Virus record (IMG/VR): IMGVR_UViG_3300050016_000116
Location: 35,645 to 99,644 of that record
Strand: one strand, 5' to 3'
DNA: 64,000 nucleotides
Source: a virus
Below the pieces are notes generated by a model. The model did not search any database and was not told the origin of the DNA. It worked only from the letters and a program-made list of their open reading frames with translations. This document shows positions 1 through 64,000 of this stretch, piece after piece; within the stretch, counting starts at the first letter, position 1; every line of letters starts with the position of its first letter. The position numbers and the translations under genes are program-made.

Positions 1-45
1 TGGGGTGAAGGTTCGTGGTAGGTTCTCGGTTCTCTGGAGGCGCAC

Positions 46-741
46 ATGAGGAAGAGGGAAGAGAAGAAGGTCACGGAAGGACCGAGGTTCACGGGAGCCC
101 TTCCCACGCTCACGGCGCTCCCGGTCGTGAAGCCGAATACGTGGAACCCGTTCGCGATGACCCCCTTCATGCGGGAGTCTCTCAAGCACGGGCTCCAGAC
201 GGATGGGTGGCTCTCTTCCCAATCACTTCTCATCTGGGCGTCTGACGAGAAGGGGAAGAGCAAGAACATCATCATCGACGGTGAGCACCGCTGGACGGTG
301 GCTCTGGAGCTGGGCTTCAAGGAAGGTCCGATGGTCTTCCTGCATAAGATCACCGAGGCCGAGGCGAAGAAGCTCACTGCGGCGCTGAACAACAAGCACG
401 GGCGTCCGGACGATGACAAGATGGGTGCTCTGCTCCGCTCCATCCAGTCCGAGGAGGCACCGACTTCGCTGGACGTCGGTATCGAGAATGACCAGCTGAT
501 GAAGCTCCTCGCAGAGCCCAAGATCCCGATGAAGGATCCGGACGGACCGGGTGCCAACGGGAAGCCGGAGTCCCACGATCCTCTCCCTGCGTCCAACGCG
601 AGGATGGTGCAGCTCTACTTCGTGAAGGAGACCCACGAGGAGTTCACGAAGCTCACGCGTGCGCTCGCAGAGAGGTACAACGTGAAGAACACAACCGACG
701 CTGTTCTCGAAGCGTGCCGCCAGGCTTACAAGAAGAAGTAG
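46..741 (+). CDS. ParB-like N-terminal domain protein with a possible C-terminal ribbon-helix-helix; likely partner of the TET/JBP dioxygenase
   Basis: NTWNP...IIIDGEHRW ParB/Srx motif; GGAGG RBS upstream; C-terminus MVQLYF (strand) followed by two helices; directly upstream of the TET/JBP gene. Confidence 0.8.
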   Translation: MRKREEKKVTEGPRFTGALPTLTALPVVKPNTWNPFAMTPFMRESLKHGLQTDGWLSSQSLLIWASDEKGKSKNIIIDGEHRWTVALELGFKEGPMVFLHKITEAEAKKLTAALNNKHGRPDDDKMGALLRSIQSEEAPTSLDVGIENDQLMKLLAEPKIPMKDPDGPGANGKPESHDPLPASNARMVQLYFVKETHEEFTKLTRALAERYNVKNTTDAVLEACRQAYKKK

Positions 742-745
742 CCAC

Positions 746-1621
746 GTGCTCGTCCAGCTTCGCTCCCAGGCTTCCGCAGACGAGGTCAAGAAGCTCATCG
801 CTTCCCGACCCGCACCCGAGCACGCGTCCCTCTTCCTCACGCAAGAGGCGACGATCTACAAGCCGAACGGGGACCGACTTCTGACGCTCGTGCGAGGGGG
901 CATCTCCGAGAAGACCGCGGAGAGAGCGCGACCCTTCTATCACTCCCTCCACACTGTCATGACTCGCAATCGCGGTGCCTACGCTGGCGCCAGAAGGGCT
1001 CGCCCGGTCAGGAGCAACGGTACCCTGTCCAACACCTTTGAGACCGTCCCGGTGCGTTCCTGCATCCTCGGAGCTATGGATCGCTACCCTCGCAATCCCT
1101 TCTGCCGGCAGGCAGCGATCGTCGGGCAAGATCCTGAGGGATGGGAGATCGGACAGGAGCTTGTGCGGGAGGTCTCAGACGTCTTCAAGAGCCACTACCC
1201 CGAGCGGTTCCTCATCCAGCAGGCAATCGCAGAGACCACCCACAAGGACTACATCATCAAGGGCACCCCCTTCACGACCATCACCGTGAACAACACGGTT
1301 CCTGCGGCCTATCACCGCGACGCTGGCGACTTCAAGCCGGGCTTCGGGGTCATGACGGTTCTTCGGCGTGGCATCTACCGAGGGTGTGAGTTGGTCCTCC
1401 CTGCGTTCGGCGTGGCAGTCGACCTCCAGGACCGGGACGTCATCCTGTTCGATGTCCACGAGGTCCACGCCAATCTCCCTTTCATCGCGACGCAGGGGAA
1501 AGAGGTGGAGGATTGGGAAAGGATTAGCATAGTAGCGTATTATAGAGAACGAATGATAGATTGCCTTCCACCTCGGGAAGAGGTTGAGAGGGCGAATAAT
1601 CTACATGGGACGGTTCGATGA
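746..1621 (+). CDS. 2OG-Fe(II) dioxygenase, TET/JBP family (5-methylpyrimidine dioxygenase)
   Basis: TPFTTITVN, HxD (YHRDAGD), distal His (VHANLP), RISIVAYYR 2OG-binding Arg motif. Confidence 0.85.
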   Translation: MLVQLRSQASADEVKKLIASRPAPEHASLFLTQEATIYKPNGDRLLTLVRGGISEKTAERARPFYHSLHTVMTRNRGAYAGARRARPVRSNGTLSNTFETVPVRSCILGAMDRYPRNPFCRQAAIVGQDPEGWEIGQELVREVSDVFKSHYPERFLIQQAIAETTHKDYIIKGTPFTTITVNNTVPAAYHRDAGDFKPGFGVMTVLRRGIYRGCELVLPAFGVAVDLQDRDVILFDVHEVHANLPFIATQGKEVEDWERISIVAYYRERMIDCLPPREEVERANNLHGTVR

Positions 1622-1662
1622 TCCCGCTGAGTTTTGGAGGAACGTAAAGAAGCGGTCTGGAA

Positions 1663-2583
1663 GTGATGAGACAACGGCCATTCTTGGGTGCATCTGGGTC
1701 GTTAGATGACGACTTCAAGACGTTCGCCAAGGCGCAGATCAAGACAGGAGACCTTGACCCGACCTACTGGCTCCTGAAGCGAGCCTACGCGCGGGAAGGT
1801 CTTACGAAGGACATCGCTCTCTGGCGCACGCTTCTCTACGTGACTTGGTACCACCTCGGGTCATCGGAGAAGATGTGGACCCTTTTCCGATTCCCTCAGA
1901 AGATCCGTGAGCAGTTCGTGAAGGGACTCTCCACGGGAACGGAGCGAAGAGGGTTCAGGGGGAACGTCAACGCGGCTGCGTTCATCAACGACGTCCTGAA
2001 CCGTGCTGCTACTTGCGGGGGAACTCTTCACGGGTGGATTGAACGAGTCGCAGGAGGGCACCTCTGGGCTTTTGGATGGAACAACATTCAGGTTGAGCTG
2101 ATGATGGTGAAGAACGCAGGACCGTGGGCGAGCTACAAGTGGGCTGACCTTCTCAAGAACGTTCACAACTACGACATCACTGCGCCCGATCTCGGAGTCG
2201 GAGGAGGGAGCGCGACAGCGGGACCTATCCCGGGGATGGTTCGGCTCACTGGCAAGGACTGGAAGCAGTGCGCAACGGACATAGGACTTCAGTGCGCGCT
2301 TCTCGATCGCTACGTGGCGGAGGGTGTTCCCTTCTCGGGTCTCGACCAGTTGGAGACGGCGCTCTGCGACTTCAACTCGCTCTGCAAGGGCGGGTACTAC
2401 GTGGGGCACGACATCGACGGGATGATGAGTAATCTGCCTCCGAACAGTCCTCTCTGGCTCTCCCGAGACGTCTTCACCGAGTCAGTGCGCGGTGAGCGCC
2501 AAGGGTGGAACGGGGTTCGGAAGGAGCGGAAGAGCGTCTACAAGAACACGGGGCGAATCATCCTCCCTTGGGAGCAGATGTGA
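1663..2583 (+). CDS. Amino acid:DNA transferase (aGPT-Pplase2/AADT family)
   Basis: GDLDPTY, TGTERRGFRG, GPWASYKWADL and ETALCDF...YYVGHDI motifs typical of this glycosylase-fold family; gene context. Confidence 0.8.
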   Translation: MMRQRPFLGASGSLDDDFKTFAKAQIKTGDLDPTYWLLKRAYAREGLTKDIALWRTLLYVTWYHLGSSEKMWTLFRFPQKIREQFVKGLSTGTERRGFRGNVNAAAFINDVLNRAATCGGTLHGWIERVAGGHLWAFGWNNIQVELMMVKNAGPWASYKWADLLKNVHNYDITAPDLGVGGGSATAGPIPGMVRLTGKDWKQCATDIGLQCALLDRYVAEGVPFSGLDQLETALCDFNSLCKGGYYVGHDIDGMMSNLPPNSPLWLSRDVFTESVRGERQGWNGVRKERKSVYKNTGRIILPWEQM

Positions 2584-3473
2584 TTCACCTTCAGGGCATG
2601 GGGGTAGTCGGTTCCCTTCTCGCGTGGCAGCTCCTCCAGCGGAAGGTTCCCTTCACGTGGAACGATGCAGAGACCAACATCAACGCGTGGAGCGCCAGCA
2701 CGGGCTGTATCTATCCTTCGGGAGACCCACTCGACACCATTGCCTACAACGTCTGGAAGAATTGGGTAGCCAGTCCTCCGTGGAGGGTACCCGGGATGGT
2801 CGAGACGTCGGGCTACTGGTTCTGCACGAAGTCAGCTCCCAACGGGTTGAAGGGCGGGATCGAGGCTCAGGTGGGACCTCTCCGGCGCTCCACCTTCCCT
2901 GCGATGAACTTCAACGCGCAGGCGTTCGTGGCCATGACCAGGAAGATGTTCGCGATGAAGCGGCTCACGTACTCAGCACCACGCGCAAAGAAGGTCGTGG
3001 TCACGCACGGATTCGGGGAGCGGCTTCACCACTACGTCTGGGGTTGGCATCGGAAGGTGAGGCTTCGCTTCCACGAGGACTTGGTCAACGCGGAGTTCTG
3101 CAAGCGCATGACCATCTCCCTCACGCGCGGGCGGTTCGTCATGGCGTACGCCTATCCCATGCCTGGCTATCCTGAGTGGTACTACGCGGGTTCTGACCGG
3201 GTGGTGCAGAAGACCGCCAAGGAGCTTGAGGTGCTCCCGAAGTATGAGGCGTGGCGCCGCAACTTCACGTCACTCTCGGGTGGGTTGATCGAGATCATGG
3301 AGGAGGGGGGAATCGCGCAGGGGTGGAGACCCGCAGGTCGTCCTGACGATGATGCGATGGTCATGGAACTCACTGGACGGTTCGGGTCAGTGTTGGTCAA
3401 GCCTCAACGAGGGAACGGGGTTCGGCACGCTCCTCTGGTCTGTCGAGCGGTGATGACAGCGTTGGGCTTCTGA
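2580..3473 (+). CDS. FAD-dependent oxidoreductase/lyase (DAAO/glycine oxidase-like), putative base-modification enzyme
   Basis: GTG start at 2580 overlapping the upstream stop (GTGA), with GGAG RBS; N-terminal GMGVVG Rossmann motif; C-terminal GWRP...GNGVRHAP. Confidence 0.75.
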   Translation: MIHLQGMGVVGSLLAWQLLQRKVPFTWNDAETNINAWSASTGCIYPSGDPLDTIAYNVWKNWVASPPWRVPGMVETSGYWFCTKSAPNGLKGGIEAQVGPLRRSTFPAMNFNAQAFVAMTRKMFAMKRLTYSAPRAKKVVVTHGFGERLHHYVWGWHRKVRLRFHEDLVNAEFCKRMTISLTRGRFVMAYAYPMPGYPEWYYAGSDRVVQKTAKELEVLPKYEAWRRNFTSLSGGLIEIMEEGGIAQGWRPAGRPDDDAMVMELTGRFGSVLVKPQRGNGVRHAPLVCRAVMTALGF

Positions 3474-3488
3474 CGGCACTCTCGGGGG

Positions 3489-4013
3489 ATGAACATGATC
3501 CTCTACGTTGTCGGTGCGCCTGGATGCGGGAAGACCACCCTGGTTCGTCGACTCCTGGAAGCGGACAACTACTTCAACGTTCGACCGAAGTGGACGATCG
3601 GGAACGGGCAGAAGGTCTGCGCAGCGGGGCACTATACGGGTGGAACGTTTGATGGAGCCGACACGGTTCCGTACAACGGGTTTCAGCTGGCGCTCGACTT
3701 CTGGAAGGCGAACCTCATCAACTTCGAGCTGACGATCTTCGATGGGGATCGCTTCAGCGACAAGCGCACGATCGAGTTCTTCCAGTCTCAACCCGTCCAC
3801 CAGCGGGTGATTCACTGCATCGCATCTGCGCAGCTCCTCGCAGAGCGCCGGCAGGAGCGAGGTTCGACTCAGAACCCCTCGTGGATGAAGGGACGGGAGA
3901 CGAAGTCTGAGCGCTTTGCCACTGACCTCTTCTCACCCGAGGACAACCGACTCATTCTCCAGATGCACGAGAAGCCGGAGAACTTGGAGCGGAAGGTGCG
4001 GAAGTGGCTCTGA
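3489..4013 (+). CDS. P-loop nucleotide kinase associated with base hypermodification (candidate 5-hydroxymethylpyrimidine kinase)
   Basis: Walker A GAPGCGKTT, GHYTGGTFDGADTV, IFDGDRF; clustered with the AADT gene. Confidence 0.7.
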   Translation: MNMILYVVGAPGCGKTTLVRRLLEADNYFNVRPKWTIGNGQKVCAAGHYTGGTFDGADTVPYNGFQLALDFWKANLINFELTIFDGDRFSDKRTIEFFQSQPVHQRVIHCIASAQLLAERRQERGSTQNPSWMKGRETKSERFATDLFSPEDNRLILQMHEKPENLERKVRKWL

Positions 4014-4417
4014 CCCCTTTCGCCCGATGGTGGCGGAAGGTCCGAGAATCACTTCAGGCGCGGTACTACGAGGGGCCACACCCTCCACGCAGGCTCAATG
4101 AGATCGTCCTAGCGTTTGCCAACGAGCACCCCGCAGCCACACGTCTGGAGTGGGTGACGTTCGCGATCGAGCACGCACGGGAGACCTACCGAACGGGATG
4201 GGTGCGGGGAATGGAGTACACCGAGCGGTCTCCCGAGGAGCGCACGGCAATTCGCACCGCCGATCCCGATGCAGCCGCGGACATGCTTGATCCGGACTGG
4301 AAGTGGCAGCCAGCGATCAACCTGGAGTACGACCCTCACGCGGTCCCCATTGCGCAGCCAGGGGAACGTGAAGCGATCGAGAGAATGTTCACGAAACCGA
4401 AGGAGAAGAAGACATGA
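4004..4417 (+). CDS. Hypothetical protein
   Basis: Overlaps neighbours in an operon-like way; core codon usage. Confidence 0.6.
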   Translation: MALTPFARWWRKVRESLQARYYEGPHPPRRLNEIVLAFANEHPAATRLEWVTFAIEHARETYRTGWVRGMEYTERSPEERTAIRTADPDAAADMLDPDWKWQPAINLEYDPHAVPIAQPGEREAIERMFTKPKEKKT

Positions 4418-4842
4418 CCGAAGAGACGAAGTGGGATCCGCAGTCGCTCCTGGGCAAGTTCGTGCTCTATGTGCCGGCGAAGTTCATCGGGAGGGTCACC
4501 GACTTCTTCGATGGGACTACGAAGAAGTTCACTTCCCCCATCAACAACCAGCAAGTGAAGGGTCCTGTTCTCCAGATCGATGGGCAGCACCATCTCGTCG
4601 CAGTCGAGTCCTCGTTCATCGAGCTTCAGGAGGGGGAGGCAGCGTTCTTCGCTGCGGTCCAGCAGGCGCTCACCGGAGCGCTCGCAGAGGTCGTGAAGAT
4701 CGGGGCGGAGATGAAGATCCCCCCTCCGACCCTCGCACTCCTCCTCGTAGCCACACTGCGGACGCAGGGCATGGCTTTGGAGGCATTCCACAAGAACGAT
4801 CTCCCCCAGCAGGCACCTCCCGAGACGGCATTCCAGGGGTAA
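4414..4842 (+). CDS. Hypothetical protein
   Basis: ATGA overlap with the upstream gene; RBS-like AAGGAG. Confidence 0.65.
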   Translation: MTEETKWDPQSLLGKFVLYVPAKFIGRVTDFFDGTTKKFTSPINNQQVKGPVLQIDGQHHLVAVESSFIELQEGEAAFFAAVQQALTGALAEVVKIGAEMKIPPPTLALLLVATLRTQGMALEAFHKNDLPQQAPPETAFQG

Positions 4843-4849
4843 GGCGCGA

Positions 4850-4869
4850 TTCGAAAAGCGCTTTTCGAA
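4850..4869. repeat. Dispersed 20-bp perfect palindrome TTCGAAAAGCGCTTTTCGAA (first copy)
   Basis: Exact copies start at 4850, 12155, 15491, 17820, 29770, 34472, 43277, 46468, 52278 and 62447; variants at 17635, 20186 and 24029. Confidence 0.97.
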
Positions 4870-4881
4870 TGGAGACCGACC

Positions 4882-5130
4882 ATGGCAGACCTTCCCCCGC
4901 AGAACCCAGGCTTGACCTCCAACGCGGCTCACAACGCGGCTGCTGCGCTCGTGGAGATGTACCGGGGCATCCTCGTGGACAACGAGCGGGAGAAGCAACT
5001 GCTGCGGATCCGGTTGCTGCGTCTGGAGGACGAGATCAAGAACATCAGGACTCTCTACGCGAACGTGGTGGGTGTGCAGCCGAAGGTGAGTGTCGCTGAC
5101 CCGCTACCCGAGGAACCGGAGCACGACTGA
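4882..5130 (+). CDS. Hypothetical coiled-coil protein
   Basis: GGAG RBS; heptad-like LLRIRLLRLEDEIKNI. Confidence 0.6.
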   Translation: MADLPPQNPGLTSNAAHNAAAALVEMYRGILVDNEREKQLLRIRLLRLEDEIKNIRTLYANVVGVQPKVSVADPLPEEPEHD

Positions 5131-5489
5131 TGCGCGGCTTCCTCTCCAAGACGTTCCAGGAACAGCTCCGGGTCTTCGACCAGGAGAAGGGGATCGATCA
5201 TCGCCTGGACTTCTGGGTGGAGCAGTTCGGGGGTGGAGCCGGGGCTTGGCTCCTCTGGAACTATCGCAAGCAGATCCACAACGCGGGTGCGGTCGACTTC
5301 CAGATCCCCAGGGAGATCCCCACACCTAACTGGATGCGAGTTGCACTTGAGGCGATCAAGAGACTCCCTTACTGGTCCGTGAATATCGTTGGAGGAACGA
5401 AGGACCCCATGAGGCGCTTCCGAGTTCGCTGGCATCGTCACGGTCACTTCAAACGCAAGCCGTCCCTACCCCCGGAGCAACTCTCATGA
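5130..5489 (+). CDS. Hypothetical protein
   Basis: TGATG coupling upstream and ATGA coupling to thyX. Confidence 0.6.
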   Translation: MRGFLSKTFQEQLRVFDQEKGIDHRLDFWVEQFGGGAGAWLLWNYRKQIHNAGAVDFQIPREIPTPNWMRVALEAIKRLPYWSVNIVGGTKDPMRRFRVRWHRHGHFKRKPSLPPEQLS

Positions 5490-7087
5490 CAATGGTGAAT
5501 TATTCGGTTCTTGATCACGGCTACTTGGGACTAGTGGAGAGCTGGGGGAGTGACGAGCGCATCGTGGAGGCGGCGCGCATGTCGACGGGCAAGGGTTTCC
5601 TAGGGTGGGGGCCGAGCACCGTTTGCCAGTGTGGTCGGGAGGTCACTGAAGCCAACGCGCTTGATCATCGCGAGTGCGGCTCACCCACGAAGTTCACGAC
5701 GAGCCCCGGTGACGAGAAGCTCCTTCGCTACCTCTGGGAGAACAAGCACGCGACGCCATTCGAGATGGCGGGGATGACGATCGAGGTGCAGGCGCCCATC
5801 TTCGTCTTCCGGGAGTGGCACCGGCACCGAACGCAATGCCTCGTCGGCGAGACGATGATCGCTTGCGTCTCGCCGAATGGCACGACCTATCAGCGCAGCA
5901 TCAAGAACATCTTCGACCTCAAGTACGGTGGTGTCGAAGACACGCAACCGCGAACGAGGAACGGGACGAGCCGGGGTGGCACGCCCGTCAGACGAGAGGC
6001 GCGGCGGGTGGTCCCGTGGCGCAAGCGTGTTCTGCCCAACTGCCAGGCGCGCGCTCTCCGCGTGCTCAACGAGACGACGGGAGAGTTCGAGACAGCGCCG
6101 ATGGCCGACGTTTGGGAGTCGGGCACGAAGCCCGTCTTCTGCGTGAAGACTGAGACCGGGCGCACCGTCGAGGCGAGCGCTGAGCACCCGTTCTTCACGC
6201 GCGACGGCTGGAAGAAGCTCAAGGAGCTTCGCGTCGGCGATTCGCTTGCTCGCATCGGCGTCGTCGCTACGCGTGAGCGACCGCTCCCTCCGGCGCTCCG
6301 GGCCGGCATCGGCGTGTGGACATCGATGATGAGGGCTCGCCTCATTCGGCAGCCGACGGACTTTTGTTATCTCTGCGAGACGGAGTTCAAGTTCTCGATC
6401 CTCGAACTCGACCACGTCGTGCCGGTGTCGGCGGACCTGTTGCGGGCGCTCGACGCGACGAACCTCCGCCCCATCTGCCCGCGATGCCACAAGAACAAGA
6501 GCGCTGCGGAGCAGCCCTCACGGGAGGGGATGACTCGCCGAGGCGTACGGTGGGAGCGCGTCGTCGAGGTCCGCGAAGTCGGCGACGCGCCTACCTACGA
6601 CATCGAGGTCGACGGGCCGCACCACAACTTCGTCGCCAACGGGCTAGTGGTCCACAACAGCTACAACGAGATGAGCAGTCGCTACATGCCGCTACCGGAC
6701 GTGAACTACATCCCGAGTGTTGAGAGGTTGATGCTCAATTCGAAGACGAACAAGCAGGCGGGGACGGTAAAGGGCTCGGAGGAGATGACTGAGCCGAAGG
6801 CTGGGGCGGTGCGTCATGCGCTGTCGCTCCTCTACGGGGACCAGCAGCGTGCATATGAGGAGTTCCTCAAGTGGGGCGTCCCGAAGGAGCTAGCCCGCGT
6901 CCACCTTCCCGTGGGTCGCTACTCGCGGATGCGCGCGAGCGCGAACCTGCGCAACTGGCTCGCGTTCCTCACGCTCCGGATGGACGAGAAAGCTCAGTGG
7001 GAGATCCGTCAGTACGCGAATGTAGTGGGGGAGATCATCTCTGCACAATTCCCGCGTACGTGGGCACTCTTCTCTGAGAAGCGCTGA
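5486..7087 (+). CDS. thyX: FAD-dependent thymidylate synthase ThyX containing an intein
   Basis: HATPFE and APIFVFREWHRHR; after splicing RHRTQ-SYNEMSSRY restores the RHRx7S signature; GVPKELAR, NLRNWLAFLTLR, AQWEIR. Confidence 0.95.
   Translation: MTMVNYSVLDHGYLGLVESWGSDERIVEAARMSTGKGFLGWGPSTVCQCGREVTEANALDHRECGSPTKFTTSPGDEKLLRYLWENKHATPFEMAGMTIEVQAPIFVFREWHRHRTQCLVGETMIACVSPNGTTYQRSIKNIFDLKYGGVEDTQPRTRNGTSRGGTPVRREARRVVPWRKRVLPNCQARALRVLNETTGEFETAPMADVWESGTKPVFCVKTETGRTVEASAEHPFFTRDGWKKLKELRVGDSLARIGVVATRERPLPPALRAGIGVWTSMMRARLIRQPTDFCYLCETEFKFSILELDHVVPVSADLLRALDATNLRPICPRCHKNKSAAEQPSREGMTRRGVRWERVVEVREVGDAPTYDIEVDGPHHNFVANGLVVHNSYNEMSSRYMPLPDVNYIPSVERLMLNSKTNKQAGTVKGSEEMTEPKAGAVRHALSLLYGDQQRAYEEFLKWGVPKELARVHLPVGRYSRMRASANLRNWLAFLTLRMDEKAQWEIRQYANVVGEIISAQFPRTWALFSEKR
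5837..6658 (+). mobile_element. Intein (274 aa) with an HNH endonuclease domain
   Basis: Starts CLVGET, block B ASAEHPFFT, ends HNFVANGLVVHN followed by Ser+1; internal CYLC...LDHVVP...NLRPICPRCHKNK. Confidence 0.93.
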
Positions 7088-7893
7088 TGCGCGAGGTCAT
7101 CATTGTTCCCCCAGAGAACTCGGCGCGAAAGGGGCGATCGTTCCGCGCAGTCTGTCTTGCGACGATTGAAGCGGACACACTCTGGGGGGAGACCATCACT
7201 GACGACACGCGCCCGGTGCTTGCGGTGTTCGCGGGTTCGGACCAGGAGATGCGTCCCTTCCAGGCGAACCTGCGAATGGGGAGGAAGGCGAACATCATCA
7301 ACGCGGGCAGGAACTCCTACCGGAAGAAGACAGACCGGATGGAGTTCCTGCGGTCAGTCGATTACGAGTACACGTGGCAGCGGGAAGCAGAGGGATCGAT
7401 CCTCACCGTGCGGCTCTCGGAGCTATTCATGCTCGACCCGGGGATGGTCGACCCATGGGGCGCCAAGTTCATCGTCCTCCCCTCCTCCACGTGGGCAGCA
7501 GAGCAGACGATCGATCCCACTCCCGCGGTGATGCACGTGCGAGGTCTTGGGTTCAAGGGTATCGAGCATGAACAGCTCACTGCTCTCGTGCCTCTTGCCG
7601 CTCTCTTCGCGGTATATCTCGACCGGCGCACGCGTTGTCCAATCGTCATGGACGAACGGTTCTACCTCCAGCTCTTCTGCGCCAGTCTCGGGCAAGGACT
7701 CGCATCGTTCGCGTGGGACGGGAGGTACAGCGAGGACTTCGGGGTGAACAAGTCGTTCAAGTTCTCGCAGGACACGGACGACGTTGGGTGCTTCGCGAAG
7801 GGTGTCGCGTTCAAGGCGAACCACGAGCAGATTGAGACCCTTCTCGCAGAGCAAACCACCTACTTCTTCGAGGCTACTCATGGCGCGTCCTGA
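7087..7893 (+). CDS. Hypothetical protein, coupled to the methylase-helicase gene
   Basis: TGATG coupling; 268-aa ORF with core codon usage. Confidence 0.7.
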   Translation: MREVIIVPPENSARKGRSFRAVCLATIEADTLWGETITDDTRPVLAVFAGSDQEMRPFQANLRMGRKANIINAGRNSYRKKTDRMEFLRSVDYEYTWQREAEGSILTVRLSELFMLDPGMVDPWGAKFIVLPSSTWAAEQTIDPTPAVMHVRGLGFKGIEHEQLTALVPLAALFAVYLDRRTRCPIVMDERFYLQLFCASLGQGLASFAWDGRYSEDFGVNKSFKFSQDTDDVGCFAKGVAFKANHEQIETLLAEQTTYFFEATHGAS

Positions 7894-10800
7894 ATCGCAG
7901 GCATTTGCCGGGTTCTTCCCGACACCACTGCATCTCCTCCCGCGCATCGCACGTCTGCTCTCTCCCAGGAGAGAGGAAGGTGCTGAGACATCGATTCTTG
8001 ATCCCTGCGCGGGGGAGGGTCATGCGGTCGTGGAGCTGGCGAAGTACCTCTGCAAGCGCAGTCCGAACATCTTCGTGTGTGAGATGGAGTTCACGCGCTA
8101 CGAAGCGCTTGAGAAGACACTCAGAGGAGTCGGGTGCTGGAAGAACGTTCTCCACGGAGACGCATTCCGGGTCACGTTCAAGAAGGGGAGCAATGAGGGG
8201 GTCTCTGTTCTCTACCTGAACCCTCCCTACGACACGCACCCGGTCTACGGACGGTTGGAGCACAAGTTCCTGGAGAGGTTCACCGACACCCTCAAGGATG
8301 GTGGGATTCTCTTCTACGTGGTTCCGTACTACTCCCTCAAGGCATCGGCGGACTTCTTCGCCTCACGATTCTCTGAGCTGCACTGCTACAAGTTCCCGGG
8401 CTCCGACTTTGAGGCGTTCAAGCAAGTTGTCTTGGTCGGGCAGAAGGGAAGTGGACTATTCGGGGAGAGCAACAAGAAGCTGCGCCAAGACGTGCTCACG
8501 TGGGCGGAGGACCCGGAGCGAATCCAGAAGCTCCCAGCGATCCCGGAGCCGCTCTGGGAGGTCCCTTCTTCCCCGCGGTACCACGATGGGTTGGAGGAGT
8601 GGATCATCCGCCCGGTCGACATCACGGCGCTCACGAAGAAGGTGCGCCCATGGATGCAGTCAGCTCGGAATGGAGCGCTCATCCCCATCCCGGGGATCGT
8701 TCCCGATCTCCCGGTCCAAGAGATGCTCCTGCGCCAGTACCCCGTAGCGACCCCTCCTAGACCCGCGCACATCGCGGCAGGCATCGCATCAGGCATCTTC
8801 AACGGAGCCCGTCTGAAGCCATCCTACCGCGAAAGAAGGGCACTCCCGGCTCTCCTCGTGAAGGGGTGCTTTGACAAGGAGTACCGGACGGTGGAGGAGA
8901 AGAAGGACAAGAACGGGAACACCAAGGGTCTCGTTCAGGTTCAGCAGCCGAAGCTGGTCACCACCGTGCTCGACCTCTCAACGTTCCGCTACCACGTGCT
9001 CAAGAGTGGTGTGGAGCCCTGTAAGGGTATCCCCAAGGTCGAGACGATGAGCGTGGCAGACCTCATCGAGCACTATGGGGACTCGATGACGGGGGTGATG
9101 GGGGTGCAGTGCCCGGTGCTCTACGACCCGAGAAGGGACGCGGACTCCATCCCCATCCCGGAGACACCCAGGAAGCTCTTCAACGCCCAAGCGCACGCGG
9201 TTCGAGCGCTGGTGAAGCTTCTCGGAGGACCATCATCGACGAAGAGGAAGCGAAGGGGGAAGGCAGCGATCCTCCTGGGGGAGATTGGGGTAGGCAAGAG
9301 CACGGTCGCAGCAATGGCAGCAGAGACCATCAAGGCGAAGCGCATCCTCATCATGTGCCCACCTCACCTCTTGACCTCGTGGACGAACGAGTGCGCGGCA
9401 GTGCTCCCGCACGCAGAGGTGGTCGTCCTCAACAATGTGGAGGACGTGGACGCGCTCGTTTCGAGGAAGCAGCGGAGGGGGACGACCAAGCGCACGATCG
9501 TCACGCTCCTCACACGCGAGACAGCGAAGCTATCGCACTCCCGGGAAGGAGTTGGGGGAACTTGCCCGAAGTGCGGGTCATCCCTTCCCTTCGACCCCGA
9601 GGATCTTGCGAAGAAGCGGGAGCGCTGCGAGCACATCCCCAAGACACCCTCCAACAAGCTCGCAGAGATCTCCATCCGACTTGGCTATCGGCTCCTCCCG
9701 TTCTCGGGGGACGTGGCTGCATACTTCGGTGGGTTCTTCGACAAGCAGCGCGCGAATGCCTACGACTCGATGGAGAAGCGGCCGCAATTCCGAGGGCTCA
9801 CCCTCGGGGAGCTGGATGACGCGCTCGTGGAGCTTCTCATGCTTCTCCCGCAGTCTCTCGACAGCGAGACGCGTACCAAGGTCGAGAATGCGATCGTGGT
9901 CATCCTCCATGCAGCGGGAGACGAGGAGCGCACGTTGAAGACAGCGGCAATCGTCGCTGCGAACAACAACTCATGGACCCACTTCGAGCAGGACTTGCTC
10001 CTCTTGCTTCCTCCTGGCGATCCGCGGGTAGCGCAGTTCATCAAGGAAGTGAAGGAAGCTGAGAAGCCCAAGAGCTACGGCGGTGACGTTTGGCACGCGT
10101 TCGAACAGCGAGTGCAGGATTCGAAGGAGGGGAAGGCAAAGGCAGGTTCGATCGATGTCTCCTGGGCATCGGGGGAGCTGATGCTGCACTCGAAGTGCAA
10201 GCGCGGGTCTCTCGAAGCAGCACGTGCAGCGTTCATTGGGATTCGGGTTTTCTCCACCTTCGAGGATGGTGAGCCGTGCGGGGAGTTCCTCTTCCAGGCA
10301 GTTCCGACCCCGAGACGTGTTGCGCTCTCTTCCTACATCACGAAGTACCACCCGGAGCTGTTCGACTTCCTCGTGCTCGACGAAGGACACGAGTACAGCT
10401 CTGACTCCAGCGCGCAGAGCTTCGCTGCCCACCGTCTCACCGCACTCGGGCTCCCCACGATCTTGATGACCGGGACGATCATGAACGGGTACGCAGAGAG
10501 CTTGTTCACGAACCTCTGGGCGCTCTCCCCCGCGTTTCGTTCGGAGTTCGATCGCAACGAGCGCCAGCGGTTCATCGACCGCTACGGGTATCGCAAGCGA
10601 ATCGTGGAGGACCGGGACAAGGAGACCAAACAAGTGGTCGAGTTCGGTTCGCAGTCGGATCGAGTGGTCCGCTCAGAGCGGGTTGTCGGCAATGCTCCCG
10701 GGCTCCTCCCGCTCTTCCTCCTGCGCCACCTTCTCCCCATCTCCGTCACGCTCCACAAGACGGACTTGGCGATCGATCTCCCTCCCCTGCGTCAGGAGAG

Positions 10801-11614
10801 GTTCCGCGTGAAGCCGACAATCAAGCAGCACCAGTTCTACGACCAGCTCAAGGATGCTCTGGTGACGCAGATCAAGGCAGACCGTTACGTGGAAGGACTT
10901 GCGGGGAAGCTCTGGGGTCAGCTTGCAGAGCTACCGTCCTACTTGGACCGGGCGCACGAGGGGTTTGAGATTCGCTACCCGGAGTCGGTGGGTGGAGCCA
11001 TTGTGGCAAGCGTTCCCCCTCTCCCGCTCACCCCCGTGCTCCCAAAGGAGCGATGGATCCTCGACAAGGTGCAGAGCGAGCTGGACGAGGGAAGGAACGT
11101 GATGGTGTTCTCTTGGCACCTCTCGCTCCTCCCGCGACTTCAGCGGCTCATCTCCGAACACATCGGGGAGGACGTTCCTATCCTCTTCGCGGACAAGGTC
11201 CCGACAGCGAAGCGCCAGGATTGGATCGATCGCGAGGTCATCCGGAAGGGAGCGCGGGTGATGTGCGCGAACCCTGTCGCTATCCAGACGGGGCTCAACA
11301 ACTTGGTCTACTTCGCCACGGAGATCTGGCACGAGAACCCGGCGTGCAACCCCATCACCTACCGCCAAGCGGTCGGGCGGGTGGATCGTATCGGGCAGAA
11401 GAAGGACACACGGATCTTCTTCCCGATCTACGAGGAGACACTCCAGGAAGCGCTCTACGACCTCCTGATGAAGAAGGTCGCTGTTTCCGTCAGCACGGAT
11501 GGACTAGATCCCGAGTCAGCACTTCAGGCAGCGGGAGCCGGAGAGGACGAGTACATGATGGGTCTGTCGATTGGTCGGCAGCTCTGGAAGATGATGAACG
11601 AAGAGGCAGCATGA
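7880..11614 (+). CDS. Adenine methyltransferase (DUF6094-like) fused to an SF2/SNF2-like helicase
   Basis: Probable start MARPESQAFAGFFPTP at 7880; DPCAGEG, LYLNPPY; helicase motifs GEIGVGKS, LDEGH, MTGT, QAVGRVDRIGQ. Confidence 0.88.
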   Translation: MARPESQAFAGFFPTPLHLLPRIARLLSPRREEGAETSILDPCAGEGHAVVELAKYLCKRSPNIFVCEMEFTRYEALEKTLRGVGCWKNVLHGDAFRVTFKKGSNEGVSVLYLNPPYDTHPVYGRLEHKFLERFTDTLKDGGILFYVVPYYSLKASADFFASRFSELHCYKFPGSDFEAFKQVVLVGQKGSGLFGESNKKLRQDVLTWAEDPERIQKLPAIPEPLWEVPSSPRYHDGLEEWIIRPVDITALTKKVRPWMQSARNGALIPIPGIVPDLPVQEMLLRQYPVATPPRPAHIAAGIASGIFNGARLKPSYRERRALPALLVKGCFDKEYRTVEEKKDKNGNTKGLVQVQQPKLVTTVLDLSTFRYHVLKSGVEPCKGIPKVETMSVADLIEHYGDSMTGVMGVQCPVLYDPRRDADSIPIPETPRKLFNAQAHAVRALVKLLGGPSSTKRKRRGKAAILLGEIGVGKSTVAAMAAETIKAKRILIMCPPHLLTSWTNECAAVLPHAEVVVLNNVEDVDALVSRKQRRGTTKRTIVTLLTRETAKLSHSREGVGGTCPKCGSSLPFDPEDLAKKRERCEHIPKTPSNKLAEISIRLGYRLLPFSGDVAAYFGGFFDKQRANAYDSMEKRPQFRGLTLGELDDALVELLMLLPQSLDSETRTKVENAIVVILHAAGDEERTLKTAAIVAANNNSWTHFEQDLLLLLPPGDPRVAQFIKEVKEAEKPKSYGGDVWHAFEQRVQDSKEGKAKAGSIDVSWASGELMLHSKCKRGSLEAARAAFIGIRVFSTFEDGEPCGEFLFQAVPTPRRVALSSYITKYHPELFDFLVLDEGHEYSSDSSAQSFAAHRLTALGLPTILMTGTIMNGYAESLFTNLWALSPAFRSEFDRNERQRFIDRYGYRKRIVEDRDKETKQVVEFGSQSDRVVRSERVVGNAPGLLPLFLLRHLLPISVTLHKTDLAIDLPPLRQERFRVKPTIKQHQFYDQLKDALVTQIKADRYVEGLAGKLWGQLAELPSYLDRAHEGFEIRYPESVGGAIVASVPPLPLTPVLPKERWILDKVQSELDEGRNVMVFSWHLSLLPRLQRLISEHIGEDVPILFADKVPTAKRQDWIDREVIRKGARVMCANPVAIQTGLNNLVYFATEIWHENPACNPITYRQAVGRVDRIGQKKDTRIFFPIYEETLQEALYDLLMKKVAVSVSTDGLDPESALQAAGAGEDEYMMGLSIGRQLWKMMNEEAA

Positions 11615-11841
11615 GTGAGGAGAGGTCATGGCAAGAGTATCGACCACGGTGGGCTCAGCACGTCAGAGGCGAGCACACGACAAGAGGACTGACCCCGAGC
11701 GACAGCCAGGTGTGGAAGGTGACGTGCGAGACGTGCGGGGAGACGTACGGACCCCTCCCCTGCAACACGGGGATGGTGCGCAACCACATCGCGAAGTTCG
11801 CGCTTCAGCACGCACATCGGGATCCTCTTCTCCCGAAGTGA
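11611..11841 (+). CDS. Small Zn-finger-like protein
   Basis: ATGA overlap; CETC...H...H. Confidence 0.55.
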   Translation: MSEERSWQEYRPRWAQHVRGEHTTRGLTPSDSQVWKVTCETCGETYGPLPCNTGMVRNHIAKFALQHAHRDPLLPK

Positions 11842-12251
11842 AGCGGGTCCCGGTCGACTTCCGTTACGATGCGGTGAACCCGGACTTCCTTCTGGCGCTC
11901 GCGAAGATCGGATCGTACGCGTCGGAAAAGTACGGGAGCTGGTCGCAATACACCGGAGCACGTCTCCTCGGAGATAAGGATCCCGTCAATCACATCTACG
12001 AACACCTCCGGCAGTACCAGATGAACGAGGGGTACGATCACTTTGACGGAGACGTGCGCTGGCATCTCGTCGCGGTCGCTTACAATGCCATGATGAGCTT
12101 CTGGTACCACTCGAAGTGGGGCGCGCTTCGTCACCCCCTCGACCTCAAGGAGGATTCGAAAAGCGCTTTTCGAACCGGGGAGGTTCGCTCCGTTCCCGGC
12201 ATCCGCATCTACGAGTTTCCAGGGGAAAAGAAGCCCTCCAAGAAAAAGTAA
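11838..12251 (+). CDS. dATP/dGTP diphosphohydrolase domain protein (DUF5664-like)
   Basis: RYD..P..L.ALAKI..Y.SEKYG...H...W..HL.AVAYNAMM pattern; GTGA overlap. Confidence 0.75.
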   Translation: MKRVPVDFRYDAVNPDFLLALAKIGSYASEKYGSWSQYTGARLLGDKDPVNHIYEHLRQYQMNEGYDHFDGDVRWHLVAVAYNAMMSFWYHSKWGALRHPLDLKEDSKSAFRTGEVRSVPGIRIYEFPGEKKPSKKK

Positions 12252-12260
12252 GAAAAGAAC

Positions 12261-12290
12261 TTGCGAAGCTTCGCAGAAGGTTTATAGTCT
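12261..12290 (+). promoter_or_regulatory. Putative sigma70-type promoter overlapping the palindrome TGCGAAGCTTCGCA
   Basis: TTGCGA...TATAGT/TAGTCT at 16-18 bp spacing, with an A-rich upstream tract. Confidence 0.45.
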
Positions 12291-12427
12291 CTCTTGTCCC
12301 CGCCGCTCTCCGAGAGAAACGGAGCGCTTCCGGGGCAGGAGGATACGAAGATGAACATCGCGCAGCTCCAGGCTCTCCGGTCGTTGGCTCTTCCCCTCAC
12401 GGGCCGCCTGTGCGCTACGAGGCACTG

Positions 12428-13285
12428 ATGGTTGCTCGAACATCGAAGGCGAGCCACGGCGCGGCGGTGAAGTTGATCGTGGGCGACACGCGCGACGAGT
12501 TGCAGCGGCTCTCTGCCGGGATGTTCAACTGTTGCGTAACGAGCCCCCCGTACTGGGGACTCCGCGACTACGGGCACAAGACGCAGATCGGCGCAGAGGA
12601 CACCGTGGACGCCTACATTGCTTCGCTCGTGCAAGTGTTCCGTGAGGTGCGGCGCACGTTGCGTGACGACGGTACCCTCTGGCTCAACATCGGAGACAGC
12701 TACACGAGCGGCAACCGCACGTGGCGCGACCCGGACAAAAAGAACCCGGCGCGCGGGATGAGCTACCGTGCCCCAACCCCAAAGGGGTTGAAGCCGAAGG
12801 ATCTGATCGGCGTGCCGTGGCGCCTGGCGTTCGCTCTCCAGGCGGACGGGTGGTTCTTGCGGTCGGACATCATCTGGTACAAGCCCAACTGCCAGCCCGA
12901 ATCGGTGAAGGATCGTCCGACCCAGTCGCACGAGTACATCTTTCTGCTCTCCAAGTCGCAGGACTACTACTACGACACGGAGTCGGTCCGGCAGCCCACG
13001 AAGGACGGGCGCTCTACGCGCATGCGTCGCTCGGTGTGGGAGGTCAACACGGAGCCGTACGCAGGGGCGCATTTCGCCGTGTTCCCGCCGTCACTCGTCC
13101 GGCCATGCGTCCTCGCAGGCAGTCCGAAGAGCGGTCTTGTGCTGGACCCGTTCTTCGGCTCCGGCGCTCTCGGCGTCGCGTGCCTTGAGACGGATCGTTC
13201 CTGCATCGGTATCGAGGTAAAGGAGGAGTACGCGGAGCTGGCTAGGGAGCGGCTGCGAGGTCTCCAGCTTGGGCTACTAGGATGA
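12428..13285 (+). CDS. Beta-class N4-cytosine DNA methyltransferase, M.SmaI/M.XmaI-like (CCCGGG predicted)
   Basis: VTSPPYWGLRDYG, KPNCQPESVKDRPT, DPFFGSG; convergent SmaI-like endonuclease remnant. Confidence 0.85.
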   Translation: MVARTSKASHGAAVKLIVGDTRDELQRLSAGMFNCCVTSPPYWGLRDYGHKTQIGAEDTVDAYIASLVQVFREVRRTLRDDGTLWLNIGDSYTSGNRTWRDPDKKNPARGMSYRAPTPKGLKPKDLIGVPWRLAFALQADGWFLRSDIIWYKPNCQPESVKDRPTQSHEYIFLLSKSQDYYYDTESVRQPTKDGRSTRMRRSVWEVNTEPYAGAHFAVFPPSLVRPCVLAGSPKSGLVLDPFFGSGALGVACLETDRSCIGIEVKEEYAELARERLRGLQLGLLG

Positions 13286-13480
13286 GCGCGCGAATTGCCA
13301 GTCAGCGTGTACGACGCATGCGCTCTTTTGGAGGTGGCGAACCTGGAGCTTCCGCTCCGTCCCACCGTCGAAGTACAACTCGAACAGTGGCTTTCCGTCG
13401 TTCCCTAGGACTTCGCAGGTACCCGGTCGTGGCATCTGCCGGCTCTCGTCCATCATCGTCAGCTCTACATCCACGGCCAT
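13277..13480 (-). pseudogene. 3' remnant of a SmaI-like restriction endonuclease gene
   Basis: LYFDGGTERKLQVRHL..C.VH..W.F matches my recollection of the R.SmaI C-terminus; converges on and overlaps the MTase; in-frame stop a few codons upstream. Confidence 0.7.
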
Positions 13481-13535
13481 GTACGTCGGGGTCGAAAGGG
13501 ACGGCTATGTCCACTCGTGAAGCAGGGAGGGCGTC

Positions 13536-13916
13536 ATGACCAAGTGTCAGTGTGGGAAGGAGTACCGGAAGGGGACTCTTGCAGTCGTGGTTGGGGGTCC
13601 CAGCAAGAAGCTCGCGGGCAAGAGGGTTTGTCCGGAGTGCGCTGCGGGCGGGATCCTCCTCGTCGCATCGAAGCGTCCCGTTGTTCACTCCGACGATGGT
13701 TCGATTGCGAGGGAGGAGCGAACAATCCTCCGCTCAGCTCTGAAGCCCATCATCAAGAATCTGGATGCTCAGGTGAAGGCGTTGACCATGACAGAACGTC
13801 CTGCCGGCTCGCTCTCACCTGAGCAAGTAGAGGCAGTGCAGTTCGTCAAGGGCAAGATCGAAGGCATGGAGAACATGCTGGCAGTCCTCAAGAACGCAGC
13901 GAAGGAGGCGTCATGA
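13536..13916 (+). CDS. Zn-binding/coiled-coil hypothetical protein
   Basis: CQCG...CPEC; GGAGG RBS. Confidence 0.65.
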   Translation: MTKCQCGKEYRKGTLAVVVGGPSKKLAGKRVCPECAAGGILLVASKRPVVHSDDGSIAREERTILRSALKPIIKNLDAQVKALTMTERPAGSLSPEQVEAVQFVKGKIEGMENMLAVLKNAAKEAS

Positions 13917-14128
13917 TCACCGAACTTCAGGCTGCTTCTCGCAATTACCAGCGAGCGCTGGAAGACCAAGAGATCATCCTTCACTTCGGGTACGAGGTAC
14001 CCGTTTCGGTCTTGCTCCGGATCGTCGAGACCAGAACGGTTCTCACGAAGCTCATTCTGAGTGTCCTGAAGCCCTCTCCTGCGCCTTTCGACCCCTCTTC
14101 CAGCTCCGAGTCCATCCCCTTCCCTTGA
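13913..14128 (+). CDS. Hypothetical protein
   Basis: AAGGAGG RBS; ATGA overlap. Confidence 0.55.
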   Translation: MITELQAASRNYQRALEDQEIILHFGYEVPVSVLLRIVETRTVLTKLILSVLKPSPAPFDPSSSSESIPFP

Positions 14129-14335
14129 GTGCGTCCTAAGGCATCCTAGGCGCAGCAATCACGTACGGTCCCCTAAGCAATACCGCGCTGAGGTAACACG
14201 TCGCGACGTGTCCTCGGAAAGGCAACGGGACGGGCGGACAGCGAACGGTAACGTGCTGGTCCGCCACTATTCTTTCATCCCCCCTCACTCTGGGGTAGGC
14301 TTCTCCGGTAACTCAACCAACGGAGAAGCTACCCC

Positions 14336-15490
14336 ATGGCAGTCCTCGCGCTCCTTCCTGCGTACCTCATCAACCAAGTTGCAATCGGTGGTGGGGCGTC
14401 TGGTCCCCTGGTGCTTCGAGCTGGAGAGAAGATCTCCGACTCTGCAACCCTTGCATTGGTGCTTGGTGCCGGTGGGCAGGTTGCATCGACGTCGGATCCC
14501 ATCGTGTCCGCTGCGCAGTTGGTCGTCACCAAGTTGCGTGCGAACGGAGCAGATGAGCGGATCTGCAACGAGATGATGATCGCAGCACTGGCTGCATCGT
14601 TCGGTTCGGGCGAGGGCAACGCGGAGTTCGGCGATGGGTCGGATGGAGCCGTCGTGTTTGACGGTGTCGCAACCGTCCTCGGTCTCGTCCCTTCCACGAA
14701 GGCGTACACCCTCACGAAGGACATCTTTGTGAAGACTGCCGTAGTGGCAGCGGGTGCGATCATCATCGGCGCGGGCTTCCGGATCTTCGCCTCGGTGTCT
14801 CTCACGAACAACGGGACCATCCACAACGGCGGCAACCCGGGACTCATCGGTTCCGCGGGAGCGGGCGGCGCAGCGGGTGGCGCAGTCGCAGCCGGTTCTC
14901 TCGGTGGAGGTAGCGCCGGAGGAGCGGGTGGGTCTGCGGGTGTCGGAGCGGCTGGCGCGGCTCAGACGGCCAACACGGGCTTCCCGGGTGGCACTGGCAT
15001 CGGCGGTGTCGGTGGAGGGGACGGCACGCACCTCGGTGGTGCAGCCGGCACGTGGAGCGCGATGGCAGCCGCGGACGGTAACTTCCGCACCCTCTCTGCG
15101 GCGGTCAACGGCTGGGTCATCAGCGGTGCCGGCACCACCTTCACGCTCAAGGGTGGGTCGGGCGGTGGCGGTGGCGCTTCCGACAACGCAGACGGTGGCG
15201 GCGGTGGCGGTGGGTCGGGCGCAGGCGTGATGGTCATCGCGGCCTACTTGCTCATCAACAACGGCGTCATCCACTGCAACGGGGGACTCGGCGGAGCTGG
15301 CTTCTCGCCCGGCAACAACGCGGGTGGGGGTGCTGGCGGCGGCGCAGGCGACCTCATCACGGTGGCGCGCACCTACTTGGGCACGGGCACCTACTCGGTC
15401 GCAGGGGGTGTCGGTGGCGCCAAGGTCGGAGCTGCGGGAGTCGCGGGGCTCCCCGGAGCGGTCGGAACGTTCCTCCAGCTCGCGGCCTGA
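14336..15490 (+). CDS. Glycine-rich virion-associated (tail/fibre-like) protein
   Basis: FGDGSDG...TNNGTIHNGG and GGGGGSGAG repeats typical of phage glycine-rich domains. Confidence 0.7.
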   Translation: MAVLALLPAYLINQVAIGGGASGPLVLRAGEKISDSATLALVLGAGGQVASTSDPIVSAAQLVVTKLRANGADERICNEMMIAALAASFGSGEGNAEFGDGSDGAVVFDGVATVLGLVPSTKAYTLTKDIFVKTAVVAAGAIIIGAGFRIFASVSLTNNGTIHNGGNPGLIGSAGAGGAAGGAVAAGSLGGGSAGGAGGSAGVGAAGAAQTANTGFPGGTGIGGVGGGDGTHLGGAAGTWSAMAAADGNFRTLSAAVNGWVISGAGTTFTLKGGSGGGGGASDNADGGGGGGGSGAGVMVIAAYLLINNGVIHCNGGLGGAGFSPGNNAGGGAGGGAGDLITVARTYLGTGTYSVAGGVGGAKVGAAGVAGLPGAVGTFLQLAA

Positions 15491-15544
15491 TTCGAAAAGC
15501 GCTTTTCGAAAGGACGGCACTCGGGTGGGTAGGAGGATTCCCTC

Positions 15545-15991
15545 ATGCCCACTCAAGTGTCGGATCAGTTTCGCGAGCAGCTTCTCATCTCGGTAGTCAC
15601 TGCTCTCGTTCGGGAGCACGCGAACACGCAGGATCAGCCTTCGTGGATCGATGTAGCCGGTGAAGCAGAGATTCTTGTGGAAGCGGTCATCGCTCGGGAG
15701 GAGCGACGGCTGACCAAGGACTCCCTTGCGTTCGTCGACCAAGCGCTCAGCGCGTTCAACGACCTCACCGAGAAGAAGGAGTGGCGCAAAGCAGGCGTCC
15801 TCTTGGCGCTCTTCAAGCAAGGGCTCAGTGCCACATGCTCTGCCCCTCTCCAGGTCGTCAACGCGGCGCTCCTCGGTCTGATGCAGGGGAAGTCCCCGGG
15901 GAGCATCGGATCCGAGGAGGTGGCGACGGTGTTGGAGATGTTCACCAACGCCAAGCGACAGCTCGAAGCTGACTTGGGTATCCCGCAGTGA
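15545..15991 (+). CDS. Hypothetical protein
   Basis: AGGAGG RBS. Confidence 0.65.
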   Translation: MPTQVSDQFREQLLISVVTALVREHANTQDQPSWIDVAGEAEILVEAVIAREERRLTKDSLAFVDQALSAFNDLTEKKEWRKAGVLLALFKQGLSATCSAPLQVVNAALLGLMQGKSPGSIGSEEVATVLEMFTNAKRQLEADLGIPQ

Positions 15992-16374
15992 ACGACAGAA
16001 CCGAGGTCAAGTTTGGTGCAGCAACGATCCTAGTCAGGGAGGAGACGTTCTGGAACGTGGAGCTGAGCTTCCCCAACGGACCTCGGTTCAGCCTTCACAA
16101 CTTCCCCGTGCATGTCGAGTTGGTGTCGCTCTACGACTCCTTTCAGCAGCATTACAAGTGGGAAGTGGTCCTCCACGTCTGCGATCGGGTCACGAAGAGA
16201 CCGACCACGATTCGCCGCATCTTCCTGGTGGACAGGTACGTGGCTGACCGCGAACCCACTTACTTTAGCTACGCGGTTCATTGTTCGATTCTCGAAGTGC
16301 TCCGGCACGAGCTGGACGAAGCTTTCCACTTCCAAGGGGAGCGCATCTACGACCCGCACAAGGATGAACCGTGA
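15988..16374 (+). CDS. Hypothetical phage protein
   Basis: GTGA overlap; C-terminal HE.DE.F.F.G.RIYDPH pattern. Confidence 0.65.
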   Translation: MNDRTEVKFGAATILVREETFWNVELSFPNGPRFSLHNFPVHVELVSLYDSFQQHYKWEVVLHVCDRVTKRPTTIRRIFLVDRYVADREPTYFSYAVHCSILEVLRHELDEAFHFQGERIYDPHKDEP

Positions 16375-16670
16375 TGAGGAAGCGATCCGAGGTCACCGCT
16401 ACCCCCCTGCACAAACCACCCCCGACCCAGAAGGACCGGACGAAGCAGGAGGTGAGGAAGCTCCTGGCCCAATACGACCTCCTCCGCGCCTCCCAGACAG
16501 CCCTAGGACGCGTTTTCAGGGAGCCGGATGACTCTTCCCTCACCTTCACCGAGCGGGGCCATTACAACGTCACCCAGGACCTTCTTTCGGAGCTGCTGAC
16601 CCGGCTCTTCATGGAGGTACAGAAGCTCCAGTGCTCGAAGTGCGCGGACACTTGGGAAGAAGCCACATGA
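16371..16670 (+). CDS. Hypothetical protein
   Basis: Overlap coupling; C-terminal CSKC. Confidence 0.5.
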   Translation: MMRKRSEVTATPLHKPPPTQKDRTKQEVRKLLAQYDLLRASQTALGRVFREPDDSSLTFTERGHYNVTQDLLSELLTRLFMEVQKLQCSKCADTWEEAT

Positions 16671-17055
16671 CCCGGGAGCTTCTCTTCTGCACCAAGATGG
16701 TTGTCCTAGCTGTCTTCCTCTTGCTTCAGATCTACGGGTATCTCAAGTTTCATCGATGAATGCCCCCATCGACATCGCGTTGTGCATCCACTGCGACTCC
16801 CTCACGCTCAACGCGGTCTCCGACAAGTGCAACTGCGGCGGCGAACTCTACCCCAGCACGAAGCGAGTTCCCCCTGGCACCCGAATCCGGCAGATGCGTC
16901 CCTGCTCAACGAATCGCGGATCGTCTTCTCAAGGAAGAGGGGGACGACCTCTCGACGCTCGTGCGAAAGATACAGCAGGGATGGGGAACGAAGTAACCTG
17001 CACTCTGCACGTGTAATTACCTTCTCTGAAGGTTCTGAGTTAGAATTGGAAAACC

Positions 17056-17634
17056 ATGGGTAAGAGAGCAGACACCATCGAGAAGCCTTACATCACGCAT
17101 CCCAACGGAAAGCAGATCATCCGATGGGCAAAGCGGGAGGTCTTCAAGCACGAGGTCTTCATCGAGAAGCTGATGCTCTCTGCTTGTTCCGAGAGGCAGA
17201 TCGAATCCCTCTGTGCGCAGGAGCTAGGACTCAAGACACTGCGCACCCGCATCCTCCGTCACCGCATCCTCGAACGGTGGAAGCTCGCGGGTGCAGCGGA
17301 GTCGGAGACGAACCGCATCCAGGCTCAGAGGCGCATCCAGAGGAACATCACCGACGTTCACTCCGAGTTCGCAGCGGACATCCCGAAGATGAGCGCGGCT
17401 GCGAAGCACTCTGCCCTCGCGCGCTACGAGTCGATCCTCATCCAGCTCCAGGGCACTTCTGCCCCCATCCAGATCAACATGGACGTCACGGTGTCGGCGA
17501 ACCTCCAGGGTGTCATCGCCAACCTCACCCCCGAGCAGACGCAGAAGTACATCACCCGGGCGAAGGAGCGGGCTCTCAAAGCCGCGGAGTACGACAGGCT
17601 TCACGGCAACGATGTTCCTGACGCAGCGGAGTGA
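17056..17634 (+). CDS. Putative terminase small subunit
   Basis: Helical, HTH-like N-terminus; directly upstream of TerL. Confidence 0.6.
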   Translation: MGKRADTIEKPYITHPNGKQIIRWAKREVFKHEVFIEKLMLSACSERQIESLCAQELGLKTLRTRILRHRILERWKLAGAAESETNRIQAQRRIQRNITDVHSEFAADIPKMSAAAKHSALARYESILIQLQGTSAPIQINMDVTVSANLQGVIANLTPEQTQKYITRAKERALKAAEYDRLHGNDVPDAAE

Positions 17635-17769
17635 ATCGCAAAGCGCTTTGCCAAACGGCACTCTCTCCTCGGAGGTAGCGAAGGTCCAACCCAGCGGCCC
17701 CCTCTTCGCCGTGACGTCTCGCTGAGACCATCCTAGAGGCGCCTAGGAGCCGCGTGCTAGCTTCTCGGG

Positions 17770-19524
17770 ATGAAGTCAGCACGCAGGCGCGCGCCCGAAC
17801 CCTCTCCCCCCAAGCCTGATTCGAAAAGCGCTTTTCGAAACTCCTCAACTTCTGGAGCCCAAGTGCTCGAAGCGGGGGATGTAGCGCTCGCTTCCATCCT
17901 TCGGGATGAAGTCTTCGCAGACGCGATGAAGGCAAGGGAGGACATCTTCACGTTCTTCGAGTTCGTGATGCGTCGCTTCGACAAGCGTGAGCCCATCCAG
18001 CTTGCAGCGCATCAACGTGTGCTCCTGGAGTTCTTCATGGCGCACGATCGTTCTGTCGCAATGTGTCCGGTCGGTTCCTCGAAGACGTGGATCGCGGTTG
18101 GGCTTGCGCTCTTCTTCCTTGGTCAGAACCCCGAGTCACGAGGGGCAGTTGTCTCTGCGACCGAGGGGCAGGCGAAGAAGTTCGTGCAGCTTGTTCGCGG
18201 GTACATCACTGAGTCCCCCGAGCTGAGGATGGTCTTCCCTCACCTCATCCCTTCGCAGAGGGACGGAGAGCAGTGGACGCAGACAAGCATCACCGTGCAG
18301 AGGTCAGTCGGCATCAAGGATGCGTCTCTCACCGCGTACGGGATTGACAGCCCTTCGATCGTCGGTTCTCGTCTCGCCTGGGTCATTGTCGACGACATCC
18401 TCAGTGACGAGAACACGTACACCCCCGAGTCACGTGACCACGTCCTTCGGCTCTTGAACGGGCAGGTTCTCTCCCGTCTCGATCCCATCGGCTCCAAGGT
18501 CATCATGATCAACACCCCCTGGCATCCTGACGACGTGGTTCATCACGCCAGGGACAAGCGCGGGTGGGCGACAATCCGCATGGACATCTACGGTGACATC
18601 GAGGTCTGGGACGACGCCTCCACGGAGATCGAGACCCATCCGCACTACGGGAAGTATTGGGACAGCGACATGCTCCGTCCCGCAGAGCCGGCGAACACGA
18701 ACAACCGCTGCTGCCGACTCGTCGCGCACGAACCCGACCCTGACAACTCGGTTCCCCTTTGGCCGGAGGAGCGCCCGATCGAGTGGATTGAGAACACGAA
18801 GCGGGAGCTGAACTTCAACACCCTTGTCTTCAATCGCAACTACCGCTGCCTAGTGCGCGATGACGAGAGCAGCATGTGCAAGCAAGTTTTCGTGGACCGC
18901 TGCTTGAAGATGGCGCGTGACCTCGGCATCTACGGTCTCGTCTCGGTCTACAAGGGCCCTTACCTCACGTTTACCGGGGTGGACCTCGCGTTTGCAGAGC
19001 ACGACAAGGCGGATGAGACCGCGTTCTTCACCTTTGAGGCGAGACCGGGCGGCATCAACGTCATCTTGGACATCGAGATCGGACGTTGGGACAGTCCGAC
19101 CGTCATCCAAAAGATCATCGACAAGCAGAAGGCATTCAACAGCACGGTCAGGGTCGAGAGCAACGCTGCGCAGATTGCGATCAAGCAGTTCGCGCTCCAG
19201 AGGGACAAGAGCTTGCCTATCAAGGCGCACATGACGGGAAGGGCGAAAGCTCACCCCGAGTACGGCGTGCCGGGGCTCTTCTCGGAGATGGAGAATGCGG
19301 CGTGGGTTCTCCCGAACTCCCCCCGTGGTCAGCAGAGCCCGCAGATCGAGCGCTTCATCCGGGACTGCCTTCACTACGTCCCGAGCAAGCACACCGCGGA
19401 CATCCTCATGGCCGCGTACTTCGCCCGGGAACAGAAGCGCGAGTGGATGGGGCTCTCGGGGAAGGGCAACCAGGCAGGTACCCCGGGGCAACCGTCTGCT
19501 ATCGCGGGGGTCATGTCTCGGTAG
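17770..19524 (+). CDS. terL: Terminase large subunit
   Basis: Walker A-like CPVGSSKT, Walker B WVIVDD, INTPWHPDD, nuclease TGVDLA...VESNAAQ...ADILMA. Confidence 0.9.
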   Translation: MKSARRRAPEPSPPKPDSKSAFRNSSTSGAQVLEAGDVALASILRDEVFADAMKAREDIFTFFEFVMRRFDKREPIQLAAHQRVLLEFFMAHDRSVAMCPVGSSKTWIAVGLALFFLGQNPESRGAVVSATEGQAKKFVQLVRGYITESPELRMVFPHLIPSQRDGEQWTQTSITVQRSVGIKDASLTAYGIDSPSIVGSRLAWVIVDDILSDENTYTPESRDHVLRLLNGQVLSRLDPIGSKVIMINTPWHPDDVVHHARDKRGWATIRMDIYGDIEVWDDASTEIETHPHYGKYWDSDMLRPAEPANTNNRCCRLVAHEPDPDNSVPLWPEERPIEWIENTKRELNFNTLVFNRNYRCLVRDDESSMCKQVFVDRCLKMARDLGIYGLVSVYKGPYLTFTGVDLAFAEHDKADETAFFTFEARPGGINVILDIEIGRWDSPTVIQKIIDKQKAFNSTVRVESNAAQIAIKQFALQRDKSLPIKAHMTGRAKAHPEYGVPGLFSEMENAAWVLPNSPRGQQSPQIERFIRDCLHYVPSKHTADILMAAYFAREQKREWMGLSGKGNQAGTPGQPSAIAGVMSR

Positions 19525-19540
19525 CGGCATTCCTTTGGGT

Positions 19541-19825
19541 ATGAACTACCTTGTCACTGCCCCAAGTCCCACACGGCTCTCCTACCTCTTCGTCCGCCCC
19601 AACGGGAAGGGAGCGCAAGCGCGCTGGCTGAACTTCACTGGGCTCGTCCTCCGGTACTTGAGCCGGTATGACATCACGATCGCGCATCATCCCTCTGACC
19701 TAGATCCACCGGTCTGGACGGGACGTAGGTGGGAGCCGTACAAGCCGCACTTCTTCGCCGGCAACCTCCTCGTGGACCTCGCGGATGCGAAGCCGGTCAT
19801 CATCAGCGAGGCTTGGGACCGATGA
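19541..19825 (+). CDS. Hypothetical protein
   Basis: ATG 16 nt after a CGGCATTCC motif; ATGA coupling downstream. Confidence 0.55.
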   Translation: MNYLVTAPSPTRLSYLFVRPNGKGAQARWLNFTGLVLRYLSRYDITIAHHPSDLDPPVWTGRRWEPYKPHFFAGNLLVDLADAKPVIISEAWDR

Positions 19826-19904
19826 AGCGATTCAAGCGCTCCAACTTCCCTGAGTCGGTCCAACTCCCTCACGGTTCAATCCGAGACCAGGGAGCAACCA
19901 GCGC

Positions 19905-20087
19905 TTCAGTCGGGTTCACTTCTTCAATGGCGGAGATCTCACGTCGGTTCTCAGTGCAGTGCATTCCCTCTCCGGGGACCATCTACGCAGCGGCACGGGC
20001 TATCGAACGTGAGTGCGATGGGCGCACGGTGGAGTTCCGTGGGATTCAGTCGGGTTCACTTCTTCAATGGCGGAGATCTCACGTCGG
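19905..20087 (+). repeat. 43-bp exact direct repeat (19905-19947 and 20045-20087)
   Basis: TTCAGTCGGGTTCACTTCTTCAATGGCGGAGATCTCACGTCGG occurs twice, 140 bp apart. Confidence 0.95.
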
Positions 20088-20302
20088 ACGGGCGATTCGC
20101 GTGAGGCAGCGCTACCTTCGTCTACTTGCAGCGGAGATGTGGAGGACATCGTCATCCGTTTCGACGGAGGAGATGCAGGAGTTGGTTCGCAAAGCGCTTT
20201 GCCAATCCCTTCCTCCCCTCACTGACCAAGGGTGCGAACCAACCCCCTGGCGCTTGCGGAGAGCAGACGGCACTCTTTGGCCATGTGCGTATTCTTACTC
20301 AC

Positions 20303-20497
20303 ATGGCGACGATCACCGTGAAGAAAGCCGGGTACCGATGCGAACGATGCGAGCACGAGTGGTCCCCACGAGGGCCACGAGCGGAGAACCTGCCTCGGGG
20401 CGTGGCTGCCGAGGACGTGAAGCCGCGCATCTGCCCCAAGTGCAAGTCGGCGTACTGGGAGACCGCAAAGCGGACGACCACGAAGGACGGAAAGTGA
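20303..20497 (+). CDS. Small Zn-ribbon protein
   Basis: CERCEHEW.PR...CPKCKSAYW; TATTCT-N7-ATG leaderless geometry. Confidence 0.7.
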   Translation: MATITVKKAGYRCERCEHEWSPRGPRAENLPRGVAAEDVKPRICPKCKSAYWETAKRTTTKDGK

Positions 20498-20552
20498 TGG
20501 CCCCGGCGCTTTCACTCTTGTGCGCGGGCGGCGAGAGGGTGACGTGGCGATC

Positions 20553-21320
20553 ATGACCGAGCGTCGAGGAGCCACCGCCCTAAAGCTTGTCGCCGAGCCA
20601 CCGCCGCCTGTTCGGCTTGTGCGGCGGAAGGGAAAGAAGCCCAGGAAAGCCCCGGTTGGCGTCGCTACAAACGACCTCATCTTCAGCGCGCACGTAGGGT
20701 CTAACGCCGCCGTCTTCCCGATGGTCCTCGCCCTCTACGTGCCTGAGAAGAGCGTCGTAGCGGACGTCACGCATGGCAAAGGGGCGTTCTGGCGCGGCAT
20801 CCCCAAGGCGCAGTACGACGTTCGGGCCACCGATCTCAAGTCAGGGACGGATTGTCGCAAGCTCCCCTACAAGGACGCGGTGATCGATTGCGTCGTCCTC
20901 GACCCGCCGTACATGCACACGCCTGGCGGCACGGCCCATGATGGGCACCAGAACTTCGAGGGGTACTACCAGAACAACGCAGCGGCCTCGAACCTCAAGT
21001 ACCACGAAGCGGTGCTCGACCTTTACTACGGCGCCGGCCGCGAGGCGCTTCGAGTGCTCCGGGATGACGGCATCTTCATCGTCAAGTGCCAGGACGAGGT
21101 TTGCGCGAACAAGCAACGGCTAACCCACGTGGAGCTGGTCGTCGAGTACGCAAGGTACGGGTTCGTGGTTGAGGACTGCTTCGTGCTAGTTCGGACCAAT
21201 CGGCCCGGCGTAAGCCGGATGCTGAAGCAGCGCCACGCACGGAAGAACCACTCCTATTTCATGGTGTTCCGAAAGCGACGACAGCCTCGTCAGAGTGTGT
21301 CGGCTTCGAGGAAGAAGTGA
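20553..21320 (+). CDS. DNA amino-methyltransferase (probably N6-adenine)
   Basis: ADVTHGKGAFW SAM-binding motif followed by VLDPPY. Confidence 0.8.
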   Translation: MTERRGATALKLVAEPPPPVRLVRRKGKKPRKAPVGVATNDLIFSAHVGSNAAVFPMVLALYVPEKSVVADVTHGKGAFWRGIPKAQYDVRATDLKSGTDCRKLPYKDAVIDCVVLDPPYMHTPGGTAHDGHQNFEGYYQNNAAASNLKYHEAVLDLYYGAGREALRVLRDDGIFIVKCQDEVCANKQRLTHVELVVEYARYGFVVEDCFVLVRTNRPGVSRMLKQRHARKNHSYFMVFRKRRQPRQSVSASRKK

Positions 21321-22675
21321 CCGAACCCCTTGACGTCGATCTTCGGGTACTCGCTCGACATCGCCGAGTAGCCGGTTGGGATGTCGAGGTAGTAGACGCG
21401 CGTGAGCCAAGCGATGAACATCTGGTAGATCCTCCACTGGTCTGGAAGACACTCGCCCATCTCACGTTCAAGGGGAACCTGAAGGCCACCCGATACGGGT
21501 GGCTCCGACTCACCCCGGCTTACTCCGTACATCTAGTCGCCGAGTTGCTTGAGACCAAGTTGGCGGAGGGCGATCAAGTGCTCGACCCATTCTGCGGCAC
21601 AGGAACGACGGCGCTTGTTTGCGCAGAGCGCGGTATTTCGTGCGACACGACGGACATCAACCCGTTCCTGCTATGGCTCGCGAGGGCAAAGACCGCGACC
21701 TACACGGCATCGCACGTGAGAGCGTTCAACGAAAAGGCGGCCGTCGTTCGCAAGACGATGCTCCGGGCAAACGGGCATGCGCCGTGGGCGCCGCCGCTTC
21801 ATCAGATCGAGAAGTGGTGGAGCGGACGCACCCTCGCAAGCCTCGCTCGTGGAATGGAGATCATTCGATCCGAGAAAGGGCCGACGGGCGACCTCCTGCG
21901 AATCGCGTTCTGCCGGACGATGATCGAACGGGCAAACGTGAGCTTCGGCCACCAGTCGATGTCCTTCAAGAAGCCAGAGGACGCGCTCTCTCTGTTACCC
22001 GATGCCGAAGACGAGCGTGACGTGGCCACGGCTTGGTCTAAAGCCGTCGAAGCCATCGCCGGAGCGGCGCGGTCAGACATTCTCGTAGAACCGAAGCCTG
22101 TCTTGTGCGACGCCCGCGACCTTCGGACAGCTCTCAAACCGAACACGTACGGGTGCGTGATCACCTCGCCGCCGTACCCGAACAGAATGAGCTACATCCG
22201 CGAGCTTCGCCCGTACATGTACTGGCTAGGCTACCTGGAGGACGGCCGTGCAGCAGGTGAGCTTGACTGGCTGGCCATCGGCGGCACGTGGGGCTGCGCC
22301 ACAAGCAACGTTGCGAAGTGGACACCGAGCACGCCTGTGGAGATCCCCTACAAGGGCTTCACTGAGATCATCGGCGCTATCACGGCCACCGGCCCCAAAG
22401 CGAAAGTGCTCGGCCGCTACGTCGCCAAGTATTTTCACGACATGGTCGGGCACTGCGAGTCACTCTTCGCCGTGACCGCACCCGGAGGGGCCGTGCACTA
22501 CATCGTCGGGAACTCGAAGTTCTACGATGTCATGTTGCCGGTGGAGGGCATCTATGCCGCGATGTTCGAGTCGGTTGGGTTCAAGAACGTTGAGATCAAG
22601 ACGATCCGCAAGCGGACTTCAAAAAAGGAGTTGTTCGAGTATGTCGTCAGCGCTCGCAAGCCACTCAGGCGGTAA
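21317..22675 (+). CDS. Alpha-class DNA amino-methyltransferase (probably N4-cytosine)
   Basis: VLDPFCGTGTT followed by ITSPPYPN. Confidence 0.85.
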   Translation: MTEPLDVDLRVLARHRRVAGWDVEVVDAREPSDEHLVDPPLVWKTLAHLTFKGNLKATRYGWLRLTPAYSVHLVAELLETKLAEGDQVLDPFCGTGTTALVCAERGISCDTTDINPFLLWLARAKTATYTASHVRAFNEKAAVVRKTMLRANGHAPWAPPLHQIEKWWSGRTLASLARGMEIIRSEKGPTGDLLRIAFCRTMIERANVSFGHQSMSFKKPEDALSLLPDAEDERDVATAWSKAVEAIAGAARSDILVEPKPVLCDARDLRTALKPNTYGCVITSPPYPNRMSYIRELRPYMYWLGYLEDGRAAGELDWLAIGGTWGCATSNVAKWTPSTPVEIPYKGFTEIIGAITATGPKAKVLGRYVAKYFHDMVGHCESLFAVTAPGGAVHYIVGNSKFYDVMLPVEGIYAAMFESVGFKNVEIKTIRKRTSKKELFEYVVSARKPLRR

Positions 22676-23022
22676 GGATCGCCTTCAAGATCGCATCTAT
22701 CTCGGCTTTGATCGCCTTGAGAAGCGTGAAGAGGTACTGCCCGTCGCGGTCCGCTTCGCTCGGCATGGGGCGAATGTTGCCGAGCTGGCAAGGCGTGGGC
22801 CAAGTTCGGCATCCGCGAATTACCGGGCAGCGCGCGGAATTAGCGGGCAACCCTCAAATGGCGGGCAAAGCCCGTGCGTTCCACCGACGAACGTGACGTG
22901 TCTCTTCGCCGCGGACTGTTCGAACACGATGTGCAGCGGGACTTGGTGCTGCGACGTGGCCACGCGCCAGTGTTACGAAGGGGCGACCTCTTCCCCCTGC
23001 CCGTGAACGGCACTCTTTGGGC

Positions 23023-23223
23023 ATGAGCACCATGGCCCAAAGGAAGTTGGTTCGAGAGCTGGGACCGTACACGCTGGGGAAGGACGGTGTGTTGCGGGAC
23101 AATAACGGTTTCTCGCTCGGGTTCTCCCTGCGTCCGAACGCGAACAGCAAGGAATGCGCATGGGACCGCGCGATGGTCGCGGTTCTGAATGACGTCTTGG
23201 AGATGCAGGGTCCACCGCGATGA
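23023..23223 (+). CDS. Hypothetical protein
   Basis: ATG 15 nt after CGGCACTC; ATGA coupling. Confidence 0.5.
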   Translation: MSTMAQRKLVRELGPYTLGKDGVLRDNNGFSLGFSLRPNANSKECAWDRAMVAVLNDVLEMQGPPR

Positions 23224-23522
23224 AAGACACGAAGCGCCCGAAGTGGTCCCCGGGAACCTGCCGAACGTTGATGAGGCGAACGGCAGACGAACTCGCGAGC
23301 GAAGGACAGAAGGGGGTGAACCCCGAGTACAAGCGCGTTTTCTACGCCCAAGCCGGTGCGTTCTACTTCGCGCTCAACATGGACGCTGGCGCCAGGACGC
23401 GGGAGGACTTCGAGAACTTCCTCATGCGCGAAGTCTTGTGGACTCCCGCCAGTGCAGTCGCATCGGCGGATGAGGTCGAACGAGTCGACGCAGCGAACAA
23501 GGTCCCATATCCGAAGGGATGA
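23220..23522 (+). CDS. Hypothetical protein
   Basis: Coupled overlaps at both ends; KRVFYAQAGA helix. Confidence 0.6.
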   Translation: MKDTKRPKWSPGTCRTLMRRTADELASEGQKGVNPEYKRVFYAQAGAFYFALNMDAGARTREDFENFLMREVLWTPASAVASADEVERVDAANKVPYPKG

Positions 23523-24019
23523 ACCCAACAGCGGGGCGTGTTACGTTCCGCTTCATGGTCGGTGCCGGTTACTCCTCCAACGCCGCGGTTTCGAAGTCTG
23601 CGATGGACTCCTCCAAGAAAGCGGAGGCAGCGTCATCTGCGGCGAAGGACGATTGGGAGAGCCAGAGCCGCGCGGCGAACGCGCACTACCAGGCTGCCCA
23701 GGCGCATCGTCAGGCCGGCAACGAGACGAAGGCAGCCGACCACGACAAGAAAGCCAAGATCCACGACGAGAAGGCAGTAGCCGCGCAGCGGGACCAGGGG
23801 CACGCGGAGATGGTCGGGCAGGACGCGGAGAAGCTCTCGAAGAAAGCTCACCTCGCGGCCTACGGACAGGATCCGAAGGAGCCGCGGACCGAGAAGGAGC
23901 TGCACGAGTGCGCCGCGGACATGCACGACAAGGCGAGCAAGGCGTACGACGCAGCCGGGATGGAGCGGGAAGCTCACTATCACGCAGACATGAGCAAGAA
24001 CCACGCAGAGCACGCGTAA
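23519..24019 (+). CDS. His/Ala-rich helical repeat protein
   Basis: AH..AA.AH..AG....A..H...A..H repeated twice. Confidence 0.7.
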   Translation: MNPTAGRVTFRFMVGAGYSSNAAVSKSAMDSSKKAEAASSAAKDDWESQSRAANAHYQAAQAHRQAGNETKAADHDKKAKIHDEKAVAAQRDQGHAEMVGQDAEKLSKKAHLAAYGQDPKEPRTEKELHECAADMHDKASKAYDAAGMEREAHYHADMSKNHAEHA

Positions 24020-24168
24020 CCGGAGTCATTCGCAAAGCGCTTTTCGAATCAAGGAGAGCAGTGATGCTAGATACGGGTTGCGAGATGCCGAACCGCTCAT
24101 ACCCCCATGACATTCAGAACCTTGATCCCGAGTTCCTGAGACGTAGCAGCTCACCGCCGGAGAAGACG

Positions 24169-24819
24169 ATGGCTGACGAAGTGAAGACCGAGGATGTGAA
24201 GACGATCCTTCAGAAGCTCGATGGGCTTGCGTCCGCAGAGCTTCTCAGACGAATGCAGGGTCAACAGGTCACGGACAAACGGGAGATCCTGGAGAGTATC
24301 GATGGACTGCGAAAGGAGACCCGGACCGAGATTCAGTCCATCCGTCATTCGCAGGACGTGACCAACACCGCAGTCAATGCGGTCACTGAGCGTGTGAAGA
24401 AGCTCGAAGTGCTGCGCTCTATCCCGCCGCGTTCCGGTTCACCGATGCCGCGCACGTACGACCTCTCCAACGTGGAGAAGACGGCCACCGGAGGGCTTCC
24501 GACAAGCGAAGCGGAGAAGCTGGTCAAGCGGCTCAATGAGCTGGAGCTGGACCAAGAGGTCATCGGTGCAGAACTTCACTCGATGGTCACCGAGCGGGAT
24601 GAGGCGAAGAAGTTGGCCCTTGTGGCGCAGGAGAAGGAGCACATTGCGCAGGACAAGGAGCGCATTGCGCAGGAGCGCCAAGGGGCAATCGATCTCTACG
24701 CGCGAGGGCTGGAGAAGGAAGCGAAGCGGAAGCGGGCCAGGCTCATGAAGATCGGGGGAGCGCTTCTCCCTGTCGCGCTCGCAATCGGTGGAGCGCTCGC
24801 GAAGCTTCTTCACCTCTGA
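24169..24819 (+). CDS. Coiled-coil protein with a C-terminal membrane anchor
   Basis: GGAG RBS before MADEVK (an earlier start at 24061 is possible); KRKRAR followed by a hydrophobic C-terminal helix. Confidence 0.65.
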   Translation: MADEVKTEDVKTILQKLDGLASAELLRRMQGQQVTDKREILESIDGLRKETRTEIQSIRHSQDVTNTAVNAVTERVKKLEVLRSIPPRSGSPMPRTYDLSNVEKTATGGLPTSEAEKLVKRLNELELDQEVIGAELHSMVTERDEAKKLALVAQEKEHIAQDKERIAQERQGAIDLYARGLEKEAKRKRARLMKIGGALLPVALAIGGALAKLLHL

Positions 24820-25190
24820 TGGGCTTCGACCCACGCACCAACTCGGCGCAGCTCGCAGCCCTCGTGGCTCGTTGCGACTACAAGCAATTCGCGCTGACGA
24901 GTGTGCCCACGAAGTTGAGCAACGCGGGACATCCCTACCAAGGCGAGTTCCCGGGACCAGCGGTGTCACCGACCGCAGTGGGGTGGACTGCGGTGTACCG
25001 AGGTCGAATCCTCAACGGCTCGCAGCAACCCCCTCTCATCGCCAGCGCTTCGGTTGCAGGTTCCTTCGGGGAAGCGGCAGTGCTCACCGCGGCAAAGGAC
25101 TTCCTTGATGGACTTGACCTCATGGCAGCGAGTCAGGGAGCGAACCCCAACCCTTACGACCCGCGCCTTGGTGGCGGACAGGCTGGCTGA
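24819..25190 (+). CDS. Hypothetical protein
   Basis: TGATG coupling. Confidence 0.6.
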   Translation: MGFDPRTNSAQLAALVARCDYKQFALTSVPTKLSNAGHPYQGEFPGPAVSPTAVGWTAVYRGRILNGSQQPPLIASASVAGSFGEAAVLTAAKDFLDGLDLMAASQGANPNPYDPRLGGGQAG

Positions 25191-25205
25191 CGGCACTCTC
25201 TCGGG

Positions 25206-25484
25206 ATGAGCGAACACGACATCGTCATTCTCAAAGGGGTCAGCGTTGGTGAGGATCCCATGGTTGCGGGCTTCCTCGTTCACGCAGTCATCAAGGAGTC
25301 GGTGAGACTCGTGAGCCGGCTGGTGGGAGGAGTTTGCTCAGTGACCGTTGCAGCGAGAACCCTCACCATCAAGTACCACATCCGGGACTCTGTCCCGATG
25401 GAGCAGAGGACCATCGATCTGGAGAACATCAAAGCGCTCTTCTCCGAGGTCGCGCGGGTGGCGTACAAGAAGAGCGGGGGATGA
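25206..25484 (+). CDS. Hypothetical protein
   Basis: ATG 15 nt after CGGCACTC. Confidence 0.55.
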   Translation: MSEHDIVILKGVSVGEDPMVAGFLVHAVIKESVRLVSRLVGGVCSVTVAARTLTIKYHIRDSVPMEQRTIDLENIKALFSEVARVAYKKSGG

Positions 25485-25536
25485 ATCGACATCGGCTCAG
25501 CTTGTAGTCCTAGCTTTGAGTCGTAGGGTCTTCCCC

Positions 25537-25764
25537 ATGGACCTCGTAGCGCTCTTCGTCTGGTTGCTGGTGCTCTGTCTGGTCTTGGGGCTCCTCTATT
25601 GGATCGTGACGCTGGTGGTTGCAGTGCTCCCTCCTCCCATCGCAGTGCCAGCGAGAGTCATCCTCCTCGTGATCCTCGCGCTCATCGGGATCAGTGTCCT
25701 CCTCGGTGCAGTCGGGATGTATGACGCGCCTTGGAGCTACGGGCACCATCACTTTGTTCGGTAG
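25537..25764 (+). CDS. Small two-TM membrane protein (holin candidate)
   Basis: Two long hydrophobic helices separated by LPPP; TAGGGT-N7-ATG. Confidence 0.65.
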   Translation: MDLVALFVWLLVLCLVLGLLYWIVTLVVAVLPPPIAVPARVILLVILALIGISVLLGAVGMYDAPWSYGHHHFVR

Positions 25765-25815
25765 CGGGCGGAGGAAGTGAAGTCGGGTTATCCTCCGCGG
25801 AAGGAGGCTAACCCC

Positions 25816-26244
25816 ATGCCCATCACGATTCAGCTTTGCCCTCACGGGATGAACGAGAGGTCTTGTCCGACTTGCTATCGGATGAAGCCGGCAGCTCCCA
25901 AGCCCGCAGACAGTCTCCCGGGAACACGCCCAGGAGTTCCCCTGGGTAACGTCATCTCGATGGCAGACGCGTTCCAGGCGTCGCAGCGTGCCATGGCCGC
26001 GCGAGCCGCTGCTGCCCCGGCAATCAAGCGAGCGGATGGGAGCCAGGTGGCGCAGCAACAGCCCTACTCCTCCGCCAACACTGCCTCTTCCGAGGCGCAC
26101 ACCGAGGACGGTGTCTGGAAGCCTCCCGCTCATCCCCAGGTCGCAGACCGCCAACCGAGGCACCCGCACGAAGGCGAAGGGAAGGTGTCTTACTCGGGAC
26201 CTCTCTTCGTCCCCATTGACCCGACCACGATCAAAGCGCGCTGA
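25816..26244 (+). CDS. Hypothetical protein with an N-terminal CPHG...CPTC Zn motif
   Basis: AAGGAGG RBS. Confidence 0.6.
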   Translation: MPITIQLCPHGMNERSCPTCYRMKPAAPKPADSLPGTRPGVPLGNVISMADAFQASQRAMAARAAAAPAIKRADGSQVAQQQPYSSANTASSEAHTEDGVWKPPAHPQVADRQPRHPHEGEGKVSYSGPLFVPIDPTTIKAR

Positions 26245-26278
26245 CGGCACTCATCGGTCATGAGGAAGGGAGTTGCCA

Positions 26279-26536
26279 ATGTTCACCGACGAGCAAGCGC
26301 ACTTGTTCGAGCAGTGCAGAAGGATCGCTCCGGGGATCGAGATTCATCACGAGATCTTCCGCTCGGGCATCCCCGGGATCGAAGTCCTTCCCGTGCTATG
26401 CGCGTACGCGACCCCGCAACGACCTCTCGCGCGGATACAGGCAAACGCGTGCAAGTGCGGCGCACCGAAGTGCTTGGAGGTGGCAGTGTTGCACCTTCTG
26501 ACAGCGTCTCTGTTTGTCCTTCGCCAATCGAATTGA
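26279..26536 (+). CDS. Hypothetical protein
   Basis: AGGGAG RBS; CKC...C. Confidence 0.5.
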   Translation: MFTDEQAHLFEQCRRIAPGIEIHHEIFRSGIPGIEVLPVLCAYATPQRPLARIQANACKCGAPKCLEVAVLHLLTASLFVLRQSN

Positions 26537-26916
26537 CGGGCTTCTTCTCATTCCCTCCGGAGGTCGTGAGGGAATGGGAGGAGCTGTACCGACTCTCCGG
26601 GGGGACGTTCCGAGTTCATGGGTTCCTGACGAAGTGTCAGCGACCAGGAACCGTCAATCCGAAGCCGCTGAACTACGCGGTCATGTGGAGAGCGTACTTG
26701 GCTCCGAGACGTCTCTACTTGGCGAACAAGGAGCCGGCGCAGGTTCCCGTTCTGGACGTGGAGCAAGTCGGGCTCTTCCCGCTCGGGGGAGGTGACATCA
26801 CGGATGGGATCGAGGTCTCGTCTGCGGTCGCAATCCTTCCAAGGCTCTTCAGGGAAGCGCGAACCATCATCCAGCTCGCGGCACTCCGAGCAGTGGGGAG
26901 AGGAGCAATCGCATGA
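26533..26916 (+). CDS. Hypothetical protein
   Basis: TTGA overlap with the upstream stop; the 3' half of ORF 26260-26916 looks protein-like. Confidence 0.5.
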   Translation: MTGFFSFPPEVVREWEELYRLSGGTFRVHGFLTKCQRPGTVNPKPLNYAVMWRAYLAPRRLYLANKEPAQVPVLDVEQVGLFPLGGGDITDGIEVSSAVAILPRLFREARTIIQLAALRAVGRGAIA

Positions 26917-27284
26917 GCAACAAGACGCTGGACGAAGCGGTGGAGGCGTTCAAGGGGGGAGCCTCCAAGCGCAAGTCGAAGAAGCCGCACGAGATTGCAG
27001 AGCTGGCCACGAAGGTCCTCAATGCGGTCGAGAAGGACCATGCAGGAGGGCTGGAGCACTTCACGGAAACGGATGAACCGTTGGTGACGGGAGAGGAAGT
27101 TCTCCAGCAGATTCTCGCCGGGAAGAAGATCGTGGCGAAGAAGCGCGAGGACGATGAGACGGCAGCACCAGAGGTGGCACTTCCCGGACAAGGTGAGCTT
27201 CCTGCTGCGCAGGAGAAGGACTTGCGGAAACCACCTACGAACAGACTCTCTATCGCGAAGAAGCCGATAGTGGAGACGGGTTGA
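26913..27284 (+). CDS. Hypothetical protein
   Basis: GAGGAG RBS; ATGA overlap. Confidence 0.6.
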   Translation: MSNKTLDEAVEAFKGGASKRKSKKPHEIAELATKVLNAVEKDHAGGLEHFTETDEPLVTGEEVLQQILAGKKIVAKKREDDETAAPEVALPGQGELPAAQEKDLRKPPTNRLSIAKKPIVETG

Positions 27285-27337
27285 AACGGTAATGCGCGCC
27301 CCTTGCGACAGAGGATGCGGGAAACGAAAGGAAGACC

Positions 27338-27673
27338 ATGACGACGGCACGTAAGATCCGACTCGACCTTGCAACCCCTGCGGAGGTGGCCATCCGTGCG
27401 GCACAAGCCGCCGTGGAGGCGGTCCCCATACAGGGCTACGTCGACCGCGACAAGCTGACGCAGGCGGCCATCAAGATCGCAGAGGCCCTCGACCTCGTCG
27501 GGTCGTACGTGGACGAACGGATGATGGAGGCCGAACTTTGCGGGTCACGCACTCCAGGCTCGTGGAAACAGACTGCCGATACCTTCGGGCGAAGACTGCG
27601 TCACTCGAAGACGATGCCGCTCTCGGACAGCGTGGACAAGCCATGCAGTAACCCGGACTGTTGCGAGCAATGA
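27338..27673 (+). CDS. Hypothetical protein
   Basis: AAGGA RBS; RLDLATPAEVAIRAA..AVE motif. Confidence 0.6.
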   Translation: MTTARKIRLDLATPAEVAIRAAQAAVEAVPIQGYVDRDKLTQAAIKIAEALDLVGSYVDERMMEAELCGSRTPGSWKQTADTFGRRLRHSKTMPLSDSVDKPCSNPDCCEQ

Positions 27674-27979
27674 GCAAGATTCAGAGTGAGGTAAACGAGC
27701 GCTGGTCACGACAGCTCGGGAACCCGTGTCACAAGTCGGCCGGCACCGACCATGGACCGAAGGTCCGTCTGAAGGAGCGAAGCGCATGACCAGGATGATG
27801 AAGCTCAATATCGTCGATGTTGGGTGTCGGCTGTTACTGATCTCAGTGTGCCTGGTGCGCGGGCTGACGTCGCACGACCACGACTGGCTGTGGATTGGAG
27901 GGCTCTTCGCGCTCTTTCTTCCGAAGTCCATCAAACACCTGATACGCATGCGCGCTGGAGCGCAGGAGGAGAAGGGGAC

Positions 27980-28273
27980 ATGGCGGTAGATGCGAAGGGT
28001 CAGGAAGAGGCGCGCAAGCGGCGCGAGGTCGGGGCATGGTCGACGCCGGAGCGAGAGGCCCTACTTCAGCGCGTGCGTCCCATGACGGCACACGCAACGA
28101 AGGACGACCTCCTAGAGTTCGCACGTATCGAGTTGGAAGATGCTCTCGACAACGTCGAACCCATCGAAGGAGGGAGTCCGTTCCACGCTGGATGCTGTGT
28201 GATGCGGGCACGCGCGGCCATCGTGCGTGTACGTGATCGACTCCGTCTGTCCCCACCCGAAGAGGCCAAATAA
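27980..28273 (+). CDS. Hypothetical protein in a cassette-like variable region
   Basis: Starts after a 27-bp RBS-containing repeat; ends at TAACGTGCGCGC. Confidence 0.5.
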   Translation: MAVDAKGQEEARKRREVGAWSTPEREALLQRVRPMTAHATKDDLLEFARIELEDALDNVEPIEGGSPFHAGCCVMRARAAIVRVRDRLRLSPPEEAK

Positions 28274-29163
28274 CGTGCGCGCTGGAGCGCAGGAGGAGAA
28301 GGCAATGCAGTACCTACTTGTGGAGATTCTTCGAGGGGGCCGCGCGGTCGATTGTGCCTGTGGGAAGGCGACTTCGCTTCTGAGCACGCCCCGCGAGTGT
28401 GAGGCGTGCGGCGACTCCTACCGGACGGATGGGCCGGACTCGTGAAGGTGCAGAGCACGCACCGTGCGCGCGAGCAAGAGATGACGCGGGAGGCGTTCCG
28501 TGCGTGGGCACGTACGGCGAGCAAGACCTTCGCCGCTGCCGGTCGGGTGTCCACCATCAACCGCGCCTTTGCTGAGCGGATTCGCCACTACGACGCAGAG
28601 CTTGCGGATCTGTACGTGCGGCTCGCAGTAGCGAACGAGGCGATACGGGCTCACCTATTGGCTCGGGCGGGGCGATAACCGTGCGCGCGGGACGAAGCGA
28701 CAGAGAGGAGCAGTAGCGAGATGGGATGCCAGCACGGACACGCGATTGCAGAGTGCCCAGACCGGCGATGTCAGGGTGGAGAGAACACCGCGGACACGAT
28801 CGCGGAGTGGCTGGCCGGACGTAGCCTATCGACGGTAGACGAGCCGCCCGCGCCGCACCGACACGTCTCACGGTCCGCGCGATTCGATTGGAGCGTGTGT
28901 GAGGTGCGGCGCGCTCGATGGGCAGTCGTGCGTGGAGCTGTACGCCACGGCGGGCCGATAACGTGCGCGCGACTGATTGGAGGACAGATGAACTGTGCAG
29001 GTAGAGGCGATTGCGGCGCTGCCCGGTCTGTGAGACCCACTACAACAGCGAGGCTCTGAGTGCGCCGCCGAGGTGCGACCGACGCCGCGGAGACTATGTG
29101 TCGTGGCCGTGGATGTTGTAGGCGGCACTGGAACCAGGCATGCACGAGGAGTAGGGAGAACGG

Positions 29164-29742
29164 ATGAACCTTCGAGAGATTCAGCGAGAACAAGTCGAGT
29201 GGGTGGCGAAGAACTTCGGCACGCGTCCTTCCTGGCAACCGTTCGTTGGGATGGTGGAGGAGATTGGAGAGCTTGAAGCGGCAGCGTGGCAGAAGCCGGA
29301 CGACATCTACGACGCGATCGGAGACATCGTCATCTTCATGTCTGACTTCTGCACTCTCGAAGGGGTCGACCTCCTTCAGCTCTACGAAGAGTCGCAGGAC
29401 TTTGTCGTGAACGGACAGGACTGGTCGATCTCGATCACTTCCTGTCTCGCTTGGGTTGCGCGAGGCTTCCTGAAGAAGGCACAAGGCGTGCGGGGAACTC
29501 CCGAAGAGAATCAGCTCAAGATGCGCGAAGGGCTCCGGGGAGTTCTCGCCCATCTCGACCTCACTCTCGTCCGGTACCGGAGGACCCTTCCCGAGGTCGT
29601 CACCGAGGTCTGGTTGGAGGTCCGGAAGAGGGATTGGAAGCTGTACCCGGCAACGGGTCTTCCTGCCACCCAGGAGCCTCTAGGACGTGTTACGGAGCCC
29701 GCTCCACCCTCCGGGTCATTCCGGGGAGAGGATGTCACCTAG
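29164..29742 (+). CDS. MazG-like NTP pyrophosphohydrolase
   Basis: GMVEEIGEL...DAIGDIVIF...V..EV.KRDWK. Confidence 0.8.
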   Translation: MNLREIQREQVEWVAKNFGTRPSWQPFVGMVEEIGELEAAAWQKPDDIYDAIGDIVIFMSDFCTLEGVDLLQLYEESQDFVVNGQDWSISITSCLAWVARGFLKKAQGVRGTPEENQLKMREGLRGVLAHLDLTLVRYRRTLPEVVTEVWLEVRKRDWKLYPATGLPATQEPLGRVTEPAPPSGSFRGEDVT

Positions 29743-29792
29743 AGGCTCCTAGGAGCGCGGCACTCAGGATTCGAAAAGCGCTTTTCGAATCC
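29672..29792. repeat. Composite element: CTAG-rich inverted repeat plus the 20-bp palindrome (other copies at 34376-34494 and 62352-62469)
   Basis: AGGAGCCTCTAGG...53 bp...CCTAGAGGCTCCT followed by the palindrome; same geometry in three places. Confidence 0.8.
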
Positions 29793-29804
29793 AAGGAGGT
29801 CATC

Positions 29805-30044
29805 ATGTTCGTCACCGTTACCCGCCAGGTAGGTTCCGTCACCGTCACCGCGAGCGAACCCCTGGACTCGGGGATCCTCGCAGAGATCGCGATGCGCTCC
29901 CAAGTCAGGATGTCGGACGCCCCAGACGGGACTCCGGTTCGCTTCCTCGCAGAGTTCGTTGGTTCCAAGCACGCGGACAACACGACCGGACCCACTCACA
30001 CCTTCGAGCTGGGGGACATCGTGCAGAACAAGGCGCAGCCATGA
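29805..30044 (+). CDS. Hypothetical protein
   Basis: AAGGAGG RBS immediately after the palindrome. Confidence 0.6.
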   Translation: MFVTVTRQVGSVTVTASEPLDSGILAEIAMRSQVRMSDAPDGTPVRFLAEFVGSKHADNTTGPTHTFELGDIVQNKAQP

Positions 30045-30364
30045 AGCCCAACGATTCGTTCCGTGCGAAGCGGGAGCTGGTGGAGAAGGACGCAGAGCTA
30101 CTTGCAGACGCGATCGTTCACGAGAAGACCTCCGTGAAGCAGCAGGAGATGTTCGAGGACATCCAGTCCAAGACGGTCCTGCGCGGGTTCCCTCTCTCGG
30201 AGAAGCAGAGGGCTTGGGTTACGGCAGCTTCGAAGGGGGAGCGCTACGAAGCCGAAGAGGAGTACCAGAACTCCATCTCCTCCGGTGCAGCTCCACGTGG
30301 GAGGGAAGTCCCCTTGCTCGTGGACCAATTCCCGAAGCCCAAGCAACCTCCGGGACGAACGTGA
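30041..30364 (+). CDS. Hypothetical protein
   Basis: ATGA overlap; LSEKQRAW motif. Confidence 0.6.
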   Translation: MKPNDSFRAKRELVEKDAELLADAIVHEKTSVKQQEMFEDIQSKTVLRGFPLSEKQRAWVTAASKGERYEAEEEYQNSISSGAAPRGREVPLLVDQFPKPKQPPGRT

Positions 30365-30768
30365 GCACTCGGGAGTTCGATGAGGCGCACTTCACCCGTC
30401 TTGAGGCGGATGCACGAAAGATGGGTGACCCCGAGCAGTTGGTGCGGGAGGTTGCGCACAAGAACGGGGTTCGGACCAGTGACTTGCTCAGCCGCTCGCG
30501 TCATCACCATCTCGTTCTCGCTCGATATGAGCTTTACAAGGTGTTGCGTGCGTGGGGTTGGAGCTACCCGGCGATCGGTGCGTTCGTAGGACGGGATCAC
30601 ACTACGGTCCTGGCAGCGATCAAGGTCCCTCCCGATGGAACAGTGACGTCATCTCCTTCGTATCCACATCCAGATGCTCCGGTGAAGCCAGTGAAACGAG
30701 GTCGACCGTGCCGTATCGACTACGTGAGGGATGAGAACGGGAACCTCATTCGATCCAGGCGGCACTGA
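30361..30768 (+). CDS. DnaA C-terminal-like HTH DNA-binding protein
   Basis: DLLSRSR...LVLAR...SYPAIGAFVGRDHTTVL. Confidence 0.8.
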   Translation: MSTREFDEAHFTRLEADARKMGDPEQLVREVAHKNGVRTSDLLSRSRHHHLVLARYELYKVLRAWGWSYPAIGAFVGRDHTTVLAAIKVPPDGTVTSSPSYPHPDAPVKPVKRGRPCRIDYVRDENGNLIRSRRH

Positions 30769-30944
30769 TGGGGCGCCCGAAGAAGCTCCAACCGTTGAAC
30801 GTGAAGCTCAACGTGATGCTGACAGAGCAGATGTTCGAGTGTCTCTTTGAGCTGGCGAAGCGGGAGGAGATCAATCCCTCCGCCATGGTCAGGGCTCTCA
30901 TCGCGAGGGAAGCGCAGCGGGTTCTCGGGCGCAGCGGGCGGTAA
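30768..30944 (+). CDS. Ribbon-helix-helix (CopG/Arc-like) regulator, 58 aa, absent from the ORF track
   Basis: MGRPKK...KLNVMLTEQMFECLFELAKREEINPSAMVRALIARE; TGATG coupling. Confidence 0.75.
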   Translation: MGRPKKLQPLNVKLNVMLTEQMFECLFELAKREEINPSAMVRALIAREAQRVLGRSGR

Positions 30945-30964
30945 GAAGTGGTAGGGTTTGGCCC

Positions 30965-31237
30965 ATGGCCAAGTCGCTCCACGATCTCGCATCCGAGGCT
31001 TCGAAGAAAGCGAAGCGCACGGGCACTCCCGAGGCACATCGTGATGCCGCTGCTGCCCAGCAGCGGGCTGCGGTGTTCGCGAAGAACGAAGGGGACCGGG
31101 AGTGCGCAGCTTCTCATGCAGAGGCAGCCGCGAAGCATCGGCGCAAGGCGAAGAAGGCAGACGAGAACTCGGACTCCTCTTCTGTCCAGGCAGAGGACAA
31201 CCCGATGTTCACCTGGGCAACGGCGAAGCAGCAGTGA
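30965..31237 (+). CDS. His/Ala-rich helical protein ending AEDNPMFTW
   Basis: TAGGGT-N7-ATG; AHRDAA...HAEAAAKH. Confidence 0.65.
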   Translation: MAKSLHDLASEASKKAKRTGTPEAHRDAAAAQQRAAVFAKNEGDRECAASHAEAAAKHRRKAKKADENSDSSSVQAEDNPMFTWATAKQQ

Positions 31238-31686
31238 GCCTGGGCGCCTGGGTACGTGCGAAGGGCAAGGTGGAGGACGCGGTAGATCGTCTTCACCAGC
31301 TCCCCCCGTCCAAGTCGGGCAAGGGAGTGCGCGTGCCCTTCCCCTACGTCTCCCGGGATTCGTACAAGAGCCAGTTCTCCAACGAGGAGATCAACCACCT
31401 CATCGTGAGCGCACCGAGGAAGAGCGTTCCTCTCTCGACCCTGCACGCGATCCAGCACTCCGTCCGAGCGGACCGGGTGAAGGAGTACATCAAGTATCCC
31501 GAGGTGGTTCCCGAAGGGGCGAAGCACGCGCTGGCGCACACCCCGGTAGACGTTCCGATCGTCATCCATCACAACGGGGTGAACCTCCTGCACGATGGCC
31601 ATCATCGAGCTACCGCGTCTCAGCTCTCGGGTGAGAAGACGATCGAGGCGCGGTACATCGATCTTGACGCGGTGGTGAAGGTCTGA
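31234..31686 (+). CDS. ParB/Srx-like domain protein
   Basis: GTGA overlap; PIVI....LLHDGHHRATA...G...I.A. Confidence 0.75.
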   Translation: MSLGAWVRAKGKVEDAVDRLHQLPPSKSGKGVRVPFPYVSRDSYKSQFSNEEINHLIVSAPRKSVPLSTLHAIQHSVRADRVKEYIKYPEVVPEGAKHALAHTPVDVPIVIHHNGVNLLHDGHHRATASQLSGEKTIEARYIDLDAVVKV

Positions 31687-31707
31687 AGTCAGCGGCACTC
31701 TCTGGGG

Positions 31708-32625
31708 GTGAGTGACAACAAGCTGCTTGAGAAGCTCCAGAAGCTCTATCGTCTTGCTCTCCTCAACGAGAACGAAGCCGAAGATCCCACGCGTCAGAAC
31801 GAAGCGCGCACGGCCGCATTCCTGCTCCTGAAGACAGCACGGGAGAACGGGGTGAAGATCAAGTTTGAGGTCCCCCGGCAAGCGAATGCGCCGAGGCGCC
31901 CAACGACCATCGAGGGGGTTCGGGTGGACCCGGGTGACATCTTCGAAGGGTTCATGAAGGACGTGGTGGAAGAAGCCGCACGTAGGAGGGCTGCGGGGGA
32001 AGGACCGTTTGGGAGCCCGTTCCGCCCACCTCCTGCACGCGGGAGGCGTCCTCCGTCCCAAGGGTGGTCTGGTTCCCCGCCAGTGGACGACTTCTCAGGT
32101 GGAGTTGCTCAACCGAGAAAGTCCCACTTTTCGAGGTCTGATTGCGTCATCGTCGAAGTCAGGGTGAACGGAAACCGTGATTGTGCGGTTTGCGGGGAGG
32201 TCATCCAGTCTGGGCTCATGGCGTGGATGCTCCAGGGATTCGGCTTCGCTCACCGTGGGCTGAACTACGTTGGTCACACCTGCAAGTGCGACGAAGGGTT
32301 GCAGCAGAAGTGGGAGGAAGAAAAACTACGGAAGAAGACAGATTACGTACGGGACAAGCAGTACGGACAGGGAGAAGGACCGTTTGGGAACGAGTTCCCC
32401 ACCGAGCCGACTCTCATCACTGCGAAACAGGGTGGATTCTGCAACGAATGCGACATCGGATTCGCAGTAGGGGATGACGTCTGGTGGCTCGGCGGAATCG
32501 GATTCACTCACGAGTCTTGTGGGAATGGATCGCTCAGGCAATCGCGCGCAGATCGGGAAGCACGCTCCGGGGTCAAACACGATTGGGAGGAAGTGAAGCG
32601 GGGTCGTAAGCGCAGCAATCCGTGA
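31708..32625 (+). CDS. DUF2786-like N-terminus plus two Zn-binding repeats
   Basis: KLLEKLQKLYRLA...NEARTAA; CAVCGE...H and CNEC...HESC. Confidence 0.6.
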   Translation: MSDNKLLEKLQKLYRLALLNENEAEDPTRQNEARTAAFLLLKTARENGVKIKFEVPRQANAPRRPTTIEGVRVDPGDIFEGFMKDVVEEAARRRAAGEGPFGSPFRPPPARGRRPPSQGWSGSPPVDDFSGGVAQPRKSHFSRSDCVIVEVRVNGNRDCAVCGEVIQSGLMAWMLQGFGFAHRGLNYVGHTCKCDEGLQQKWEEEKLRKKTDYVRDKQYGQGEGPFGNEFPTEPTLITAKQGGFCNECDIGFAVGDDVWWLGGIGFTHESCGNGSLRQSRADREARSGVKHDWEEVKRGRKRSNP

Positions 32626-32638
32626 TAACTTCTGACGC

Positions 32639-33094
32639 GTGACGACCCGAAACATTGTCCGACCTCTCACCCGAGGCGACACGTTCAACTTCCAGGCGCC
32701 GGTCTACGCGGCCAACTTCGCGCTGGGGGTGAACTCTCCGTACACCGCAGGACCGTTCCCCCCGTACTCGGGACCAGGCAACACCCCTCTGGAGAACCTG
32801 ACGGGCTGGTCGGGATACTGCACCCTCAAGTACGACACTCAGGTGCCGGACCAAGCCGCGATCTACCAGGCGACCTCGGGTGTGGTCGGTGGAGTCTCCT
32901 TCCCCACTCCTGCGACGCAGGGTGTTGTCCAGGTCGTCATCCCCGGGTCTGCTACCGCGTTGCTCGCAGACGGAACGGTGACGATCCTCTACGACATCAA
33001 GCTCATCGATCCGACCGGCAACGAGTGGACGGTGGAGTCTGGTTGTATCCAGCTCTTCGCGAACGTCACGCGCGCTGCAGTTGTGCCTCCCTGA
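32639..33094 (+). CDS. BppU-N-like virion adaptor protein
   Basis: RGDT...LTGW...G.V.V.I....T..L....YDI.L.......G.......VTR pattern. Confidence 0.65.
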   Translation: MTTRNIVRPLTRGDTFNFQAPVYAANFALGVNSPYTAGPFPPYSGPGNTPLENLTGWSGYCTLKYDTQVPDQAAIYQATSGVVGGVSFPTPATQGVVQVVIPGSATALLADGTVTILYDIKLIDPTGNEWTVESGCIQLFANVTRAAVVPP

Positions 33095-33116
33095 CCTCTC
33101 GGGTAGGCTCCGCACC

Positions 33117-34010
33117 ATGGCGCTTTCCACTGAGTACAAGGGCAAGTACGGCAAGGGCGGTAGGAGTGACAGCGAGGCATCCCTCGCAGCGCTCGTGACA
33201 GCGGGGACTCCCCAGCTCTCGGTCCGGCACCTTCTCGGGGGTGCGATGCGTCTCCCTGCTTCGTTCTCCCTGGAGCAGTACGTCCAGTCGGTCTTCGACC
33301 AGGGGCAGACCTCCTCCTGCGTCGGATGGGCGCTCGCGCAGGCGATCTTCCTGCGATGCCTCGTGATGGGCGTGCGGATCGCGTTCCCTTCCCCCGAGTG
33401 CATCTACGTGGTCGCTCGTGCGATGGAGAGGCAGCTCCAGAACCTCACCCCGGCTCAAGCTCCTCTCGCGGACGAGGGATCAGAGCCCGCGCTGGCATGG
33501 CTCGGTCTCGCGCAGTGGGGAGCCGCGAGCAGTGATGCGTGGCCGTTCGACGCAGCGACCATCAACAATGAGCCCGATCTTGAATTGCTGGAGATCGCGA
33601 GTGCGTTCAAGGTCACCGGCTACTACAAGTTGTCATCGACGGGTGCACAGCGTTCGATCGACGTCCAGCAGGCGATCTCTTCCGGCTATCCGGTCTCCAT
33701 CGGAGTCGACGTGGATCAAGCCTTCGAGTCGTACAACGGGGGCAAGACGAACGGTGTCCCGAACTACGTCACGCAACCGGACAAGAAAGCTCTCCTGGGA
33801 GGGCATGAGCTGCATCTTGTCGGGTTCCAGAACTTCCCGAACGGGAAGACCCTCTACCGTGGCGTGAACCAGTGGACTACCGGGTGGGGTGATTCGGGTC
33901 TCTTCTGGGCGGACGATCCTTGGATCCAGGACTCGGATGCGGAAGCCACCGTGGTCACGGTTGGTCCTACGGGTCACGAAGGCGGGATGAACCGAAAGGT
34001 GGCGGCGTGA
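33117..34010 (+). CDS. Papain-like (C1) cysteine peptidase
   Basis: DQGQTSSCVGWA, GGHELHLVGF, NQWTTGWGDSG. Confidence 0.88.
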   Translation: MALSTEYKGKYGKGGRSDSEASLAALVTAGTPQLSVRHLLGGAMRLPASFSLEQYVQSVFDQGQTSSCVGWALAQAIFLRCLVMGVRIAFPSPECIYVVARAMERQLQNLTPAQAPLADEGSEPALAWLGLAQWGAASSDAWPFDAATINNEPDLELLEIASAFKVTGYYKLSSTGAQRSIDVQQAISSGYPVSIGVDVDQAFESYNGGKTNGVPNYVTQPDKKALLGGHELHLVGFQNFPNGKTLYRGVNQWTTGWGDSGLFWADDPWIQDSDAEATVVTVGPTGHEGGMNRKVAA

Positions 34011-34360
34011 TGCGAGCAATCGGTGGAACCCTCGTGGCGCTCTTCCTCACGTGCATCGTCGGGTTGATGCTCACTGCTTGTCCGCAGCAACCCATCGTCC
34101 CTCCTGGGGATGCGGATGCGACCCCCAACCCCATCGTGGTTGTGACGACAATCAACACGTGTGCCCTGGCTTGTACGAATCTCCGAGCTGTTCCCTGTCC
34201 CGAGGGATGGAGCGTGGACGGAGGGGACACTTGCGAGGTCGTCTGCGGCAAGACCCTTGGCGGGACATTCGACATGAACCCGACGTGTCTTCTGGACCCT
34301 TCGAAGAAGACGGGGGATGCGATACGTACCTGCAAGACGGTGAAGTGCGCCGGTCACTGA
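34010..34360 (+). CDS. Cys-rich lipoprotein
   Basis: Signal peptide with LTAC lipobox; eight further Cys. Confidence 0.7.
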   Translation: MRAIGGTLVALFLTCIVGLMLTACPQQPIVPPGDADATPNPIVVVTTINTCALACTNLRAVPCPEGWSVDGGDTCEVVCGKTLGGTFDMNPTCLLDPSKKTGDAIRTCKTVKCAGH

Positions 34361-34508
34361 TTACGGCTCCCTGTCGCCTCAAGGACGCGTTTTCAGCCCA
34401 AGGTTGACCCGAGACCCATCCAAGGGTCGGTAGTGCGTCCTAGGGGCTCCTAGACCCATCCGTGGTACGGATTCGAAAAGCGCTTTTCGAATCCAGGAGG
34501 AGCCCCCC

Positions 34509-35237
34509 ATGACTGTTACCGGACTCGACCTCAGCAGTGTTCAGGGAATCATCACGCCATCTCAGATGGGTTCGGTGAAGGCAAGGGGAACAAGGTTCCT
34601 CATTGCGAAGGTCGGCAACGGGAACTCCAAACCTGATCCCGACTGGCGGGTGAACTTTGATCTTGCACGCACGTTCGACTTCATTCGTGGCATCTATCAC
34701 TTCCTCTACCTTGGTCTCCCCATCGACCCGAACCACCCGGGCAGAGGACCCGAGGAGCAGGCAGAGGCACACTACAAGGCGTGTGCGGGGTTGGGTTCGA
34801 ACACGGGAGACCTCCCCGCTACCGCAGACTTCGAGTGGCCGGATTCGTCCCTCTGGGGCAAGCCCATCCCCGGGGTAGAGAACTCCGTGGTGTCGAAGGC
34901 AGCAGCTCAGGATTGCGCACTCCGCTACCTCGCCAGGTACAAGGCGCTCCAGGGTCGACCGATGATGGTCTACGGCTCTCCCTGGTTCCTCCACATGCTC
35001 GATCTCCCGGTGGAGGTGAACGAGTGCCCGCTCTGGGCAGCGGCGTACGCGAAGAACATTCCCCCGATTCATCCGTGGGCGGGATGGTCCCTCTGGCAGA
35101 CAGGGGGAGGCTCCCTTCAACGACTCCCGAGTGGAGTGCCGGTGGACACGGACGAGTGCGTGGATGAAGCGACACTCTTTCGTCTGCTGGGAACTCCCGA
35201 TCCCACCGCGGATACGGATCCCCCTCCCGCGACTTGA
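34509..35237 (+). CDS. Endolysin, glycoside hydrolase family 25
   Basis: GLDLSSVQG, GIYHF, ADFE, MVYG, PLWAAAY, WSLWQ, VDTD. Confidence 0.88.
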   Translation: MTVTGLDLSSVQGIITPSQMGSVKARGTRFLIAKVGNGNSKPDPDWRVNFDLARTFDFIRGIYHFLYLGLPIDPNHPGRGPEEQAEAHYKACAGLGSNTGDLPATADFEWPDSSLWGKPIPGVENSVVSKAAAQDCALRYLARYKALQGRPMMVYGSPWFLHMLDLPVEVNECPLWAAAYAKNIPPIHPWAGWSLWQTGGGSLQRLPSGVPVDTDECVDEATLFRLLGTPDPTADTDPPPAT

Positions 35238-35285
35238 ACGGCAGACGGAGGGGATGAACCCTTCCCGCATGCTAGAACCGCGCGC

Positions 35286-35762
35286 ATGATGACCCTTCAT
35301 GCTGCCTTGGTTGCCTACGTTCTGACCGCCATGTGCTCTTGGTTGCCGATGCGCCACTGGCAGACGCTCGACTACCAGATCATCGCAGAGGCGAGCGTCA
35401 CGGCTGCTTCAGAGGATCCCGAGGACGCCATTCAACTCGTCGCTATTGCGTCCTTCGAGAGTCGGTTCGCAGTCACCGCACACGGCAAGCTCGGGGAGAT
35501 CGGCGCGTTCCAACTTCGTCCCTTCTTCACCAAGCCAGCGTCTTGTGCGCCTTGGTCCGAGCACCCGATGACAACCTGCACCCCGACCGAGCAAGCGCGC
35601 ATGGCGCTCTACCGATGGAAGACGATGGGACGGTGTTCGTACACGGGGGAAGCGCCAGCGTCAGAGTGTCCTTTCGCAGACCACCGCTACCTGCGTGCGT
35701 TCGACTACAGCTATGCCCATCCCTTCGTTCCTCCGAGTCAAGAGGTGGTCGCGGCTCGATGA
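35286..35762 (+). CDS. Lysozyme-like/lytic transglycosylase with an N-terminal hydrophobic segment
   Basis: LVAIASFESRF...GEIGAFQL. Confidence 0.65.
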   Translation: MMTLHAALVAYVLTAMCSWLPMRHWQTLDYQIIAEASVTAASEDPEDAIQLVAIASFESRFAVTAHGKLGEIGAFQLRPFFTKPASCAPWSEHPMTTCTPTEQARMALYRWKTMGRCSYTGEAPASECPFADHRYLRAFDYSYAHPFVPPSQEVVAAR

Positions 35763-35794
35763 CGTGAGGTAGAGTGCTTCCTCTGGAGGCGCTC

Positions 35795-36382
35795 ATGTCC
35801 GAAACAACCAACGATCACTTCATCGTCACCCACGATCCCGAGAACGAGTATTGGGACGGCTCTCTCGTCTCTCCCGGGGTCAAGGACCAGCTCGAAGCTC
35901 GGGGAGTTGTTCTGCTCCCCACCCTTCCCATGCTCTTCCGGCTCTCGGGAGTCGGAGGGTACGCGAAGCGCGCATGGGGAGCGGGGCTCTCCCTGGGGGC
36001 CACCCAACCTCGCATCCACGCGCCGCTGACGATGTACTGCTCAGCGCAGCACGCAGCGCTCCATTGGGCAGCGCGGCTCATCCCGGAGCCCGACTTCCTG
36101 AAGAAGCTTGACCGGGACATCCCTGAGCTTCTCGTGGGGTTCCTCAAGATCTCGATCGACGCTTCCCAGGTCATCGCGAACAAGGCAGGCGTCACCCCGC
36201 GGGACTCGGGGGTGGACATCCGGGCGCTCACGAAGATGAAGCTTTCGAAGACGGGGGACTTTCTAGTCCAAGGCAGCGCGACGATCCGGTGCCCGACAGA
36301 CGGTCACTACGGCTTCGGGCTCTACGGGTATGCCCCGGGTCTGAGGCTCGTTTGGGCTGCGGTCTCCCAAGCGGCTCAGTAG
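35795..36382 (+). CDS. Hypothetical protein
   Basis: GGAGG RBS before MSETT. Confidence 0.6.
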   Translation: MSETTNDHFIVTHDPENEYWDGSLVSPGVKDQLEARGVVLLPTLPMLFRLSGVGGYAKRAWGAGLSLGATQPRIHAPLTMYCSAQHAALHWAARLIPEPDFLKKLDRDIPELLVGFLKISIDASQVIANKAGVTPRDSGVDIRALTKMKLSKTGDFLVQGSATIRCPTDGHYGFGLYGYAPGLRLVWAAVSQAAQ

Positions 36383-36436
36383 CAAGTAGGGGCTCTCTCG
36401 TGTAGGTTCCTCCTTCAGCAGGAGGTTCACCTACCG

Positions 36437-37003
36437 ATGCGCTCTACGCTTGCCAGGAAGGCTCACCCAGGTCGAATCCTTCTCGTCTTCGCCGCAATGA
36501 TTGCGGTGGCAATCGTCGCATGTGCGCGATTCGACCTTCTCGTACGAGCCCCAGCAGGTTCGATCGTGGATGCGTCTGTCGATGCGTCGATGGGGGTCAC
36601 CACGAACGTCAAGGTGGAGTACGTGGCGGTGAACGGAGAACCGCTTCAACAGCCGAAGCACTTCGGTGCGGTGGCAACGTTCGTAGATCCCTTCTCCTAC
36701 CTCACGGGCACTTGCTCAGCCTGCGATGGAGGGATCTGCAACGTTGCTATTGCGACCGGGTTCTACGTCACTGGACTCGCCATGCACGCCACTGCGGATG
36801 GGGGAGCTTTGACAATCACCCCGAGTGGTCCCCAGGTGACCGACGCACAACCAGGAGGCGCGATTCCCATCCCCGCGGGTGGCTTCTCGCTCGCGCGACC
36901 GAGCATCAACGGGAGCCAGAGCGAGCTGGGCAACGCATCCAACTTCCAGTTTTCGGGGTGTGATTCTTACTTCCTTGCGCTCCAGAAGGGTGTGGGTCCG
37001 TGA
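36437..37003 (+). CDS. Putative lipoprotein/exported beta-rich protein
   Basis: AGGAGG RBS; hydrophobic stretch ending IVAC. Confidence 0.6.
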   Translation: MRSTLARKAHPGRILLVFAAMIAVAIVACARFDLLVRAPAGSIVDASVDASMGVTTNVKVEYVAVNGEPLQQPKHFGAVATFVDPFSYLTGTCSACDGGICNVAIATGFYVTGLAMHATADGGALTITPSGPQVTDAQPGGAIPIPAGGFSLARPSINGSQSELGNASNFQFSGCDSYFLALQKGVGP

Positions 37004-37004
37004 G

Positions 37005-37862
37005 ATGGTTGCTGCTGCCCTCACGTTCGTCCAAGGGTTGACGGTAGGCATCGCGGGACAAGCGCTCTACGGCGCACTCGCGGCTGCCGTCGTGGTCAGC
37101 AACGGGAACAACACGGGCGTCGCAGTCTGGACGTACACCGTGATCGACGTTCCTCCGGGGAGCGTGGTCCCCACGGGAGTTGTCCAAACGGGGTTGACGC
37201 CCACGTGGACGTTCTTTCCGGACGTCACGGGTGGCTACCTTGTCGAGGTCACGGTCACCGATGCCTTCGGGAACACGGTTTCCGACATCCGGTGCTTCGG
37301 GGTCAAGGAGGCGCACGGGCTCTTCCAACCGCCATTCGCAGCCAACGCGGCGATGCTGAACTTCAGCAACGGCAAGCGCGGCTGGGCAGTCATCATGGAG
37401 GCGTGGTTCACGTACATCCTCACGATCGGGGGTGGAGGCGGTGGAGGGATCATCCCACCGACCGCGGTGAACAACGCGGGCATGACTTCCGTTGTGCTTG
37501 CTGCGCTCGTGGCTTCGAACACAAACGCAGGGGCACGTCTTGCAGTCGATTGCTCAGCAGGATCGGTTGCTATCGGAATGCCAGCTCTCCCCGCGGGTAC
37601 TCCGGTCATCATCACGATCGTGAAGGGTGATCCTTCGGTTCATGCGGTCACCCTCACGGGACCGGGTGGACAGACGATCCAGCATCAGAATGGACCGATG
37701 ACTGCGACGTATACCACTGCTCCCCCGACTCTCCAGGACACTACCCTCTCCGCGGGTACGTCCGCAGTCACGAACATCTGGGTGTTCGATGCTCCCGGGT
37801 ATCTCGGGACTACGAGTGTTTACAGCGCGAGCAACGCAGCCGGCAGCTACACGGTGAACTGA
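37005..37862 (+). CDS. Putative virion structural protein (PKD/Ig-like N-terminus, fibre-like C-terminus)
   Basis: WT.IDVPPGS...FFPDVTGGYLVEVTVTD. Confidence 0.6.
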   Translation: MVAAALTFVQGLTVGIAGQALYGALAAAVVVSNGNNTGVAVWTYTVIDVPPGSVVPTGVVQTGLTPTWTFFPDVTGGYLVEVTVTDAFGNTVSDIRCFGVKEAHGLFQPPFAANAAMLNFSNGKRGWAVIMEAWFTYILTIGGGGGGGIIPPTAVNNAGMTSVVLAALVASNTNAGARLAVDCSAGSVAIGMPALPAGTPVIITIVKGDPSVHAVTLTGPGGQTIQHQNGPMTATYTTAPPTLQDTTLSAGTSAVTNIWVFDAPGYLGTTSVYSASNAAGSYTVN

Positions 37863-37863
37863 C

Positions 37864-40635
37864 ATGAAGCGAATCATCTTCTTCGCACTCACTATCGTGT
37901 GCGTTGTCGGAGTTGTCTTGGGGGTCGCATGCGTAACCCCTTCTTCGAACGACATGTTGTCTTTTGCTGATGCAGGCGAAGGAGGACGTTCGTTTGGAGC
38001 GGGTCAGAACTACGCGATCCCGGTTGGACCAGCGGGTCCTACTCCTCCCTTCGTCAATGGGCTCACTGACGCGTACCCCTACCCAACCGTTGCAGCTCTT
38101 CCGACAGTAGGAGGAACTCCGGGTACGTGTCCCTATTGGGATGATGCGGGCACCCTCCAGCACTCAACTACGTGTGGAGGTCCTGATGGGGCAATCCCCG
38201 TTACTGTCTTCTCGGGGGACCTCTATGGTCCAAACACTGGACCGCAAGGCATCAACAGCATCACGCCCGACGGCGGAGTGGGCGCCACGGTGCCATTCAA
38301 TGCGTCCACGCTGCAGTGGCCCGCGGGGGCGTCTCCAGGGCTCGTGCAGACGGCTGCCATCGACGGAGGGGGTGCGTCGGCCGTGATTGCGCCCCAGCAA
38401 TGCACGAACAGCGGAGACCCCGGGGGTCTCCATGTCGTTTTGGGCGCGAGTTGCGACGGAGGCGCTGGCGCAGCCGGCTTCACGGTCGGAACCGAGGCTG
38501 GTGCCAACTTCCTGGTCCAGGGCAACGGGCTGATCTACGGCGTCGGCTACGCCACACGCCCGAACGGGAACGACTACATCATCAGTTCTAGCGACAATCT
38601 GGGGCTCAATGCTCCGCTCGCAGCAGCCGATGGCGGCACAGGGGTCACGCTCAGGCAGAACAATCAACCACTAATTAACAGCCAAACCGGGTTCACTGAG
38701 TTCTACACTCAGAATGTGGCCTTTCAGTCGGGTCTCACGTACACGGCGCCGATCATCATCGCACCTAATACGCGCACGGCCAGCACGCCGCCAGGTGATG
38801 TGTACCTGCACGGGCAGGGCGCGATCGTGGGCGCGGGCGCGGGCGCTCAAAGTGGCGGACGGTTGCTGCTATCGGGCGGTGCGCAAGCGGACGGCGGCGC
38901 GGCAGGCGGCGTGCAGCTTGGCGTCGGCAGCCAGTTCGATGGTGGCACTGGCGAGAACACGAGCACGCTCTACAACGTATACGCGGAGACGGTGTGCGAC
39001 GGACCACTCACGTGCGGTGTAGCGCTAGGGCAAGGAGGCACCGGCATCCGCGGTACGGGGACGATCACGAGCGGCAATGGGTGGACGTGGTTCGCGCCGG
39101 CGATCACGGTCCCGACCACGGCCCCAACCGCGGGCACGCTGTGCTGGTCGGACACGTCCACGGGCGTTCTGACGTGCTGGACTGCAGGCGCAATAGCCCC
39201 CTTCATTGTCGGCTCAGGAGGTGGTGGCGGGACTCTGGTGGGGGACGCTGTTGGGCCCATCGGGTCGAACACGGTAGAGAAAATCTGGCACGCGCCGTTC
39301 GACGGCAACCTCGCGACCGCAACGACGGGGTGGGGCATCTACTGGAACCCGTCGAGCTCGGCCGACTGGAAGGCTGGTCCGCTCGACTTCGGCGTTGCCG
39401 GCTCGATCACTGGACTCCTCCCCGTTGCGAACGGTGGGTGGGCTACCTCCTCGACCCCATACGGCACGGCCGGCTACTGCTTCACGTCGAACGGCGGGAG
39501 CACCCCGCCGAGCTGGCAGGTTTGCCCAGGTGGGGTGGACGGCGGGGGAGGCGGAGGCGCACTGACAGTCGGCGGCGGCGGAGGCAGCTTCACCGCGGAC
39601 GTAACAGGCAGCATCTCGGGAACAAACATCCCCACGACGCTCGCGGCCATACAGGGCGTCACGCTCCTCGCGTCAGGAGGGCATGCCCCTACGAGCGGGC
39701 AGGTGCTCGGGTACAACGGCGTCGACTGGCTACCCGTTCCGAATTCGGGATGCGCGTCGATTGGGACGCTCGCGCAGGACGTCACTGCGAGCACACCGGC
39801 AACGTGCGGCGGCTCCGCAAACGCTGTCGTGGCGGGCATCGGTACGGGCCTGTCAAACGTACCCGTTCATGCAGGGACGCTTACGTGGGACACCAGCACC
39901 ACCCCGTACCTGTTCTACGGCGGCACCAACGCCTTCCAGATCCAGGGCTTCGGTGACATTGACCTCTTTCCGAGCGGCAACGCCATCATTAGCGCCGGGG
40001 GTGTCATCGATCTCGAGACCGCAGGGACGATCCGGGAGCAAGTCAACTCGACCAACGTGCAGTTCAATGTGAACACGTTGGAGTGGGCCAGCGCGGTCAG
40101 CGCGCCGAACCTGACTCAACTGCCAACGTCGAGCGGACCTGGACATACGATCACGATCTCGGGGCAGTCGACGTCGGGCGCCCTGCAGTCGGGCGGCGTC
40201 GTCGCTATCATCGGAGGCGGCAACGGCGCCGGTGGCATTCCCGGCGACGTGCAGCTGCAGAGCGTGACGACAGGCAATGCGTTGGGCCGAACGGACTCTA
40301 CTGGGGCCAAGTGGGTCACCGACAACGGGGTCCGACGCCACCTCAACGTACTCAGTTCTAGCTACCAGATCCTAACGTCAGATCACGTAGTAGAAATGAC
40401 CGGCACTGGCGCACAGGTGGACACGCTGCCGCATACACCGACCGTGGGGGACGAGTATGTGGTGTGCTGCCGGATCTCGGCGATATCAGGCTCCTGCACG
40501 CTCGCCGCCGGCAGCGGCCAGAGCATCAACGGCGCAACGAGCCTCCTGCTCGCGGCACCAACGTTCATCACGTGCGAGACCGTCTTGGCGGTGTCGAGCA
40601 CGCAGTTCGTGACGATTGCCGAGGTGCTGAAATGA
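37864..40635 (+). CDS. Large tail-fibre-like protein with an N-terminal signal peptide/lipobox
   Basis: MKRIIFFALTIVCVVGVVLGVAC; repeated L.GD..GP...T.V modules, PTSGQVLGYNG, fibre-type C-terminal module. Confidence 0.7.
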   Translation: MKRIIFFALTIVCVVGVVLGVACVTPSSNDMLSFADAGEGGRSFGAGQNYAIPVGPAGPTPPFVNGLTDAYPYPTVAALPTVGGTPGTCPYWDDAGTLQHSTTCGGPDGAIPVTVFSGDLYGPNTGPQGINSITPDGGVGATVPFNASTLQWPAGASPGLVQTAAIDGGGASAVIAPQQCTNSGDPGGLHVVLGASCDGGAGAAGFTVGTEAGANFLVQGNGLIYGVGYATRPNGNDYIISSSDNLGLNAPLAAADGGTGVTLRQNNQPLINSQTGFTEFYTQNVAFQSGLTYTAPIIIAPNTRTASTPPGDVYLHGQGAIVGAGAGAQSGGRLLLSGGAQADGGAAGGVQLGVGSQFDGGTGENTSTLYNVYAETVCDGPLTCGVALGQGGTGIRGTGTITSGNGWTWFAPAITVPTTAPTAGTLCWSDTSTGVLTCWTAGAIAPFIVGSGGGGGTLVGDAVGPIGSNTVEKIWHAPFDGNLATATTGWGIYWNPSSSADWKAGPLDFGVAGSITGLLPVANGGWATSSTPYGTAGYCFTSNGGSTPPSWQVCPGGVDGGGGGGALTVGGGGGSFTADVTGSISGTNIPTTLAAIQGVTLLASGGHAPTSGQVLGYNGVDWLPVPNSGCASIGTLAQDVTASTPATCGGSANAVVAGIGTGLSNVPVHAGTLTWDTSTTPYLFYGGTNAFQIQGFGDIDLFPSGNAIISAGGVIDLETAGTIREQVNSTNVQFNVNTLEWASAVSAPNLTQLPTSSGPGHTITISGQSTSGALQSGGVVAIIGGGNGAGGIPGDVQLQSVTTGNALGRTDSTGAKWVTDNGVRRHLNVLSSSYQILTSDHVVEMTGTGAQVDTLPHTPTVGDEYVVCCRISAISGSCTLAAGSGQSINGATSLLLAAPTFITCETVLAVSSTQFVTIAEVLK

Positions 40636-41474
40636 GAGCGAACAAGCGGGCACTGTTTCTCCTGGTGCTGGTAACGGCCGCTGTTGTGGTGGCCTTGTAC
40701 GGCGTTTCCAATGCGCAGCAGTACAGCCCAAGCGGCGGCAACACCTTCGGAGGCTTGACAGCGGTGGACGCTACCGCACCGCTCGTACTGACGGTTAGCG
40801 GGACGACCGTGGTGGGCTCTATCTTGGCGTCCACGGACAGCGTGCCTGGGAGCATGAGCGCGGCGGACAAGACGAAGCTCGATGGGATTACGGCGGGATC
40901 AAACACCGTGAACGGCCTAACGTCCCTCACGGGCAGCGTCACCGCGAGCGGGCCAGGCGCGAGCGCCGCGACAGTCGTACAGGTAGACGGCACGGGCACG
41001 GCCACCATCGTGGACGGTGGGACAGCAGCGAACATCGTCGCAACGCAGACCGCATTCGCCTCGGGCAACAAGAACGCTGTCTACAGCGCTCGACAGCGTG
41101 TGCAGACAACGGACGGCACCACCGCGGTTATCTGCTGCCAGTACACGCCGACGAATGACGAGGTGGACCGCTGGAACGTGACCATCACCGCGCGCGATGC
41201 GCAGGGCGACGGAGGCAGCGAGAAATACGGCAGCTTCGGCACGGGCGACATGTCGTTCGTGAGCAACCGTTTTGGCTCTGGGGCGCCTACGCTTTCTCCG
41301 TCGACTCCGGTGCAGATCAACATCGGCGGGGCCGGGTTCTCGGACGGTGCAGTGTGGAACATGACGCTGGCTGCCGTTGTGAGCACCAGCACGGTGCTTA
41401 TCGAGGTCACTGGCGTGCGCGGGTACAACCCAATCACCGTGGACTGCTCATGCGAAGCGCAGACGGGACAATGA
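40632..41474 (+). CDS. Fibre-like protein with a Sec signal peptide
   Basis: MRANKRALFLLVLVTAAVVVALYGVSNA-QQ; GSMSAADKTKLDGI fibre repeat. Confidence 0.7.
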   Translation: MRANKRALFLLVLVTAAVVVALYGVSNAQQYSPSGGNTFGGLTAVDATAPLVLTVSGTTVVGSILASTDSVPGSMSAADKTKLDGITAGSNTVNGLTSLTGSVTASGPGASAATVVQVDGTGTATIVDGGTAANIVATQTAFASGNKNAVYSARQRVQTTDGTTAVICCQYTPTNDEVDRWNVTITARDAQGDGGSEKYGSFGTGDMSFVSNRFGSGAPTLSPSTPVQINIGGAGFSDGAVWNMTLAAVVSTSTVLIEVTGVRGYNPITVDCSCEAQTGQ

Positions 41475-42406
41475 GACGCCTCTTTCCACTGTTCTTGGTC
41501 CTGCTCGCGCTGCTACCAGGCGAGCGACACGCTGCGGCCATGCGCTCGCTCGATTCGGTCCCCGCGATGCGTGGATCTGGGTTCGCACCTCCGGTGCCGC
41601 AGGTACCACCGCGCCTGTCCGCTGCCGTACTGTGGCTACGTGCGGATGCGATCCAGGGGGTCGCGAACGCGGGCGCGGTTACGACGTGGCCAGATCGCAG
41701 TGCGACTGCTGCAGTCTTCGTGCAGGCAACGACAGCAAACAAGCCCGTCTGGAATGCGTCGGATATTACCTATTTCGGTGGCCAGCCCTCGATTACGTCA
41801 ACCGCCTCCAAGTTTTTGGAGTCCGTTGGCAACGTGGTCCAGGCGCAGCCATTCACTCTCTATGCGATCGCCGCAACCACGTCAGTCTCTACGTACCAGG
41901 TGGTGATGTCCAACTCGGGCGATTCGTTCGAATTTGGCTTCAAGACGACAGCCTACTATGCATACGCCCCGACCAATACGTGGGGGGTGGCCACCGGCGG
42001 CGCCGCACACCTGATCTGCTACGAGGCCAGCGGCGCATCGAGCGCGATGTATGTCGACTCGTCTACCGTCGCCAAGACGCTCGCTACCGGCACCGGGAAC
42101 ACGACTGGCGCGTTCGCTGGGCAGGCGGTTGTCGGGTTCAAGACCGGCACCATCGGGCTGATCGGCAACCTCGCAGAGATCATCCTGTACCCCGGGCTGG
42201 ACTCGGCCGCGCAGCGCGCGGATGTCTTCGTCTACGCTGCCAACCACTACCACCTAGCGGTCGCAGCAGCCGATGGCGACCCAGACTGGCGACTCGCGCT
42301 CCTCTACGTGCCGCCCGCAACCGACGTGGGGCCCGCGCTGACAGGTTGGCCGTATCCGACGGTCACCCCGGTCTCGTATGAGGCGAACTACTGGGGCGGG
42401 ATCTGA
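41471..42406 (+). CDS. ConA/LamG-like lectin domain protein with a signal peptide
   Basis: MRRLFPLFLVLLALL; LWLRAD...V.TWPDRS...G.LAEIILY. Confidence 0.7.
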   Translation: MRRLFPLFLVLLALLPGERHAAAMRSLDSVPAMRGSGFAPPVPQVPPRLSAAVLWLRADAIQGVANAGAVTTWPDRSATAAVFVQATTANKPVWNASDITYFGGQPSITSTASKFLESVGNVVQAQPFTLYAIAATTSVSTYQVVMSNSGDSFEFGFKTTAYYAYAPTNTWGVATGGAAHLICYEASGASSAMYVDSSTVAKTLATGTGNTTGAFAGQAVVGFKTGTIGLIGNLAEIILYPGLDSAAQRADVFVYAANHYHLAVAAADGDPDWRLALLYVPPATDVGPALTGWPYPTVTPVSYEANYWGGI

Positions 42407-42670
42407 TGACCGCCCCGCCCCTCGACGAGCTGCTGCGCAAATACCTCGCCACCGAGCCCATTGAGGAATCCTCGGATGTCTGATGACAGGCTCGACGTCG
42501 TACTGAGCAAGCTCGACTCGATGGAGCGTCGGTTCGAGTCCTTCGTTCCGAAGTGGTTGGAGTGCATCAATCAGTGTTCGAAGGGACCGGCAGTGGAGTG
42601 GCCCCACTGAACCGTGTGACACCTACGACCGGGACGGGTAGGCTCCACACACGATGAAGAGGGAGAGGTC

Positions 42671-43174
42671 ATGAAGTTTCCGTTGATCTGGAAGCGTTTC
42701 ACTGCACCGACCGGAAAGCAGCTCGGGCTGGGTACGGATGCCGCGCCGACAAACGCGAACCCAATCCCTTCTGCAACGGTCACTGACAACATCCTGTCTT
42801 CGCGAGCAGTCGGGAAGAACGGGAACTCCGCCAGGCGTATCGCGACCATCTGTCGCTACATCGGCGCTGGCGCACTCGTGCAGCTCCCCATCCAGGCGTT
42901 CGTCTACGACACGGGGTTGGGGTTGTGGTTCCCTCTCGCATCTCCCGGGGTGCAGTTCCCCAACCCCCCTCTCATCGCGCCCAACGGACCCCCCACGTAC
43001 TTTGATCTGGTGGTCCCGATCGACAACATCCCGACCACGACCACACTTCAAGGTCCGGAGTCGGGAGCGCCCCAGATCGTCTTCATCGTCGGGGCTCCGG
43101 TGAACCCGGCACCGGGCGCGGGGGAGTACGACTTCGCTGCGTGCTTCGATCTCGCGGCTGCGTTCGGTCCCTGA
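42671..43174 (+). CDS. Hypothetical (possibly structural) protein
   Basis: GGAGAGG RBS; beta-rich. Confidence 0.6.
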   Translation: MKFPLIWKRFTAPTGKQLGLGTDAAPTNANPIPSATVTDNILSSRAVGKNGNSARRIATICRYIGAGALVQLPIQAFVYDTGLGLWFPLASPGVQFPNPPLIAPNGPPTYFDLVVPIDNIPTTTTLQGPESGAPQIVFIVGAPVNPAPGAGEYDFAACFDLAAAFGP

Positions 43175-43180
43175 TTCCTC

Positions 43181-43483
43181 GTGAAGCTCCTGGAGGCTGT
43201 TCGCGTTCGGATTGGCGAAGGGCTCATCCACCTGGGGACGAGGGTGCTGGGTTTGGACTTCGCTACCCTGGAAGGATTCGAAAAGCGCTTTTCGAATCCC
43301 GAGGATGACGAGGAGGAAGACCACGACGTAGCGCTGGCTCAACCTGTCGTCATCACTGAGCTAGCGCAGGAGATGATAAGACAGGGGAGACCGATGCCCC
43401 CTCCCGCTCCTTCCCCTCCTCGTCCACCTCCCACGGGGAGCATCGCGGCAAGGATGCTTGCTGCCAATCGTTCTCGCCGGTAG
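43181..43483 (+). CDS. Hypothetical protein containing an in-frame palindrome copy
   Basis: ORF between genes; the palindrome reads FEKRFSN. Confidence 0.5.
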   Translation: MKLLEAVRVRIGEGLIHLGTRVLGLDFATLEGFEKRFSNPEDDEEEDHDVALAQPVVITELAQEMIRQGRPMPPPAPSPPRPPPTGSIAARMLAANRSRR

Positions 43484-43498
43484 GAAAAGAGACCTCAC

Positions 43499-45322
43499 AT
43501 GAATATGGTCCCGGTGGGTATGACGTCATTCGGAACAACGGGAGGTGGAGCCTCTTCGTTCCGCGCACGCACGTTCCTCGATGCGCAGCGTTGGGCAGAT
43601 CTCGATCGGCGTCTCTCCTACTTCGACTGCACCCAGCACAACTTCAAGAAGTACGATTGGGACGGGCGAATCCTCATGCCGTCTGGGGGGAACTTCAACG
43701 TCACCCAGCCGTTCCTCGGAGGGCAGCAGCCGTCTTTCTACGTTCCCCTGCGCCAACGACGTCCTGCTGCCCCCTATCGACTCGCGCGGGTCATCGTCAA
43801 GGCGTTCACCACGATGCTCTTCGGGGAAGGTCGCTTCCCGCGCTTTCACGTGGAGGGGGACTCGGACACCGAGGACTACGCCCACGCGCTTGTGAAGGCG
43901 CTGAAGCTCCCCACGAAGATGATCCGCGCCAGGAACTACGGTGGGTCCACGGGAGCGGTCGGGATGTCCTGGGGCTTCCTCGAAGGGAAGCCGCGATGTC
44001 AGCCCCACAACGTGCGCGACCTCTTCGTTCACGAGTGGGAGGATCGCGAGGAGTGCATTCCGCGGCATGTCACCGAACTCTACCGCTCGGAGGTGGAGGA
44101 GTGGGACAGCTCGAAGCGGCGCTACGTCACGAACGTGTACCTGAATCGACGTGACTGGACACCCAACGTCGACATCGTCTTCATGCCCGCGAAGCTCGAA
44201 CCGGGGAAGGAGGCGCAGTGGATCCCGGACCTCACGAAGAGTTCGAAGCACGATGACGGGGAGATCCACTTCACGTGGATTCAGAACCAACCGGATGACA
44301 ACCCTGACTCCGTTCCAGACTACGAAGGGCTCTTTGAGAACTTTGACTCTCTGGACATCATCCTCTCTGTCATCACCAGAGGTGCCACTCTCAACCTTGA
44401 TCCCACCCTCGTTCTGAAGATGGATCCCGACCTCATCAACGCGATGGGCGTGCGCAAGGGTTCAGAGAATGCACTTGTGGTCGGCGAAGAAGGTGGTGCC
44501 GAGTACATGGAGCTGGATGGCAAGAGCATCGATGCTGGCATCAATCTCTTCAATGCAAAGAGGAAGGCGATCCTTGAAGTCGCGCAGTGCGTGCTCCCCA
44601 ACCCCGACGAGATCACTGCCAACGGGACTTCCTCCGTTGCGATGAAGCTTCTCTACCAGCCGATGCTGGGGCAGCTTGATGTTCTCCGTGAGCAGTACGC
44701 AGATGGGATGAGCCGGATGATCATGACGATGATCGCGATCTCCCGCGCGACCGGGCGATCCACCGTCACCGTCTACAACGAGCAGAACGAACCCTCCGAG
44801 GTCCAGCGGGAGATCCTTCTCCCGCAGAAGGTCACGGAGGAGGATGAGCTGGATGACGACGGGACTCCCACCGGGGAGAAGAAGACCATCCGGGAGGACC
44901 GGAACCCGGGAGACGGTGAGGATTGCGAGGCGCAATGGGGCCCGTACTTCCCTCCGACCCCGAATGACCAGAGTGTCACCGCTACGACCCTGTCGCTCGC
45001 AACTGGCGCTCAGCCCTTCATGAGCACGCAGACCGCGACGGAGATCTTCATGCAGGTCTTCAATCGCAGGCCCCAGGACGAGCTACAACGTGTTCAGCGG
45101 GAGAAGGATGCGAATCAGGCTCAGCAGAGTCAGATGTTTGCAGCAGGGGCCCCGGGAGGGGCTGTAAGCTCTCCTGGTCAGTTGCCTCCAGGAGCCAAGC
45201 CGAAGGGGGGAAAACCTCTAGGCGGGGCTCCTAAGCCCAGCGTTGGTCCAAAGAAGGGGGCTATGGGAACCGGGACGGAGTCTGGTCCACCGAGTCCGAA
45301 ACCTGGGTCTCAGATCGAGTAG
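43499..45322 (+). CDS. Portal protein
   Basis: Size, position before the MuF-like gene, SSVAMKLLYQPML and W.P.FP motifs of SPP1 gp6-like portals. Confidence 0.82.
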   Translation: MNMVPVGMTSFGTTGGGASSFRARTFLDAQRWADLDRRLSYFDCTQHNFKKYDWDGRILMPSGGNFNVTQPFLGGQQPSFYVPLRQRRPAAPYRLARVIVKAFTTMLFGEGRFPRFHVEGDSDTEDYAHALVKALKLPTKMIRARNYGGSTGAVGMSWGFLEGKPRCQPHNVRDLFVHEWEDREECIPRHVTELYRSEVEEWDSSKRRYVTNVYLNRRDWTPNVDIVFMPAKLEPGKEAQWIPDLTKSSKHDDGEIHFTWIQNQPDDNPDSVPDYEGLFENFDSLDIILSVITRGATLNLDPTLVLKMDPDLINAMGVRKGSENALVVGEEGGAEYMELDGKSIDAGINLFNAKRKAILEVAQCVLPNPDEITANGTSSVAMKLLYQPMLGQLDVLREQYADGMSRMIMTMIAISRATGRSTVTVYNEQNEPSEVQREILLPQKVTEEDELDDDGTPTGEKKTIREDRNPGDGEDCEAQWGPYFPPTPNDQSVTATTLSLATGAQPFMSTQTATEIFMQVFNRRPQDELQRVQREKDANQAQQSQMFAAGAPGGAVSSPGQLPPGAKPKGGKPLGGAPKPSVGPKKGAMGTGTESGPPSPKPGSQIE

Positions 45323-45325
45323 TTC

Positions 45326-46420
45326 GTGACTTCCGGTCTTTCCCTCGCGCATGAGACGCTTCTGTCCAACCGGGCGGAAGCGCTCAACCTCGCCAACGGC
45401 AAGGGACTGCGGGACACCAAGGTGCTCCTGGAGGAAGCAGCCAGGGATCTGAAGAAGCGCATCTCTCAGCGGGTTCGACCGGGCAAGGACGACACCTTCA
45501 CGCTGGCGCAGCTCAAGACCACACTCGCGCAAGTCGAAGATGTCACCCGTGGGCTCGTGCAGGGGATCCAGACGAACCTTCTCGACACGGGGGACGTTGC
45601 AGCCAATCTCGCTGCCAGCGACACCATCGACTACCTGCGCACCGCAGACAAAGCGTTCCGAGGAGTGGGGGTTCAGCCGCTCGCGTTGAAGGAAGTGACG
45701 ATGTTGGACGCGGCGACCCAAGGTGTTCGCTCTTCTATCCTCTCGCGTCTCGCGTCCTCGGGGGAACCGATCGAAGGGGCGGACGAAGAGCCCCATCCTG
45801 CGAAGATGGGGATCCTCCAGCGCTACGGAGTCGAGACCATCGGAAACTTCGAGAGGGTGTTGCAGCGCGGGCTCATCACGCGGAAGTCGTGGAGTGCGAT
45901 GGAAGCGGAGATCACGGAACAGAGTCCGTTCCTCCAAGGGCAACCCGCATGGTGGGCAACTCGCATTGTCAGAACTGAAGCAATGTCCGCCTACAACGCT
46001 GCCGGTTGGGAGAGCATCCGCGAAGCTGATGACCAGCTCGAAGACATGGTGAAGTTCCTCGCTGCCACGTTTGATGACCGAACGGGAGCTGACTCCTATG
46101 CGGTGCATGGGCAATGCCGGCGACCCGAGCAAGCGTTCCAGAGTTGGTACGGGTTTTACCAGCACCCCCCGAATCGACCCAACGATCGTGAGATCGTGGT
46201 GCCTCATCGCATCTCTTGGAAGATCCCTCCCTACCTCGCTGCACGTTCGGATGAAGAGGTGGCGAGAGTGTGGAAACTCGAAGGGAACAAGAAGGGAGTT
46301 CCTCCGCGTCCTCCTATCACCACAGTTGAGTTCTCCTTGTTCGGCAAAGAGCCGGAGAAGAAGCTGCCTGCCAAGACACCAGAGTTGGAGGAGAGTCCCG
46401 AGGACATTGACGCTCATTGA
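45326..46420 (+). CDS. Head morphogenesis protein (Mu gpF/SPP1 gp7-like)
   Basis: ATRIVRTE...AYN, ATFDDRT...HGQ, HPPNRPNDR. Confidence 0.85.
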   Translation: MTSGLSLAHETLLSNRAEALNLANGKGLRDTKVLLEEAARDLKKRISQRVRPGKDDTFTLAQLKTTLAQVEDVTRGLVQGIQTNLLDTGDVAANLAASDTIDYLRTADKAFRGVGVQPLALKEVTMLDAATQGVRSSILSRLASSGEPIEGADEEPHPAKMGILQRYGVETIGNFERVLQRGLITRKSWSAMEAEITEQSPFLQGQPAWWATRIVRTEAMSAYNAAGWESIREADDQLEDMVKFLAATFDDRTGADSYAVHGQCRRPEQAFQSWYGFYQHPPNRPNDREIVVPHRISWKIPPYLAARSDEEVARVWKLEGNKKGVPPRPPITTVEFSLFGKEPEKKLPAKTPELEESPEDIDAH

Positions 46421-46506
46421 GGGCAACGGTGGACGAGTAGCCACGCTTCGGGTACCACTCAGGGAGATTCGAAAAGCGCTTTTCGAATCACGTAGGGAGT
46501 GGCCAC

Positions 46507-46722
46507 ATGAGCGTCTTCAAGCCCAAGTCGACACCGACAACCAATGAGAACGAGACGCGGCCTGTCGCAGCTCCTCTCCAGGGCAAGGAGGTTGCTCACT
46601 CCCGAGACACGGGCGATCCTCTGCCGCAGTCGAGCACCGACACTCCTGACCATCCCCCGGAGATTGCGTGGCCGGTGGCGGGTGGTCAGGATGACCGCAA
46701 GCCGTTCAAGTCCCTCAAGTAG
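46507..46722 (+). CDS. Small disordered protein ending KPFKSLK
   Basis: GGGAG RBS. Confidence 0.6.
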   Translation: MSVFKPKSTPTTNENETRPVAAPLQGKEVAHSRDTGDPLPQSSTDTPDHPPEIAWPVAGGQDDRKPFKSLK

Positions 46723-46746
46723 GTCCAACCCTAAGGAGCAGTCATC

Positions 46747-47052
46747 ATGGCTCAGAATCCCGCGTCTCCCCCCTTCGCGTCTCCCTCGGGTCAGCCCAAG
46801 GGGCAGGAGCCGACTTCCAGCGGCGCTCACAACTTCGTCAAGGACCCGACCTCGGGTTCAGGCGCGGGTGGGGGACAGAAGGACATCATGAAGTCCCGTC
46901 CGCAAAGCGAGGCGCGTTCCGAGAACGAGCCGAACCCCCAGGAGATCCCGAAGGGCGGCAAGATCCTCAAGGCGGACCCTTCCCCGCTCCAGAGGAACGA
47001 CTTCGACGCAGTGGGCCCGCAGCCCAAGGCGCCCTTCAAGGGCATGAAGTAA
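46747..47052 (+). CDS. Small disordered protein ending APFKGMK
   Basis: AAGGAG RBS. Confidence 0.65.
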   Translation: MAQNPASPPFASPSGQPKGQEPTSSGAHNFVKDPTSGSGAGGGQKDIMKSRPQSEARSENEPNPQEIPKGGKILKADPSPLQRNDFDAVGPQPKAPFKGMK

Positions 47053-47059
47053 ACAGCCG

Positions 47060-47479
47060 ATGAGCCTCGCAGCGCAGCTCACCGCAGCTCTCGTGACCGG
47101 GCCTCAACAGGTCACGGACAACCCGTTTCCGAGCGGAGCCTGCACGATCAACTTCGGGCTCAACCCCCCGCAGAAGCAGTACGTGGTCACGACGGGTGAC
47201 CAAGTCGTCACGGTCGCTGCGCCAACACCGAACGTCTACCAGGCGATCGATTGCATTGGGACGGGAGGAGCGGTCACGCAAGCGCTCACGCTCTTCCTTC
47301 GGACGCAAGTGCCGATGATGGTCCAGATGACGTTCAACAACCCGAACGGGGGAACCACCGTCATCACGGAGCCCATCAACGGGGTGAAGCTCCAGGAGTA
47401 TCCAGCAAACGGGACGCTCATTGCGCTGGGGGTTCAGGGGGCAGGATCGATCGAGGTCTGGGCAGCAGGGAATCAGTAG
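47060..47479 (+). CDS. Putative head-associated structural protein
   Basis: Beta-rich; head module. Confidence 0.55.
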   Translation: MSLAAQLTAALVTGPQQVTDNPFPSGACTINFGLNPPQKQYVVTTGDQVVTVAAPTPNVYQAIDCIGTGGAVTQALTLFLRTQVPMMVQMTFNNPNGGTTVITEPINGVKLQEYPANGTLIALGVQGAGSIEVWAAGNQ

Positions 47480-47545
47480 GCAGTGGCAAAGGTGGTGGGA
47501 GGCGTGTAGCCTGCCTCTCATCCACCCCACGAGGAGAGACGAGAG

Positions 47546-48259
47546 ATGACGATCAACATCAACAGTGCGGCGTTCAAGGCAGCTCTCGACACGATGAACG
47601 CCAACCAGATGGCGGACATGCTCCGTGCGATGACGTTCGGGCACTTCGTCCGACAGCAGCGCGCCCAGCTCTACGCGGCGGTTCCTCTCCTGGCGGGTGT
47701 GAACCCGTACGTTCCTGCGGCATCTCAGACGCTCACTCTCCCGGACGACGCGAAGGCAACAACCATGGCGCGCGTCTACGCGCGGGTCGGCACTGCGGCT
47801 TGTGGACCTGTCATCGTCGACAATCCGGACTCGTTCGTGGCAACGACTCCGGCAGCCGGTCACTGCACCATCGCGGCAACTGGAGATCTCATCTTCAACG
47901 CGGCGGATGCGTGGACGTCGATCGACGTCCTCTATCACCCGGCGATCTACGACGTCATCGAGGTCACGATGCCTGTCGTCGGCAACGCAATCGCATGGCC
48001 CCCTTCGGGTGTCGCTGCGGCGCAGGAAGCGCTCTTCCTGATGGAGGCAGAGGGGGTGCTGCCGGCCAACGGTCACAAGCTCATCATCGACGCGCCCGCA
48101 GCAGCGCAGGTGACAGCGAACCACGCCTGTCTCAACCTGGCGAAGTCGTCCGTGCTCCTCACGGCGGGTGACGCGTGGACCAGCGTGCGCCTCAAGATGG
48201 CGGTGGCGCCGTTCCTCGACATCAACGCGCTCCTGGAAACCACGTCCAACTTCTTCTGA
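47546..48259 (+). CDS. Putative head decoration/structural protein
   Basis: GAGGAG RBS; internal duplication (..DAWTSID / ..DAWTSVR); followed by a terminator. Confidence 0.6.
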   Translation: MTININSAAFKAALDTMNANQMADMLRAMTFGHFVRQQRAQLYAAVPLLAGVNPYVPAASQTLTLPDDAKATTMARVYARVGTAACGPVIVDNPDSFVATTPAAGHCTIAATGDLIFNAADAWTSIDVLYHPAIYDVIEVTMPVVGNAIAWPPSGVAAAQEALFLMEAEGVLPANGHKLIIDAPAAAQVTANHACLNLAKSSVLLTAGDAWTSVRLKMAVAPFLDINALLETTSNFF

Positions 48260-48284
48260 GCGAGGTCTCGTCACCGACGTAGTG

Positions 48285-48316
48285 AAGGGGAGTGAGCGAA
48301 CCTCACTCCCCTTTTT
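48285..48316 (+). terminator. Rho-independent terminator
   Basis: GGGGAGTGAG-CGAAC-CTCACTCCCC followed by TTTTT. Confidence 0.85.
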
Positions 48317-48352
48317 CATTGAACCCACAAGCAGGAGGCGCAAGAGAACCCC

Positions 48353-49204
48353 ATGACAACGAAGAACGAAGAGATCGAGAAGCCGGAAGGTGGAACCCCC
48401 GCTCCCGAGGTGAAGACGCCTCCCGAGAAGATCGAGGCGAAGACACCTCCTGCTGCTGCCAAGGTGGAGCCGGGCAAGGTCGAGCCGAAGACCGAGGGTG
48501 GGAAGAAGCCCACGCGCGTCACGAACGATGACGACGAGATCCCGGATGACGCGGAGCTTGTCGAGTTGTCCCCGCGGGCGCTCAAGAGCCGCATCTCACG
48601 CGCGACCTCGAAGGAGCTGAAGGAGCGCTTCGGCACGGACAAGCCGGAGGAGATCCAAGCGAAGCTCGCGAAGTGGGCGGACCTGGAGACGAAGGAGGAG
48701 GAGCGCAAGCGTGCTGCCCTCACCGAGAAGGAGCGCCTGGAGGCAGATCTCAAGTCTGCCAATGAGCGTGCGACGCAGGCAGAGCGTCAGGCGCACATGG
48801 TCGCGGAAGATCGCGTGGTCGAGCGCCAGGATTCGCGCATCGGCAAGTTGGTCGGCAAGTTCCTCGACATCGAGGATGAGGACGCGCGGGACATCATCCT
48901 GCGCAAGCTCGCGAAGTACCTCAACGCGGAGTACACAGCGGAGGAGCTGAAGACGCTGAAGGACTCCAAGATCGAGAAGTGGGCGGAGGAGTACGGCAAG
49001 CTGCACCCGAAGCACGCGAAGGACGCAGCACCACCCCCCGAGAAGAAGCCGCTCACGAACACGGGGGATACGCGCAACTCCCCTCCTCCCGCGGGCAAGA
49101 GCGGCACGGAGCCGGGAGGGAAGAACTTCTCCCCTTCGGCACCAGGCGCGATGACGCCTCGGGAAGCGCGTGTGGAGGCAGCCAAGAGCGGGCTGCGCTG
49201 GTAA
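48353..49204 (+). CDS. Capsid scaffolding protein
   Basis: Charged, Pro-rich N-terminus, coiled coil (LTEKERLE), upstream of the MCP. Confidence 0.75.
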   Translation: MTTKNEEIEKPEGGTPAPEVKTPPEKIEAKTPPAAAKVEPGKVEPKTEGGKKPTRVTNDDDEIPDDAELVELSPRALKSRISRATSKELKERFGTDKPEEIQAKLAKWADLETKEEERKRAALTEKERLEADLKSANERATQAERQAHMVAEDRVVERQDSRIGKLVGKFLDIEDEDARDIILRKLAKYLNAEYTAEELKTLKDSKIEKWAEEYGKLHPKHAKDAAPPPEKKPLTNTGDTRNSPPPAGKSGTEPGGKNFSPSAPGAMTPREARVEAAKSGLRW

Positions 49205-49402
49205 TGGAGAAGGGGATGCTGGTCACCTGGACCACGAAGACAGGGGCGAAGGGCAACGGGAGGGTGCTCACCAACACGGAAGATGGGCACGTGATGGTTG
49301 CGGTGGATTCGGATGGTGAGCTTCATCCGGTCATCTACTGCGCCGTCACCTGGCTCAAGGAAGTCCCCAAGAAGGTCTGAGACCCCGAGTTCAGAGGGGG
49401 GC

Positions 49403-49431
49403 TTGCATGGCAGACCCCAGCCGCGTAGGCT
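49403..49431 (+). promoter_or_regulatory. Putative promoter for the major capsid gene with a leader of about 165 nt
   Basis: TTGCAT-N17-TAGGCT. Confidence 0.55.
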
Positions 49432-49601
49432 CCTCTCTGACGACGGTGTAGAGCTACTTCTCTCCCACACGTGGGCACGCCCAACGGTCAATCGGGTGGA
49501 ACGGGAGCCGGAGGCAGCGCGAAACCTGAGTAACACGACTCAGAGGACCGGAGCCGCAATGGCGCAGGCACCGGCAGTTCGCACTTCCTAGCGAGGTTTC
49601 C

Positions 49602-50996
49602 ATGGCAGGTATCGTTCTCGGCATTCCCGCGGCGGTTCAGTCGCTCCAGCAGCAGGGTCTCTTGGAGAGGGCGTTCCACGATGGGCTCTTCCCCAATCTC
49701 GCGTTCCGCGCAGAAGCGATGCCCGAGGAGTGGCCCGCGAACACCGGGCAGCAGATCTTCATGACGCGTCCCGGCTTGCTGCCGACGACCACGACTCCCC
49801 TCCAGCCGGGGACGGACCCGCTCCCGCAGGCCATTCCGTTCGAGCAGTGGATCGCGACGCTCAACCAGTTCGCGAACACCATCGACACCCACATGCCGAC
49901 GAGTACGACGGCGAATGCGAACCTGTTCCTTCGCAATCTCCACCAGCTCGGTCTCCAGGCGGGTCAGTCGATCAACCAGATCGCCCGCAACGCGCTCTTC
50001 GTCGCCTACCTCTCGGGGCAGACGGTCAGCACGACGGCGATCGGAGCGGGCGACACCCAGGTGCAGGTCGCTGCACTCAACGGCTTCACGGATGTCGTCA
50101 TCCCTGGTGGCAACGTCGCTCCCCAGCCGGTCAGCACCGCGTTCCCGCTCCCCATCGTCATCGGTGCGGGCGGCAGCGCGGTCAAGGCGAGCGTCATCGG
50201 GTTCGTCGCGAACAACCAGTCGGATCCGAACGGACCCGGCACCCTCACGCTCGCAGCGGCAGTCGGCGCAGCGTTCGTGATCCGTTCGTCCGTCGTGTCT
50301 GCGTTCGCGCCCACCGTCATCCGTACGGCACCGGGCAACAGCGTCGATGCGCTCGGTGCGTCCGACAGCATCACGCTCCAGAGCTTCATCAACGCGGTCG
50401 CGTTGCTGCGGCTCGCGAACGTCCAGCCGCACGATGACGGCTTCTACCATGCGCACATCTCCCCGCTCGCCAACGCGCAGCTCTTCGCAGACCCCGTGTT
50501 CCAGCGGCTCAACCAGAGCCTCCCGGAGCACGTGATCTACAAGGAGGGGTTCATTGGGTACATGAGCGGGATCATGTTCTTCATGAACAACGAGTCCCCC
50601 GCGACGTTCAACAGCGGAGTGCTCACCTCCACGGCTTCCTCGGGCATCTACGCGCAGGGCATCGGTGCGGAGGTCGTCAACGGAGCCGGCGTGAACGTCG
50701 GGCGCGCGATCGTCACCGGCAAGGGTGCGATCTACGAGAAGTATCTGGACGAGAGCCAGTACGTCACCGAGGCGGGGATCGTCGGCAAGATCGGCGAGTT
50801 CGACGTCATCAACAACGGGCTCAACATCCTGACGGAGCGCATCCGGCTGGTCCTCCGGGCGCCGCTGGACCGTCTCCAGCAGGTCGTGTCGGCCACGTGG
50901 AGCATCTCCACGTCCTTCCCCATCCCGAGCGACATCACGGCTCCCTCGGGCACGCAGCGCTACAAGCGCAGCATCGTGATCGAATATGCCACGTAG
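49602..50996 (+). CDS. Major capsid protein
   Basis: Follows the scaffold gene; strongly biased codons; LGLQAGQSINQIARNAL, YHAHISP...QL..DP, GFIG...GI.F, PLDRLQQ. Confidence 0.85.
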   Translation: MAGIVLGIPAAVQSLQQQGLLERAFHDGLFPNLAFRAEAMPEEWPANTGQQIFMTRPGLLPTTTTPLQPGTDPLPQAIPFEQWIATLNQFANTIDTHMPTSTTANANLFLRNLHQLGLQAGQSINQIARNALFVAYLSGQTVSTTAIGAGDTQVQVAALNGFTDVVIPGGNVAPQPVSTAFPLPIVIGAGGSAVKASVIGFVANNQSDPNGPGTLTLAAAVGAAFVIRSSVVSAFAPTVIRTAPGNSVDALGASDSITLQSFINAVALLRLANVQPHDDGFYHAHISPLANAQLFADPVFQRLNQSLPEHVIYKEGFIGYMSGIMFFMNNESPATFNSGVLTSTASSGIYAQGIGAEVVNGAGVNVGRAIVTGKGAIYEKYLDESQYVTEAGIVGKIGEFDVINNGLNILTERIRLVLRAPLDRLQQVVSATWSISTSFPIPSDITAPSGTQRYKRSIVIEYAT

Positions 50997-51033
50997 ACTT
51001 GACTTTTAGACCTTTACCAACGAAAGTTGGTGG

Positions 51034-51849
51034 ATGTCAAAGAGTCAGGTTTGGTCGGCTGACGGTTCTCTGAAGAAGTGCTCTGCGCCTCACTGCGCAG
51101 AGCCGATGAAGCCCCCTGGCGACTTCCACCGAAGGAAGCTCAAGTCAGGGGGCTTCACTCTTTCGTCCTGGTGCAAGGTCTGCGCTCGCGCAAAGGCGCT
51201 GGAGTGTGCGAACCGACGCTACCGAGAGGATCCCGAGTGGAGGGCTCAGAAGCTTGTGCGGGAAAGCGAAGAGGGGGCGAAGAAGCGCGCAGCGTATCGG
51301 TTGGAGTATCCGTTCCTGACTCCAGAGGAACGTAAAGAGCACAATCGAATCGCAGGCAGGAAGCATTCAAAGACTCCAGCAGCTCAGGAACGAAACCGAG
51401 TACACGCGAGGAATTATCGCGCTCTCAAGAAGATGCAGGCAGAGGGGGTTCCGATCACGAAGGAGGGTTGGAAGGAGATTCTGGAGAAGTACGATCACCG
51501 ATGTGCATATTGCAAACTTCAGACTGACTTTCTGGAGTTGGACCACATCACTCCCCTATCGCGGGGTGGTGCTCACTCGATCAAGAACGTTGCTCCAGCA
51601 TGTCGAGCTTGCAACACGAGCAAGAACAACAAGACGTTGGATGAGTGGACTCCGCCAACAGAACCTCAGAAGGACATCTGGTCAAAGGGTAAGCGAGGTC
51701 CTTGGAAACTAAGTGACGAACGAGTGATCGAGCTTCGTCATCGGCGCGAGAATGGAGAACAGGTAAGAGCGCTCGCCAGAGAGTTTGGAGTTCATGAACA
51801 AACAGTCAGTGACATCACACGTGGGAGGAAGCGTGTCCTGGTTCCCTGA
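51034..51849 (+). CDS. HNH endonuclease with an N-terminal Zn finger and a C-terminal HTH
   Basis: CAYC...LDHITPLSRGG.H...N...ACRACNTSK; LAREFGVHEQTVSDI; own promoter TTGACT-N17-GAAAGT-N6-ATG. Confidence 0.88.
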   Translation: MSKSQVWSADGSLKKCSAPHCAEPMKPPGDFHRRKLKSGGFTLSSWCKVCARAKALECANRRYREDPEWRAQKLVRESEEGAKKRAAYRLEYPFLTPEERKEHNRIAGRKHSKTPAAQERNRVHARNYRALKKMQAEGVPITKEGWKEILEKYDHRCAYCKLQTDFLELDHITPLSRGGAHSIKNVAPACRACNTSKNNKTLDEWTPPTEPQKDIWSKGKRGPWKLSDERVIELRHRRENGEQVRALAREFGVHEQTVSDITRGRKRVLVP

Positions 51850-51881
51850 TGTGTTAGCTTTCGGGGTGGAGGCAACCCACC

Positions 51882-52277
51882 ATGGCCAGGAACGTAGTGA
51901 AGCGGGACGGAAGCAACACCTCAGACGACGTCGTGAAGAGCCCACCCACCGGGGGAGCGAAGCTCGCAGACGGCACCAACGTCGCGCAGCCGGCGCTTCT
52001 CGGGGGAACGTCGGGGATGCTGGACGATCCGAACATCCCCACGACTAAGATCGGTCTCGACATCACTCCCGCTCACGTCACCGACGAGACCGGGAAGGAA
52101 GCACCTCCGGTTCCGCGGCGGTTCCAAGTGACCGGAGGTCCCGATCACGTCATGTACGCGGGGCTCAAGACGAGGATGATCCCGGGGAAGATCTACAACG
52201 AGGGAACGGTCGACTTCGACTTGCTCCGGAAGCAGGGAGTGAAGATCGAGGAGATCACCGACCCTCCCCCCGTCTGA
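51882..52277 (+). CDS. Hypothetical head-module protein
   Basis: GGAGG RBS. Confidence 0.6.
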   Translation: MARNVVKRDGSNTSDDVVKSPPTGGAKLADGTNVAQPALLGGTSGMLDDPNIPTTKIGLDITPAHVTDETGKEAPPVPRRFQVTGGPDHVMYAGLKTRMIPGKIYNEGTVDFDLLRKQGVKIEEITDPPPV

Positions 52278-52317
52278 TTCGAAAAGCGCTTTTCGAATCC
52301 ACATCAAGAGGTGAGCG

Positions 52318-52731
52318 ATGATCTCTGAAGCGGACAGGGCAAGAGCCCGCGGGCACATGGGGTACCTGCAAGTGCAGGAAGCCTCAACCTTCGTGCTCGG
52401 AGTGCCTGCGGCCACGCAGACGCAGTTCGTCATCGAGGGAGCGTTCACGAAGGTTCTCCCGTCCGCAGAGGCACGGTTCCGCCGACTTCTCGACCTCATG
52501 GATCGTGTGGAAGACCAGATCGAGGACAACACGGAGAACGTGGCTGTCGACAGGGTGGACGAGATCGAGCTGCGGAAGGACGAACTCACCCAGCTCATCA
52601 AGCGCTACAAGTATTGGCAGGGGAGCCTTTCGAACCTTCTCGGGGTTCCCCCCAACCCGTTCGACGCTCGGGTTGGACTCGGAGCCGGTTACAATGGCGG
52701 AGGGAGTGGAGTCAACGTACCCGTGCTTTAG
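52318..52731 (+). CDS. Putative head-tail adaptor
   Basis: Position after the MCP; helical; R.R.HMGY...L.NLLGVP. Confidence 0.6.
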   Translation: MISEADRARARGHMGYLQVQEASTFVLGVPAATQTQFVIEGAFTKVLPSAEARFRRLLDLMDRVEDQIEDNTENVAVDRVDEIELRKDELTQLIKRYKYWQGSLSNLLGVPPNPFDARVGLGAGYNGGGSGVNVPVL

Positions 52732-53287
52732 GGCGGTGATGCCTGGAGCAGTTGACGTGTCCGAAGTGACATCGCGGAGAGGGGTCCTTGTTTAGAGCTT
52801 GCTCTGACGAGGTAGCCCATCGACAGTTTCCCGGTTCGTAGTTCCCGTTTCGATCTGGGAAGCGATCGAGAGAATAGAGATGGCGTCCGCCTGGACTCAA
52901 TCCCGGAGGATGAGGCCCCATGTCTGAGAGGAAGTTCTGGAACGTCTTCCAACGTTCGCAGACAGCGATTCCTCTCCCTCCGTAGCGATGCCAGTTCTGA
53001 TTGTTCGAGTTCGTGCATCGTTCGATCATCCCCATCCAAGCTCGATACTCTGGAGTTCGATGTCCAGGGCTCCCGTGTCCATGAATTGGGGTCATCCCTT
53101 TTGCACGACGACATCCGCAGGAGACAGTTCCTCCCACTCGGAGATTCGATCGATCAACGGTTGTGAGGGTTCCGCAGTCGCAGCGGCAAACCCATCGTGC
53201 AGACTTCGCTTTCCCTATCGGAGCTTTCTCGATGACGACGAGGTCTCCGAATCGTTGCCCGGTCATGTCGACTGCCTTCATTCCCAT
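52712..53287 (-). CDS. HNH-type homing endonuclease (antisense insertion)
   Basis: GQRFGDLVV, WVCRCDCG, SCGC, YGGRGIAVCERW, SLDR...GNYEPGNCRWAT; CATAAT-N6-ATG. Confidence 0.85.
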   Translation of the reverse strand: MGMKAVDMTGQRFGDLVVIEKAPIGKAKSARWVCRCDCGTLTTVDRSNLRVGGTVSCGCRRAKGMTPIHGHGSPGHRTPEYRAWMGMIERCTNSNNQNWHRYGGRGIAVCERWKTFQNFLSDMGPHPPGLSPGGRHLYSLDRFPDRNGNYEPGNCRWATSSEQALNKDPSPRCHFGHVNCSRHHRPKARVR

Positions 53288-53360
53288 TACCAGATTATGC
53301 CTTGAGTCGAATGGGTTGAGGGTGGTAATGATGAATTCTCCCCTCCGAAAGGACTCTCCC

Positions 53361-53744
53361 ATGAAGCTCTATCGTCGTCTTGTCGTTGTGCTCGGACTCA
53401 CTGGTGCGGTCGTCTTCGGAACGGGGGCGAACTGCACTCCCCAGCAAGCCACGACCGTCACCAACGCGGTCTTCACCGACCTTCAAGCTGCGTGCATGGC
53501 AGTAGACCTCGCCACCGTCGTCATCCCGCAGACCCCTTCGGACGCTCAGCTCACTGCCGTGGTCGATCAAGTCCAGAAGGACTGCTCCATCGCGCAGCAG
53601 CTCCTCCCGAGTGTCCAGAACGCGGTGAACGCCTTCATCAAGAACGTCGGCGTGAAGCGCGGCAAGTGCGCGATGGTGAACGGGCGCTACGTGGGAGTCA
53701 CCGTTCCCACCGCGTTCGAGGCATCTCCTCCTCCGCCCTGGTAG
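53361..53744 (+). CDS. Putative lipoprotein
   Basis: MKLYRRLVVVLGLTGAVVFGTGANC signal peptide. Confidence 0.65.
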   Translation: MKLYRRLVVVLGLTGAVVFGTGANCTPQQATTVTNAVFTDLQAACMAVDLATVVIPQTPSDAQLTAVVDQVQKDCSIAQQLLPSVQNAVNAFIKNVGVKRGKCAMVNGRYVGVTVPTAFEASPPPPW

Positions 53745-53753
53745 ACTCTCCAG

Positions 53754-54335
53754 GTGGCCAGAATCCGTCCACTCTCTCCTGAGCAGGCCAAGAGGACCCT
53801 AGCCAACAAGCTGGGTCCTCTCGGGGACCGCATTCGTCAGCTCGCAACGAACTTCGGGGTGCGTCCCTACCGTTGCTATCTCACGTGGACGAAGTGGACA
53901 GGACTGGAGCGGGGAGAAGGAACGGAGAACCTCTACAGGCGCATCGAGATCCTTCCTACCCCCCGTGTCACCTCCCTCGATTCCCTTTCCTTCTCGCTCG
54001 CCCACGCGGGCGTCATCCCCGCTGGATCCTTCCGACTTGACCGCATCTCAGTTGCGACGTTCACGGAGGACATTCTCTTGGGCAGAGCGTTCCCGGACAA
54101 CCCGCTACCGTTCGGAGAGTCCCCCCAGGAGAAGCACATCCCGGAGCCCTTCGAGTTCTTCTACGAGATCCAAGAGGATGGGCGCGGGGACAACCCGGCG
54201 AAACGTTCGAGGTTCCGCCCGATGAATCGCCCCATGCGCCGCGCTGGCAAGCTCGATTGGACCCTCATGCTCGAACGAGTCTCCATCGATCGCACGCGAC
54301 TGGACCAGAGTGCGATTGGAACAGGGTTGGAGTGA
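53754..54335 (+). CDS. Putative neck/head-closure protein
   Basis: Position; TAGACT-N6-GTG. Confidence 0.55.
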   Translation: MARIRPLSPEQAKRTLANKLGPLGDRIRQLATNFGVRPYRCYLTWTKWTGLERGEGTENLYRRIEILPTPRVTSLDSLSFSLAHAGVIPAGSFRLDRISVATFTEDILLGRAFPDNPLPFGESPQEKHIPEPFEFFYEIQEDGRGDNPAKRSRFRPMNRPMRRAGKLDWTLMLERVSIDRTRLDQSAIGTGLE

Positions 54336-54580
54336 TGTGGTTCCTCTTGCTCCTCCTCTTCGCGGGATGTCGCTGGGTCGACCGTGTGGATCCTCCAGTC
54401 GTGCAGAAGATGACTCCCGACTGCACGGGACTCGGAGAAGAGAAGTGCGCGGTGGGAGTGTGTTGTGACGCCTGGCACGACTCGCGTTGTAATCCTTGGT
54501 CGGGGCGGTGCGAGTACCAGCCACCTGTCGATGACTATACATGCTGCGGGGGCCGCTTGAAGGACGGTGGCAGCGAGTAG
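54335..54580 (+). CDS. Small Cys-rich lipoprotein
   Basis: MWFLLLLLFAGC lipobox; eight further Cys. Confidence 0.65.
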   Translation: MWFLLLLLFAGCRWVDRVDPPVVQKMTPDCTGLGEEKCAVGVCCDAWHDSRCNPWSGRCEYQPPVDDYTCCGGRLKDGGSE

Positions 54581-54595
54581 TGGTAGCTTCGAGGG

Positions 54596-55459
54596 GTGCC
54601 TGACTTCCCCTCCGATGTGCGTCCTCTGGTTCAGGGCATTCCGTGGGGTGAGACCTTCCCCCCGAAGCCGAACCCTCCGGTTCCATCTCTCGATGGGCGG
54701 ACAGCGGCGCTCTACGTTCTGCGGGACTACATCACGGCGCTGACGTTCCGGCGCTACGCGGGTCCAAGCGCTCCTCCCATCGCGTTCAAGATCTCACCCG
54801 CGAACTTCCACGTGGAGTGGCCGGATTCGAACCAAGACGAGGTCACACCGTCGATCTCCGTTACGGATGACCGAGCGGACTACGACGTCATCGGACTCGT
54901 TTCGTACATCGAGGAAGACACGATCAACCTCTACGCCCCGGGAACCGTGCTCCAGTGGCAAGCGGAGTACGTGGAGACCATCAACCTGGAGATCCACACG
55001 AGCAAGAAGGCAGAACGTCGGGCGATCTGCGCCGGTATGGAGATCGCGTTCTCTCCGACCGAGCAGATGAGCGGGGTGCGGTTCCAGATGCCGCTCTACT
55101 TCGATGAGCTTGTCTGCTTCACGCTCATGCGCCGCGAGAACATGGACACGGAGGACAGCGCGCGGAACCGGCGTGTGGCGCAGATTGAGCTCCAGATGCG
55201 TTTCAACATCGTGCAGCTCGTGAACGTCGCGGACATGCAGCCCTCGGTGGTGGTGAACACGGACGTGGACCAAGTCTCCAACCAGCCAATCGACCTCACG
55301 CAGGATCCGCGAGCCGTCCTCGGGTCAGACTTGCGAGCGCTCCGGTCGTACCTCAACGCGACGTCAGCAAGCCGTCCTACACGCCTCTTCACTCCCCAGG
55401 TGTCGTCCTACACGGGAGGTCCTACCAAAGGGCTCACTTTCGGTCCTGAGCGGGAGTAG
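54596..55459 (+). CDS. Putative tail terminator/completion protein
   Basis: Directly upstream of the sheath; PSISV...LEIHT...ERRAI. Confidence 0.55.
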   Translation: MPDFPSDVRPLVQGIPWGETFPPKPNPPVPSLDGRTAALYVLRDYITALTFRRYAGPSAPPIAFKISPANFHVEWPDSNQDEVTPSISVTDDRADYDVIGLVSYIEEDTINLYAPGTVLQWQAEYVETINLEIHTSKKAERRAICAGMEIAFSPTEQMSGVRFQMPLYFDELVCFTLMRRENMDTEDSARNRRVAQIELQMRFNIVQLVNVADMQPSVVVNTDVDQVSNQPIDLTQDPRAVLGSDLRALRSYLNATSASRPTRLFTPQVSSYTGGPTKGLTFGPERE

Positions 55460-55529
55460 TGGCAAAGGGAGCGTCTTTCGTAGATACTCCACTCGTCCTC
55501 GGATGAATCTCCCAAAGGAGTGAGCGAAG

Positions 55530-58115
55530 ATGAGTGGAGCGAGCTACACCCGTAGGTTCCTGTTCGACCCGGGTAACAACGTTCTGCTGAACATCGAGTC
55601 GATCAACATCCTCGATCTTACCCCGCCCGCGTCCATCGCCGGCATTGCCTCGGGGACAGTGCTCCTTGTGGGGGAGTTCGAAGATGGGCCCTACAACTCT
55701 CCGCTTCAGGTGAACGGGGCCACGGATCTCCTGACCCAGATGGGAGGCTTTGGCTTCTCCTACGGGGGTCTCTCGGGACAGTACCCGTGTGCCGTCGCGC
55801 GCTACGCGGACGGGGCGGTGTTGCCGGAATACTGGAACGGCAACGCGATGATCCAGATGAACGGGAACCAATTCGGGGCTCTCGTGGTCTGTCGCCCGAA
55901 CACAAGCGTGGGCAGCGTCACGCTCACGTCTTGCGCCTACCTCACGGGCGCATCCACGTTCCGGTACCTGCTCACCGCGGGTCAGGTGCTCGGTCTCGAC
56001 GTCGGAGCTGGTCCGCAGACAGCGACGTTTTCCGCCACCGCAGCCGTCACGACGTCGGCAGCGCAGACCTTCCCCGATGGGTTCGTGGGAGGGGAGACTC
56101 TCACCCTCGGGTACGACCAGGCATCCAACTTCCTGGTCACGTTTCTTCCCGGGGACACGACGCAGGCAGCGGTCATTGCGCGCATCAACCTGTTCGCTGG
56201 GTTCGCATTCGCAGCTTCCTCCTCCGGAACCGTGATGACACTCACGGGACTTCAGCTCGGCAATCAGGCGCAGGTTCGCGTGGTCGCAGCGAGCGCGGGT
56301 GGCGTGCTCACGCAGCTCGGTCTGACAGTCGGGACAAGTTTCGGCACCGGCAACGTCGCCAACATCACCGCGGTGACTCCTCAGGAGGTCTCCGCGGTCG
56401 TGCAGACCGCAATTGCTAACACCCGTGTCGAGCTGGACCAGAACGGTGCTCTGCGCATCTCCAACTCCCTCGGCACGCTCAGCTCCTACGTCTTCATCAC
56501 CGCTGCCACGACGGCCACGGGACTCGGGTTCGCACCCGGGCAGATGGGGACTAACCTCGGACTCGCAGGAGTGCTCAGCGGAGCTGGCACGTACGTCATC
56601 GTGACGGCTGGCACGTTCACGATGCAGATCGACCCGGGCAACCCTCTCGGGGTGAACGGAGGTCTGCCCTTCACGGTCACTCTCGCGGGTGGTGAGTCGA
56701 TCGGGCAGACGGTCACGAAGATCAACACGGCTGCCGGCACCACGGTCGCGTACGCAGACAGCACGGTCCGCATCGCGATCATCGGGAAGACCCCCGGGGG
56801 TTCGGTCAACTTCATTTCCGCGTCCACCGCAGCCGTGGTCACGCAGATGGGATTCTCGTTCGGCGTCACGGTCGGTGCTCCGTACCCCCAGGGCTCCATC
56901 CCTGCTGGGACCGTCGTGCAGAATGCAGGCGCCACCGCGGTCTACGTCACCACGCAGTCTGTCTCCTTCGGTCCTACGGGCGTGACGATTGCGGGTGCAT
57001 CCGCAGCGCTCCTCGGTCCGTGGTCGGTGCCCGTGCGCTTCGCGAACGACAACGGGGTGGGAGCTTCGCAGTTGGGAGGCGCGATCACCGTCCTCCCGGT
57101 TCCCCCGCTCATCGTCAGCCTGAACGTCGTCAACCCAGCAGGGCTGACTGCGGCGCTCACCGATGCCCAGATCGATGCGGCCTACGTGAACGCAATCGCG
57201 ACCACGGTGAACACGAACTCCGTGGCAGCGCAGGCCAACATCTCCTTCTCCGCTCGCCAGTCGAATACCGTGCGCGCGGCGATGAAGAACAACGCGCTCA
57301 TCGCATCGGCCAACGGGTGCTTCGGGCGCGTCACGTGCATTCGTCCTCCCCTCGGGACCACGGAAGCCGACGCGTTCAACAACGGTGCTTCCCCGGGTGT
57401 CGGTGCAACGCGCGACCAGCGGGTCATCTACTGCTGGCCGGGGCGTTCCACCTTCGTCCCGATCATCGCTCAGATCGGCACGCAGGGAGGGGCGGGGTTC
57501 ACCGCCAGCGGGAACATAGACGCGGGCTCTGACGGGCTCATGGCGTCCGTGCTCTCGCAGCTCCCTCCCGAGGAGAACCCGGGGCAGGAGACCGCGTTCA
57601 CGGGCGGCACCATCGGGCTGGAGAGTTCCCCCAACGCGCAGGGGCTCCAGATCGGGGACTACATAGCCGGCAAGGCTGCCGGGGTCGCGATGCTCCGGGT
57701 GGACTCGAACGGAGTCGTCATCTTCCAGAGCGGTGTCACGAGCGTCAACCCACTCATCTACCCGTCCCTCTGCCGCATCTCTCGTCGGCGCATGGCCGAC
57801 TTCATCCAGGACAGCATCGCGCTCATCTGTTCTTCCTACGGGAAGAAGCTCAACACCGCCGCGCGTCGCAATGCGCTGACGAGCGAGATCCGTTCCTTCC
57901 TCGATCAGCTCCTCTCCGTGAACAACCCGGGGTCGCAGCGCATCGGCGGGTACTCGGTCGACCCGGTCAGTGGGAACACTCCGGTCACCCTCGGCATGGG
58001 GATGTTCCGCATCATCGTCAACGTCCTCACCCTCTCGTCTCTCGACTCCATCGTCATCCAGACGGAGATCGGTGACGAGGTCTCTGTCACCGAGCAGCTT
58101 CCCCAGGCGGCGTGA
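55530..58115 (+). CDS. Contractile tail sheath protein (861 aa, with inserted domains)
   Basis: LVGEFEDGP.N.P, C-terminal IFQSGVT...RISRRRMADFIQDSI; upstream of the tube gene. Confidence 0.88.
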   Translation: MSGASYTRRFLFDPGNNVLLNIESINILDLTPPASIAGIASGTVLLVGEFEDGPYNSPLQVNGATDLLTQMGGFGFSYGGLSGQYPCAVARYADGAVLPEYWNGNAMIQMNGNQFGALVVCRPNTSVGSVTLTSCAYLTGASTFRYLLTAGQVLGLDVGAGPQTATFSATAAVTTSAAQTFPDGFVGGETLTLGYDQASNFLVTFLPGDTTQAAVIARINLFAGFAFAASSSGTVMTLTGLQLGNQAQVRVVAASAGGVLTQLGLTVGTSFGTGNVANITAVTPQEVSAVVQTAIANTRVELDQNGALRISNSLGTLSSYVFITAATTATGLGFAPGQMGTNLGLAGVLSGAGTYVIVTAGTFTMQIDPGNPLGVNGGLPFTVTLAGGESIGQTVTKINTAAGTTVAYADSTVRIAIIGKTPGGSVNFISASTAAVVTQMGFSFGVTVGAPYPQGSIPAGTVVQNAGATAVYVTTQSVSFGPTGVTIAGASAALLGPWSVPVRFANDNGVGASQLGGAITVLPVPPLIVSLNVVNPAGLTAALTDAQIDAAYVNAIATTVNTNSVAAQANISFSARQSNTVRAAMKNNALIASANGCFGRVTCIRPPLGTTEADAFNNGASPGVGATRDQRVIYCWPGRSTFVPIIAQIGTQGGAGFTASGNIDAGSDGLMASVLSQLPPEENPGQETAFTGGTIGLESSPNAQGLQIGDYIAGKAAGVAMLRVDSNGVVIFQSGVTSVNPLIYPSLCRISRRRMADFIQDSIALICSSYGKKLNTAARRNALTSEIRSFLDQLLSVNNPGSQRIGGYSVDPVSGNTPVTLGMGMFRIIVNVLTLSSLDSIVIQTEIGDEVSVTEQLPQAA

Positions 58116-58150
58116 GCCGGTCTTCCTGAACCCCACGTAGGAGAACCCCC

Positions 58151-58600
58151 ATGGCAGTTCGCAATCCGGCGCAGCGTATCAAGGGTCAGGAAACGAGCAT
58201 CCTCTGGACGCAGGATTCTCAGCTCCAGGCCACGCTCACCGACATCCAGAACTTCAACATGGAGCTGGAGTTCGAGATCAAGAGCCAGGGGTACCTGGGG
58301 GAGAAGACGAATCGGAAGGACGAGATCTACAACGGGACGAAGTTCGACATGGAGTTGAACATTCACACCCAGGACTTCTTCAAGTTCCGGCAGGCGATCA
58401 AGGACCGGGCGCAGCGCAACACTCCCGACGTCCAGTTCAACATCACCACCGTCCTTCAGTTCCCGAACGGACAGACCCCCGTGACGCGGCTTCCTGATTG
58501 TTTCTTCGGACCCAACCCGATGACCATCAGCTCCCGTGGCGACTACGTGAAGATCAAGCTCACCGGGGAAGTGGGCGACGAGTCGACGCAGACAAGCTAG
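58151..58600 (+). CDS. Tail tube protein
   Basis: 149 aa, directly after the sheath; RIKGQE...YLGE...DE. Confidence 0.78.
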   Translation: MAVRNPAQRIKGQETSILWTQDSQLQATLTDIQNFNMELEFEIKSQGYLGEKTNRKDEIYNGTKFDMELNIHTQDFFKFRQAIKDRAQRNTPDVQFNITTVLQFPNGQTPVTRLPDCFFGPNPMTISSRGDYVKIKLTGEVGDESTQTS

Positions 58601-58706
58601 GAGGCGCCACCCTTACGGGCACCCGCGAGCGTTGCACGATGGTGTCCTCTCGGGGACACTTTCGGTTTGGGGCGCCTCCTGAACAGCGCTCGCGGGAGTC
58701 CACCAC

Positions 58707-59228
58707 ATGCCCACGCACCGCATCGAGCTAGAGGACGCGAGGGAGTGGTGGGGGGAGAAGGTGGAGGGACTCCGGGAAGCCGCTCTAAGGGGCCTTTACG
58801 GCGCAGCGTTGAGGACTGTTCAGCACATCCAGACCTCCATCATCCCGAACGAAGCTCACCCCCCGGTCGACCGAGGCGCGTTCCGAGCGGGGTGGAGGGC
58901 AGCGAAGCTCTCGAATGGAGCGCTGGTGCAGAACACCCTGCCCTACGCATCGGTCATCGAGTACGGGGCTCACGCGGACAACGTGAAGATCTCACGCCCG
59001 ATGATCGAAGCGCTGACCGAGTGGGTGAAGCGTAAGGGGCTGGCTGGGAACAGGAGAGGGGCTGACTTCGACACGAACTCCAGGAACATCGCGTGGGCAA
59101 TAGCGGTGTCGATGAAGCGTCGTGGAATCTTTGCCCCTCAAGGACTTCGAGTCCTGGAGAAGGCAGAGAAGAAGATCCCTCAGTTCATTCAGGAAGAAGT
59201 GAAGCGGGAGATGGATCGAGTTCGCTAG
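58707..59228 (+). CDS. HK97 gp10-like neck/tail completion protein
   Basis: PVDRGAFRAGW...N..PYASVIEYG...L.EWVKRKG. Confidence 0.75.
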   Translation: MPTHRIELEDAREWWGEKVEGLREAALRGLYGAALRTVQHIQTSIIPNEAHPPVDRGAFRAGWRAAKLSNGALVQNTLPYASVIEYGAHADNVKISRPMIEALTEWVKRKGLAGNRRGADFDTNSRNIAWAIAVSMKRRGIFAPQGLRVLEKAEKKIPQFIQEEVKREMDRVR

Positions 59229-59338
59229 ACCAACTCGTCCATACCGGAGCTTCGCAAGAGGTTTTTTAGACTTTCTTTCCATGGGTGGCATTCGTCCCAA
59301 GATTCGATGGTGGTAACCTCTGGCGCGGAGGCACTCCT

Positions 59339-59908
59339 ATGACCATGCAGATCAACGAAGAGACCGTGACCGCAGCGGACAAGCAGAAGCTCGGGATCGA
59401 TAAGGCGAAGAGCGCAGTGGAGGACGTGATCGATTCAGTGAATGCGGCCAACAATGCGGAGGACAAGGCGGATGAGGTGGCTGTCAATCCGCCTCCAGGT
59501 GCATTCCCAACGTGGGTGAAGTTGCCTGCGGGGTTGGAGTTCCCTCCTGGACGACGTATCCAGGCACTTCGTTTCAAAGCGGAGTGGACGGATGTGCCGA
59601 GGAAGGGAGAGCGACAGTGCATCCTCTGGCCACTTTCGGAAGCAGATGAGAAGTTGGCCTACCAGCGCACGCGTGGAGAGAGCGCGATGAGCCTGAACGA
59701 ACTCGCCAAGCAGATGGTCAGGGTGGTTGACGGTCAGCTCGTGACTTGGGGAGACGGAACCCCTTCGGACCTCACGCAGTGGTGGACGGAGATCGGCGCG
59801 CGGTGCCGGACACTCATCAAGAACTCCTACGCGAAGATGCACACGCTGGAGGCGGGTGACCTCGCTGCTTTTTTTACCGATTGTCAGGCTGTGAGGACGG
59901 CGACCTAA
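59339..59908 (+). CDS. Tail assembly chaperone (G-like)
   Basis: Between tube and tape measure; GGAGG RBS; slippery T7 run near the 3' end. Confidence 0.7.
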   Translation: MTMQINEETVTAADKQKLGIDKAKSAVEDVIDSVNAANNAEDKADEVAVNPPPGAFPTWVKLPAGLEFPPGRRIQALRFKAEWTDVPRKGERQCILWPLSEADEKLAYQRTRGESAMSLNELAKQMVRVVDGQLVTWGDGTPSDLTQWWTEIGARCRTLIKNSYAKMHTLEAGDLAAFFTDCQAVRTAT

Positions 59909-60192
59909 AGCCACGTGGTTGGGACGTTCAAGACCCACACGTCTTGAAGGATCGACTCAACGAAGTCACTTTCTTCTTCGGTTCTTCGGCGGATGCGTTC
60001 TGGCATTCGCTTGCGGGCGAAGATGGGACGGAGGTGATGAAGTCCCGACTCAAGGCGAAGATGTACTTGGCAAAGTATGCCCACATCTCTCCTTTCGAGT
60101 GGGAACATCGAGAGGTCTCTCAGCTTCACGAGCACTTTGCAGCGCTAAGTGAGATGATTCGAGAGACCAAGGGCGGATTCGCGGAGGATTGA
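59869..60192 (+). CDS. -1 frameshift extension of the tail chaperone (GT-like)
   Basis: T TTT TTT at 59869-59875; the -1 frame is open to 60192, just before the tape measure. Confidence 0.75.
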   Translation, partial: FFYRLSGCEDGDLKPRGWDVQDPHVLKDRLNEVTFFFGSSADAFWHSLAGEDGTEVMKSRLKAKMYLAKYAHISPFEWEHREVSQLHEHFAALSEMIRETKGGFAED

Positions 60193-60193
60193 G

Positions 60194-62092
60194 ATGCCTG
60201 AAGAGACAGAGATCCACGCGAAGCTGGTACTGGACGAAGGGGCAAAGGAAGCCGCTGAGAAGATGGGAGAGGGGTTTGAGCACCTCTCCGAGCGGGTACA
60301 CGAGACCCAGCACGAGTTGATGGGTATGGCGAAGCAGGCGCTAGCCATGGCAGCCGGCTTCCAGCTCTCTCATGGCATCGAGAGCATCAAGGAGTTCGGG
60401 CACGAAGTCATCGGTGCAGCGATGGCCAGCGAGGACCAGATCCGGGCTCTCGCTGGTCTCGTTGCCATGACCGACAAGACTGGCATGTCCTTTGAGGAAA
60501 CTGAGGAGAGGGCAAAGGACCTCCACGAGAACCTGGAGAAGATGGCGATCGAGGCTGGGCAATCGGGTCAGGCTGTAGGGGATGCGTTCGAACTCATCGC
60601 GTCTCGGTCGCAGAAGTCCTCAGAGGAAGTGCTCGCGCTCACTGACAAGATGGCGACTGCGGCCAAGCTCCTACCAGCGGGCATTGAGAGCATCGCGGGA
60701 GCCTGGCGCGACATGGAGACGGGGATCGTGCGCCCCAAGAATGCGCTTGTGCAGCTCATGGTCCAGACCCACACGGTCAATGGGACAATGAAGCAGGTAG
60801 CGCACACGATCTCTGAGATGCTTCAGAAGGGGGAGTCAGAGAAGGTCTTCAAACTTGCAGAGACAGCAATCGACAAGATGGCGCAGAAGGCAGAGCACGC
60901 CCCATTCACTTTTCGTCAGCTCGCTACTTCTCTCGAAGGGGTGCGCGAAGTTGCGTACAAGACGTTCGGTGAACCTCTGCTTGCCTCGCTTACACCTCCC
61001 GTGGAGAAGCTTCGATCCTACTTTCTCCACAATGAGGAGCGCATCGAGCATTGGGCTCATACCGTAGGGGAGAAGGCAGGGGTATGGATTACCAGCGCAG
61101 CGGGATCACTGGAGCACGCGTTCGAATATCTCCAGAGTCACGCAGATGAGATCGAGAGTGCGATCAAGACGGGTGCATCTGCCCTGATGGCGGTGATGAG
61201 TTTCATCGTCGACCACAAGGATGTCATCGCGGCGGCGTGGGGCGCCAACATGGCAGCTAAGGGAGTCAGTGGGATCGCAAGTCTCGCGAGTGGGCTGGGT
61301 GGGTTGGGCGGGATGAGCATGGCAGGTATGGCCAGCTCAGTCGGTCCTCAGATGGCTTTCGTTGCCATGGTGGCGTCTCTTGTCGCGGCTGCTGACCAGA
61401 CGATGAAGCTCAACGAAGAGCTGGACTCCTACGGAAGGTCTGGAGATGCGGCTGCAAAGATCCGCGCCATGGAGACCGCTGCACTCGAAGGTAACACTGT
61501 GCAGGTTCGGAAGTGGGCGGACGAGATTGAAGCACTCGATCCCACTCTCGTCTCTCTCGCCAATACGATTAGTGATCTCACCAGTGCGACCAAGCAGGCG
61601 AATGCGGCGCTCGATGCGGGAACTGTTACTGACGTCTATTCGTTGGAGACATTCGCAGCCTATGCTCCCGAGAAGGTGGCGGGGCAGTTCTGGACTGACT
61701 TCGGTATTGCGATGACGACGGCCCACAAGAGCACCAACGAGAAGGTGATGGGTGAGTTTCTTGTCACGCACCACGAGGCATTCGACAGGGTGTTGGATGC
61801 GATGCGCCGGACGAAGATGGACATTGGCGCGGAGAGCACGGAGCTGGCCAACGCGCTCGCGGGCATGGGCCATAAGGACATGGCGGACAAGGTGAAGGCA
61901 GCCGCGAAGAGGGGAGCCGATGGGGCTCACCCCGGGGCACCAAACTATGACTTCCGAGGATCCAACTTTCACATCAAGCAGGACTTCCGCGACCAGGATC
62001 CTGACAGGGTGATGATTGAGTTCAGGAAGGATCTTCAGAAACATGCGGTAGCGCGTATTCAGAGCCGGAACGCCACGCCGTTTGGACTCTGA
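60194..62092 (+). CDS. Tape measure protein
   Basis: Ala-rich, helical, follows the chaperone pair. Confidence 0.8.
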   Translation: MPEETEIHAKLVLDEGAKEAAEKMGEGFEHLSERVHETQHELMGMAKQALAMAAGFQLSHGIESIKEFGHEVIGAAMASEDQIRALAGLVAMTDKTGMSFEETEERAKDLHENLEKMAIEAGQSGQAVGDAFELIASRSQKSSEEVLALTDKMATAAKLLPAGIESIAGAWRDMETGIVRPKNALVQLMVQTHTVNGTMKQVAHTISEMLQKGESEKVFKLAETAIDKMAQKAEHAPFTFRQLATSLEGVREVAYKTFGEPLLASLTPPVEKLRSYFLHNEERIEHWAHTVGEKAGVWITSAAGSLEHAFEYLQSHADEIESAIKTGASALMAVMSFIVDHKDVIAAAWGANMAAKGVSGIASLASGLGGLGGMSMAGMASSVGPQMAFVAMVASLVAAADQTMKLNEELDSYGRSGDAAAKIRAMETAALEGNTVQVRKWADEIEALDPTLVSLANTISDLTSATKQANAALDAGTVTDVYSLETFAAYAPEKVAGQFWTDFGIAMTTAHKSTNEKVMGEFLVTHHEAFDRVLDAMRRTKMDIGAESTELANALAGMGHKDMADKVKAAAKRGADGAHPGAPNYDFRGSNFHIKQDFRDQDPDRVMIEFRKDLQKHAVARIQSRNATPFGL

Positions 62093-62136
62093 GTAATTCG
62101 TGGTAGCGTCACTTCATCCCACGCACGAGGAGAGCC

Positions 62137-62334
62137 ATGGCATTCCCCCCGAAGAAGACTCCCGGATCCGTTTCGTCCAGCTCGTCCCCGAGCGATTCCC
62201 CCGCGTCGTCTTCGACCGTGATGCCCGCTGGGTCGGGTTCCTCGATGACCGCTTCCTCCATGTCTGCGTCCTCGTCATCGAGCGCGGAGGACAACCCGAT
62301 GGCGGCGTGGGTCAAGAAGAGGGGCGGGAAGTAG
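62137..62334 (+). CDS. Ser-rich small protein ending AEDNPMAAWVKKRGGK
   Basis: GAGGAG RBS; shares its C-terminal motif with 30965-31237. Confidence 0.6.
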   Translation: MAFPPKKTPGSVSSSSSPSDSPASSSTVMPAGSGSSMTASSMSASSSSSAEDNPMAAWVKKRGGK

Positions 62335-62488
62335 CAACGGTGGCGTCCTGGCGCCTCTAGGACGCGTTTTCCGGCTCCAGCCCAACGTCCGCTAGGGTCA
62401 CGGTTGGGAAGCGCGTCCTAGAGGCGTCTAGGAGGTCGGAACCGGATTCGAAAAGCGCTTTTCGAATCCCCCTGGAGAGCGTGCCCCT

Positions 62489-63715
62489 TTGAGCTACAGC
62501 AGCACGATCACCATCACGGAGGTGTTCGCAAGCACGCTGGGGGGCGGTTCTGCGCGAATCCTCACGCTCATCGGTCCCGGGTTGCCGGTGATGGGGGCGG
62601 AGTGGGGCGCGAAGCTAGGGATGAAGACCACGTGGTACCCGGGCAACGGGGAAGAAGCCACGCAGCAAGTACTCTCTCCCCAGGAGCTTCCGTCAAAGTG
62701 GTCGGGGGAATGGAACCGGACACGTCTCGGGAGGACCCCGTGCCTGTTCGATCCGGGAACGGGCTACGCGCGCCCGATCATCGATCCTCTCTCCCTCTGG
62801 AATGCCCTGGAGACCCTCCAGCGTGGCGGCAGACGGCTCCGGGTCATCTGGGCAGTGGACGGCACCACCCCCTCTTCCACGGGCAAGGTCGTGCGCGAGG
62901 GGCGCATCGAGGAAGTGAAGTTCAAGCCCGACCGACTCCAGGACATCAAGTGGGAAGCGAACTTTGAGTGGATGAGTCGTGGAGGTTCTACCTCTCGCGT
63001 CACCTCCACTCGTTCCAACTCCGTCACTTCCAACTCTGCGGCGTACCTCAACGCGCTCAACAAGCTCATCGCGGCCAACGCGCTCGCCAGCGCTCAGCAG
63101 TTCAACCCTTCCTCCCTCAACCTCGGACAGCTCGAAGCGCTCGCGAACTACCCCACGACGCTCACCAACTCCCTTGCGCGGAAGGTGCAGCAGATTCAGT
63201 ACGACGTGGGGACGCTCGTGGACCTTGCGGCCACGGTAGCGAGCCAGCCCGTCAGCGTGGCGAACCGGGCGATCTCTCTCGCGAGGGACACCCTCTCCAA
63301 CGTGAACTCGTACAGGGACACGATCGGGCAAGTGCCCGTGGAGTTGCTTACGCTCAACGACAACGTCTCTGCTCTCTGCCAGGCGGTGAACACGTTCTTC
63401 CCGCAGTCGGATGACGCAGACCAGCTCTCTATCGTCGGGACCTCCTACAACGCGCAGCTCCTCCAGCAACTCCAGAGCACGGGTGGGTACATGACCCCGA
63501 ACCGACTCCAGGATCCGAACAACGCGCTTCAGGTCTACGTGGCACGGAGGGGAGACACACTGCCGTTCATCAGCCAGAAGTTCTACGGCAATCCCGACCA
63601 CGCCGCGGACATTGCGATTGCGAACGGGCTCCCCTGGGCAGCGCCCGCGTTCACGACACCCACAGTCATCGTCATCCCGGTTCTTTCGACCCTTTCCGCG
63701 ACGACTGCGGTTTGA
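62489..63715 (+). CDS. Tail tube initiator/baseplate protein with a C-terminal LysM domain
   Basis: YVARRGDTLPFISQKFYGNP...IA.ANGL; follows the tape measure. Confidence 0.78.
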   Translation: MSYSSTITITEVFASTLGGGSARILTLIGPGLPVMGAEWGAKLGMKTTWYPGNGEEATQQVLSPQELPSKWSGEWNRTRLGRTPCLFDPGTGYARPIIDPLSLWNALETLQRGGRRLRVIWAVDGTTPSSTGKVVREGRIEEVKFKPDRLQDIKWEANFEWMSRGGSTSRVTSTRSNSVTSNSAAYLNALNKLIAANALASAQQFNPSSLNLGQLEALANYPTTLTNSLARKVQQIQYDVGTLVDLAATVASQPVSVANRAISLARDTLSNVNSYRDTIGQVPVELLTLNDNVSALCQAVNTFFPQSDDADQLSIVGTSYNAQLLQQLQSTGGYMTPNRLQDPNNALQVYVARRGDTLPFISQKFYGNPDHAADIAIANGLPWAAPAFTTPTVIVIPVLSTLSATTAV

Positions 63716-63718
63716 TGT

Positions 63719-64000
63719 TCAGGTTTCTTCGAGGAGTTCTATGAGCTTGTTTGACATCCGAATATAGGCCACACTCCACGCCACACTCCACGCCGCACTC
63801 CACGCCGCACTCGCCGCACTCCTCGCCGCACTCCTCGCCGCACTCGCCGCACTCCACGCCGCACTCGCCGCACACGCCGCACTCGCCGCACTCCTCGCCG
63901 CACTCGCCGCACTCGCCGCACTCGCCGCACTCGCCGCACTCCTCGCCGCACTCGCCGCACTCGCCGCACTCGCCGCCGCACTCTCATCAACTTTCTCTCC
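63719..64000 (-). CDS. 3' end of an SAA/SAAW-repeat phage protein (starts beyond the window; absent from the ORF track)
   Basis: Reads GEKVDESAAASAASAA...SAAWSAAWSVAWSVAYIRMSNKLIELLEET*. Confidence 0.75.
   Translation of the reverse strand, partial: GEKVDESAAASAASAASAARSAASAASAASAASAARSAASAACAASAAWSAASAARSAARSAASAAWSAAWSVAWSVAYIRMSNKLIELLEET
63769..63982. repeat. Tandem 9/12-bp repeats (CCGCACTCG, CCGCACTCCTCG, CCGCACTCCACG)
   Basis: Directly visible; unit lengths are multiples of 3. Confidence 0.95.

Follow-up and report, generated by a model that had tools for sequence, protein, structure and literature searches.

The locus considered here raises the question of whether a phage can hypermodify thymine entirely after its DNA has been replicated, i.e., by working on the ordinary base in the polymer. 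It lies in a window of 64,000 nt, the whole stretch of DNA that was analysed, which belongs to the complete, 99.6-kb genome (CheckV 100%) of a peat-soil phage. The preliminary description listed five adjoining genes, here g1 to g5, coding for a ParB-like protein, a Tet/JBP dioxygenase, an amino acid:DNA transferase (AADT, formerly aGPT-Pplase2), a flavoenzyme, and a kinase, and all five are indeed present, contiguous and on the + strand, with intergenic distances of -4 to 41 nt. Our answer is that these genes probably form an operon whose products hypermodify thymine wholly after replication, with one step assigned to each of them.

In the proposed route, the phage DNA would be replicated with ordinary T (thyX and a dCMP deaminase are encoded, a hydroxymethylase is not), after which g2, probably switched on by g1, would hydroxylate a subset of the thymines in DNA to 5hmU. 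The hydroxymethyl group of 5hmU would be phosphorylated by g5, and g3 would then replace the phosphate with a free amino acid, joined through its amine; glycine is the most plausible donor. Finally, g4 would oxidise the appended residue, yielding, if this is N-alpha-glycyl, 5-aminomethyluracil and glyoxylate. As the genome lacks an acetyltransferase, modification would stop at the free amine, and the end product is plausibly 5-aminomethyluracil. The literature provides ParB-dependent T oxidation along with the kinase, transferase, and oxidase chemistry of phage PaMx11; how the steps are ordered in this phage, which amino acid is donated, what g4 catalyses, and what the final product is are inferred here.

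The families that had been assigned to g2, g3, and g5 from the sequence are borne out by Pfam, marginally so for g3. The gene g2 (746..1621, + strand, 291 aa) encodes a Tet/JBP-family Fe(II)/2-oxoglutarate dioxygenase (5mYOX), with a Tet_JBP score of 81.6 bits (cut-off 34.9; 4.9e-23). Its iron ligands, H190-x-D192 and H241, and the 2-oxoglutarate-binding R259 are invariant among 43 homologues, and the protein continues for 18 residues past the nearly invariant C273, including a conserved P-x-EE-x-x-RA stretch. The gene product is presumed to be a dioxygenase that converts thymine to 5hmU in DNA. A gap of 4 nt separates it from g1 (46..741, + strand, 231 aa), for which a Pfam search gives nothing at E 0.01, while a match to PHROG 723 (‘ParB-like’, 2.8e-16) is found and PF02195 is carried by about 20 of 98 homologues. 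In the AF2 model (pLDDT 89), the strands and helices of residues 20-115 make up a ParB/Srx nucleotide-binding fold, followed by short helices at 123-155, a disordered linker (pLDDT below 50 at 173-184), and a C-terminal two-helix domain (helices 194-230); the middle helical segment spans only about 35 residues, and the full DNA-binding domain is absent from the model. The best Foldseek matches of this model are Noc, Myxococcus xanthus ParB (MxParB), Caulobacter crescentus ParB (CcParB), and KorB. Among relatives, the g1-type ParB is restricted to records that bear Tet, and g1 is presumed to be the activator of the dioxygenase.

The kinase gene g5 (3489..4013, + strand, 174 aa) scores 36.9 bits against a cut-off of 27 with Ploopntkinase3 (3.4e-9) and carries the Walker A motif GAPGCGKT. 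Kinases of the same BLAST cluster occur in 22 of 26 loci, in most of them immediately 3' of g4, and this cluster also takes in the kinases of loci of the ThyA type; g5 is presumed to be a 5hmU DNA kinase. The motif ACGGCACTC (3473..3481, + strand) precedes the start codon of g5 by 7 nt. The window contains 7 copies of it, every one on the + strand, where 1.03 are expected; none of the shuffles had as many.

The transferase g3 (1663..2583, + strand, 306 aa) narrowly exceeds the ADDT cut-off (PF18724, 27.5 bits vs 26.2) and matches PHROG 6364 (1.1e-21). Of the 12 residues in the active site of PaMx11 gp46, 10 recur in g3: D32, Y59, Y63, E94, and W155 correspond to D24, Y47, Y51, E92, and W146 of gp46, and K159, E231, T232, C235, and D250 to its K150, E243, T244, C247, and D262. 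The catalytic C235, the metal-binding E231 and T232, and the donor-pocket residues D32, W155, and K159 are thus all present. Across 26 aligned members of the family, only the Thr position varies, between T and S, the other five residues (Cys, Glu, Asp, Trp, Lys) being invariant. The donor itself is unreadable from the sequence, because the identity to characterised glycine and putrescine transferases is only 16-21%; the single discriminating donor position, W155 in g3 and Y in the phiW-14 enzyme, relies on one comparison only.

For the fourth gene, g4 (2580..3473, + strand, 297 aa), the start was set at 2580 (MIHLQG) by alignment of 24 homologues, the longest ORF beginning at 2505. A match to the DAO model had been anticipated; g4 has neither a Pfam nor a PHROG match, and its identity as a flavoenzyme, which holds, comes from the fold instead. 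The AF2 model (pLDDT 94) shows a flavin amine-oxidase fold of the D-amino-acid-oxidase/GR2 type. Its matches to D-amino acid, glycine, and iminodiacetate oxidases reach Z 22-23, and that to MnmC reaches Z 20.4 (VIA Z 23; Foldseek E against DAAO 3e-14). In addition, the N-terminal GxGxxG motif (G6, G8, and G11 conserved) is followed by an invariant acidic residue, D29. The presumed role of g4 is to trim, by oxidation, the amino acid attached to thymine. The likeness to the flavin enzyme of PaMx11 put forward in the preliminary description does not extend to the sequence, since no homology to gp47 (NGTO) is detected outside the Rossmann motif: the hhalign alignment is limited to 33 N-terminal columns (probability 12%), and PaMx11-like phages are not among the matches of a tblastn search with g4 as query. 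In a weak, MAFFT-added sequence alignment, the invariant R250 of g4 (GWRP) lies opposite R242 of NGTO (GIRP), the residue proposed to bind the carboxylate of the glycyl adduct (PMC11472151).

These data also bear on a variant in which the post-replicative route is the same and the donor or product is another one. A non-glycine amino acid or amine would then be attached, g4 would oxidise it differently, and the final base would not be 5-aminomethyluracil; for instance, the free alpha-amine of a side-chain-linked residue could become a keto acid, or oxidation on the thymine side could yield 5-formyluracil. We consider this variant unlikely, though it is the most serious competitor. It draws on the distance of g3 from the glycine transferases, on the missing sequence homology between g4 and NGTO, and on the fold matches of g4, where D-amino acid, D-aspartate, glycine, and iminodiacetate oxidases, with their varied substrates, are tied within 1 Z unit. 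However, the Asp, Trp, and Lys that contact glycine in gp46 are kept in 26 of 26 g3-family members, and g4 is compact like NGTO (297 vs 286 aa) and occupies the same place after the transferase. Moreover, two relatives of g4 are fusions, one to a GNAT domain (P0247) and one to a P-loop kinase (P0338), which mirror the order of PaMx11, where gp48, the acetyltransferase, comes after the gp47 oxidase, and suggest that the product of g4 is an amine open to acetylation.

The preferred reading, with glycine as donor, requires that the five genes act together, and the surroundings of g4 homologues are informative in this respect. In 25 related viral loci from IMG/VR, the order of the AADT-g4(-kinase) core is kept, and the core is flanked by either (ParB-)Tet or HMUDK_hel-ThyA-HD, with both together in none of the 25; three records with neither front end are fragments nearly identical to ThyA-type records. 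Counted as 17 lineages, 7 have Tet only and 10 ThyA only (Fisher p = 5e-5, uncorrected for phylogeny). That Tet and ThyA-like genes never share the same core supports the view that T would be converted to 5hmU and then hypermodified. It is highly improbable that the genes are neighbours without forming one pathway, with ParB serving partition or packaging, g4 being a metabolic enzyme that oxidises a free amino acid, and DNA being touched by some of the products only. The family of the g4 fold consists mostly of small-molecule oxidases, and the ParB fold is widespread in phages in other roles, but the AADT gene adjoins g4 in 26 of 26 loci although the relatives are only 31-54% identical, some g4 relatives are fused to a kinase or to GNAT, the g1-type ParB is found only with Tet, and a published ParB activates the neighbouring dioxygenase (PMC13229309).

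The source of the substrate was another point on which the post-replicative reading could have failed, as a hydroxymethylase or a C5-methyltransferase might have been encoded outside the window. Their absence from the window, and that of an acetyltransferase, holds across the complete genome, in which we found no ThyA-type hydroxymethylase (PF00303), the enzyme behind the pre-replicative 5hmU route of phages M6, ViI, and PaMx11, no C5-cytosine methyltransferase (PF00145, six-frame search), no acetyltransferase, either as GNAT (PF00583) or as a gp48 homologue, and neither HMUDK_hel nor the HD protein. The Pfam inventory of the genome includes thyX, a dCMP deaminase, and three N6_N4-type DNA methyltransferases, and lacks a GATase, a radical SAM protein, a PLP enzyme, and a glycosyltransferase. 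The thyX gene (5486..7087, + strand), a flavin-dependent thymidylate synthase that supplies ordinary dTMP, as previously proposed, contains an intein and an HNH endonuclease (Thy1 2.9e-36, Intein_splicing 3.7e-17, HNH 4.1e-8). A cytosine pathway of the kind found in phage TET clades A and B, with g2 oxidising 5-methylcytosine to 5hmC and the rest of the cluster hypermodifying that base further, is more improbable still: Tet/JBP enzymes accept either substrate, certain phage enzymes oxidise both, and the genome has its three N6_N4-type methyltransferases, but such methylases do not produce 5mC, the enzyme that would is missing, the downstream genes are the set of the thymidine pathway, and in relatives the place of Tet can be taken by a ThyA-like gene accompanied by HMUDK_hel and the HD protein.

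The sequence from T to 5hmU, phosphorylation, amino acid transfer, and trimming is thus supported by the intact catalytic residues, the amine-oxidase fold of g4, the lack of ThyA and C5-methyltransferase genes, and the swap of front ends, and no computational test contradicted it. We also advance, tentatively and as something possible though not quite probable, a broader claim: that g4 founds a family of its own among flavin amine oxidases, one that acts on DNA, is unannotated in current libraries, and has an origin separate from that of PaMx11 NGTO, that it completes a fully post-replicative, ParB-gated route placing free 5-aminomethyluracil at selected thymines, and that the same core plugs into a Tet or a hydroxymethylase front end. 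If true, the phage would carry a cationic base, as free 5-aminomethyluracil is one.

The general idea is not new, as this type of pathway has already been predicted, partly demonstrated, and is present in cultured phages. The replacement of the hydroxymethylase by Tet/JBP was predicted by Lee et al. in 2021 (PMC8989533), and O'Toole et al. (preprint 2025, PNAS 2026) reconstituted phage T-dioxygenases that depend on ParB and are linked to AADTs and kinases (PMC13229309). Against the present reading counts their finding that several ParB-associated 5mYOXs yielded little or no 5hmU in E. coli. This work renders out of date the earlier view of characterised phage TETs as enzymes of 5mC; the remark that similar neighbourhoods had been predicted computationally stands. 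The contribution of the present analysis is the description of the g4 family, which comprises about 215 clusters at 50% identity, has a sharp boundary against other DAO-fold proteins, and is rarely fused to GNAT or a kinase.

Among known systems, base J of trypanosomatids, made through JBP1/2, is eukaryotic, is decorated by glucosylation, and lacks the kinase, transferase, and oxidase steps; what it shares is that T is hydroxylated to 5hmU within DNA after replication and then decorated by a second enzyme. The 5-AcNmdU cluster of PaMx11 consists of gp46 (AADT/PUGT), gp47 (NGTO), gp48 (GNAT), gp49 (kinase), and gp51 (ThyA-type hydroxymethylase), with pathway and structures described in PMC8989533 and PMC11472151. 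It resembles the present locus in the order transferase, compact flavoprotein, and kinase (which in PaMx11 comes after GNAT), in the transferase active site conserved in g3, and in that g4 and gp47 both have the GR2/DAAO fold and about 290 aa, with a G-x-R-P arginine in each that the weak alignment pairs. It differs in that its 5hmU comes from a dUMP hydroxymethylase, whereas here 5hmU would arise by oxidation of T in DNA, in the acetyltransferase, HMUDK_hel, and HD protein that the present genome does not have, and in that g4 and gp47 are alignable over the Rossmann motif only.

[quoted passage not shown] Their hosts are Actinobacteria, no modified base is reported for them in the papers searched, and in CaiB the g4 homologue comes after the kinase and the cluster lies beside the terminase. 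They have the same five families (ParB-like, Tet-like, aGPT-Pplase2, kinase, and the g4 homologue, annotated in Tonitrus as ‘hypothetical protein’), with 30-34% identity to g3 and g4. Finally, for 5mYOX clade C1 (5mYOX176/ParB176), a flavoprotein partner is unmentioned in PMC13229309 and the reconstitution there ends at 5hmU. The published description of this clade, by which the likeness of the present locus is judged, names an extended C-terminus past the last Cys shared by the two subclasses. As in the present locus, its Tet/JBP gene immediately follows a short ParB-like gene, with an AADT and a P-loop kinase in the neighbourhood and no C5-methyltransferase beside it, and its ParB is built like g1, with a nucleotide-binding domain that leads through a short helical segment and a disordered linker to a C-terminal domain, a full DNA-binding domain being absent.

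Thymine hypermodification after replication shields phage DNA from restriction and, in addition, could place epigenetic-like marks on selected sequences. Of such a route, the initial part, namely a ParB-like protein with a thymine dioxygenase, has just been demonstrated, and no complete Tet-initiated thymine pathway has yet been reconstituted to its final base. The locus considered here and its relatives define a compact and conserved five-gene version of this pathway, whose enzymes are candidate tools for the site-selective chemical tagging of T in DNA. As the preliminary description had it, the five genes are contiguous, running head to tail on the + strand at window positions 46-4013: g1, ParB-like (46-741); g2, the Tet/JBP dioxygenase (746-1621); g3, the amino acid:DNA transferase, or AADT (1663-2583); g4, a flavoprotein (2580-3473); and g5, a P-loop kinase (3489-4013). 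Regarding the domain models proposed for them, Tet_JBP lies far over its Pfam cut-off for g2, ADDT barely exceeds its own for g3, and Ploopntkinase3 is passed by g5, but the DAO model fails for g4, which finds no match in either Pfam or PHROGs. The first gene, g1, matches ParB-like families of PHROGs and has no match in Pfam.

In the AlphaFold2 model of g1 (pLDDT 89), a ParB/Srx nucleotide-binding fold is followed by short helices spanning about 35 residues, then by a disordered linker, and finally by a two-helix C-terminus; the top structural matches of the model are Noc, the ParB proteins of M. xanthus and C. crescentus, and KorB. This architecture is the same as that published for the ParBs associated with the 5mYOX class of Tet/JBP-family dioxygenases (PMC13229309). 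Across 43 homologues of g2, there is no variation in the iron ligands H190, D192, and H241 or in R259, the 2-oxoglutarate arginine. As for g3, it keeps 10 of the 12 residues that line the active site of the transferase gp46/PUGT of Pseudomonas phage PaMx11, among them the Cys proposed as nucleophile, the Glu/Thr that bind metal, and the Asp/Trp/Lys holding glycine. The putrescine transferase of phage phiW-14 has Tyr where g3 has the Trp of the donor pocket, and this one comparison is a single weak hint that the g3 donor would carry a carboxylate.

The flavoprotein g4 is the sole step of the pathway without a characterised homologue. Alignment of 24 database homologues moved its start to 2580, giving a 4-nt overlap with the g3 stop, and shows that the GxGxxG motif is conserved, with an invariant Asp after it. 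The AlphaFold2 model built from this alignment is confident (pLDDT 94) and resembles D-amino acid oxidase, glycine oxidase, iminodiacetate oxidase, and CmiS2 (Z 22-23), as well as the oxidase domain of MnmC (Z 20.4), so that its earlier naming as an FAD oxidoreductase stands by fold and not by DAO HMM, Pfam, or PHROGs. In a complete HMMER search of 1.84 billion representatives, the family came to 215 clusters, and it is sharply bounded because 196 of them score below 1e-30. Nearly all members are 280-320 aa long; two longer ones are natural fusions, of which P0247 (456 aa) joins the flavoprotein to a C-terminal GNAT acetyltransferase, and P0338 (643 aa) joins it to a P-loop kinase with weak similarity to 5-hmdU kinases.

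The first of these fusions recalls PaMx11, where N-alpha-glycyl-T is cleaved by gp47 (NGTO), a flavoprotein, and the 5-aminomethyl-dU so formed is acetylated by the GNAT gp48 (PMC8989533, PMC11472151); it is what one would expect if g4, like gp47, also yields an amine. The two flavoproteins are alike in size, fold class, and position after the transferase. Their sequences, however, have only the Rossmann motif in common when compared with hhalign, and this motif is likewise all that the g4 profile finds among PDB sequences. When gp47 is added to the g4 alignment with MAFFT, the invariant arginine of the g4 GWRP motif falls opposite R242 in the GIRP motif of gp47, the residue proposed as its carboxylate binder (PMC11472151). 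The absence of NGTO (8Z2O) among the 50 g4 matches listed by Foldseek or VIA is uninformative, as many of these matches are tied. Here, g4 is treated as working like NGTO but not as a member of the NGTO family. Sub-threshold GNAT-like matches are also found directly 3' of the g4 homologue in two related loci, at L011:9131-9433 (G011 55855-56157; 15 bits) and in a 449-aa ORF of L008 (14.5 bits), and these stretches may represent optional acetylation steps.

The setting of the cluster is a virus record of 99,644 bp in IMG/VR, with a GC content of about 61% and a CheckV completeness of 100%, of which the window covers bases 35645-99644. The final 126 nt of the record (99519-99644; window 63875-64000) repeat nt 26-151, and therefore the assembly wraps around, even though IMG/VR labels it linear. 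Both ends (1-151 and 99519-99644) fall within tandem copies of a short GCCGCACTC-like unit, arrayed with a period of about 10-12 nt. This unit is similar to a motif, ACGGCACTC, seen 5' of several genes, which occurs 7 times in the window, always on the + strand, against 1.03 expected (motif matches at 3473-3481, 15514, 17655, 20267, 23007, 25190, and 26244). The copy at 3473-3481 overlaps the g4 stop codon and sits exactly 7 nt 5' of the g5 start codon, a position that would suit a promoter-like signal internal to the cluster. When window 1-8000 was compared by megablast with 50,697 phage records, no match was obtained, and hence no cultured phage in that set is near at the DNA level. In public runs, 100%-identical fragments of the cluster are found as Logan contigs in a permafrost metagenome that belongs to a different study and in a metatranscriptome library from peat (pieces in g1, g3, and g5). 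Such contigs show presence only, not transcription, and the stretches they leave uncovered carry no meaning.

In this complete record, six-frame searches found no enzyme of the ThyA family, to which the dUMP and dCMP hydroxymethylases belong, no C5-cytosine methyltransferase, no GNAT, and no homologue of PaMx11 gp48. The absence of hydroxymethylase, C5-methyltransferase, and acetyltransferase first noticed in the window thus extends to the whole genome, and neither of the first two enzymes lies outside the window to supply the substrate. A Pfam pass over 105 further ORFs identified thyX, as anticipated, together with dCMP deaminase, PolB, DnaB, primase, RecA, SbcCD-like proteins, and three N6_N4 methylases, and detected neither GATase nor glycosyltransferase, and neither radical SAM nor PLP enzymes. 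The phage is thus equipped to make ordinary dTMP and encodes no means of its own for 5hmdUTP or 5mC. Its thyX (window 5486-7087, + strand; Pfam Thy1, Intein_splicing, HNH) holds an intein with an HNH endonuclease; the match to Thy1 is split into two stretches, the best at residues 390-523, and Intein_splicing and HNH fall between about 193 and 391. In the sister phage G001, the thyX ORF has an uninterrupted length (open frame of 365 aa).

Between the cluster and thyX, g6 (4004-4417) and g8 (5130-5489), both on the + strand, are conserved only in the sister phage (locus L001). The intervening g7 (4269-5099, + strand) shares 149 nt with g6, is without relatives at all the loci, scores low for recognition in the protein atlas, and may not be a gene. 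It was considered as a counterpart of HMUDK_hel and rejected, as neither an HMM made from 10 HMUDK_hel proteins nor Pfam PF18723 finds anything in the six-frame translation of the genome. Further downstream, window 7784-35357 encodes the three N6_N4 DNA methylases, a DUF6094 methyltransferase, a UPF0020 methyltransferase domain, and a SNF2-related domain, the latter probably within the 1276-aa ORF at 7784-11614. Judging from these genes, the DNA of this phage may be modified in other ways in addition to the thymine pathway.

The gene content of related loci bears on whether 5hmU would be made before or after replication. A search with the single g2 protein retrieved nothing, whereas an IMG/VR scan with the g4 alignment as query succeeded and gave 25 loci. 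The AADT gene adjoins g4 in all 25, and a kinase of the g5 cluster is close by in 21, the usual order being AADT-g4-kinase. Beside this core, 10 records carry a Tet_JBP gene (9 above the Pfam cut-off, and 1 below it, confirmed by phmmer). A further 12 records have a ThyA-like gene instead. The remaining 3 lack both genes; they are fragments that differ little from ThyA-type records, and one of the three ends right after the kinase. None of the 25 records has both, the sole exception being an 18-bit sub-threshold Tet-like match far from the locus in G016 and G017. Grouping the records into 17 lineages gives 7 with Tet and 10 with ThyA, and no overlap (Fisher p = 5e-5, shared ancestry not corrected for). 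The base of the g4 protein tree does not resolve, and the Tet/ThyA swaps number anywhere from one to three or more.

The two types also differ in their neighbors. A g1-type ParB is confined to Tet-type records, directly upstream in 5 of the 10. In 10 of the 12 ThyA-type records (L007, L009-L011, L013-L015, L022, L024, and L025), HMUDK_hel (PF18723) and the ThyA-like gene come after the core, in most cases with an HD/YfbR-like 5'-deoxynucleotidase next, and with a ribonucleotide reductase gene upstream in several; PaMx11 has the same HMUDK_hel-ThyA arrangement with an HD/YfbR-like protein. Since no Tet-type locus has HMUDK_hel, this gene goes with the pre-replicative route rather than with the kinase itself. 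The either-or split of Tet and ThyA would be expected if one shared set of downstream enzymes could receive its 5hmU either from Tet, with or without ParB, or from the hydroxymethylase.

For this phage, we infer the following chemistry. Activated by g1, g2 would hydroxylate T in replicated DNA, g5 would phosphorylate the resulting 5hmU, and g3 would swap the phosphate for an amino acid, most plausibly glycine; g4 would then oxidise the C-N bond, with hydrolysis leaving 5-aminomethyluracil. This free amine would be the final base, because the genome has no acetyltransferase. By analogy, the modification is likely partial and context-dependent, since published enzymes of the g2 class modify at most about one third of T and have a shown sequence preference (PMC13229309), reported as NTR in the case of 5mYOX176. 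The post-replicative thymine pathway first proposed is, in sum, supported as far as sequence analysis can go.

Such systems have precedents. Lee et al. 2021 (PMC8989533) reported metavirome contigs that lack a hydroxymethylase and instead have Tet_JBP beside thymidine-hypermodification genes, and drew the same conclusion. O'Toole et al. (preprint 2025, PNAS 2026; PMC13229309) demonstrated phage T-dioxygenases and defined a ParB-dependent subclass linked to P-loop kinases and AADTs, with no mention of a flavoprotein partner. Among cultured phages, those of Gordonia, Rhodococcus, Mycobacterium, and Microbacterium carry homologues of the cluster genes, so the end product is directly measurable. 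The full five-gene cluster is confirmed in phages of Gordonia (e.g., CaiB and Wooper) and Rhodococcus (Tonitrus), and in the Gordonia Sourvirus phages the same genes are genes 1-5; related transferases are present in the Mycobacterium phages Phelemich and Reprobate and in Microbacterium phage Kozie. Tet/JBP homologues in the cultured phages S-CBWM1, Cr30, DLP_6, and HTVC112P are annotated as "SNF2 DNA repair protein" or DnaJ chaperone, labels that, going by homology, are probably annotation errors hiding dioxygenases. The locus is accordingly a divergent member of an already described type of system, and its novelty is modest; what is new here is that further tailoring enzymes are absent genome-wide, that a fold, an extent, and fusions are described for the g4 family, and that the g4 core is coupled, on a strict either/or basis, to two sources of 5hmU.

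Follow-up and report, generated by a model that had tools for sequence, protein, structure and literature searches.

Palindromic sites in the genome of a peat phage

The stretch analysed here (the window, 64,000 nucleotides) is the final 64 kb of the complete 99,644-bp genome of an uncultured phage from peat, here called G000, in which all genes lie on one strand. The window encodes, among others, a ParB-like protein (W46-741, the prefix W marking window coordinates), a dATP/dGTP diphosphohydrolase-like protein, TerL, an endolysin and a portal protein, and it is interspersed with a 20-bp palindrome, TTCGAAAAGCGCTTTTCGAA, present in 10 exact and 3 variant copies (Table 1) against 0 expected; 100 dinucleotide shuffles of the window contained 0 copies. 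The complete 99.6-kb genome holds 13 exact copies which, together with variants, make up 20 sites with the common core AAAGCGCTTT. All 10 exact copies listed in a preliminary description of the window were recovered, as was the GA that directly precedes each of them (10/10), and a GGA...TCC extension lengthens four of them to 26 bp. The same description had read two variants as carrying a compensatory A>C/T>G exchange. The symmetric A5C/T16G pair is indeed present in the variants at 20186 and 17635, but each has an additional uncompensated change, and the variant at 24029 carries A5C with no partner change.

Table 1. Palindromic sites and an adjoining promoter-like motif in the window (window coordinates).
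Position	Strand	Feature
4850..4869		Exact copy; 7 nt past the stop of W4414-4842, 12 nt ahead of ATG 4882
12155..12174		Exact copy; within the non-conserved 3' tail of W11838-12251 (dATP/dGTP diphosphohydrolase-like)
15491..15510		Exact copy; adjoins the TGA of W14336-15490; CGGCACTC motif 4 nt downstream
15515..15522	+	CGGCACTC promoter-like motif, beside the copy at 15491
17635..17654		Variant ATCGCAAAGCGCTTTGCCAA, 4 mismatches; adjoins the TGA of W17056-17634; CGGCACTC 1 nt downstream (17656-17663)
17820..17839		Exact copy; 23 nt ahead of the called TerL start W17863 (GTG)
20186..20205		Variant TTCGCAAAGCGCTTTGCCAA, 3 mismatches; intergenic
24029..24048		Variant TTCGCAAAGCGCTTTTCGAA, 1 mismatch; 15 nt ahead of ATG 24064; RNA-library contig spans the site
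29770..29789		Exact copy, 26-bp GGA...TCC form; CGGCACTC 4 nt upstream (29758-29765); Shine-Dalgarno and ATG 15 nt downstream
34472..34491		Exact copy, 26-bp form; 17 nt ahead of endolysin ATG 34509; RNA-library contig spans the site
43277..43296		Exact copy, 26-bp form; in a 325-bp stretch upstream of portal gene W43499
46468..46487		Exact copy; 19 nt ahead of ATG 46507
52278..52297		Exact copy; adjoins the TGA of W51882-52277; 20 nt ahead of ATG 52318
62447..62466		Exact copy, 26-bp form; 22 nt ahead of TTG 62489

The exact 20-mer was found in no IMG/VR contig other than this genome. Among 185,579 species genomes it occurs in eight, each time as a single copy, and the two matches inspected read FEKRFS in what appears to be an ordinary coding region. 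A common host REP-like repeat, the possibility raised against a phage-specific role, is not what was found among these species genomes, in none of which the 20-mer is repeated. A megablast of 24 kb against phage records returned no match, and TerL reaches 24-29% identity in its best match to any phage record.

Placement relative to genes and transcription signals

About 15-16 of the 20 G000 sites are intergenic, though the genome is ~92% coding. At six of the 20 a TGA stop codon directly adjoins the site, and about ten stop short of the following start codon by 11-23 nt, immediately 5' to its Shine-Dalgarno sequence. Ortholog-aligned segments contain a single G000 site (G000:13573, in a helicase). 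Three copies had been assigned to open reading frames, which holds only in part: the copy at 12155 does lie in a gene, but in its non-conserved 3' tail, whereas that at 43277 falls in a stretch with no confident gene and that at 17820 precedes the probable start of TerL.

In G000, the palindrome and a promoter-like motif of the form CGGCACTC-N7-start occupy a common junction six times (hypergeometric P=0.004). The distance between the two is variable, and the palindrome may stand on either side of the motif, an arrangement that fits a repressor better than an activator. Significance is confined to G000, the corresponding adjacency in the relative G002 giving P=0.27. A sigma-70 promoter scan returned 0 sites versus 3.0 in shuffles, and a terminator scan remained at chance level.

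Private palindromes in related phages

In each of about 24 related genomes or contigs there is a different, private palindrome, 16-26 bp long, with 7-26 copies per ~100 kb in the complete genomes. The families include TTGGAAACCCGGGTTTCCAA in G001 (18 copies), CCCAAACCCGGGTTTGGG in G002 (26), GGGAACCCGGGTTCCC in G003 (20-21), GTCGAGGCCCGGGCCTCGAC in G004 (17-18), CCGACATCGATGTCGG in G018 (19) and TGTTCACCCGGGTGAACA in G020 (21); further families are found in G005, G006, G008, G009, G010, G015, G016 (7 sites) and about 10 additional contigs. Every family has a central CpG, and GAAA...TTTC arms are common to many. Two cores recur between phages, GGAAACCCGGGTTTCC in G001 and G005 and GAACCCGGGTTC in G003 and L164. 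G006 has the closest capsid protein to that of G000 (81% identical), yet its word is already different. The one relative with no palindrome family is G007 (77% complete, 72.8 kb). In G015 the majority form is slightly asymmetric, with an orientation bias of 8:2, which hints at some strand-specific constraint on the sequence. GC content across these phages ranges from 53 to 71%.

Copies that are identical within a genome but diverge from one genome to the next require a sequence-recognising reader acting in trans. Spacing is more even than random in all nine genomes analysed (CV 0.34-0.60 versus ~0.93, P<=0.014 each), with intervals of ~5 kb. Positions are partly syntenic: 21 of the 60 mappable sites lie within 400 bp of a G000 site, versus 10.2 expected (P=0.0005), and some occupy the same gene junctions while the words differ completely. 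One such interval is that of the copy at 62447 (G000 genes 129-131), where G002, G003 and G004 each have their private palindrome as well. Wholesale replacement of the word between relatives, while some positions stay, points to a single genome-wide sequence reader with fast-evolving specificity; after recombination between phages, the sites would need to be brought back into agreement with the reader.

The same observations make it very improbable that the palindromes are selfish elements, either miniature palindromic insertions or targets of homing or HNH nucleases, spreading within each genome. The copies are identical, a few lie in open reading frames in different frames, and the genome encodes HNH nucleases and inteins, all of which is in keeping with such elements. 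Against them stand the even spacing and the retention of positions with replacement of sequence across genomes that share only ~35-60% protein identity; moreover, not all members of the clade have the nuclease genes, and neither target-site duplications nor presence/absence polymorphisms were seen.

Double-stranded DNA as the probable target of selection

The G000 variants reuse the half-site changes A5C and C3G in free combination, with seven uncompensated and two compensated changes. Complementarity between the flanks (232 observed) does not exceed the 241.8 expected when the 3' flanks are shuffled among copies (P=0.83), and flank pairs of the G-U type (52) are not in excess over those of the A-C type (57), both tests being of modest power. 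Uncompensated variants, the absence of covariation in the flanks and the lack of a G-U excess argue, within the modest power of these tests, that selection acts on double-stranded DNA with a symmetric protein as the probable reader, and not on a hairpin. The earlier suggestions that selection acts on the nucleic acid and that the site is the target of a dimeric protein are both in keeping with this pattern: half-sites mix freely, pairing does not covary, and relatives have private versions, so that the site has the appearance, judged from its sequence, of a dimer-binding site.

The RNA processing hairpin, also proposed earlier, is disfavoured by the same data. In its broader form, the sites would act in RNA as hairpins of 9-11 bp with a 4-nt loop (predicted at -10 to -14 kcal/mol), serving as terminators, processing sites or stabilisers of mRNA ends between cistrons, possibly with a phage RNA-binding protein. 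The sites do lie between cistrons in a genome with all its genes on one strand, stop codons adjoin many copies, and the asymmetric G015 form favours sense-strand G-U pairs by 10 to 4. However, a hairpin has no need of perfect palindromy through the loop, which is found in about 24 independent families, and structure alone leaves the exact sequence identity within a genome unexplained. The stem is A/T-rich and is followed by no U-tract (T-run in the DNA), compensatory covariation is absent from flanks and core variants alike, and G-U pairs overall are not above A-C pairs. RNA-library contigs cross two of the sites, a weak point since DNA carry-over is possible; such contigs cannot show transcript ends, and the parts they leave uncovered carry no meaning. 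A function in RNA is accordingly regarded as improbable.

Association with the replication module and a candidate reader

Gene content associates the palindromes with the T4-like replication module. The genes common to G020 and G000 are limited to those for replication/recombination and TerL; G020 nevertheless carries 21 sites, of which 14 fall elsewhere than in this module. The palindrome-free G007 has its structural module in common with G000 and shows no homologue of the replication module in its 72.8 kb, an absence that is not proven in a genome 77% complete. These comparisons suggest that the palindromes travel with the module.

Pfam and PHROG scans of about 90 proteins identified few DNA-binding domains, the one clear case being a DnaA-C-type HTH (W30421-30768); it was rejected as the reader because it has no homologue in the relatives. 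The leading candidate is the gene-20 family, a putative NtrC/Fis-type HTH whose gene follows that of the primase directly on its downstream side, beyond the limits of the window (G000:18855-19139). Among PDB profiles it matches the NtrC DNA-binding domain best (1ntc, E=0.0018). In Foldseek, the list obtained with its model is headed by the DNA-binding domains of Fis and of NtrC/sigma-54 activators, all at E>2 and none significant, and Pfam gives sub-threshold HTH matches only. The gene-20 profile is significant in the 10 palindrome-bearing genomes that cover this module; in G018 it is marginal in a first pass (E=0.011) and scores 4e-9 when rebuilt, and in G007 it has no match. Sequence covariation does not confirm the candidate. 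The recognition helices differ within the pairs G001/G005 and G003/L164 despite their common palindrome cores, whereas the group with an ATCGAT centre has a common RRx(L/F)Y motif that may reflect common descent. A homodimer prediction for the protein scored 0.04 and is counted neither for nor against it.

Linkage to a replication module also suits the main rival to the function proposed below, namely that the sites are docking sites on duplex DNA for replication, recombination or genome organisation, read by a protein of the T4-like replisome module; we consider this possible but unlikely. The sites could then be dispersed origins, helicase-loading sites, entry points for recombination-dependent replication or condensation anchors. 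It is the replication/recombination module, not the structural one, that accompanies the palindromes, the even ~5 kb spacing recurs in 9/9 genomes, the sites also cover modules that are non-homologous between phages, and promoter adjacency is weak outside G000. For two proteins universal to the module and lacking an assigned function, the only leads are weak protein-atlas links to the families of the gp59 helicase loader and the gp32 SSB. Such a role fits less well with the clustering of sites at gene boundaries beside promoters or Shine-Dalgarno sequences and with the significant promoter-motif association in G000. No origin-binding protein was found, and we know of no phage system with about 20 dispersed palindromic origins.

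A host protein as the reader, with each phage mimicking the site of its own host, is most unlikely. Palindromes with a central CG resemble operators of several bacterial families, and the hosts probably differ, because GC content varies so widely (53 to 71%) among the phages. However, the 20-mer is a repeat in none of the species genomes searched, words differ between close relatives whose GC content is similar, and the presence of the palindromes tracks a phage gene module. Readings as a LexA/Cheo box, PurR/LacI-type operators or sigma-54 promoters, compared by eye, were dropped for a misfit of spacing or sequence across the clade.

The ParB-like protein and the hypermodification cluster

According to the preliminary description, W46-741 could use the palindromes as parS-like loading sites, spread from them and in this way direct TET/JBP-dependent hypermodification to phage DNA. 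The protein has a genuine ParB/Noc/KorB-type N-domain with a GEHR box, supported by the PHROG ParB-like profile (E=2.8e-16), a PDB profile match to Noc (E=1.6e-9) and Foldseek matches to ParB, Noc and KorB. Its gene is found in G000-G005, G015, G017, G019, G023 and G024. parS and the Noc-binding NBS are dispersed palindromes with a CG-containing centre, as the phage sites are. The OB operator of KorB (PMC11790492) is likewise of this kind.

Phyletic distribution nevertheless dissociates the gene from the palindromes. The ParB-like profile has no match at E<=10 in the complete palindrome-bearing genomes G016 (7 sites), G018 (19) and G020 (21), and it does match a homologue in G007, the palindrome-free relative. 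The TET/JBP and hypermodification cluster has homologues in G001 and G005 only, so that the co-occurrence of palindromes with ParB-TET loci expected in related phages breaks down: G002, G003, G004, G015, G016, G018 and G020 have palindrome families of the same size and lack the cluster. In the structural model of W46-741 the N-domain is followed by no more than three short helices, of which the putative recognition helix is acidic (NDQLMKLL), and by an RHH-like beta-alpha-alpha C-terminus; no canonical basic HTH was recognised in it. The C-terminal beta-strand (RMVQLYF or RMVQLFF) is nearly constant among phages with different palindromes. ParA (PF13614), tyrosine integrase (PF00589) and resolvase-type serine recombinase (PF00239) have no match in the genome, so that neither partition nor lysogeny is indicated. 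Loading of the ParB-RHH protein at the palindromes and recruitment of TET/JBP to phage DNA are both left unsupported; phyletic dissociation argues that the combined model is largely refuted, and we hold it to be highly doubtful. The tempting link between a ParB-like protein, TET/JBP hypermodification and the palindromes is thereby removed as wrong. ParB-like homologues also occur in the unrelated phages G011-G013, which have no palindrome families and are uninformative in this respect.

Proposed function of the palindromes

In a whole clade of ~100-kb soil and peat phages, a private, perfectly symmetric word recurs at even intervals in about 20 copies per genome. The reading we favour, and to which we give about an even chance, is that the palindromes are duplex-DNA docking sites of a putative phage-encoded dimeric protein whose gene travels with the T4-like replication/early module, and that they probably function as genome-wide operators or roadblocks. 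A two-fold symmetric, sequence-specific phage protein would bind the sites with high affinity on double-stranded DNA, and its specificity would drift from phage to phage, all ~20 sites per genome following. Placed every ~5 kb at gene or operon boundaries, past stop codons and beside promoters or Shine-Dalgarno sequences, the sites would most likely serve in transcription control or insulation across the genome during lytic growth. A role outside transcription is equally compatible with the even spacing and with the linkage to the replication module.

Identification of the reader would reveal a new global regulator or a new factor of replication or genome organisation. It would also provide about 24 protein-site pairs as a natural series for learning a recognition code. 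Should the reader of the evenly spaced set belong to the T4-like replisome module, with the sites as dispersed origins, helicase-loading sites or chromosome-organising anchors, an outcome to which we assign a low probability, the replication module would carry a private site sequence, and any gene module newly taken up would need to acquire sites that match it. This would amount to a hidden compatibility rule for mosaic phage evolution.

Comparison with known systems

In the large genomes of P1 and phiC31 a single regulator has multiple dispersed operators, the C1 operators in the former and the conserved inverted repeats in the latter. The NBS of Noc are palindromes with a central CG, of which many are scattered over a chromosome. 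Differences from the present sites lie in the asymmetry of the P1 operators, in the temperate life style of both phages, and in the part that Noc plays in a cell-division checkpoint, where it anchors DNA at the membrane. To our knowledge, none of these systems has a private word in each close relative at conserved positions.

The stoperators of Cluster A mycobacteriophages, read by L5 gp71, are 13-bp asymmetric, orientation-dependent sites bound by a monomer in temperate phages, and the repressor blocks both initiation and elongation (PMC6550527, PMC9283540). They number about 20-30 boundary sites genome-wide, and their sequence co-evolves with the repressor between related phages (PMC6550527, PMC9283540). 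Many dispersed gene-boundary sites with a sequence that changes between relatives are found here too; the sites of G000 differ in being symmetric, in a genome with a T4-like replisome and neither a tyrosine integrase nor a resolvase-type recombinase. The stoperator-like repressor network mentioned in the preliminary description is the closest in spirit of its alternatives, but the genes named for it (W30421-30768 and W30768-30944) have no homologues in the relatives.

KorB acts through 12 OB operators in the global control of plasmid RK2 (PMC11790492). The resemblance lies in a short perfect palindrome distributed over a ~60-100-kb replicon, with copies both beside and far from promoters, in a single reader, putative in the phage, and in the ParB fold that the phage also encodes. 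The phage site is longer (20-26 bp versus 13 bp for OB), the ParB-like gene and the palindromes do not co-occur in the phage clade, and neither ParA/IncC nor a canonical HTH was recognised.

Cluster O mycobacteriophages carry 17-bp dyad repeats (TGTTCGG-NNN-CCGAACA, 34 copies in Corndog), which have been proposed as targets of a dimeric protein (PMC4351075). As in G000, tens of invariant inverted repeats are dispersed in one genome, private to the phage group, absent from the host and mostly located in short intergenic regions or near gene starts (PMC4351075). The two are not related in sequence, the words being different and no phage record giving a nucleotide match. In G000 the palindrome is longer (20-26 bp) and perfect through its centre, with a central CpG in place of a variable spacer, and the sites are evenly spaced, are linked to the replication module and take a different word in each genome at partly the same junctions. 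The reader of the G000-type sites may explain similar repeats, such as those of Cluster O.

Palindrome distribution in the phage genome

The window forms the final 64 kb of a 99,644-bp IMG/VR virus record (G000; 61% G+C), which CheckV grades as complete and in which almost every gene is on the + strand. The phage is of myovirus type: it encodes the large terminase, portal, major capsid and sheath proteins, along with several DNA methyltransferases. Its T4-like replication/recombination module comprises helicase, second helicase, primase, family-B polymerase, a RecA-like protein, SbcCD and a RuvC-like resolvase (gene names partly from PHROG matches). A nucleotide search with 24 kb of G000 against ∼50,000 phage records returned no match. 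DNA of G000 was found in metagenomes from peat and permafrost and in one peat metatranscriptome library. In that library, 28 contigs match the phage at ≥99% identity, covering 25 of 30 bins; the phage or its RNA occurred in an independent peat sample. The two contig ends share one 9-bp tandem repeat, and the assembly probably broke inside such a repeat within a genome that is circular or circularly permuted.

The 20-bp palindrome TTCGAAAAGCGCTTTTCGAA is present as 10 exact copies and 3 variants in the window, where shuffled sequence gives none, and as 13 exact copies in the whole genome, with AAAGCGCTTT common to 20 sites. GA precedes every exact window copy, and four copies extend to a 26-bp palindrome, GGA...TCC (GGATTCGAAAAGCGCTTTTCGAATCC). 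Of the 20 sites, approximately 15-16 lie between genes, with ∼92% of G000 coding; a TGA stop directly adjoins six, ∼10 end 11-23 nt 5' of a start codon, and just one overlaps a protein segment alignable with orthologues. The word was absent from IMG/VR contigs other than G000 and was found in 8 of 185,579 species genomes, one copy each, and so does not behave as a host repeat; around the two of these matches that were read individually, the sequence translates as FEKRFS, within apparently ordinary coding regions.

One contig in DNA run X1 links two palindrome copies that lie 13.5 kb from each other. Given the length of the repeat, such a join may be an assembly error or may reflect recombination between copies. 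Separately, a composite element precedes three palindromes and recurs near two further positions: a terminator-like hairpin ending AGGACGCGTTTTC, ∼50 nt, then the complementary arm CGCGTCCTAGAGGC(T/G)(C/T)CTAGG. It may serve as a promoter cassette or form alternative (attenuator-like) structures.

Coordinates and sequences of the features discussed (W, window position; G001-G024, other phage genomes; L, further IMG/VR contigs or loci)
Feature	Genome or contig	Position	Detail
ParB-like/TET cluster	window	46-4013	ParB-like, TET-JBP, amino-acid:DNA transferase, P-loop kinase
Split ThyX gene	window	5486-7087	Pfam Thy1, Intein_splicing, HNH
Methyltransferase-like genes	window	8030-11614, 12428-13285, 20544-21320, 21578-22675	one fused to SNF2 helicase
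DnaA-C-type HTH protein	window	30421-30768	PF08299, E=9e-12
Metatranscriptome-library matches	window	23500-43400	
Linked palindrome copies	window	29791/43276	run X1
Composite element	window	29672-29769, 34370-34471, 62345-62446	also near 16502, 17732
Contig ends	G000	1-100, 99545-99644 (window 63901-64000)	CACTCGCCG / CACTCCTCG
RecA-like gene	G000	28932-31169	745 aa
Further replication/early-module genes	G000	18619-18849, 19126-19629, 15133-15609, 22042-24020, 26590-27279, 27616-28932	first two are neighbours of the candidate reader
Candidate reader gene	G000	18855-19139	NtrC/Fis-type HTH
Promoter-like motif	window and G000-wide	3474-31710 (window)	CGGCACTC, n=17
Promoter-like motif, examples	window	W15515, W17656, W29758, W3474, W20268, W23008, W25191, W26245, W31693	
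Tandem ParB-like paralogues	G001	L034:6100-7457	adjoin TET/JBP gene
Tandem ParB-like paralogues	G005	28577-30800	adjoin TET/JBP gene
ParB-like gene	G007	3147-3635	
36-bp palindrome with canonical parS	G007	L058:3859-3894	TGTTTCACGTGAAACA
Promoter-like block	L077 / G012	e.g. L077:14322-18197	TTGGCATGGCGCGTGCTATAAC-N7-ATG, at least 5 copies
Palindrome family	G001		TTGGAAACCCGGGTTTCCAA, 18 copies
Palindrome family	G002		CCCAAACCCGGGTTTGGG, 26 copies
Palindrome family	G003		GGGAACCCGGGTTCCC, 20-21 copies
Palindrome family	G004		GTCGAGGCCCGGGCCTCGAC, 17-18 copies
Palindrome family	G005		GGAAACCCGGGTTTCC, 16 copies in 77 kb
Palindrome family	G006		CGAAAGTCGACTTTCG, 9 copies in 60 kb
Palindrome family	G008		CCTCGGAACGTTCCGAGG, 9 copies
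Palindrome family	G015		GACCAAAAGGCGC(C/T)TTTTGGTC, 16 copies
Palindrome family	G016		CTGAACATCGATGTTCAG, 7 copies
Palindrome family	G018		CCGACATCGATGTCGG, 19 copies
Palindrome family	G020		TGTTCACCCGGGTGAACA, 21 copies
Other words	G009, G010, L009, L014, L019, L072, L076, L160, L164, L166, L170, L171		

Related phages carry private words at partly shared positions

Relatives were collected from IMG/VR via their capsid, primase and ParB-like proteins (full records for 14), and nearly every clade member has a perfect-palindrome family of its own. A central CpG is present in all ∼24 words, and GAAA...TTTC arms recur in many of them. G006, which encodes the nearest capsid protein (81% identical), already has a word different from that of G000. 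The core of the G000 word is found in the more distant contig L010. Position is partly conserved. With the sites of G001-G004 placed on G000 through flanking orthologues, 21 of 60 fall ≤400 bp from a G000 site against 10.2 expected (P=0.0005; ∼2x random), for example in the interval before W62489, at the polymerase gene 3' end, where the gene for the SbcD C-terminal part begins, and at gene junctions around terminase and capsid. In each of nine genomes analysed, the sites are also spaced more evenly than random (CV 0.34-0.60 vs 0.93).

Sequence comparisons favour duplex DNA over RNA hairpins

Transcribed, a site would form a predicted 9-11-bp hairpin (-10 to -14 kcal/mol). Three comparisons of the sequences argue against selection for RNA pairing. 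Among the six G000 variants, two half-site substitutions (A5C, C3G) recur and are freely combined, with 7 uncompensated changes vs 2 compensated. Flank complementarity outside the invariant cores (232) is no greater than the 241.8 expected with 3' flanks permuted between copies of one genome (P=0.83), so that each side follows its own consensus, as the half-sites of a symmetric protein would. Sense-strand flank pairs show no G-U excess (52 G-U-type vs 57 A-C-type). Furthermore, no U-tract was found at the sites, a terminator scan gave no more canonical terminator-like sites than chance, and the perfect symmetry through four would-be loop bases in ∼24 families is not required by a hairpin. RNA-library contigs span sites W24029 and W34472, a weak hint against a hairpin role given possible DNA carry-over. 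The sole result dissonant with the duplex-DNA reading is the majority form of G015, which is slightly asymmetric with an 8:2 orientation bias.

The ParB-like and TET/JBP proteins are dissociated from the palindromes

The preliminary description proposed that the ParB-like protein W46-741 could load at the palindromes, spread and recruit TET/JBP to phage DNA. The protein does have a real ParB/Noc/KorB-type N-domain, and its C-terminal beta-alpha-alpha segment could be RHH-like. However, homologues of TET/JBP and its partner genes are present in G001 and G005 only. With the threshold relaxed to E<=10, the ParB-like family profile still finds no match in G016, G018 or G020, all three complete genomes, and it does match G007, the sole relative without a palindrome family. 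The ParB-like C-terminal strand is almost unchanged among phages with unrelated words. For a partition or lysogeny setting, ParA, tyrosine integrase and resolvase were all not found in G000. These four results indicate that the sites serve neither to mark DNA for modification nor as a centromere for partition, and the lack of recombinase genes makes a lysogeny-type immunity network unlikely.

In G007, a single canonical parS lies within a 36-bp perfect palindrome, and this phage may use a classical ParB-parS pair. Two tandem ParB-like paralogues adjoin the TET/JBP gene in G001 and G005. A TET that oxidises 5mC would need a C5-cytosine methylase, a type to which none of the four methyltransferase-like genes in the window was assigned. 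The ThyX gene is split by an intein that has an HNH endonuclease domain.

The palindromes are linked to the replication module

Beyond the replication/recombination genes, all that G020 has in common with G000 is a distant terminase and a fragment of a methylase; the structural genes of G020 are unrelated. Its 21 sites nevertheless extend across the full 113 kb, and 14 lie outside the common module. Conversely, G007 has the structural module of G000 and no palindrome family, and no homologue of the replication module was found in the 72.8 kb searched, although this contig is 77% complete, which weakens this half of the argument. From this contrast, the putative dimeric protein that reads the palindromes is most likely encoded in or with the T4-like replication module. 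Within this module just one DNA-binding family is recognisable, a small HTH protein of NtrC/Fis type encoded immediately 3' of the primase, frequently as two tandem paralogues (top PDB match, the NtrC DNA-binding domain, 1ntc, E=0.0018). The family occurs in every palindrome-bearing genome covering the module and not in G007, and in G000 a palindrome and a promoter motif are located 5' of the gene. The fold match is weak, however, and the recognition helix fails to track the palindromes in two core-sharing phage pairs, leaving this protein as a candidate only.

The RecA-like gene of G000 is unusually long. A small protein with a DnaA C-terminal (DnaA-box-binding) HTH domain has a homologue in none of the relatives.

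Promoter motifs and possible function

A second, mostly intergenic motif, CGGCACTC, lies exactly 7 nt 5' of ATG/GTG in ∼9 cases, without a Shine-Dalgarno sequence, and resembles a promoter specific to the phage that would drive leaderless mRNAs. Analogous motifs occur in relatives, such as GGCATAAGG-N6/7-ATG in G002. In G000, palindrome and motif-N7-start share a gene junction six times (P=0.004), the palindrome being placed just 5' of the motif (-35 region) or just 3' (around +1), an arrangement that a repressor or roadblock would tolerate and an activator would not. In relatives, a stop codon often precedes the palindrome, and a -10-like box and then a leaderless start codon come after it; the palindrome's association with G002's own motif is not significant. 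On this arrangement we favour, at roughly even odds, a role in which the palindromes would serve as genome-wide operators or insulators. A role in replication or genome organisation, to which the even spacing and the linkage to the replication module would point, ranks second and appears rather improbable.

Among published systems, the 17-bp dyad repeat of Cluster O mycobacteriophages (PMC4351075), itself unexplained, comes nearest. As mechanistic models, KorB-OB (PMC11790492) and Cluster A phage stoperators (PMC6550527, PMC9283540) are the nearest. The sites depart from each of these systems in one or more defining features. To such systems the present analysis adds a central CpG that is invariant, even spacing of the sites, the duplex-DNA tests, the dissociation from ParB/TET and the replication-module link.

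In an unrelated phage (L077/G012), a promoter-like block shows sigma-54-promoter-like GG-N10-GC spacing, followed by leaderless starts.

Follow-up and report, generated by a model that had tools for sequence, protein, structure and literature searches.

The window analysed here, 64,000 nucleotides of a 100-kb peat-soil phage (IMG/VR record IMGVR_UViG_3300050016_000116), contains five adjacent late genes made of tail-fibre parts, four of which bear bacterial secretion or lipoprotein signals. All five lie on the plus strand and are given with their refined starts. Gene A (36437-37003, 188 aa) translates to a predicted lipoprotein with the lipobox I-V-A-C ending at Cys29 and a predicted mature length of 159 aa. 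Gene B (37005-37862, 285 aa) has no signal, and with its conserved C-terminal 136 aa it always adjoins a C-type gene. Gene C (37864-40635, 923 aa) is again a predicted lipoprotein (Cys23), with a predicted mature length of 900 aa. Gene D (40632-41474, 280 aa) combines a Sec signal, with predicted cleavage at SNA/QQYSPSGG, with a fibre repeat at residues ~40-115 and a putative C-terminal beta-sandwich at ~150-280. Gene E (41471-42406, 311 aa) has a Sec signal (starting MRRLF, predicted cleavage after AAA) and a candidate LamG/concanavalin-like body. A single base separates the A stop from the B start and the B stop from the C start, the C/D and D/E junctions are ATGA overlaps, and Shine-Dalgarno sites are found 5' of A (AGGAGG) and D (GAGGTG). 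A GTG at 36879, which would give B a twin-arginine-like N-terminus, was rejected as its start because B would then run 125 nt into A and because its homologue on a related contig, L083, lacks this extension.

The five genes are located between the lysis genes and the portal. Upstream on the same strand are a papain-like (Peptidase_C1) protein without signal (33081-34010; Pfam PF00112 at 5e-8), a Cys-rich predicted lipoprotein of 117 aa (34007-34360; lipobox L-T-A-C, 8 mature Cys) and a GH25 muramidase endolysin, also without signal (34509-35237; Pfam PF01183 at 1e-19 and endolysin PHROGs). Two plus-strand genes without family matches lie between the endolysin and A, one of 158 aa with a hydrophobic N-terminus (35286-35762) and one of 202 aa (35774-36382). 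Gene F (42671-43174, plus strand, 167 aa), situated between E and the portal, received no assignment from Pfam, PHROGs or NCBIfam. A 26-bp palindrome, GGATTCGAAAAGCGCTTTTCGAATCC, occurs on either side of the block that runs from GH25 to F, its left copy (34469-34494) lying just 5' of the endolysin and its right copy (43274-43299) between gene F and the portal. Two contig joints of run X1 (34493>43276 and 34495>46466) were taken as repeat artefacts rather than deletions, since their sides, 23-26 letters long, fall on copies of the palindrome. Depth differences between RNA-library contigs were given no weight in ranking genes, and small shares in lake-water runs were disregarded. The cassette is outside the tail module, with baseplate J at genome positions 5712-6917 and the sheath at window positions 55530-58115. 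No other recognisable fibre was found in the genome: the candidates at genome positions 6917-8854 and 8867-10525 gave no family or PDB matches. When A-E were compared by BLASTP with the remainder of the genome, no receptor-binding domain in common with tail-module proteins emerged.

Export signals were judged by PROSITE PS51257 for lipoproteins and by a heuristic Sec/SPase I rule only. The former requires K or R in the first seven residues, an uncharged hydrophobic stretch and a lipobox ending in Cys at position 15-35; the latter a basic n-region, an h-region of ~10-15 hydrophobic residues and small residues at -3 and -1. PS51257 is passed by A and by C (G-V-A-C, with the less common G at -3). 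D (VSNA/QQ) and E (HAAA/MR) conform to the Sec/SPase I rule: the n-region is basic, the hydrophobic core spans at least 12 residues, and positions -3 and -1 are occupied by small residues. The N-termini and motifs quoted in the first-pass annotation are all present in the translations where it placed them, and its count of export-like starts in four of the five genes was borne out. Genome-wide, about 7 of ~104 plus-strand genes have signal-like starts, so that the probability of at least four signals among five adjacent genes is ~1e-4 per position, and 1e-2 to 4e-4 across the genome. Among the 78 complete IMG/VR fibre ORFs sharing the D-type repeat that served as a control, only 2 start in a signal-like manner. 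The clustering of signals in A-E is not due to chance.

The related peat contig L083 carries a B-C-A module, then two more signal-bearing genes, located two genes 3' of Baseplate_J. Its cassette includes a signal-bearing BNR/sialidase-like gene and does not adjoin lysis genes. Signal-like fibre ORFs were also found within the tail modules of two myovirus contigs (L035 and L057). IMG/VR scans with C, the C family, B, D, P0008 and P0040 returned no relatives; GTDB genome scans with the B and D families likewise found none, hence prophages give no clue to the host. Four proteins, D, P0006, L083-7156 and P0004, have Gln at +1, which is reminiscent of the Bacteroidetes Q-rule. No host was deduced from this: D, P0006 and L083-7156 are homologous, E and the BNR gene have no such Gln, and the GC content of 61% and the strong Shine-Dalgarno sites speak against a Bacteroidetes host.

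Loss of the signals from homologues had been named in the first-pass annotation as grounds for abandoning the export idea. Instead, every homologue found in the A, C, D and E families retains one: P0001, P0002, P0008, P0010, P0014 and the L083 copy for C, P0006 for D, P0004 for E and the L083 gene at 6663-7061 for A, and this objection therefore falls. Lipoboxes read V-I-A-C in P0001, V-V-A-C in P0002, L-V-A-C in P0010 and V-T-A-C in the L083 homologue of A. PS51257 is passed by P0001, P0002, P0010 and C, i.e. four of six C-family proteins; P0008, for which a lipobox is also reported, fails the pattern with L at -2, while the signal of P0014 has V at -1. The Sec/SPase I rule is satisfied by P0006 (A-D-A/Q), P0004 (A-Y-A/Q, with the MRRLF start of E retained), L083 7156 (A-R-A/Q) and L083 8424 (A-S-A/T). 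The N-terminal signal sequences themselves are conserved among homologues at 34-45% identity. Together with the coupled start and stop codons and the Shine-Dalgarno sites, this argues against true starts downstream of the hydrophobic segments, the other outcome that had been considered damaging. Export of A, C, D and E by the predicted signals is well supported, and the sequences and their relatives show the predicted routes to be SPase II and lipidation for A and C, and Sec/SPase I for D and E.

Frequent cysteines had also been remarked upon. This holds for three of the four signal-bearing proteins, with 16 mature Cys in C (in close pairs) and 4 each in A and D, but not for E, which has 1. 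Cysteine content is 1.4-2.0% in signal-bearing relatives versus a median of ~0.3% in signal-less ones (Mann-Whitney p = 0.002). The signal-less relatives of the C distal part are almost Cys-free, and several match tail-fibre families (phrog_972 and phrog_9729). The mature Cys count is even in 10 of 12 proteins, with the cysteines in close pairs, and this pairing indicates folding outside the cytoplasm with disulfide bonds. Given that the signals are kept in relatives, the signal-bearing host-recognition proteins among A-E almost certainly fold outside the cytoplasm, as judged from sequence.

Family searches (Pfam, PHROGs, NCBIfam and PADLOC) gave no match for A, B or C, and weak or no matches for D, with no direct tail-fibre PHROG; PDB sequence searches with C, D and E returned nothing meaningful. 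C consists of a family-specific N-part (~42-475), a fibre-like distal part (~570-920) and, at its C-terminus, a putative XD1-type beta-sandwich (841-923). The N-part of C is conserved and the distal part variable, while B has a variable N-terminal and a conserved C-terminal part. B is 65% identical over 136 aa to the product of L083 3938-4567, which lies directly 5' of the C homologue there. A similar-looking C-terminal motif of B and the C family was aligned by hhalign with a probability of 0.07, which is not significant, and homology is therefore not claimed.

AF2 monomer models were of low confidence overall (pLDDT 47.4 for C from 27 sequences; 43.6 for D from a 2-sequence alignment), with the C-terminal domains alone usable. 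For C 841-923 (local pLDDT 62-77), the top fold matches have Z-scores of 8.0, 8.0 and 7.9 and rmsd of 2.1-2.4 Å over 78-79 residues, and include CBA120 TSP4 97-180 (Z 8.0, rmsd 2.4 Å) and a Klebsiella phage KP1 baseplate protein. Further matches are CpaA (6o38, Z 6.4) and StcE (4dny, Z 4.7), with those below at Z ≤4.1. The published list of XD1 homologues is the same set (T4 gp9/gp10, CBA120 TSP4, CpaA, StcE; PMC8825819). The model thus has C ending in an XD1-type beta-sandwich, as in T4 gp9/gp10 and CBA120 TSP4.

Residues 40-100 of D match repeats located inside long fibre ORFs from at least 80 IMG/VR loci, corresponding to a widespread SMSAADKTKLD-type fibre repeat. The D homologue P0006 retains both the signal and the mature N-terminus QYSPAGGNTFGG. 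The weak model of the D C-domain best matches phage fibre and tailspike C-domains (Z 5.8-7.4, rmsd ~4 Å), which is taken as a lead only. E matches PHROG 10356 'virion structural protein' at 7e-11, and its distant relatives are domains within giant signal-less phage proteins. The earlier description of E as LamG-like agrees with its Atlas look-alikes, which are phage clusters (feature score 0.98) with Laminin_G_3 in 12-26% of members in some, at TM 0.65-0.76 in the Atlas's own model. No Pfam match below 0.1 was obtained, the Laminin_G_3 profile (PF13385) included, and the LamG assignment is likewise a lead.

In the textbook account, tailed-phage assembly is wholly cytoplasmic. A canonical fibre starts with a virion-attachment domain, lacks a signal and contains few Cys, whereas the signal-bearing cassette proteins have an N-terminal export signal and, in C, a C-terminal XD1-type domain. 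Their N-termini are occupied by predicted signal peptides, not by the attachment domain of a fibre, and the first mature residue is predicted to be a lipidated Cys or Q/M. The premise of the first-pass annotation that virion fibres are made without signal peptides is too strong as a universal statement. The GenBank record of Cellulophaga phage phi10:1 (NC_021802.1) labels the signal-bearing gp091-gp094 as structural 'based on experimental MS/MS'. These belong to a comparable run of late genes (gp091-gp095), placed in phi10:1 where the tail module ends distally, whose fibre, pectate-lyase and unknown products all have textbook Sec signals. Unlike A-E, they come from a siphovirus of a Bacteroidota host, have SPase I signals only (with Gln at +1) and no lipoprotein signal, and show no sequence similarity to the cassette proteins. 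A limited literature search found no paper discussing the phi10:1 signals or export signals of tailed-phage tail fibres in general. As a cultured system, phi10:1 lends itself to the question of where such proteins end up.

A-E make up a late cassette whose products descend from parts of tail fibres or receptor-binding proteins; it is probably co-transcribed with the endolysin gene. Two fates had been proposed for the proteins: maturation in the periplasm as fibres that then attach to virions, or presentation on the cell as masking factors or adhesins. Both presuppose conserved export signals on fibre-derived proteins, and this premise is strongly supported; the evidence does not discriminate between the two. 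We slightly favour envelope-resident masking or processing of the receptor over periplasm-matured virion fibres, and put it forward as a tentative reading that falls somewhat short of an even chance. Lipoproteins A and C would stay anchored in the envelope of the infected cell, where the distal XD1-type domain of C may bind a glycan or partner protein, and D, as a fibre tip, and E, with a LamG-like lectin fold, would be released beside them. Together, the four could bind or process the surface structure serving as the phage receptor, which would block superinfection and keep new particles from being wasted on cell debris.

Several observations are counted for this envelope-resident role. The acylated N-terminus of C would occupy the usual position of the virion-attachment domain, the cassette is outside the tail module and beside the endolysin and a Cys-rich lipoprotein, and the BNR/sialidase-like gene of L083 is consistent with activity towards surface glycans. 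Published analogues include the fibre-like MAT adhesins (PMC10769870) and the tailspike-like WceF (PMC7949094), both exported. In its logic the cassette would resemble the T5 Llp and Cor lipoproteins, described as encoded beside receptor-binding genes and acting in the infected-cell envelope on the phage's own receptor (PMC9586334), but here assembled from receptor-binding parts. Llp and Cor are small, single-domain proteins without fibre parts, unlike A and in particular the far longer C, and neither A nor C matches the Llp or Cor families (PHROG, Pfam, NCBIfam, PADLOC). Similarly, no sequence or profile link of A-E to known exclusion proteins or defence families was found (PHROGs, PADLOC). 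If A-E are envelope-resident, phages reuse receptor-binding parts as exported masking or processing factors; superinfection exclusion would then have a new origin, and the prediction of receptor-binding proteins and hosts would be confounded. The signal-less B has no explanation within envelope masking. Expression at the same late stage as the structural genes is equally compatible with a virion part and with a late masking factor.

Counted against the envelope-resident role is evidence that C, D and E could be real fibres: the position of the L083 module after baseplate J, where tail fibres are found, the lack of another recognisable fibre in the genome, the complementary conservation of B and C, as in an adaptor-fibre pair, the conserved mature N-termini of the D family, and the record of signal-bearing proteins in phi10:1 virions, which keeps a virion route alive. 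The D fibre repeats, the fibre-family relatives of C, its XD1-type fold and the signal-like fibre ORFs in the L035 and L057 tail modules point the same way. The fibres would be exported, acquire disulfides in the periplasm and join cytoplasm-built particles at holin lesions or at lysis, with a baseplate-borne, signal-less B as the possible adaptor capturing C. The host Sec and lipoprotein pathways would then make part of the host-recognition apparatus by oxidative folding outside the cytoplasm, in a two-compartment form of Caudoviricetes assembly. We regard this, both as a fate for the proteins and as an assembly scheme, as possible but doubtful. The predicted lipid anchor at the N-terminus of C and of most C-family proteins would hold the fibre at the membrane and displace its attachment end, the cassette is far from the tail genes in this genome, the literature searched describes no such assembly route, and MS/MS of purified phage can detect co-purifying envelope proteins. 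If the proteins are on particles, tail-fibre assembly spans two compartments, host range depends on the Sec, Lol and disulfide machinery, and signal peptides are no ground for discarding receptor-binding candidates in annotation. With either fate, the family supplies testable constructs in its lipoprotein versions, conserved mature N-termini, paired Cys and signal-less partner.

It is improbable that A-E are egress helpers, i.e. exported glycan-binding or -cutting proteins that loosen capsule, EPS or outer layers before lysis in concert with the endolysin and peptidase. The location beside GH25, the papain-like peptidase and the gene with a hydrophobic N-terminus, within a block bracketed by the palindrome pair, would suit such a role, as would the L083 BNR/sialidase-like protein and a LamG-like E. 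A precedent for an exported tailspike-like glycanase is Pantoea stewartii WceF, a trimeric tailspike-fold protein acting on the cell's own surface polysaccharide (PMC7949094). WceF differs from A-E in having a Tat signal, a chromosomal bacterial gene and a beta-helix glycanase body, a fold not shown for A-E. Moreover, no catalytic family was found in A-E (Pfam, PHROGs, NCBIfam), fibre repeats and XD1 domains serve for binding or spacing rather than catalysis, and the L083 cassette does not adjoin lysis genes.

Adhesins, in the sense of fibres on the infected cell that bind neighbouring hosts and hold them close until lysis, are very unlikely. The arrangement of signal, conserved N-domain, fibre and variable tip parallels the MAT proteins of Bdellovibrio bacteriovorus, described as exported fibre-like adhesins with a Sec signal, a conserved N-domain, a trimeric tail-fibre-like shaft and a variable tip (PMC10769870). 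MAT fibres resemble the cassette in being displayed outside the cytoplasm, in their case to recognise the surface of another cell; they differ in being encoded by a bacterium, the available part of that account reports no lipobox, and no sequence relationship was shown here. Default lipoprotein sorting in diderms ends at the periplasmic face, and the adhesin role is purely inferential. Least credible of all is that the signals are start-choice artefacts or chance hydrophobic N-termini on ordinary cytoplasmic virion proteins: a near-identical copy of E (P0003) was started at codon 24 by another gene caller, but signal conservation, the coupled starts and ribosome-binding sites, the tracking of Cys content with signals and the low base rate among fibre ORFs all argue for genuine signals.

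Genes A to E are packed head to tail on the plus strand (A, 36437-37003; B, 37005-37862; C, 37864-40635; D, 40632-41474; E, 41471-42406; all with refined starts). The A-B and B-C gaps are a single base each, ATGA overlaps join C to D and D to E, and the upstream sites AGGAGG and GAGGTG precede A and D, respectively. The first-pass annotation had noted export-like N-termini on four of these five consecutive genes, and rule-based tests bear this out: A and C are predicted lipoproteins, conforming to the PROSITE lipoprotein rule at Cys29 and Cys23, D and E are predicted Sec substrates, and B has no signal. In D and E, the n-region is basic, a hydrophobic core follows, and positions -3 and -1 hold small residues, with cleavage predicted between SNA and QQ in D and between AAA and M in E. 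A crude whole-genome scan found signal-like starts in ~7 of ~104 plus-strand genes, five of them within 34.0-42.4 kb of the window; the genome-wide chance of signals in four of five adjacent genes is 1e-2 to 4e-4.

The rule-based calls are supported by conservation in homologues. Relatives of A, C, D and E keep their signals, and in this homologue check none was found without one. Classical lipoboxes are present in the C relatives P0001, P0002 and P0010, with a less typical one (A-L-A-C) in P0008 and a signal ending G-V-C in P0014; the A homologue on a related contig, L083, has the lipobox V-T-A-C. For D, the relative P0006 reads ADA followed by QYSPAGGNTFGG, compared to SNA followed by QQYSPSGGNTFGG, so the mature N-terminus is also conserved. 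P0004, 37% identical to E, likewise opens with MRRLF, followed by a hydrophobic core of its own and a predicted cleavage between AYA and Q, which argues against a downstream start. In P0003, a near-identical E, a different gene caller placed the start at codon 24. Export of the signal-bearing proteins from the cytoplasm is well supported by these sequence features and is very probable.

The signal-bearing cassette proteins derive from fibre modules. D carries, at residues 40-115, a match to a repeat of the type TAPIVSSGG...GSMSAADKTKLDGI, found interior to long fibre ORFs at >80 IMG/VR loci. The distal third of C is related to signal-less phage proteins, several of which have matches in phrog_972 and phrog_9729, both tail-fibre families. 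As a whole, C was modelled poorly by AF2 (pLDDT 47.4), with pLDDT 62-77 for the last 83 residues; in this low-confidence model, these residues match a baseplate protein of Klebsiella phage KP1 and residues 97-180 of CBA120 TSP4 (Z 8.0, rmsd 2.1-2.4 Å over 78-79 residues), and unrelated folds score Z ≤4.1, well below the top matches. The TSP4 segment is an XD1 domain, a beta-sandwich type with structural homologues in T4 gp9 and gp10 and in the modules with which two secreted proteases, CpaA and StcE, bind glycans (PMC8825819). CpaA and StcE are likewise among the fold matches of the C end domain. E matches a PHROG annotated 'virion structural protein' and resembles phage proteins, part of them annotated Laminin_G_3; its distant relatives are domains within giant phage proteins lacking a signal. 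The C-terminal sandwich of D shows a weak likeness to domains at the C-terminal ends of fibres and tailspikes from phages (Z 5.8-7.4), a possible relationship that we treat as a lead only. Unlike virion fibres, these signal-bearing proteins lack a defining feature, the signal-less attachment N-terminus, and A and C are not members of the Llp and Cor families.

Mature C contains 16 Cys, with close pairs at 89/104, 180/197, 378/384, 427/438, 539/554 and 630/648 and a further four within 868-904, while mature A and D have four each. Even counts occur in 10 of the 12 signal-bearing mature proteins examined. Among full-length C relatives from an exhaustive HMMER search, Cys content is 1.4-2.0% in the five with signals and has a median of ~0.3% in the sixteen without (Mann-Whitney p = 0.002). 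Such enrichment is as predicted for proteins that fold under oxidising conditions outside the cytoplasm; on its own it is no guide to their final location.

In this genome the cassette is preceded, in order, by genes for a papain-like peptidase, a Cys-rich lipoprotein and a GH25 endolysin and by two unassigned genes, and is followed by the portal gene. A 26-bp palindrome occurs in two identical copies (34469-34494 and 43274-43299), one on each side of the block that runs from the endolysin gene through gene F (42671-43174); the CGGCACTC motifs seen elsewhere upstream in the genome are absent from this block. We tentatively rank first a role in the cell envelope, in which the exported proteins would mask or process receptors. 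C, the largest of the proteins, and most of its family are predicted lipoproteins, such that the end by which a fibre usually attaches to the particle would be acylated and seated in the membrane. The cassette lies beside lysis and envelope genes, away from the tail genes, and its exported neighbours in L083 may bind or cut glycans. A phage lipoprotein that blocks the phage's own receptor is known in T5 Llp, and exported fibre-like or tailspike-like proteins working at cell surfaces are known in MAT fibres and WceF.

The placement of related modules favours virion fibres matured in the periplasm, also proposed in the first-pass annotation, which we consider doubtful and rank second. L083 (8.8 kb, from a peat-type JGI metagenome) is the sole related contig with genomic context. 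It carries, in order, Baseplate_J, a 289-aa gene, a 304-aa gene, B' (65% identical to B over 136 aa), the lipoproteins C' and A', a 423-aa Sec protein with a mature end starting QQFMPSG, and a BNR/sialidase-like Sec gene; the module occupies the tail-fibre position. The remaining L083 tail genes are unrelated to those of this phage, so the module moves between phages in the manner of receptor-binding modules. Only two of the 78 complete fibre ORFs with the D repeat have signal-like starts (L035 and L057), and there too the module lies in the tail-fibre position. Furthermore, this genome has no other recognisable fibre, conservation of B and C is complementary, as for an adaptor and its fibre, and the D family shares conserved mature N-termini. 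In the cultured Cellulophaga phage phi10:1, gp091-gp095 (41847-48878) all open with textbook Sec signals with Gln at +1, and the record annotates gp091-gp094 as structural proteins 'based on experimental MS/MS proteomics'. In the literature searched, no tail fibre of a tailed phage was found to be described as carrying an export signal; the nearest is a passing comment on signal-bearing Porphyromonas phage genes whose function is not known (PMC10367356). A mixed outcome is also possible, in which A and C remain in the envelope while D and E are incorporated into particles. Below envelope masking and virion fibres we place a function as egress helpers, which is unlikely, and then one as adhesins, which is very improbable. 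That the signals are an artefact is hardly credible given their retention in relatives.

The last L083 gene (8424-8825) has a GTG start overlapping the preceding stop, a Sec signal with predicted cleavage between ASA and TTT, and then the BNR/sialidase-like domain (Pfam BNR_2, 1.4e-5, under the gathering score); it runs off the contig end. The signal-like fibre ORFs (L035 7949-11967 and L057 8369-12097) are both in tail modules of two unrelated IMG/VR myovirus contigs, the start being less certain in L035. The next L035 gene, FN3-like, is also signal-bearing (AWA followed by SPQ).

Immediately upstream of the lysis/export block, the papain-family (Peptidase_C1) gene at 33081-34010 has no signal; its product may act on the cell wall as a peptidase or may process exported proteins. 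Between it and the endolysin gene lies a 117-aa predicted lipoprotein (34007-34360; L-T-A-C) with 8 mature Cys, exceeding a typical o-spanin in size and Cys content. The 158-aa protein at 35286-35762 begins with a hydrophobic stretch free of charged residues and contains an ...ASFES... motif recalling lytic transglycosylases, for which it is a candidate; it has no match in Pfam, PHROGs or NCBIfam. Assembly contigs of run X1 leap between palindrome copies (34493 to 43276 and 34495 to 46466), probably a repeat artefact.

Sequencing runs containing the phage DNA carry peat and permafrost metagenome labels. In one peat metatranscriptome run, some contigs match stretches of the peptidase, 35286, C (38760-39101) and capsid genes exactly, and the bins over genes E and F are covered as well. 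DNA carry-over is possible, so these contigs are only weak evidence for transcription of the cassette in nature. Capsid gene contigs have far higher word depth than those of the cassette (33000-43000), contig depth being no basis for ranking genes.

The phage is contractile-tailed and nearly all of its genes are plus-strand; the window covers bases 35645-99644 of one virus record of 99,644 bp. Assigned genes include the large terminase (17770-19524), portal (43499-45322), MuF-like protein (45326-46420), major capsid protein (49602-50996), sheath (55530-58115) and a gp6/J-like baseplate wedge (genome 5712-6917), directly followed by two large unassigned proteins (genome 6917-8854 and 8867-10525). 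Among the GenBank phages compared, no close relative was found, gene C had no match, and the best capsid match was 32%, to a Streptomyces phage. Shortly after the tail module, behind two small ORFs, lies a gene for an 87-aa predicted lipoprotein (genome 11165-11428; L-A-G-C), possibly of the spanin or Llp type. The record's final 100 bases (99545-99644) are a copy of bases 52-151, and its initial 20 bases recur at 99581-99600; these near-terminal repeats suggest a circularly closed or terminally redundant genome. The ThyX gene (5486-7087) is split by an intein with an HNH domain, and a free-standing HNH endonuclease gene (51034-51849) immediately follows the capsid gene.
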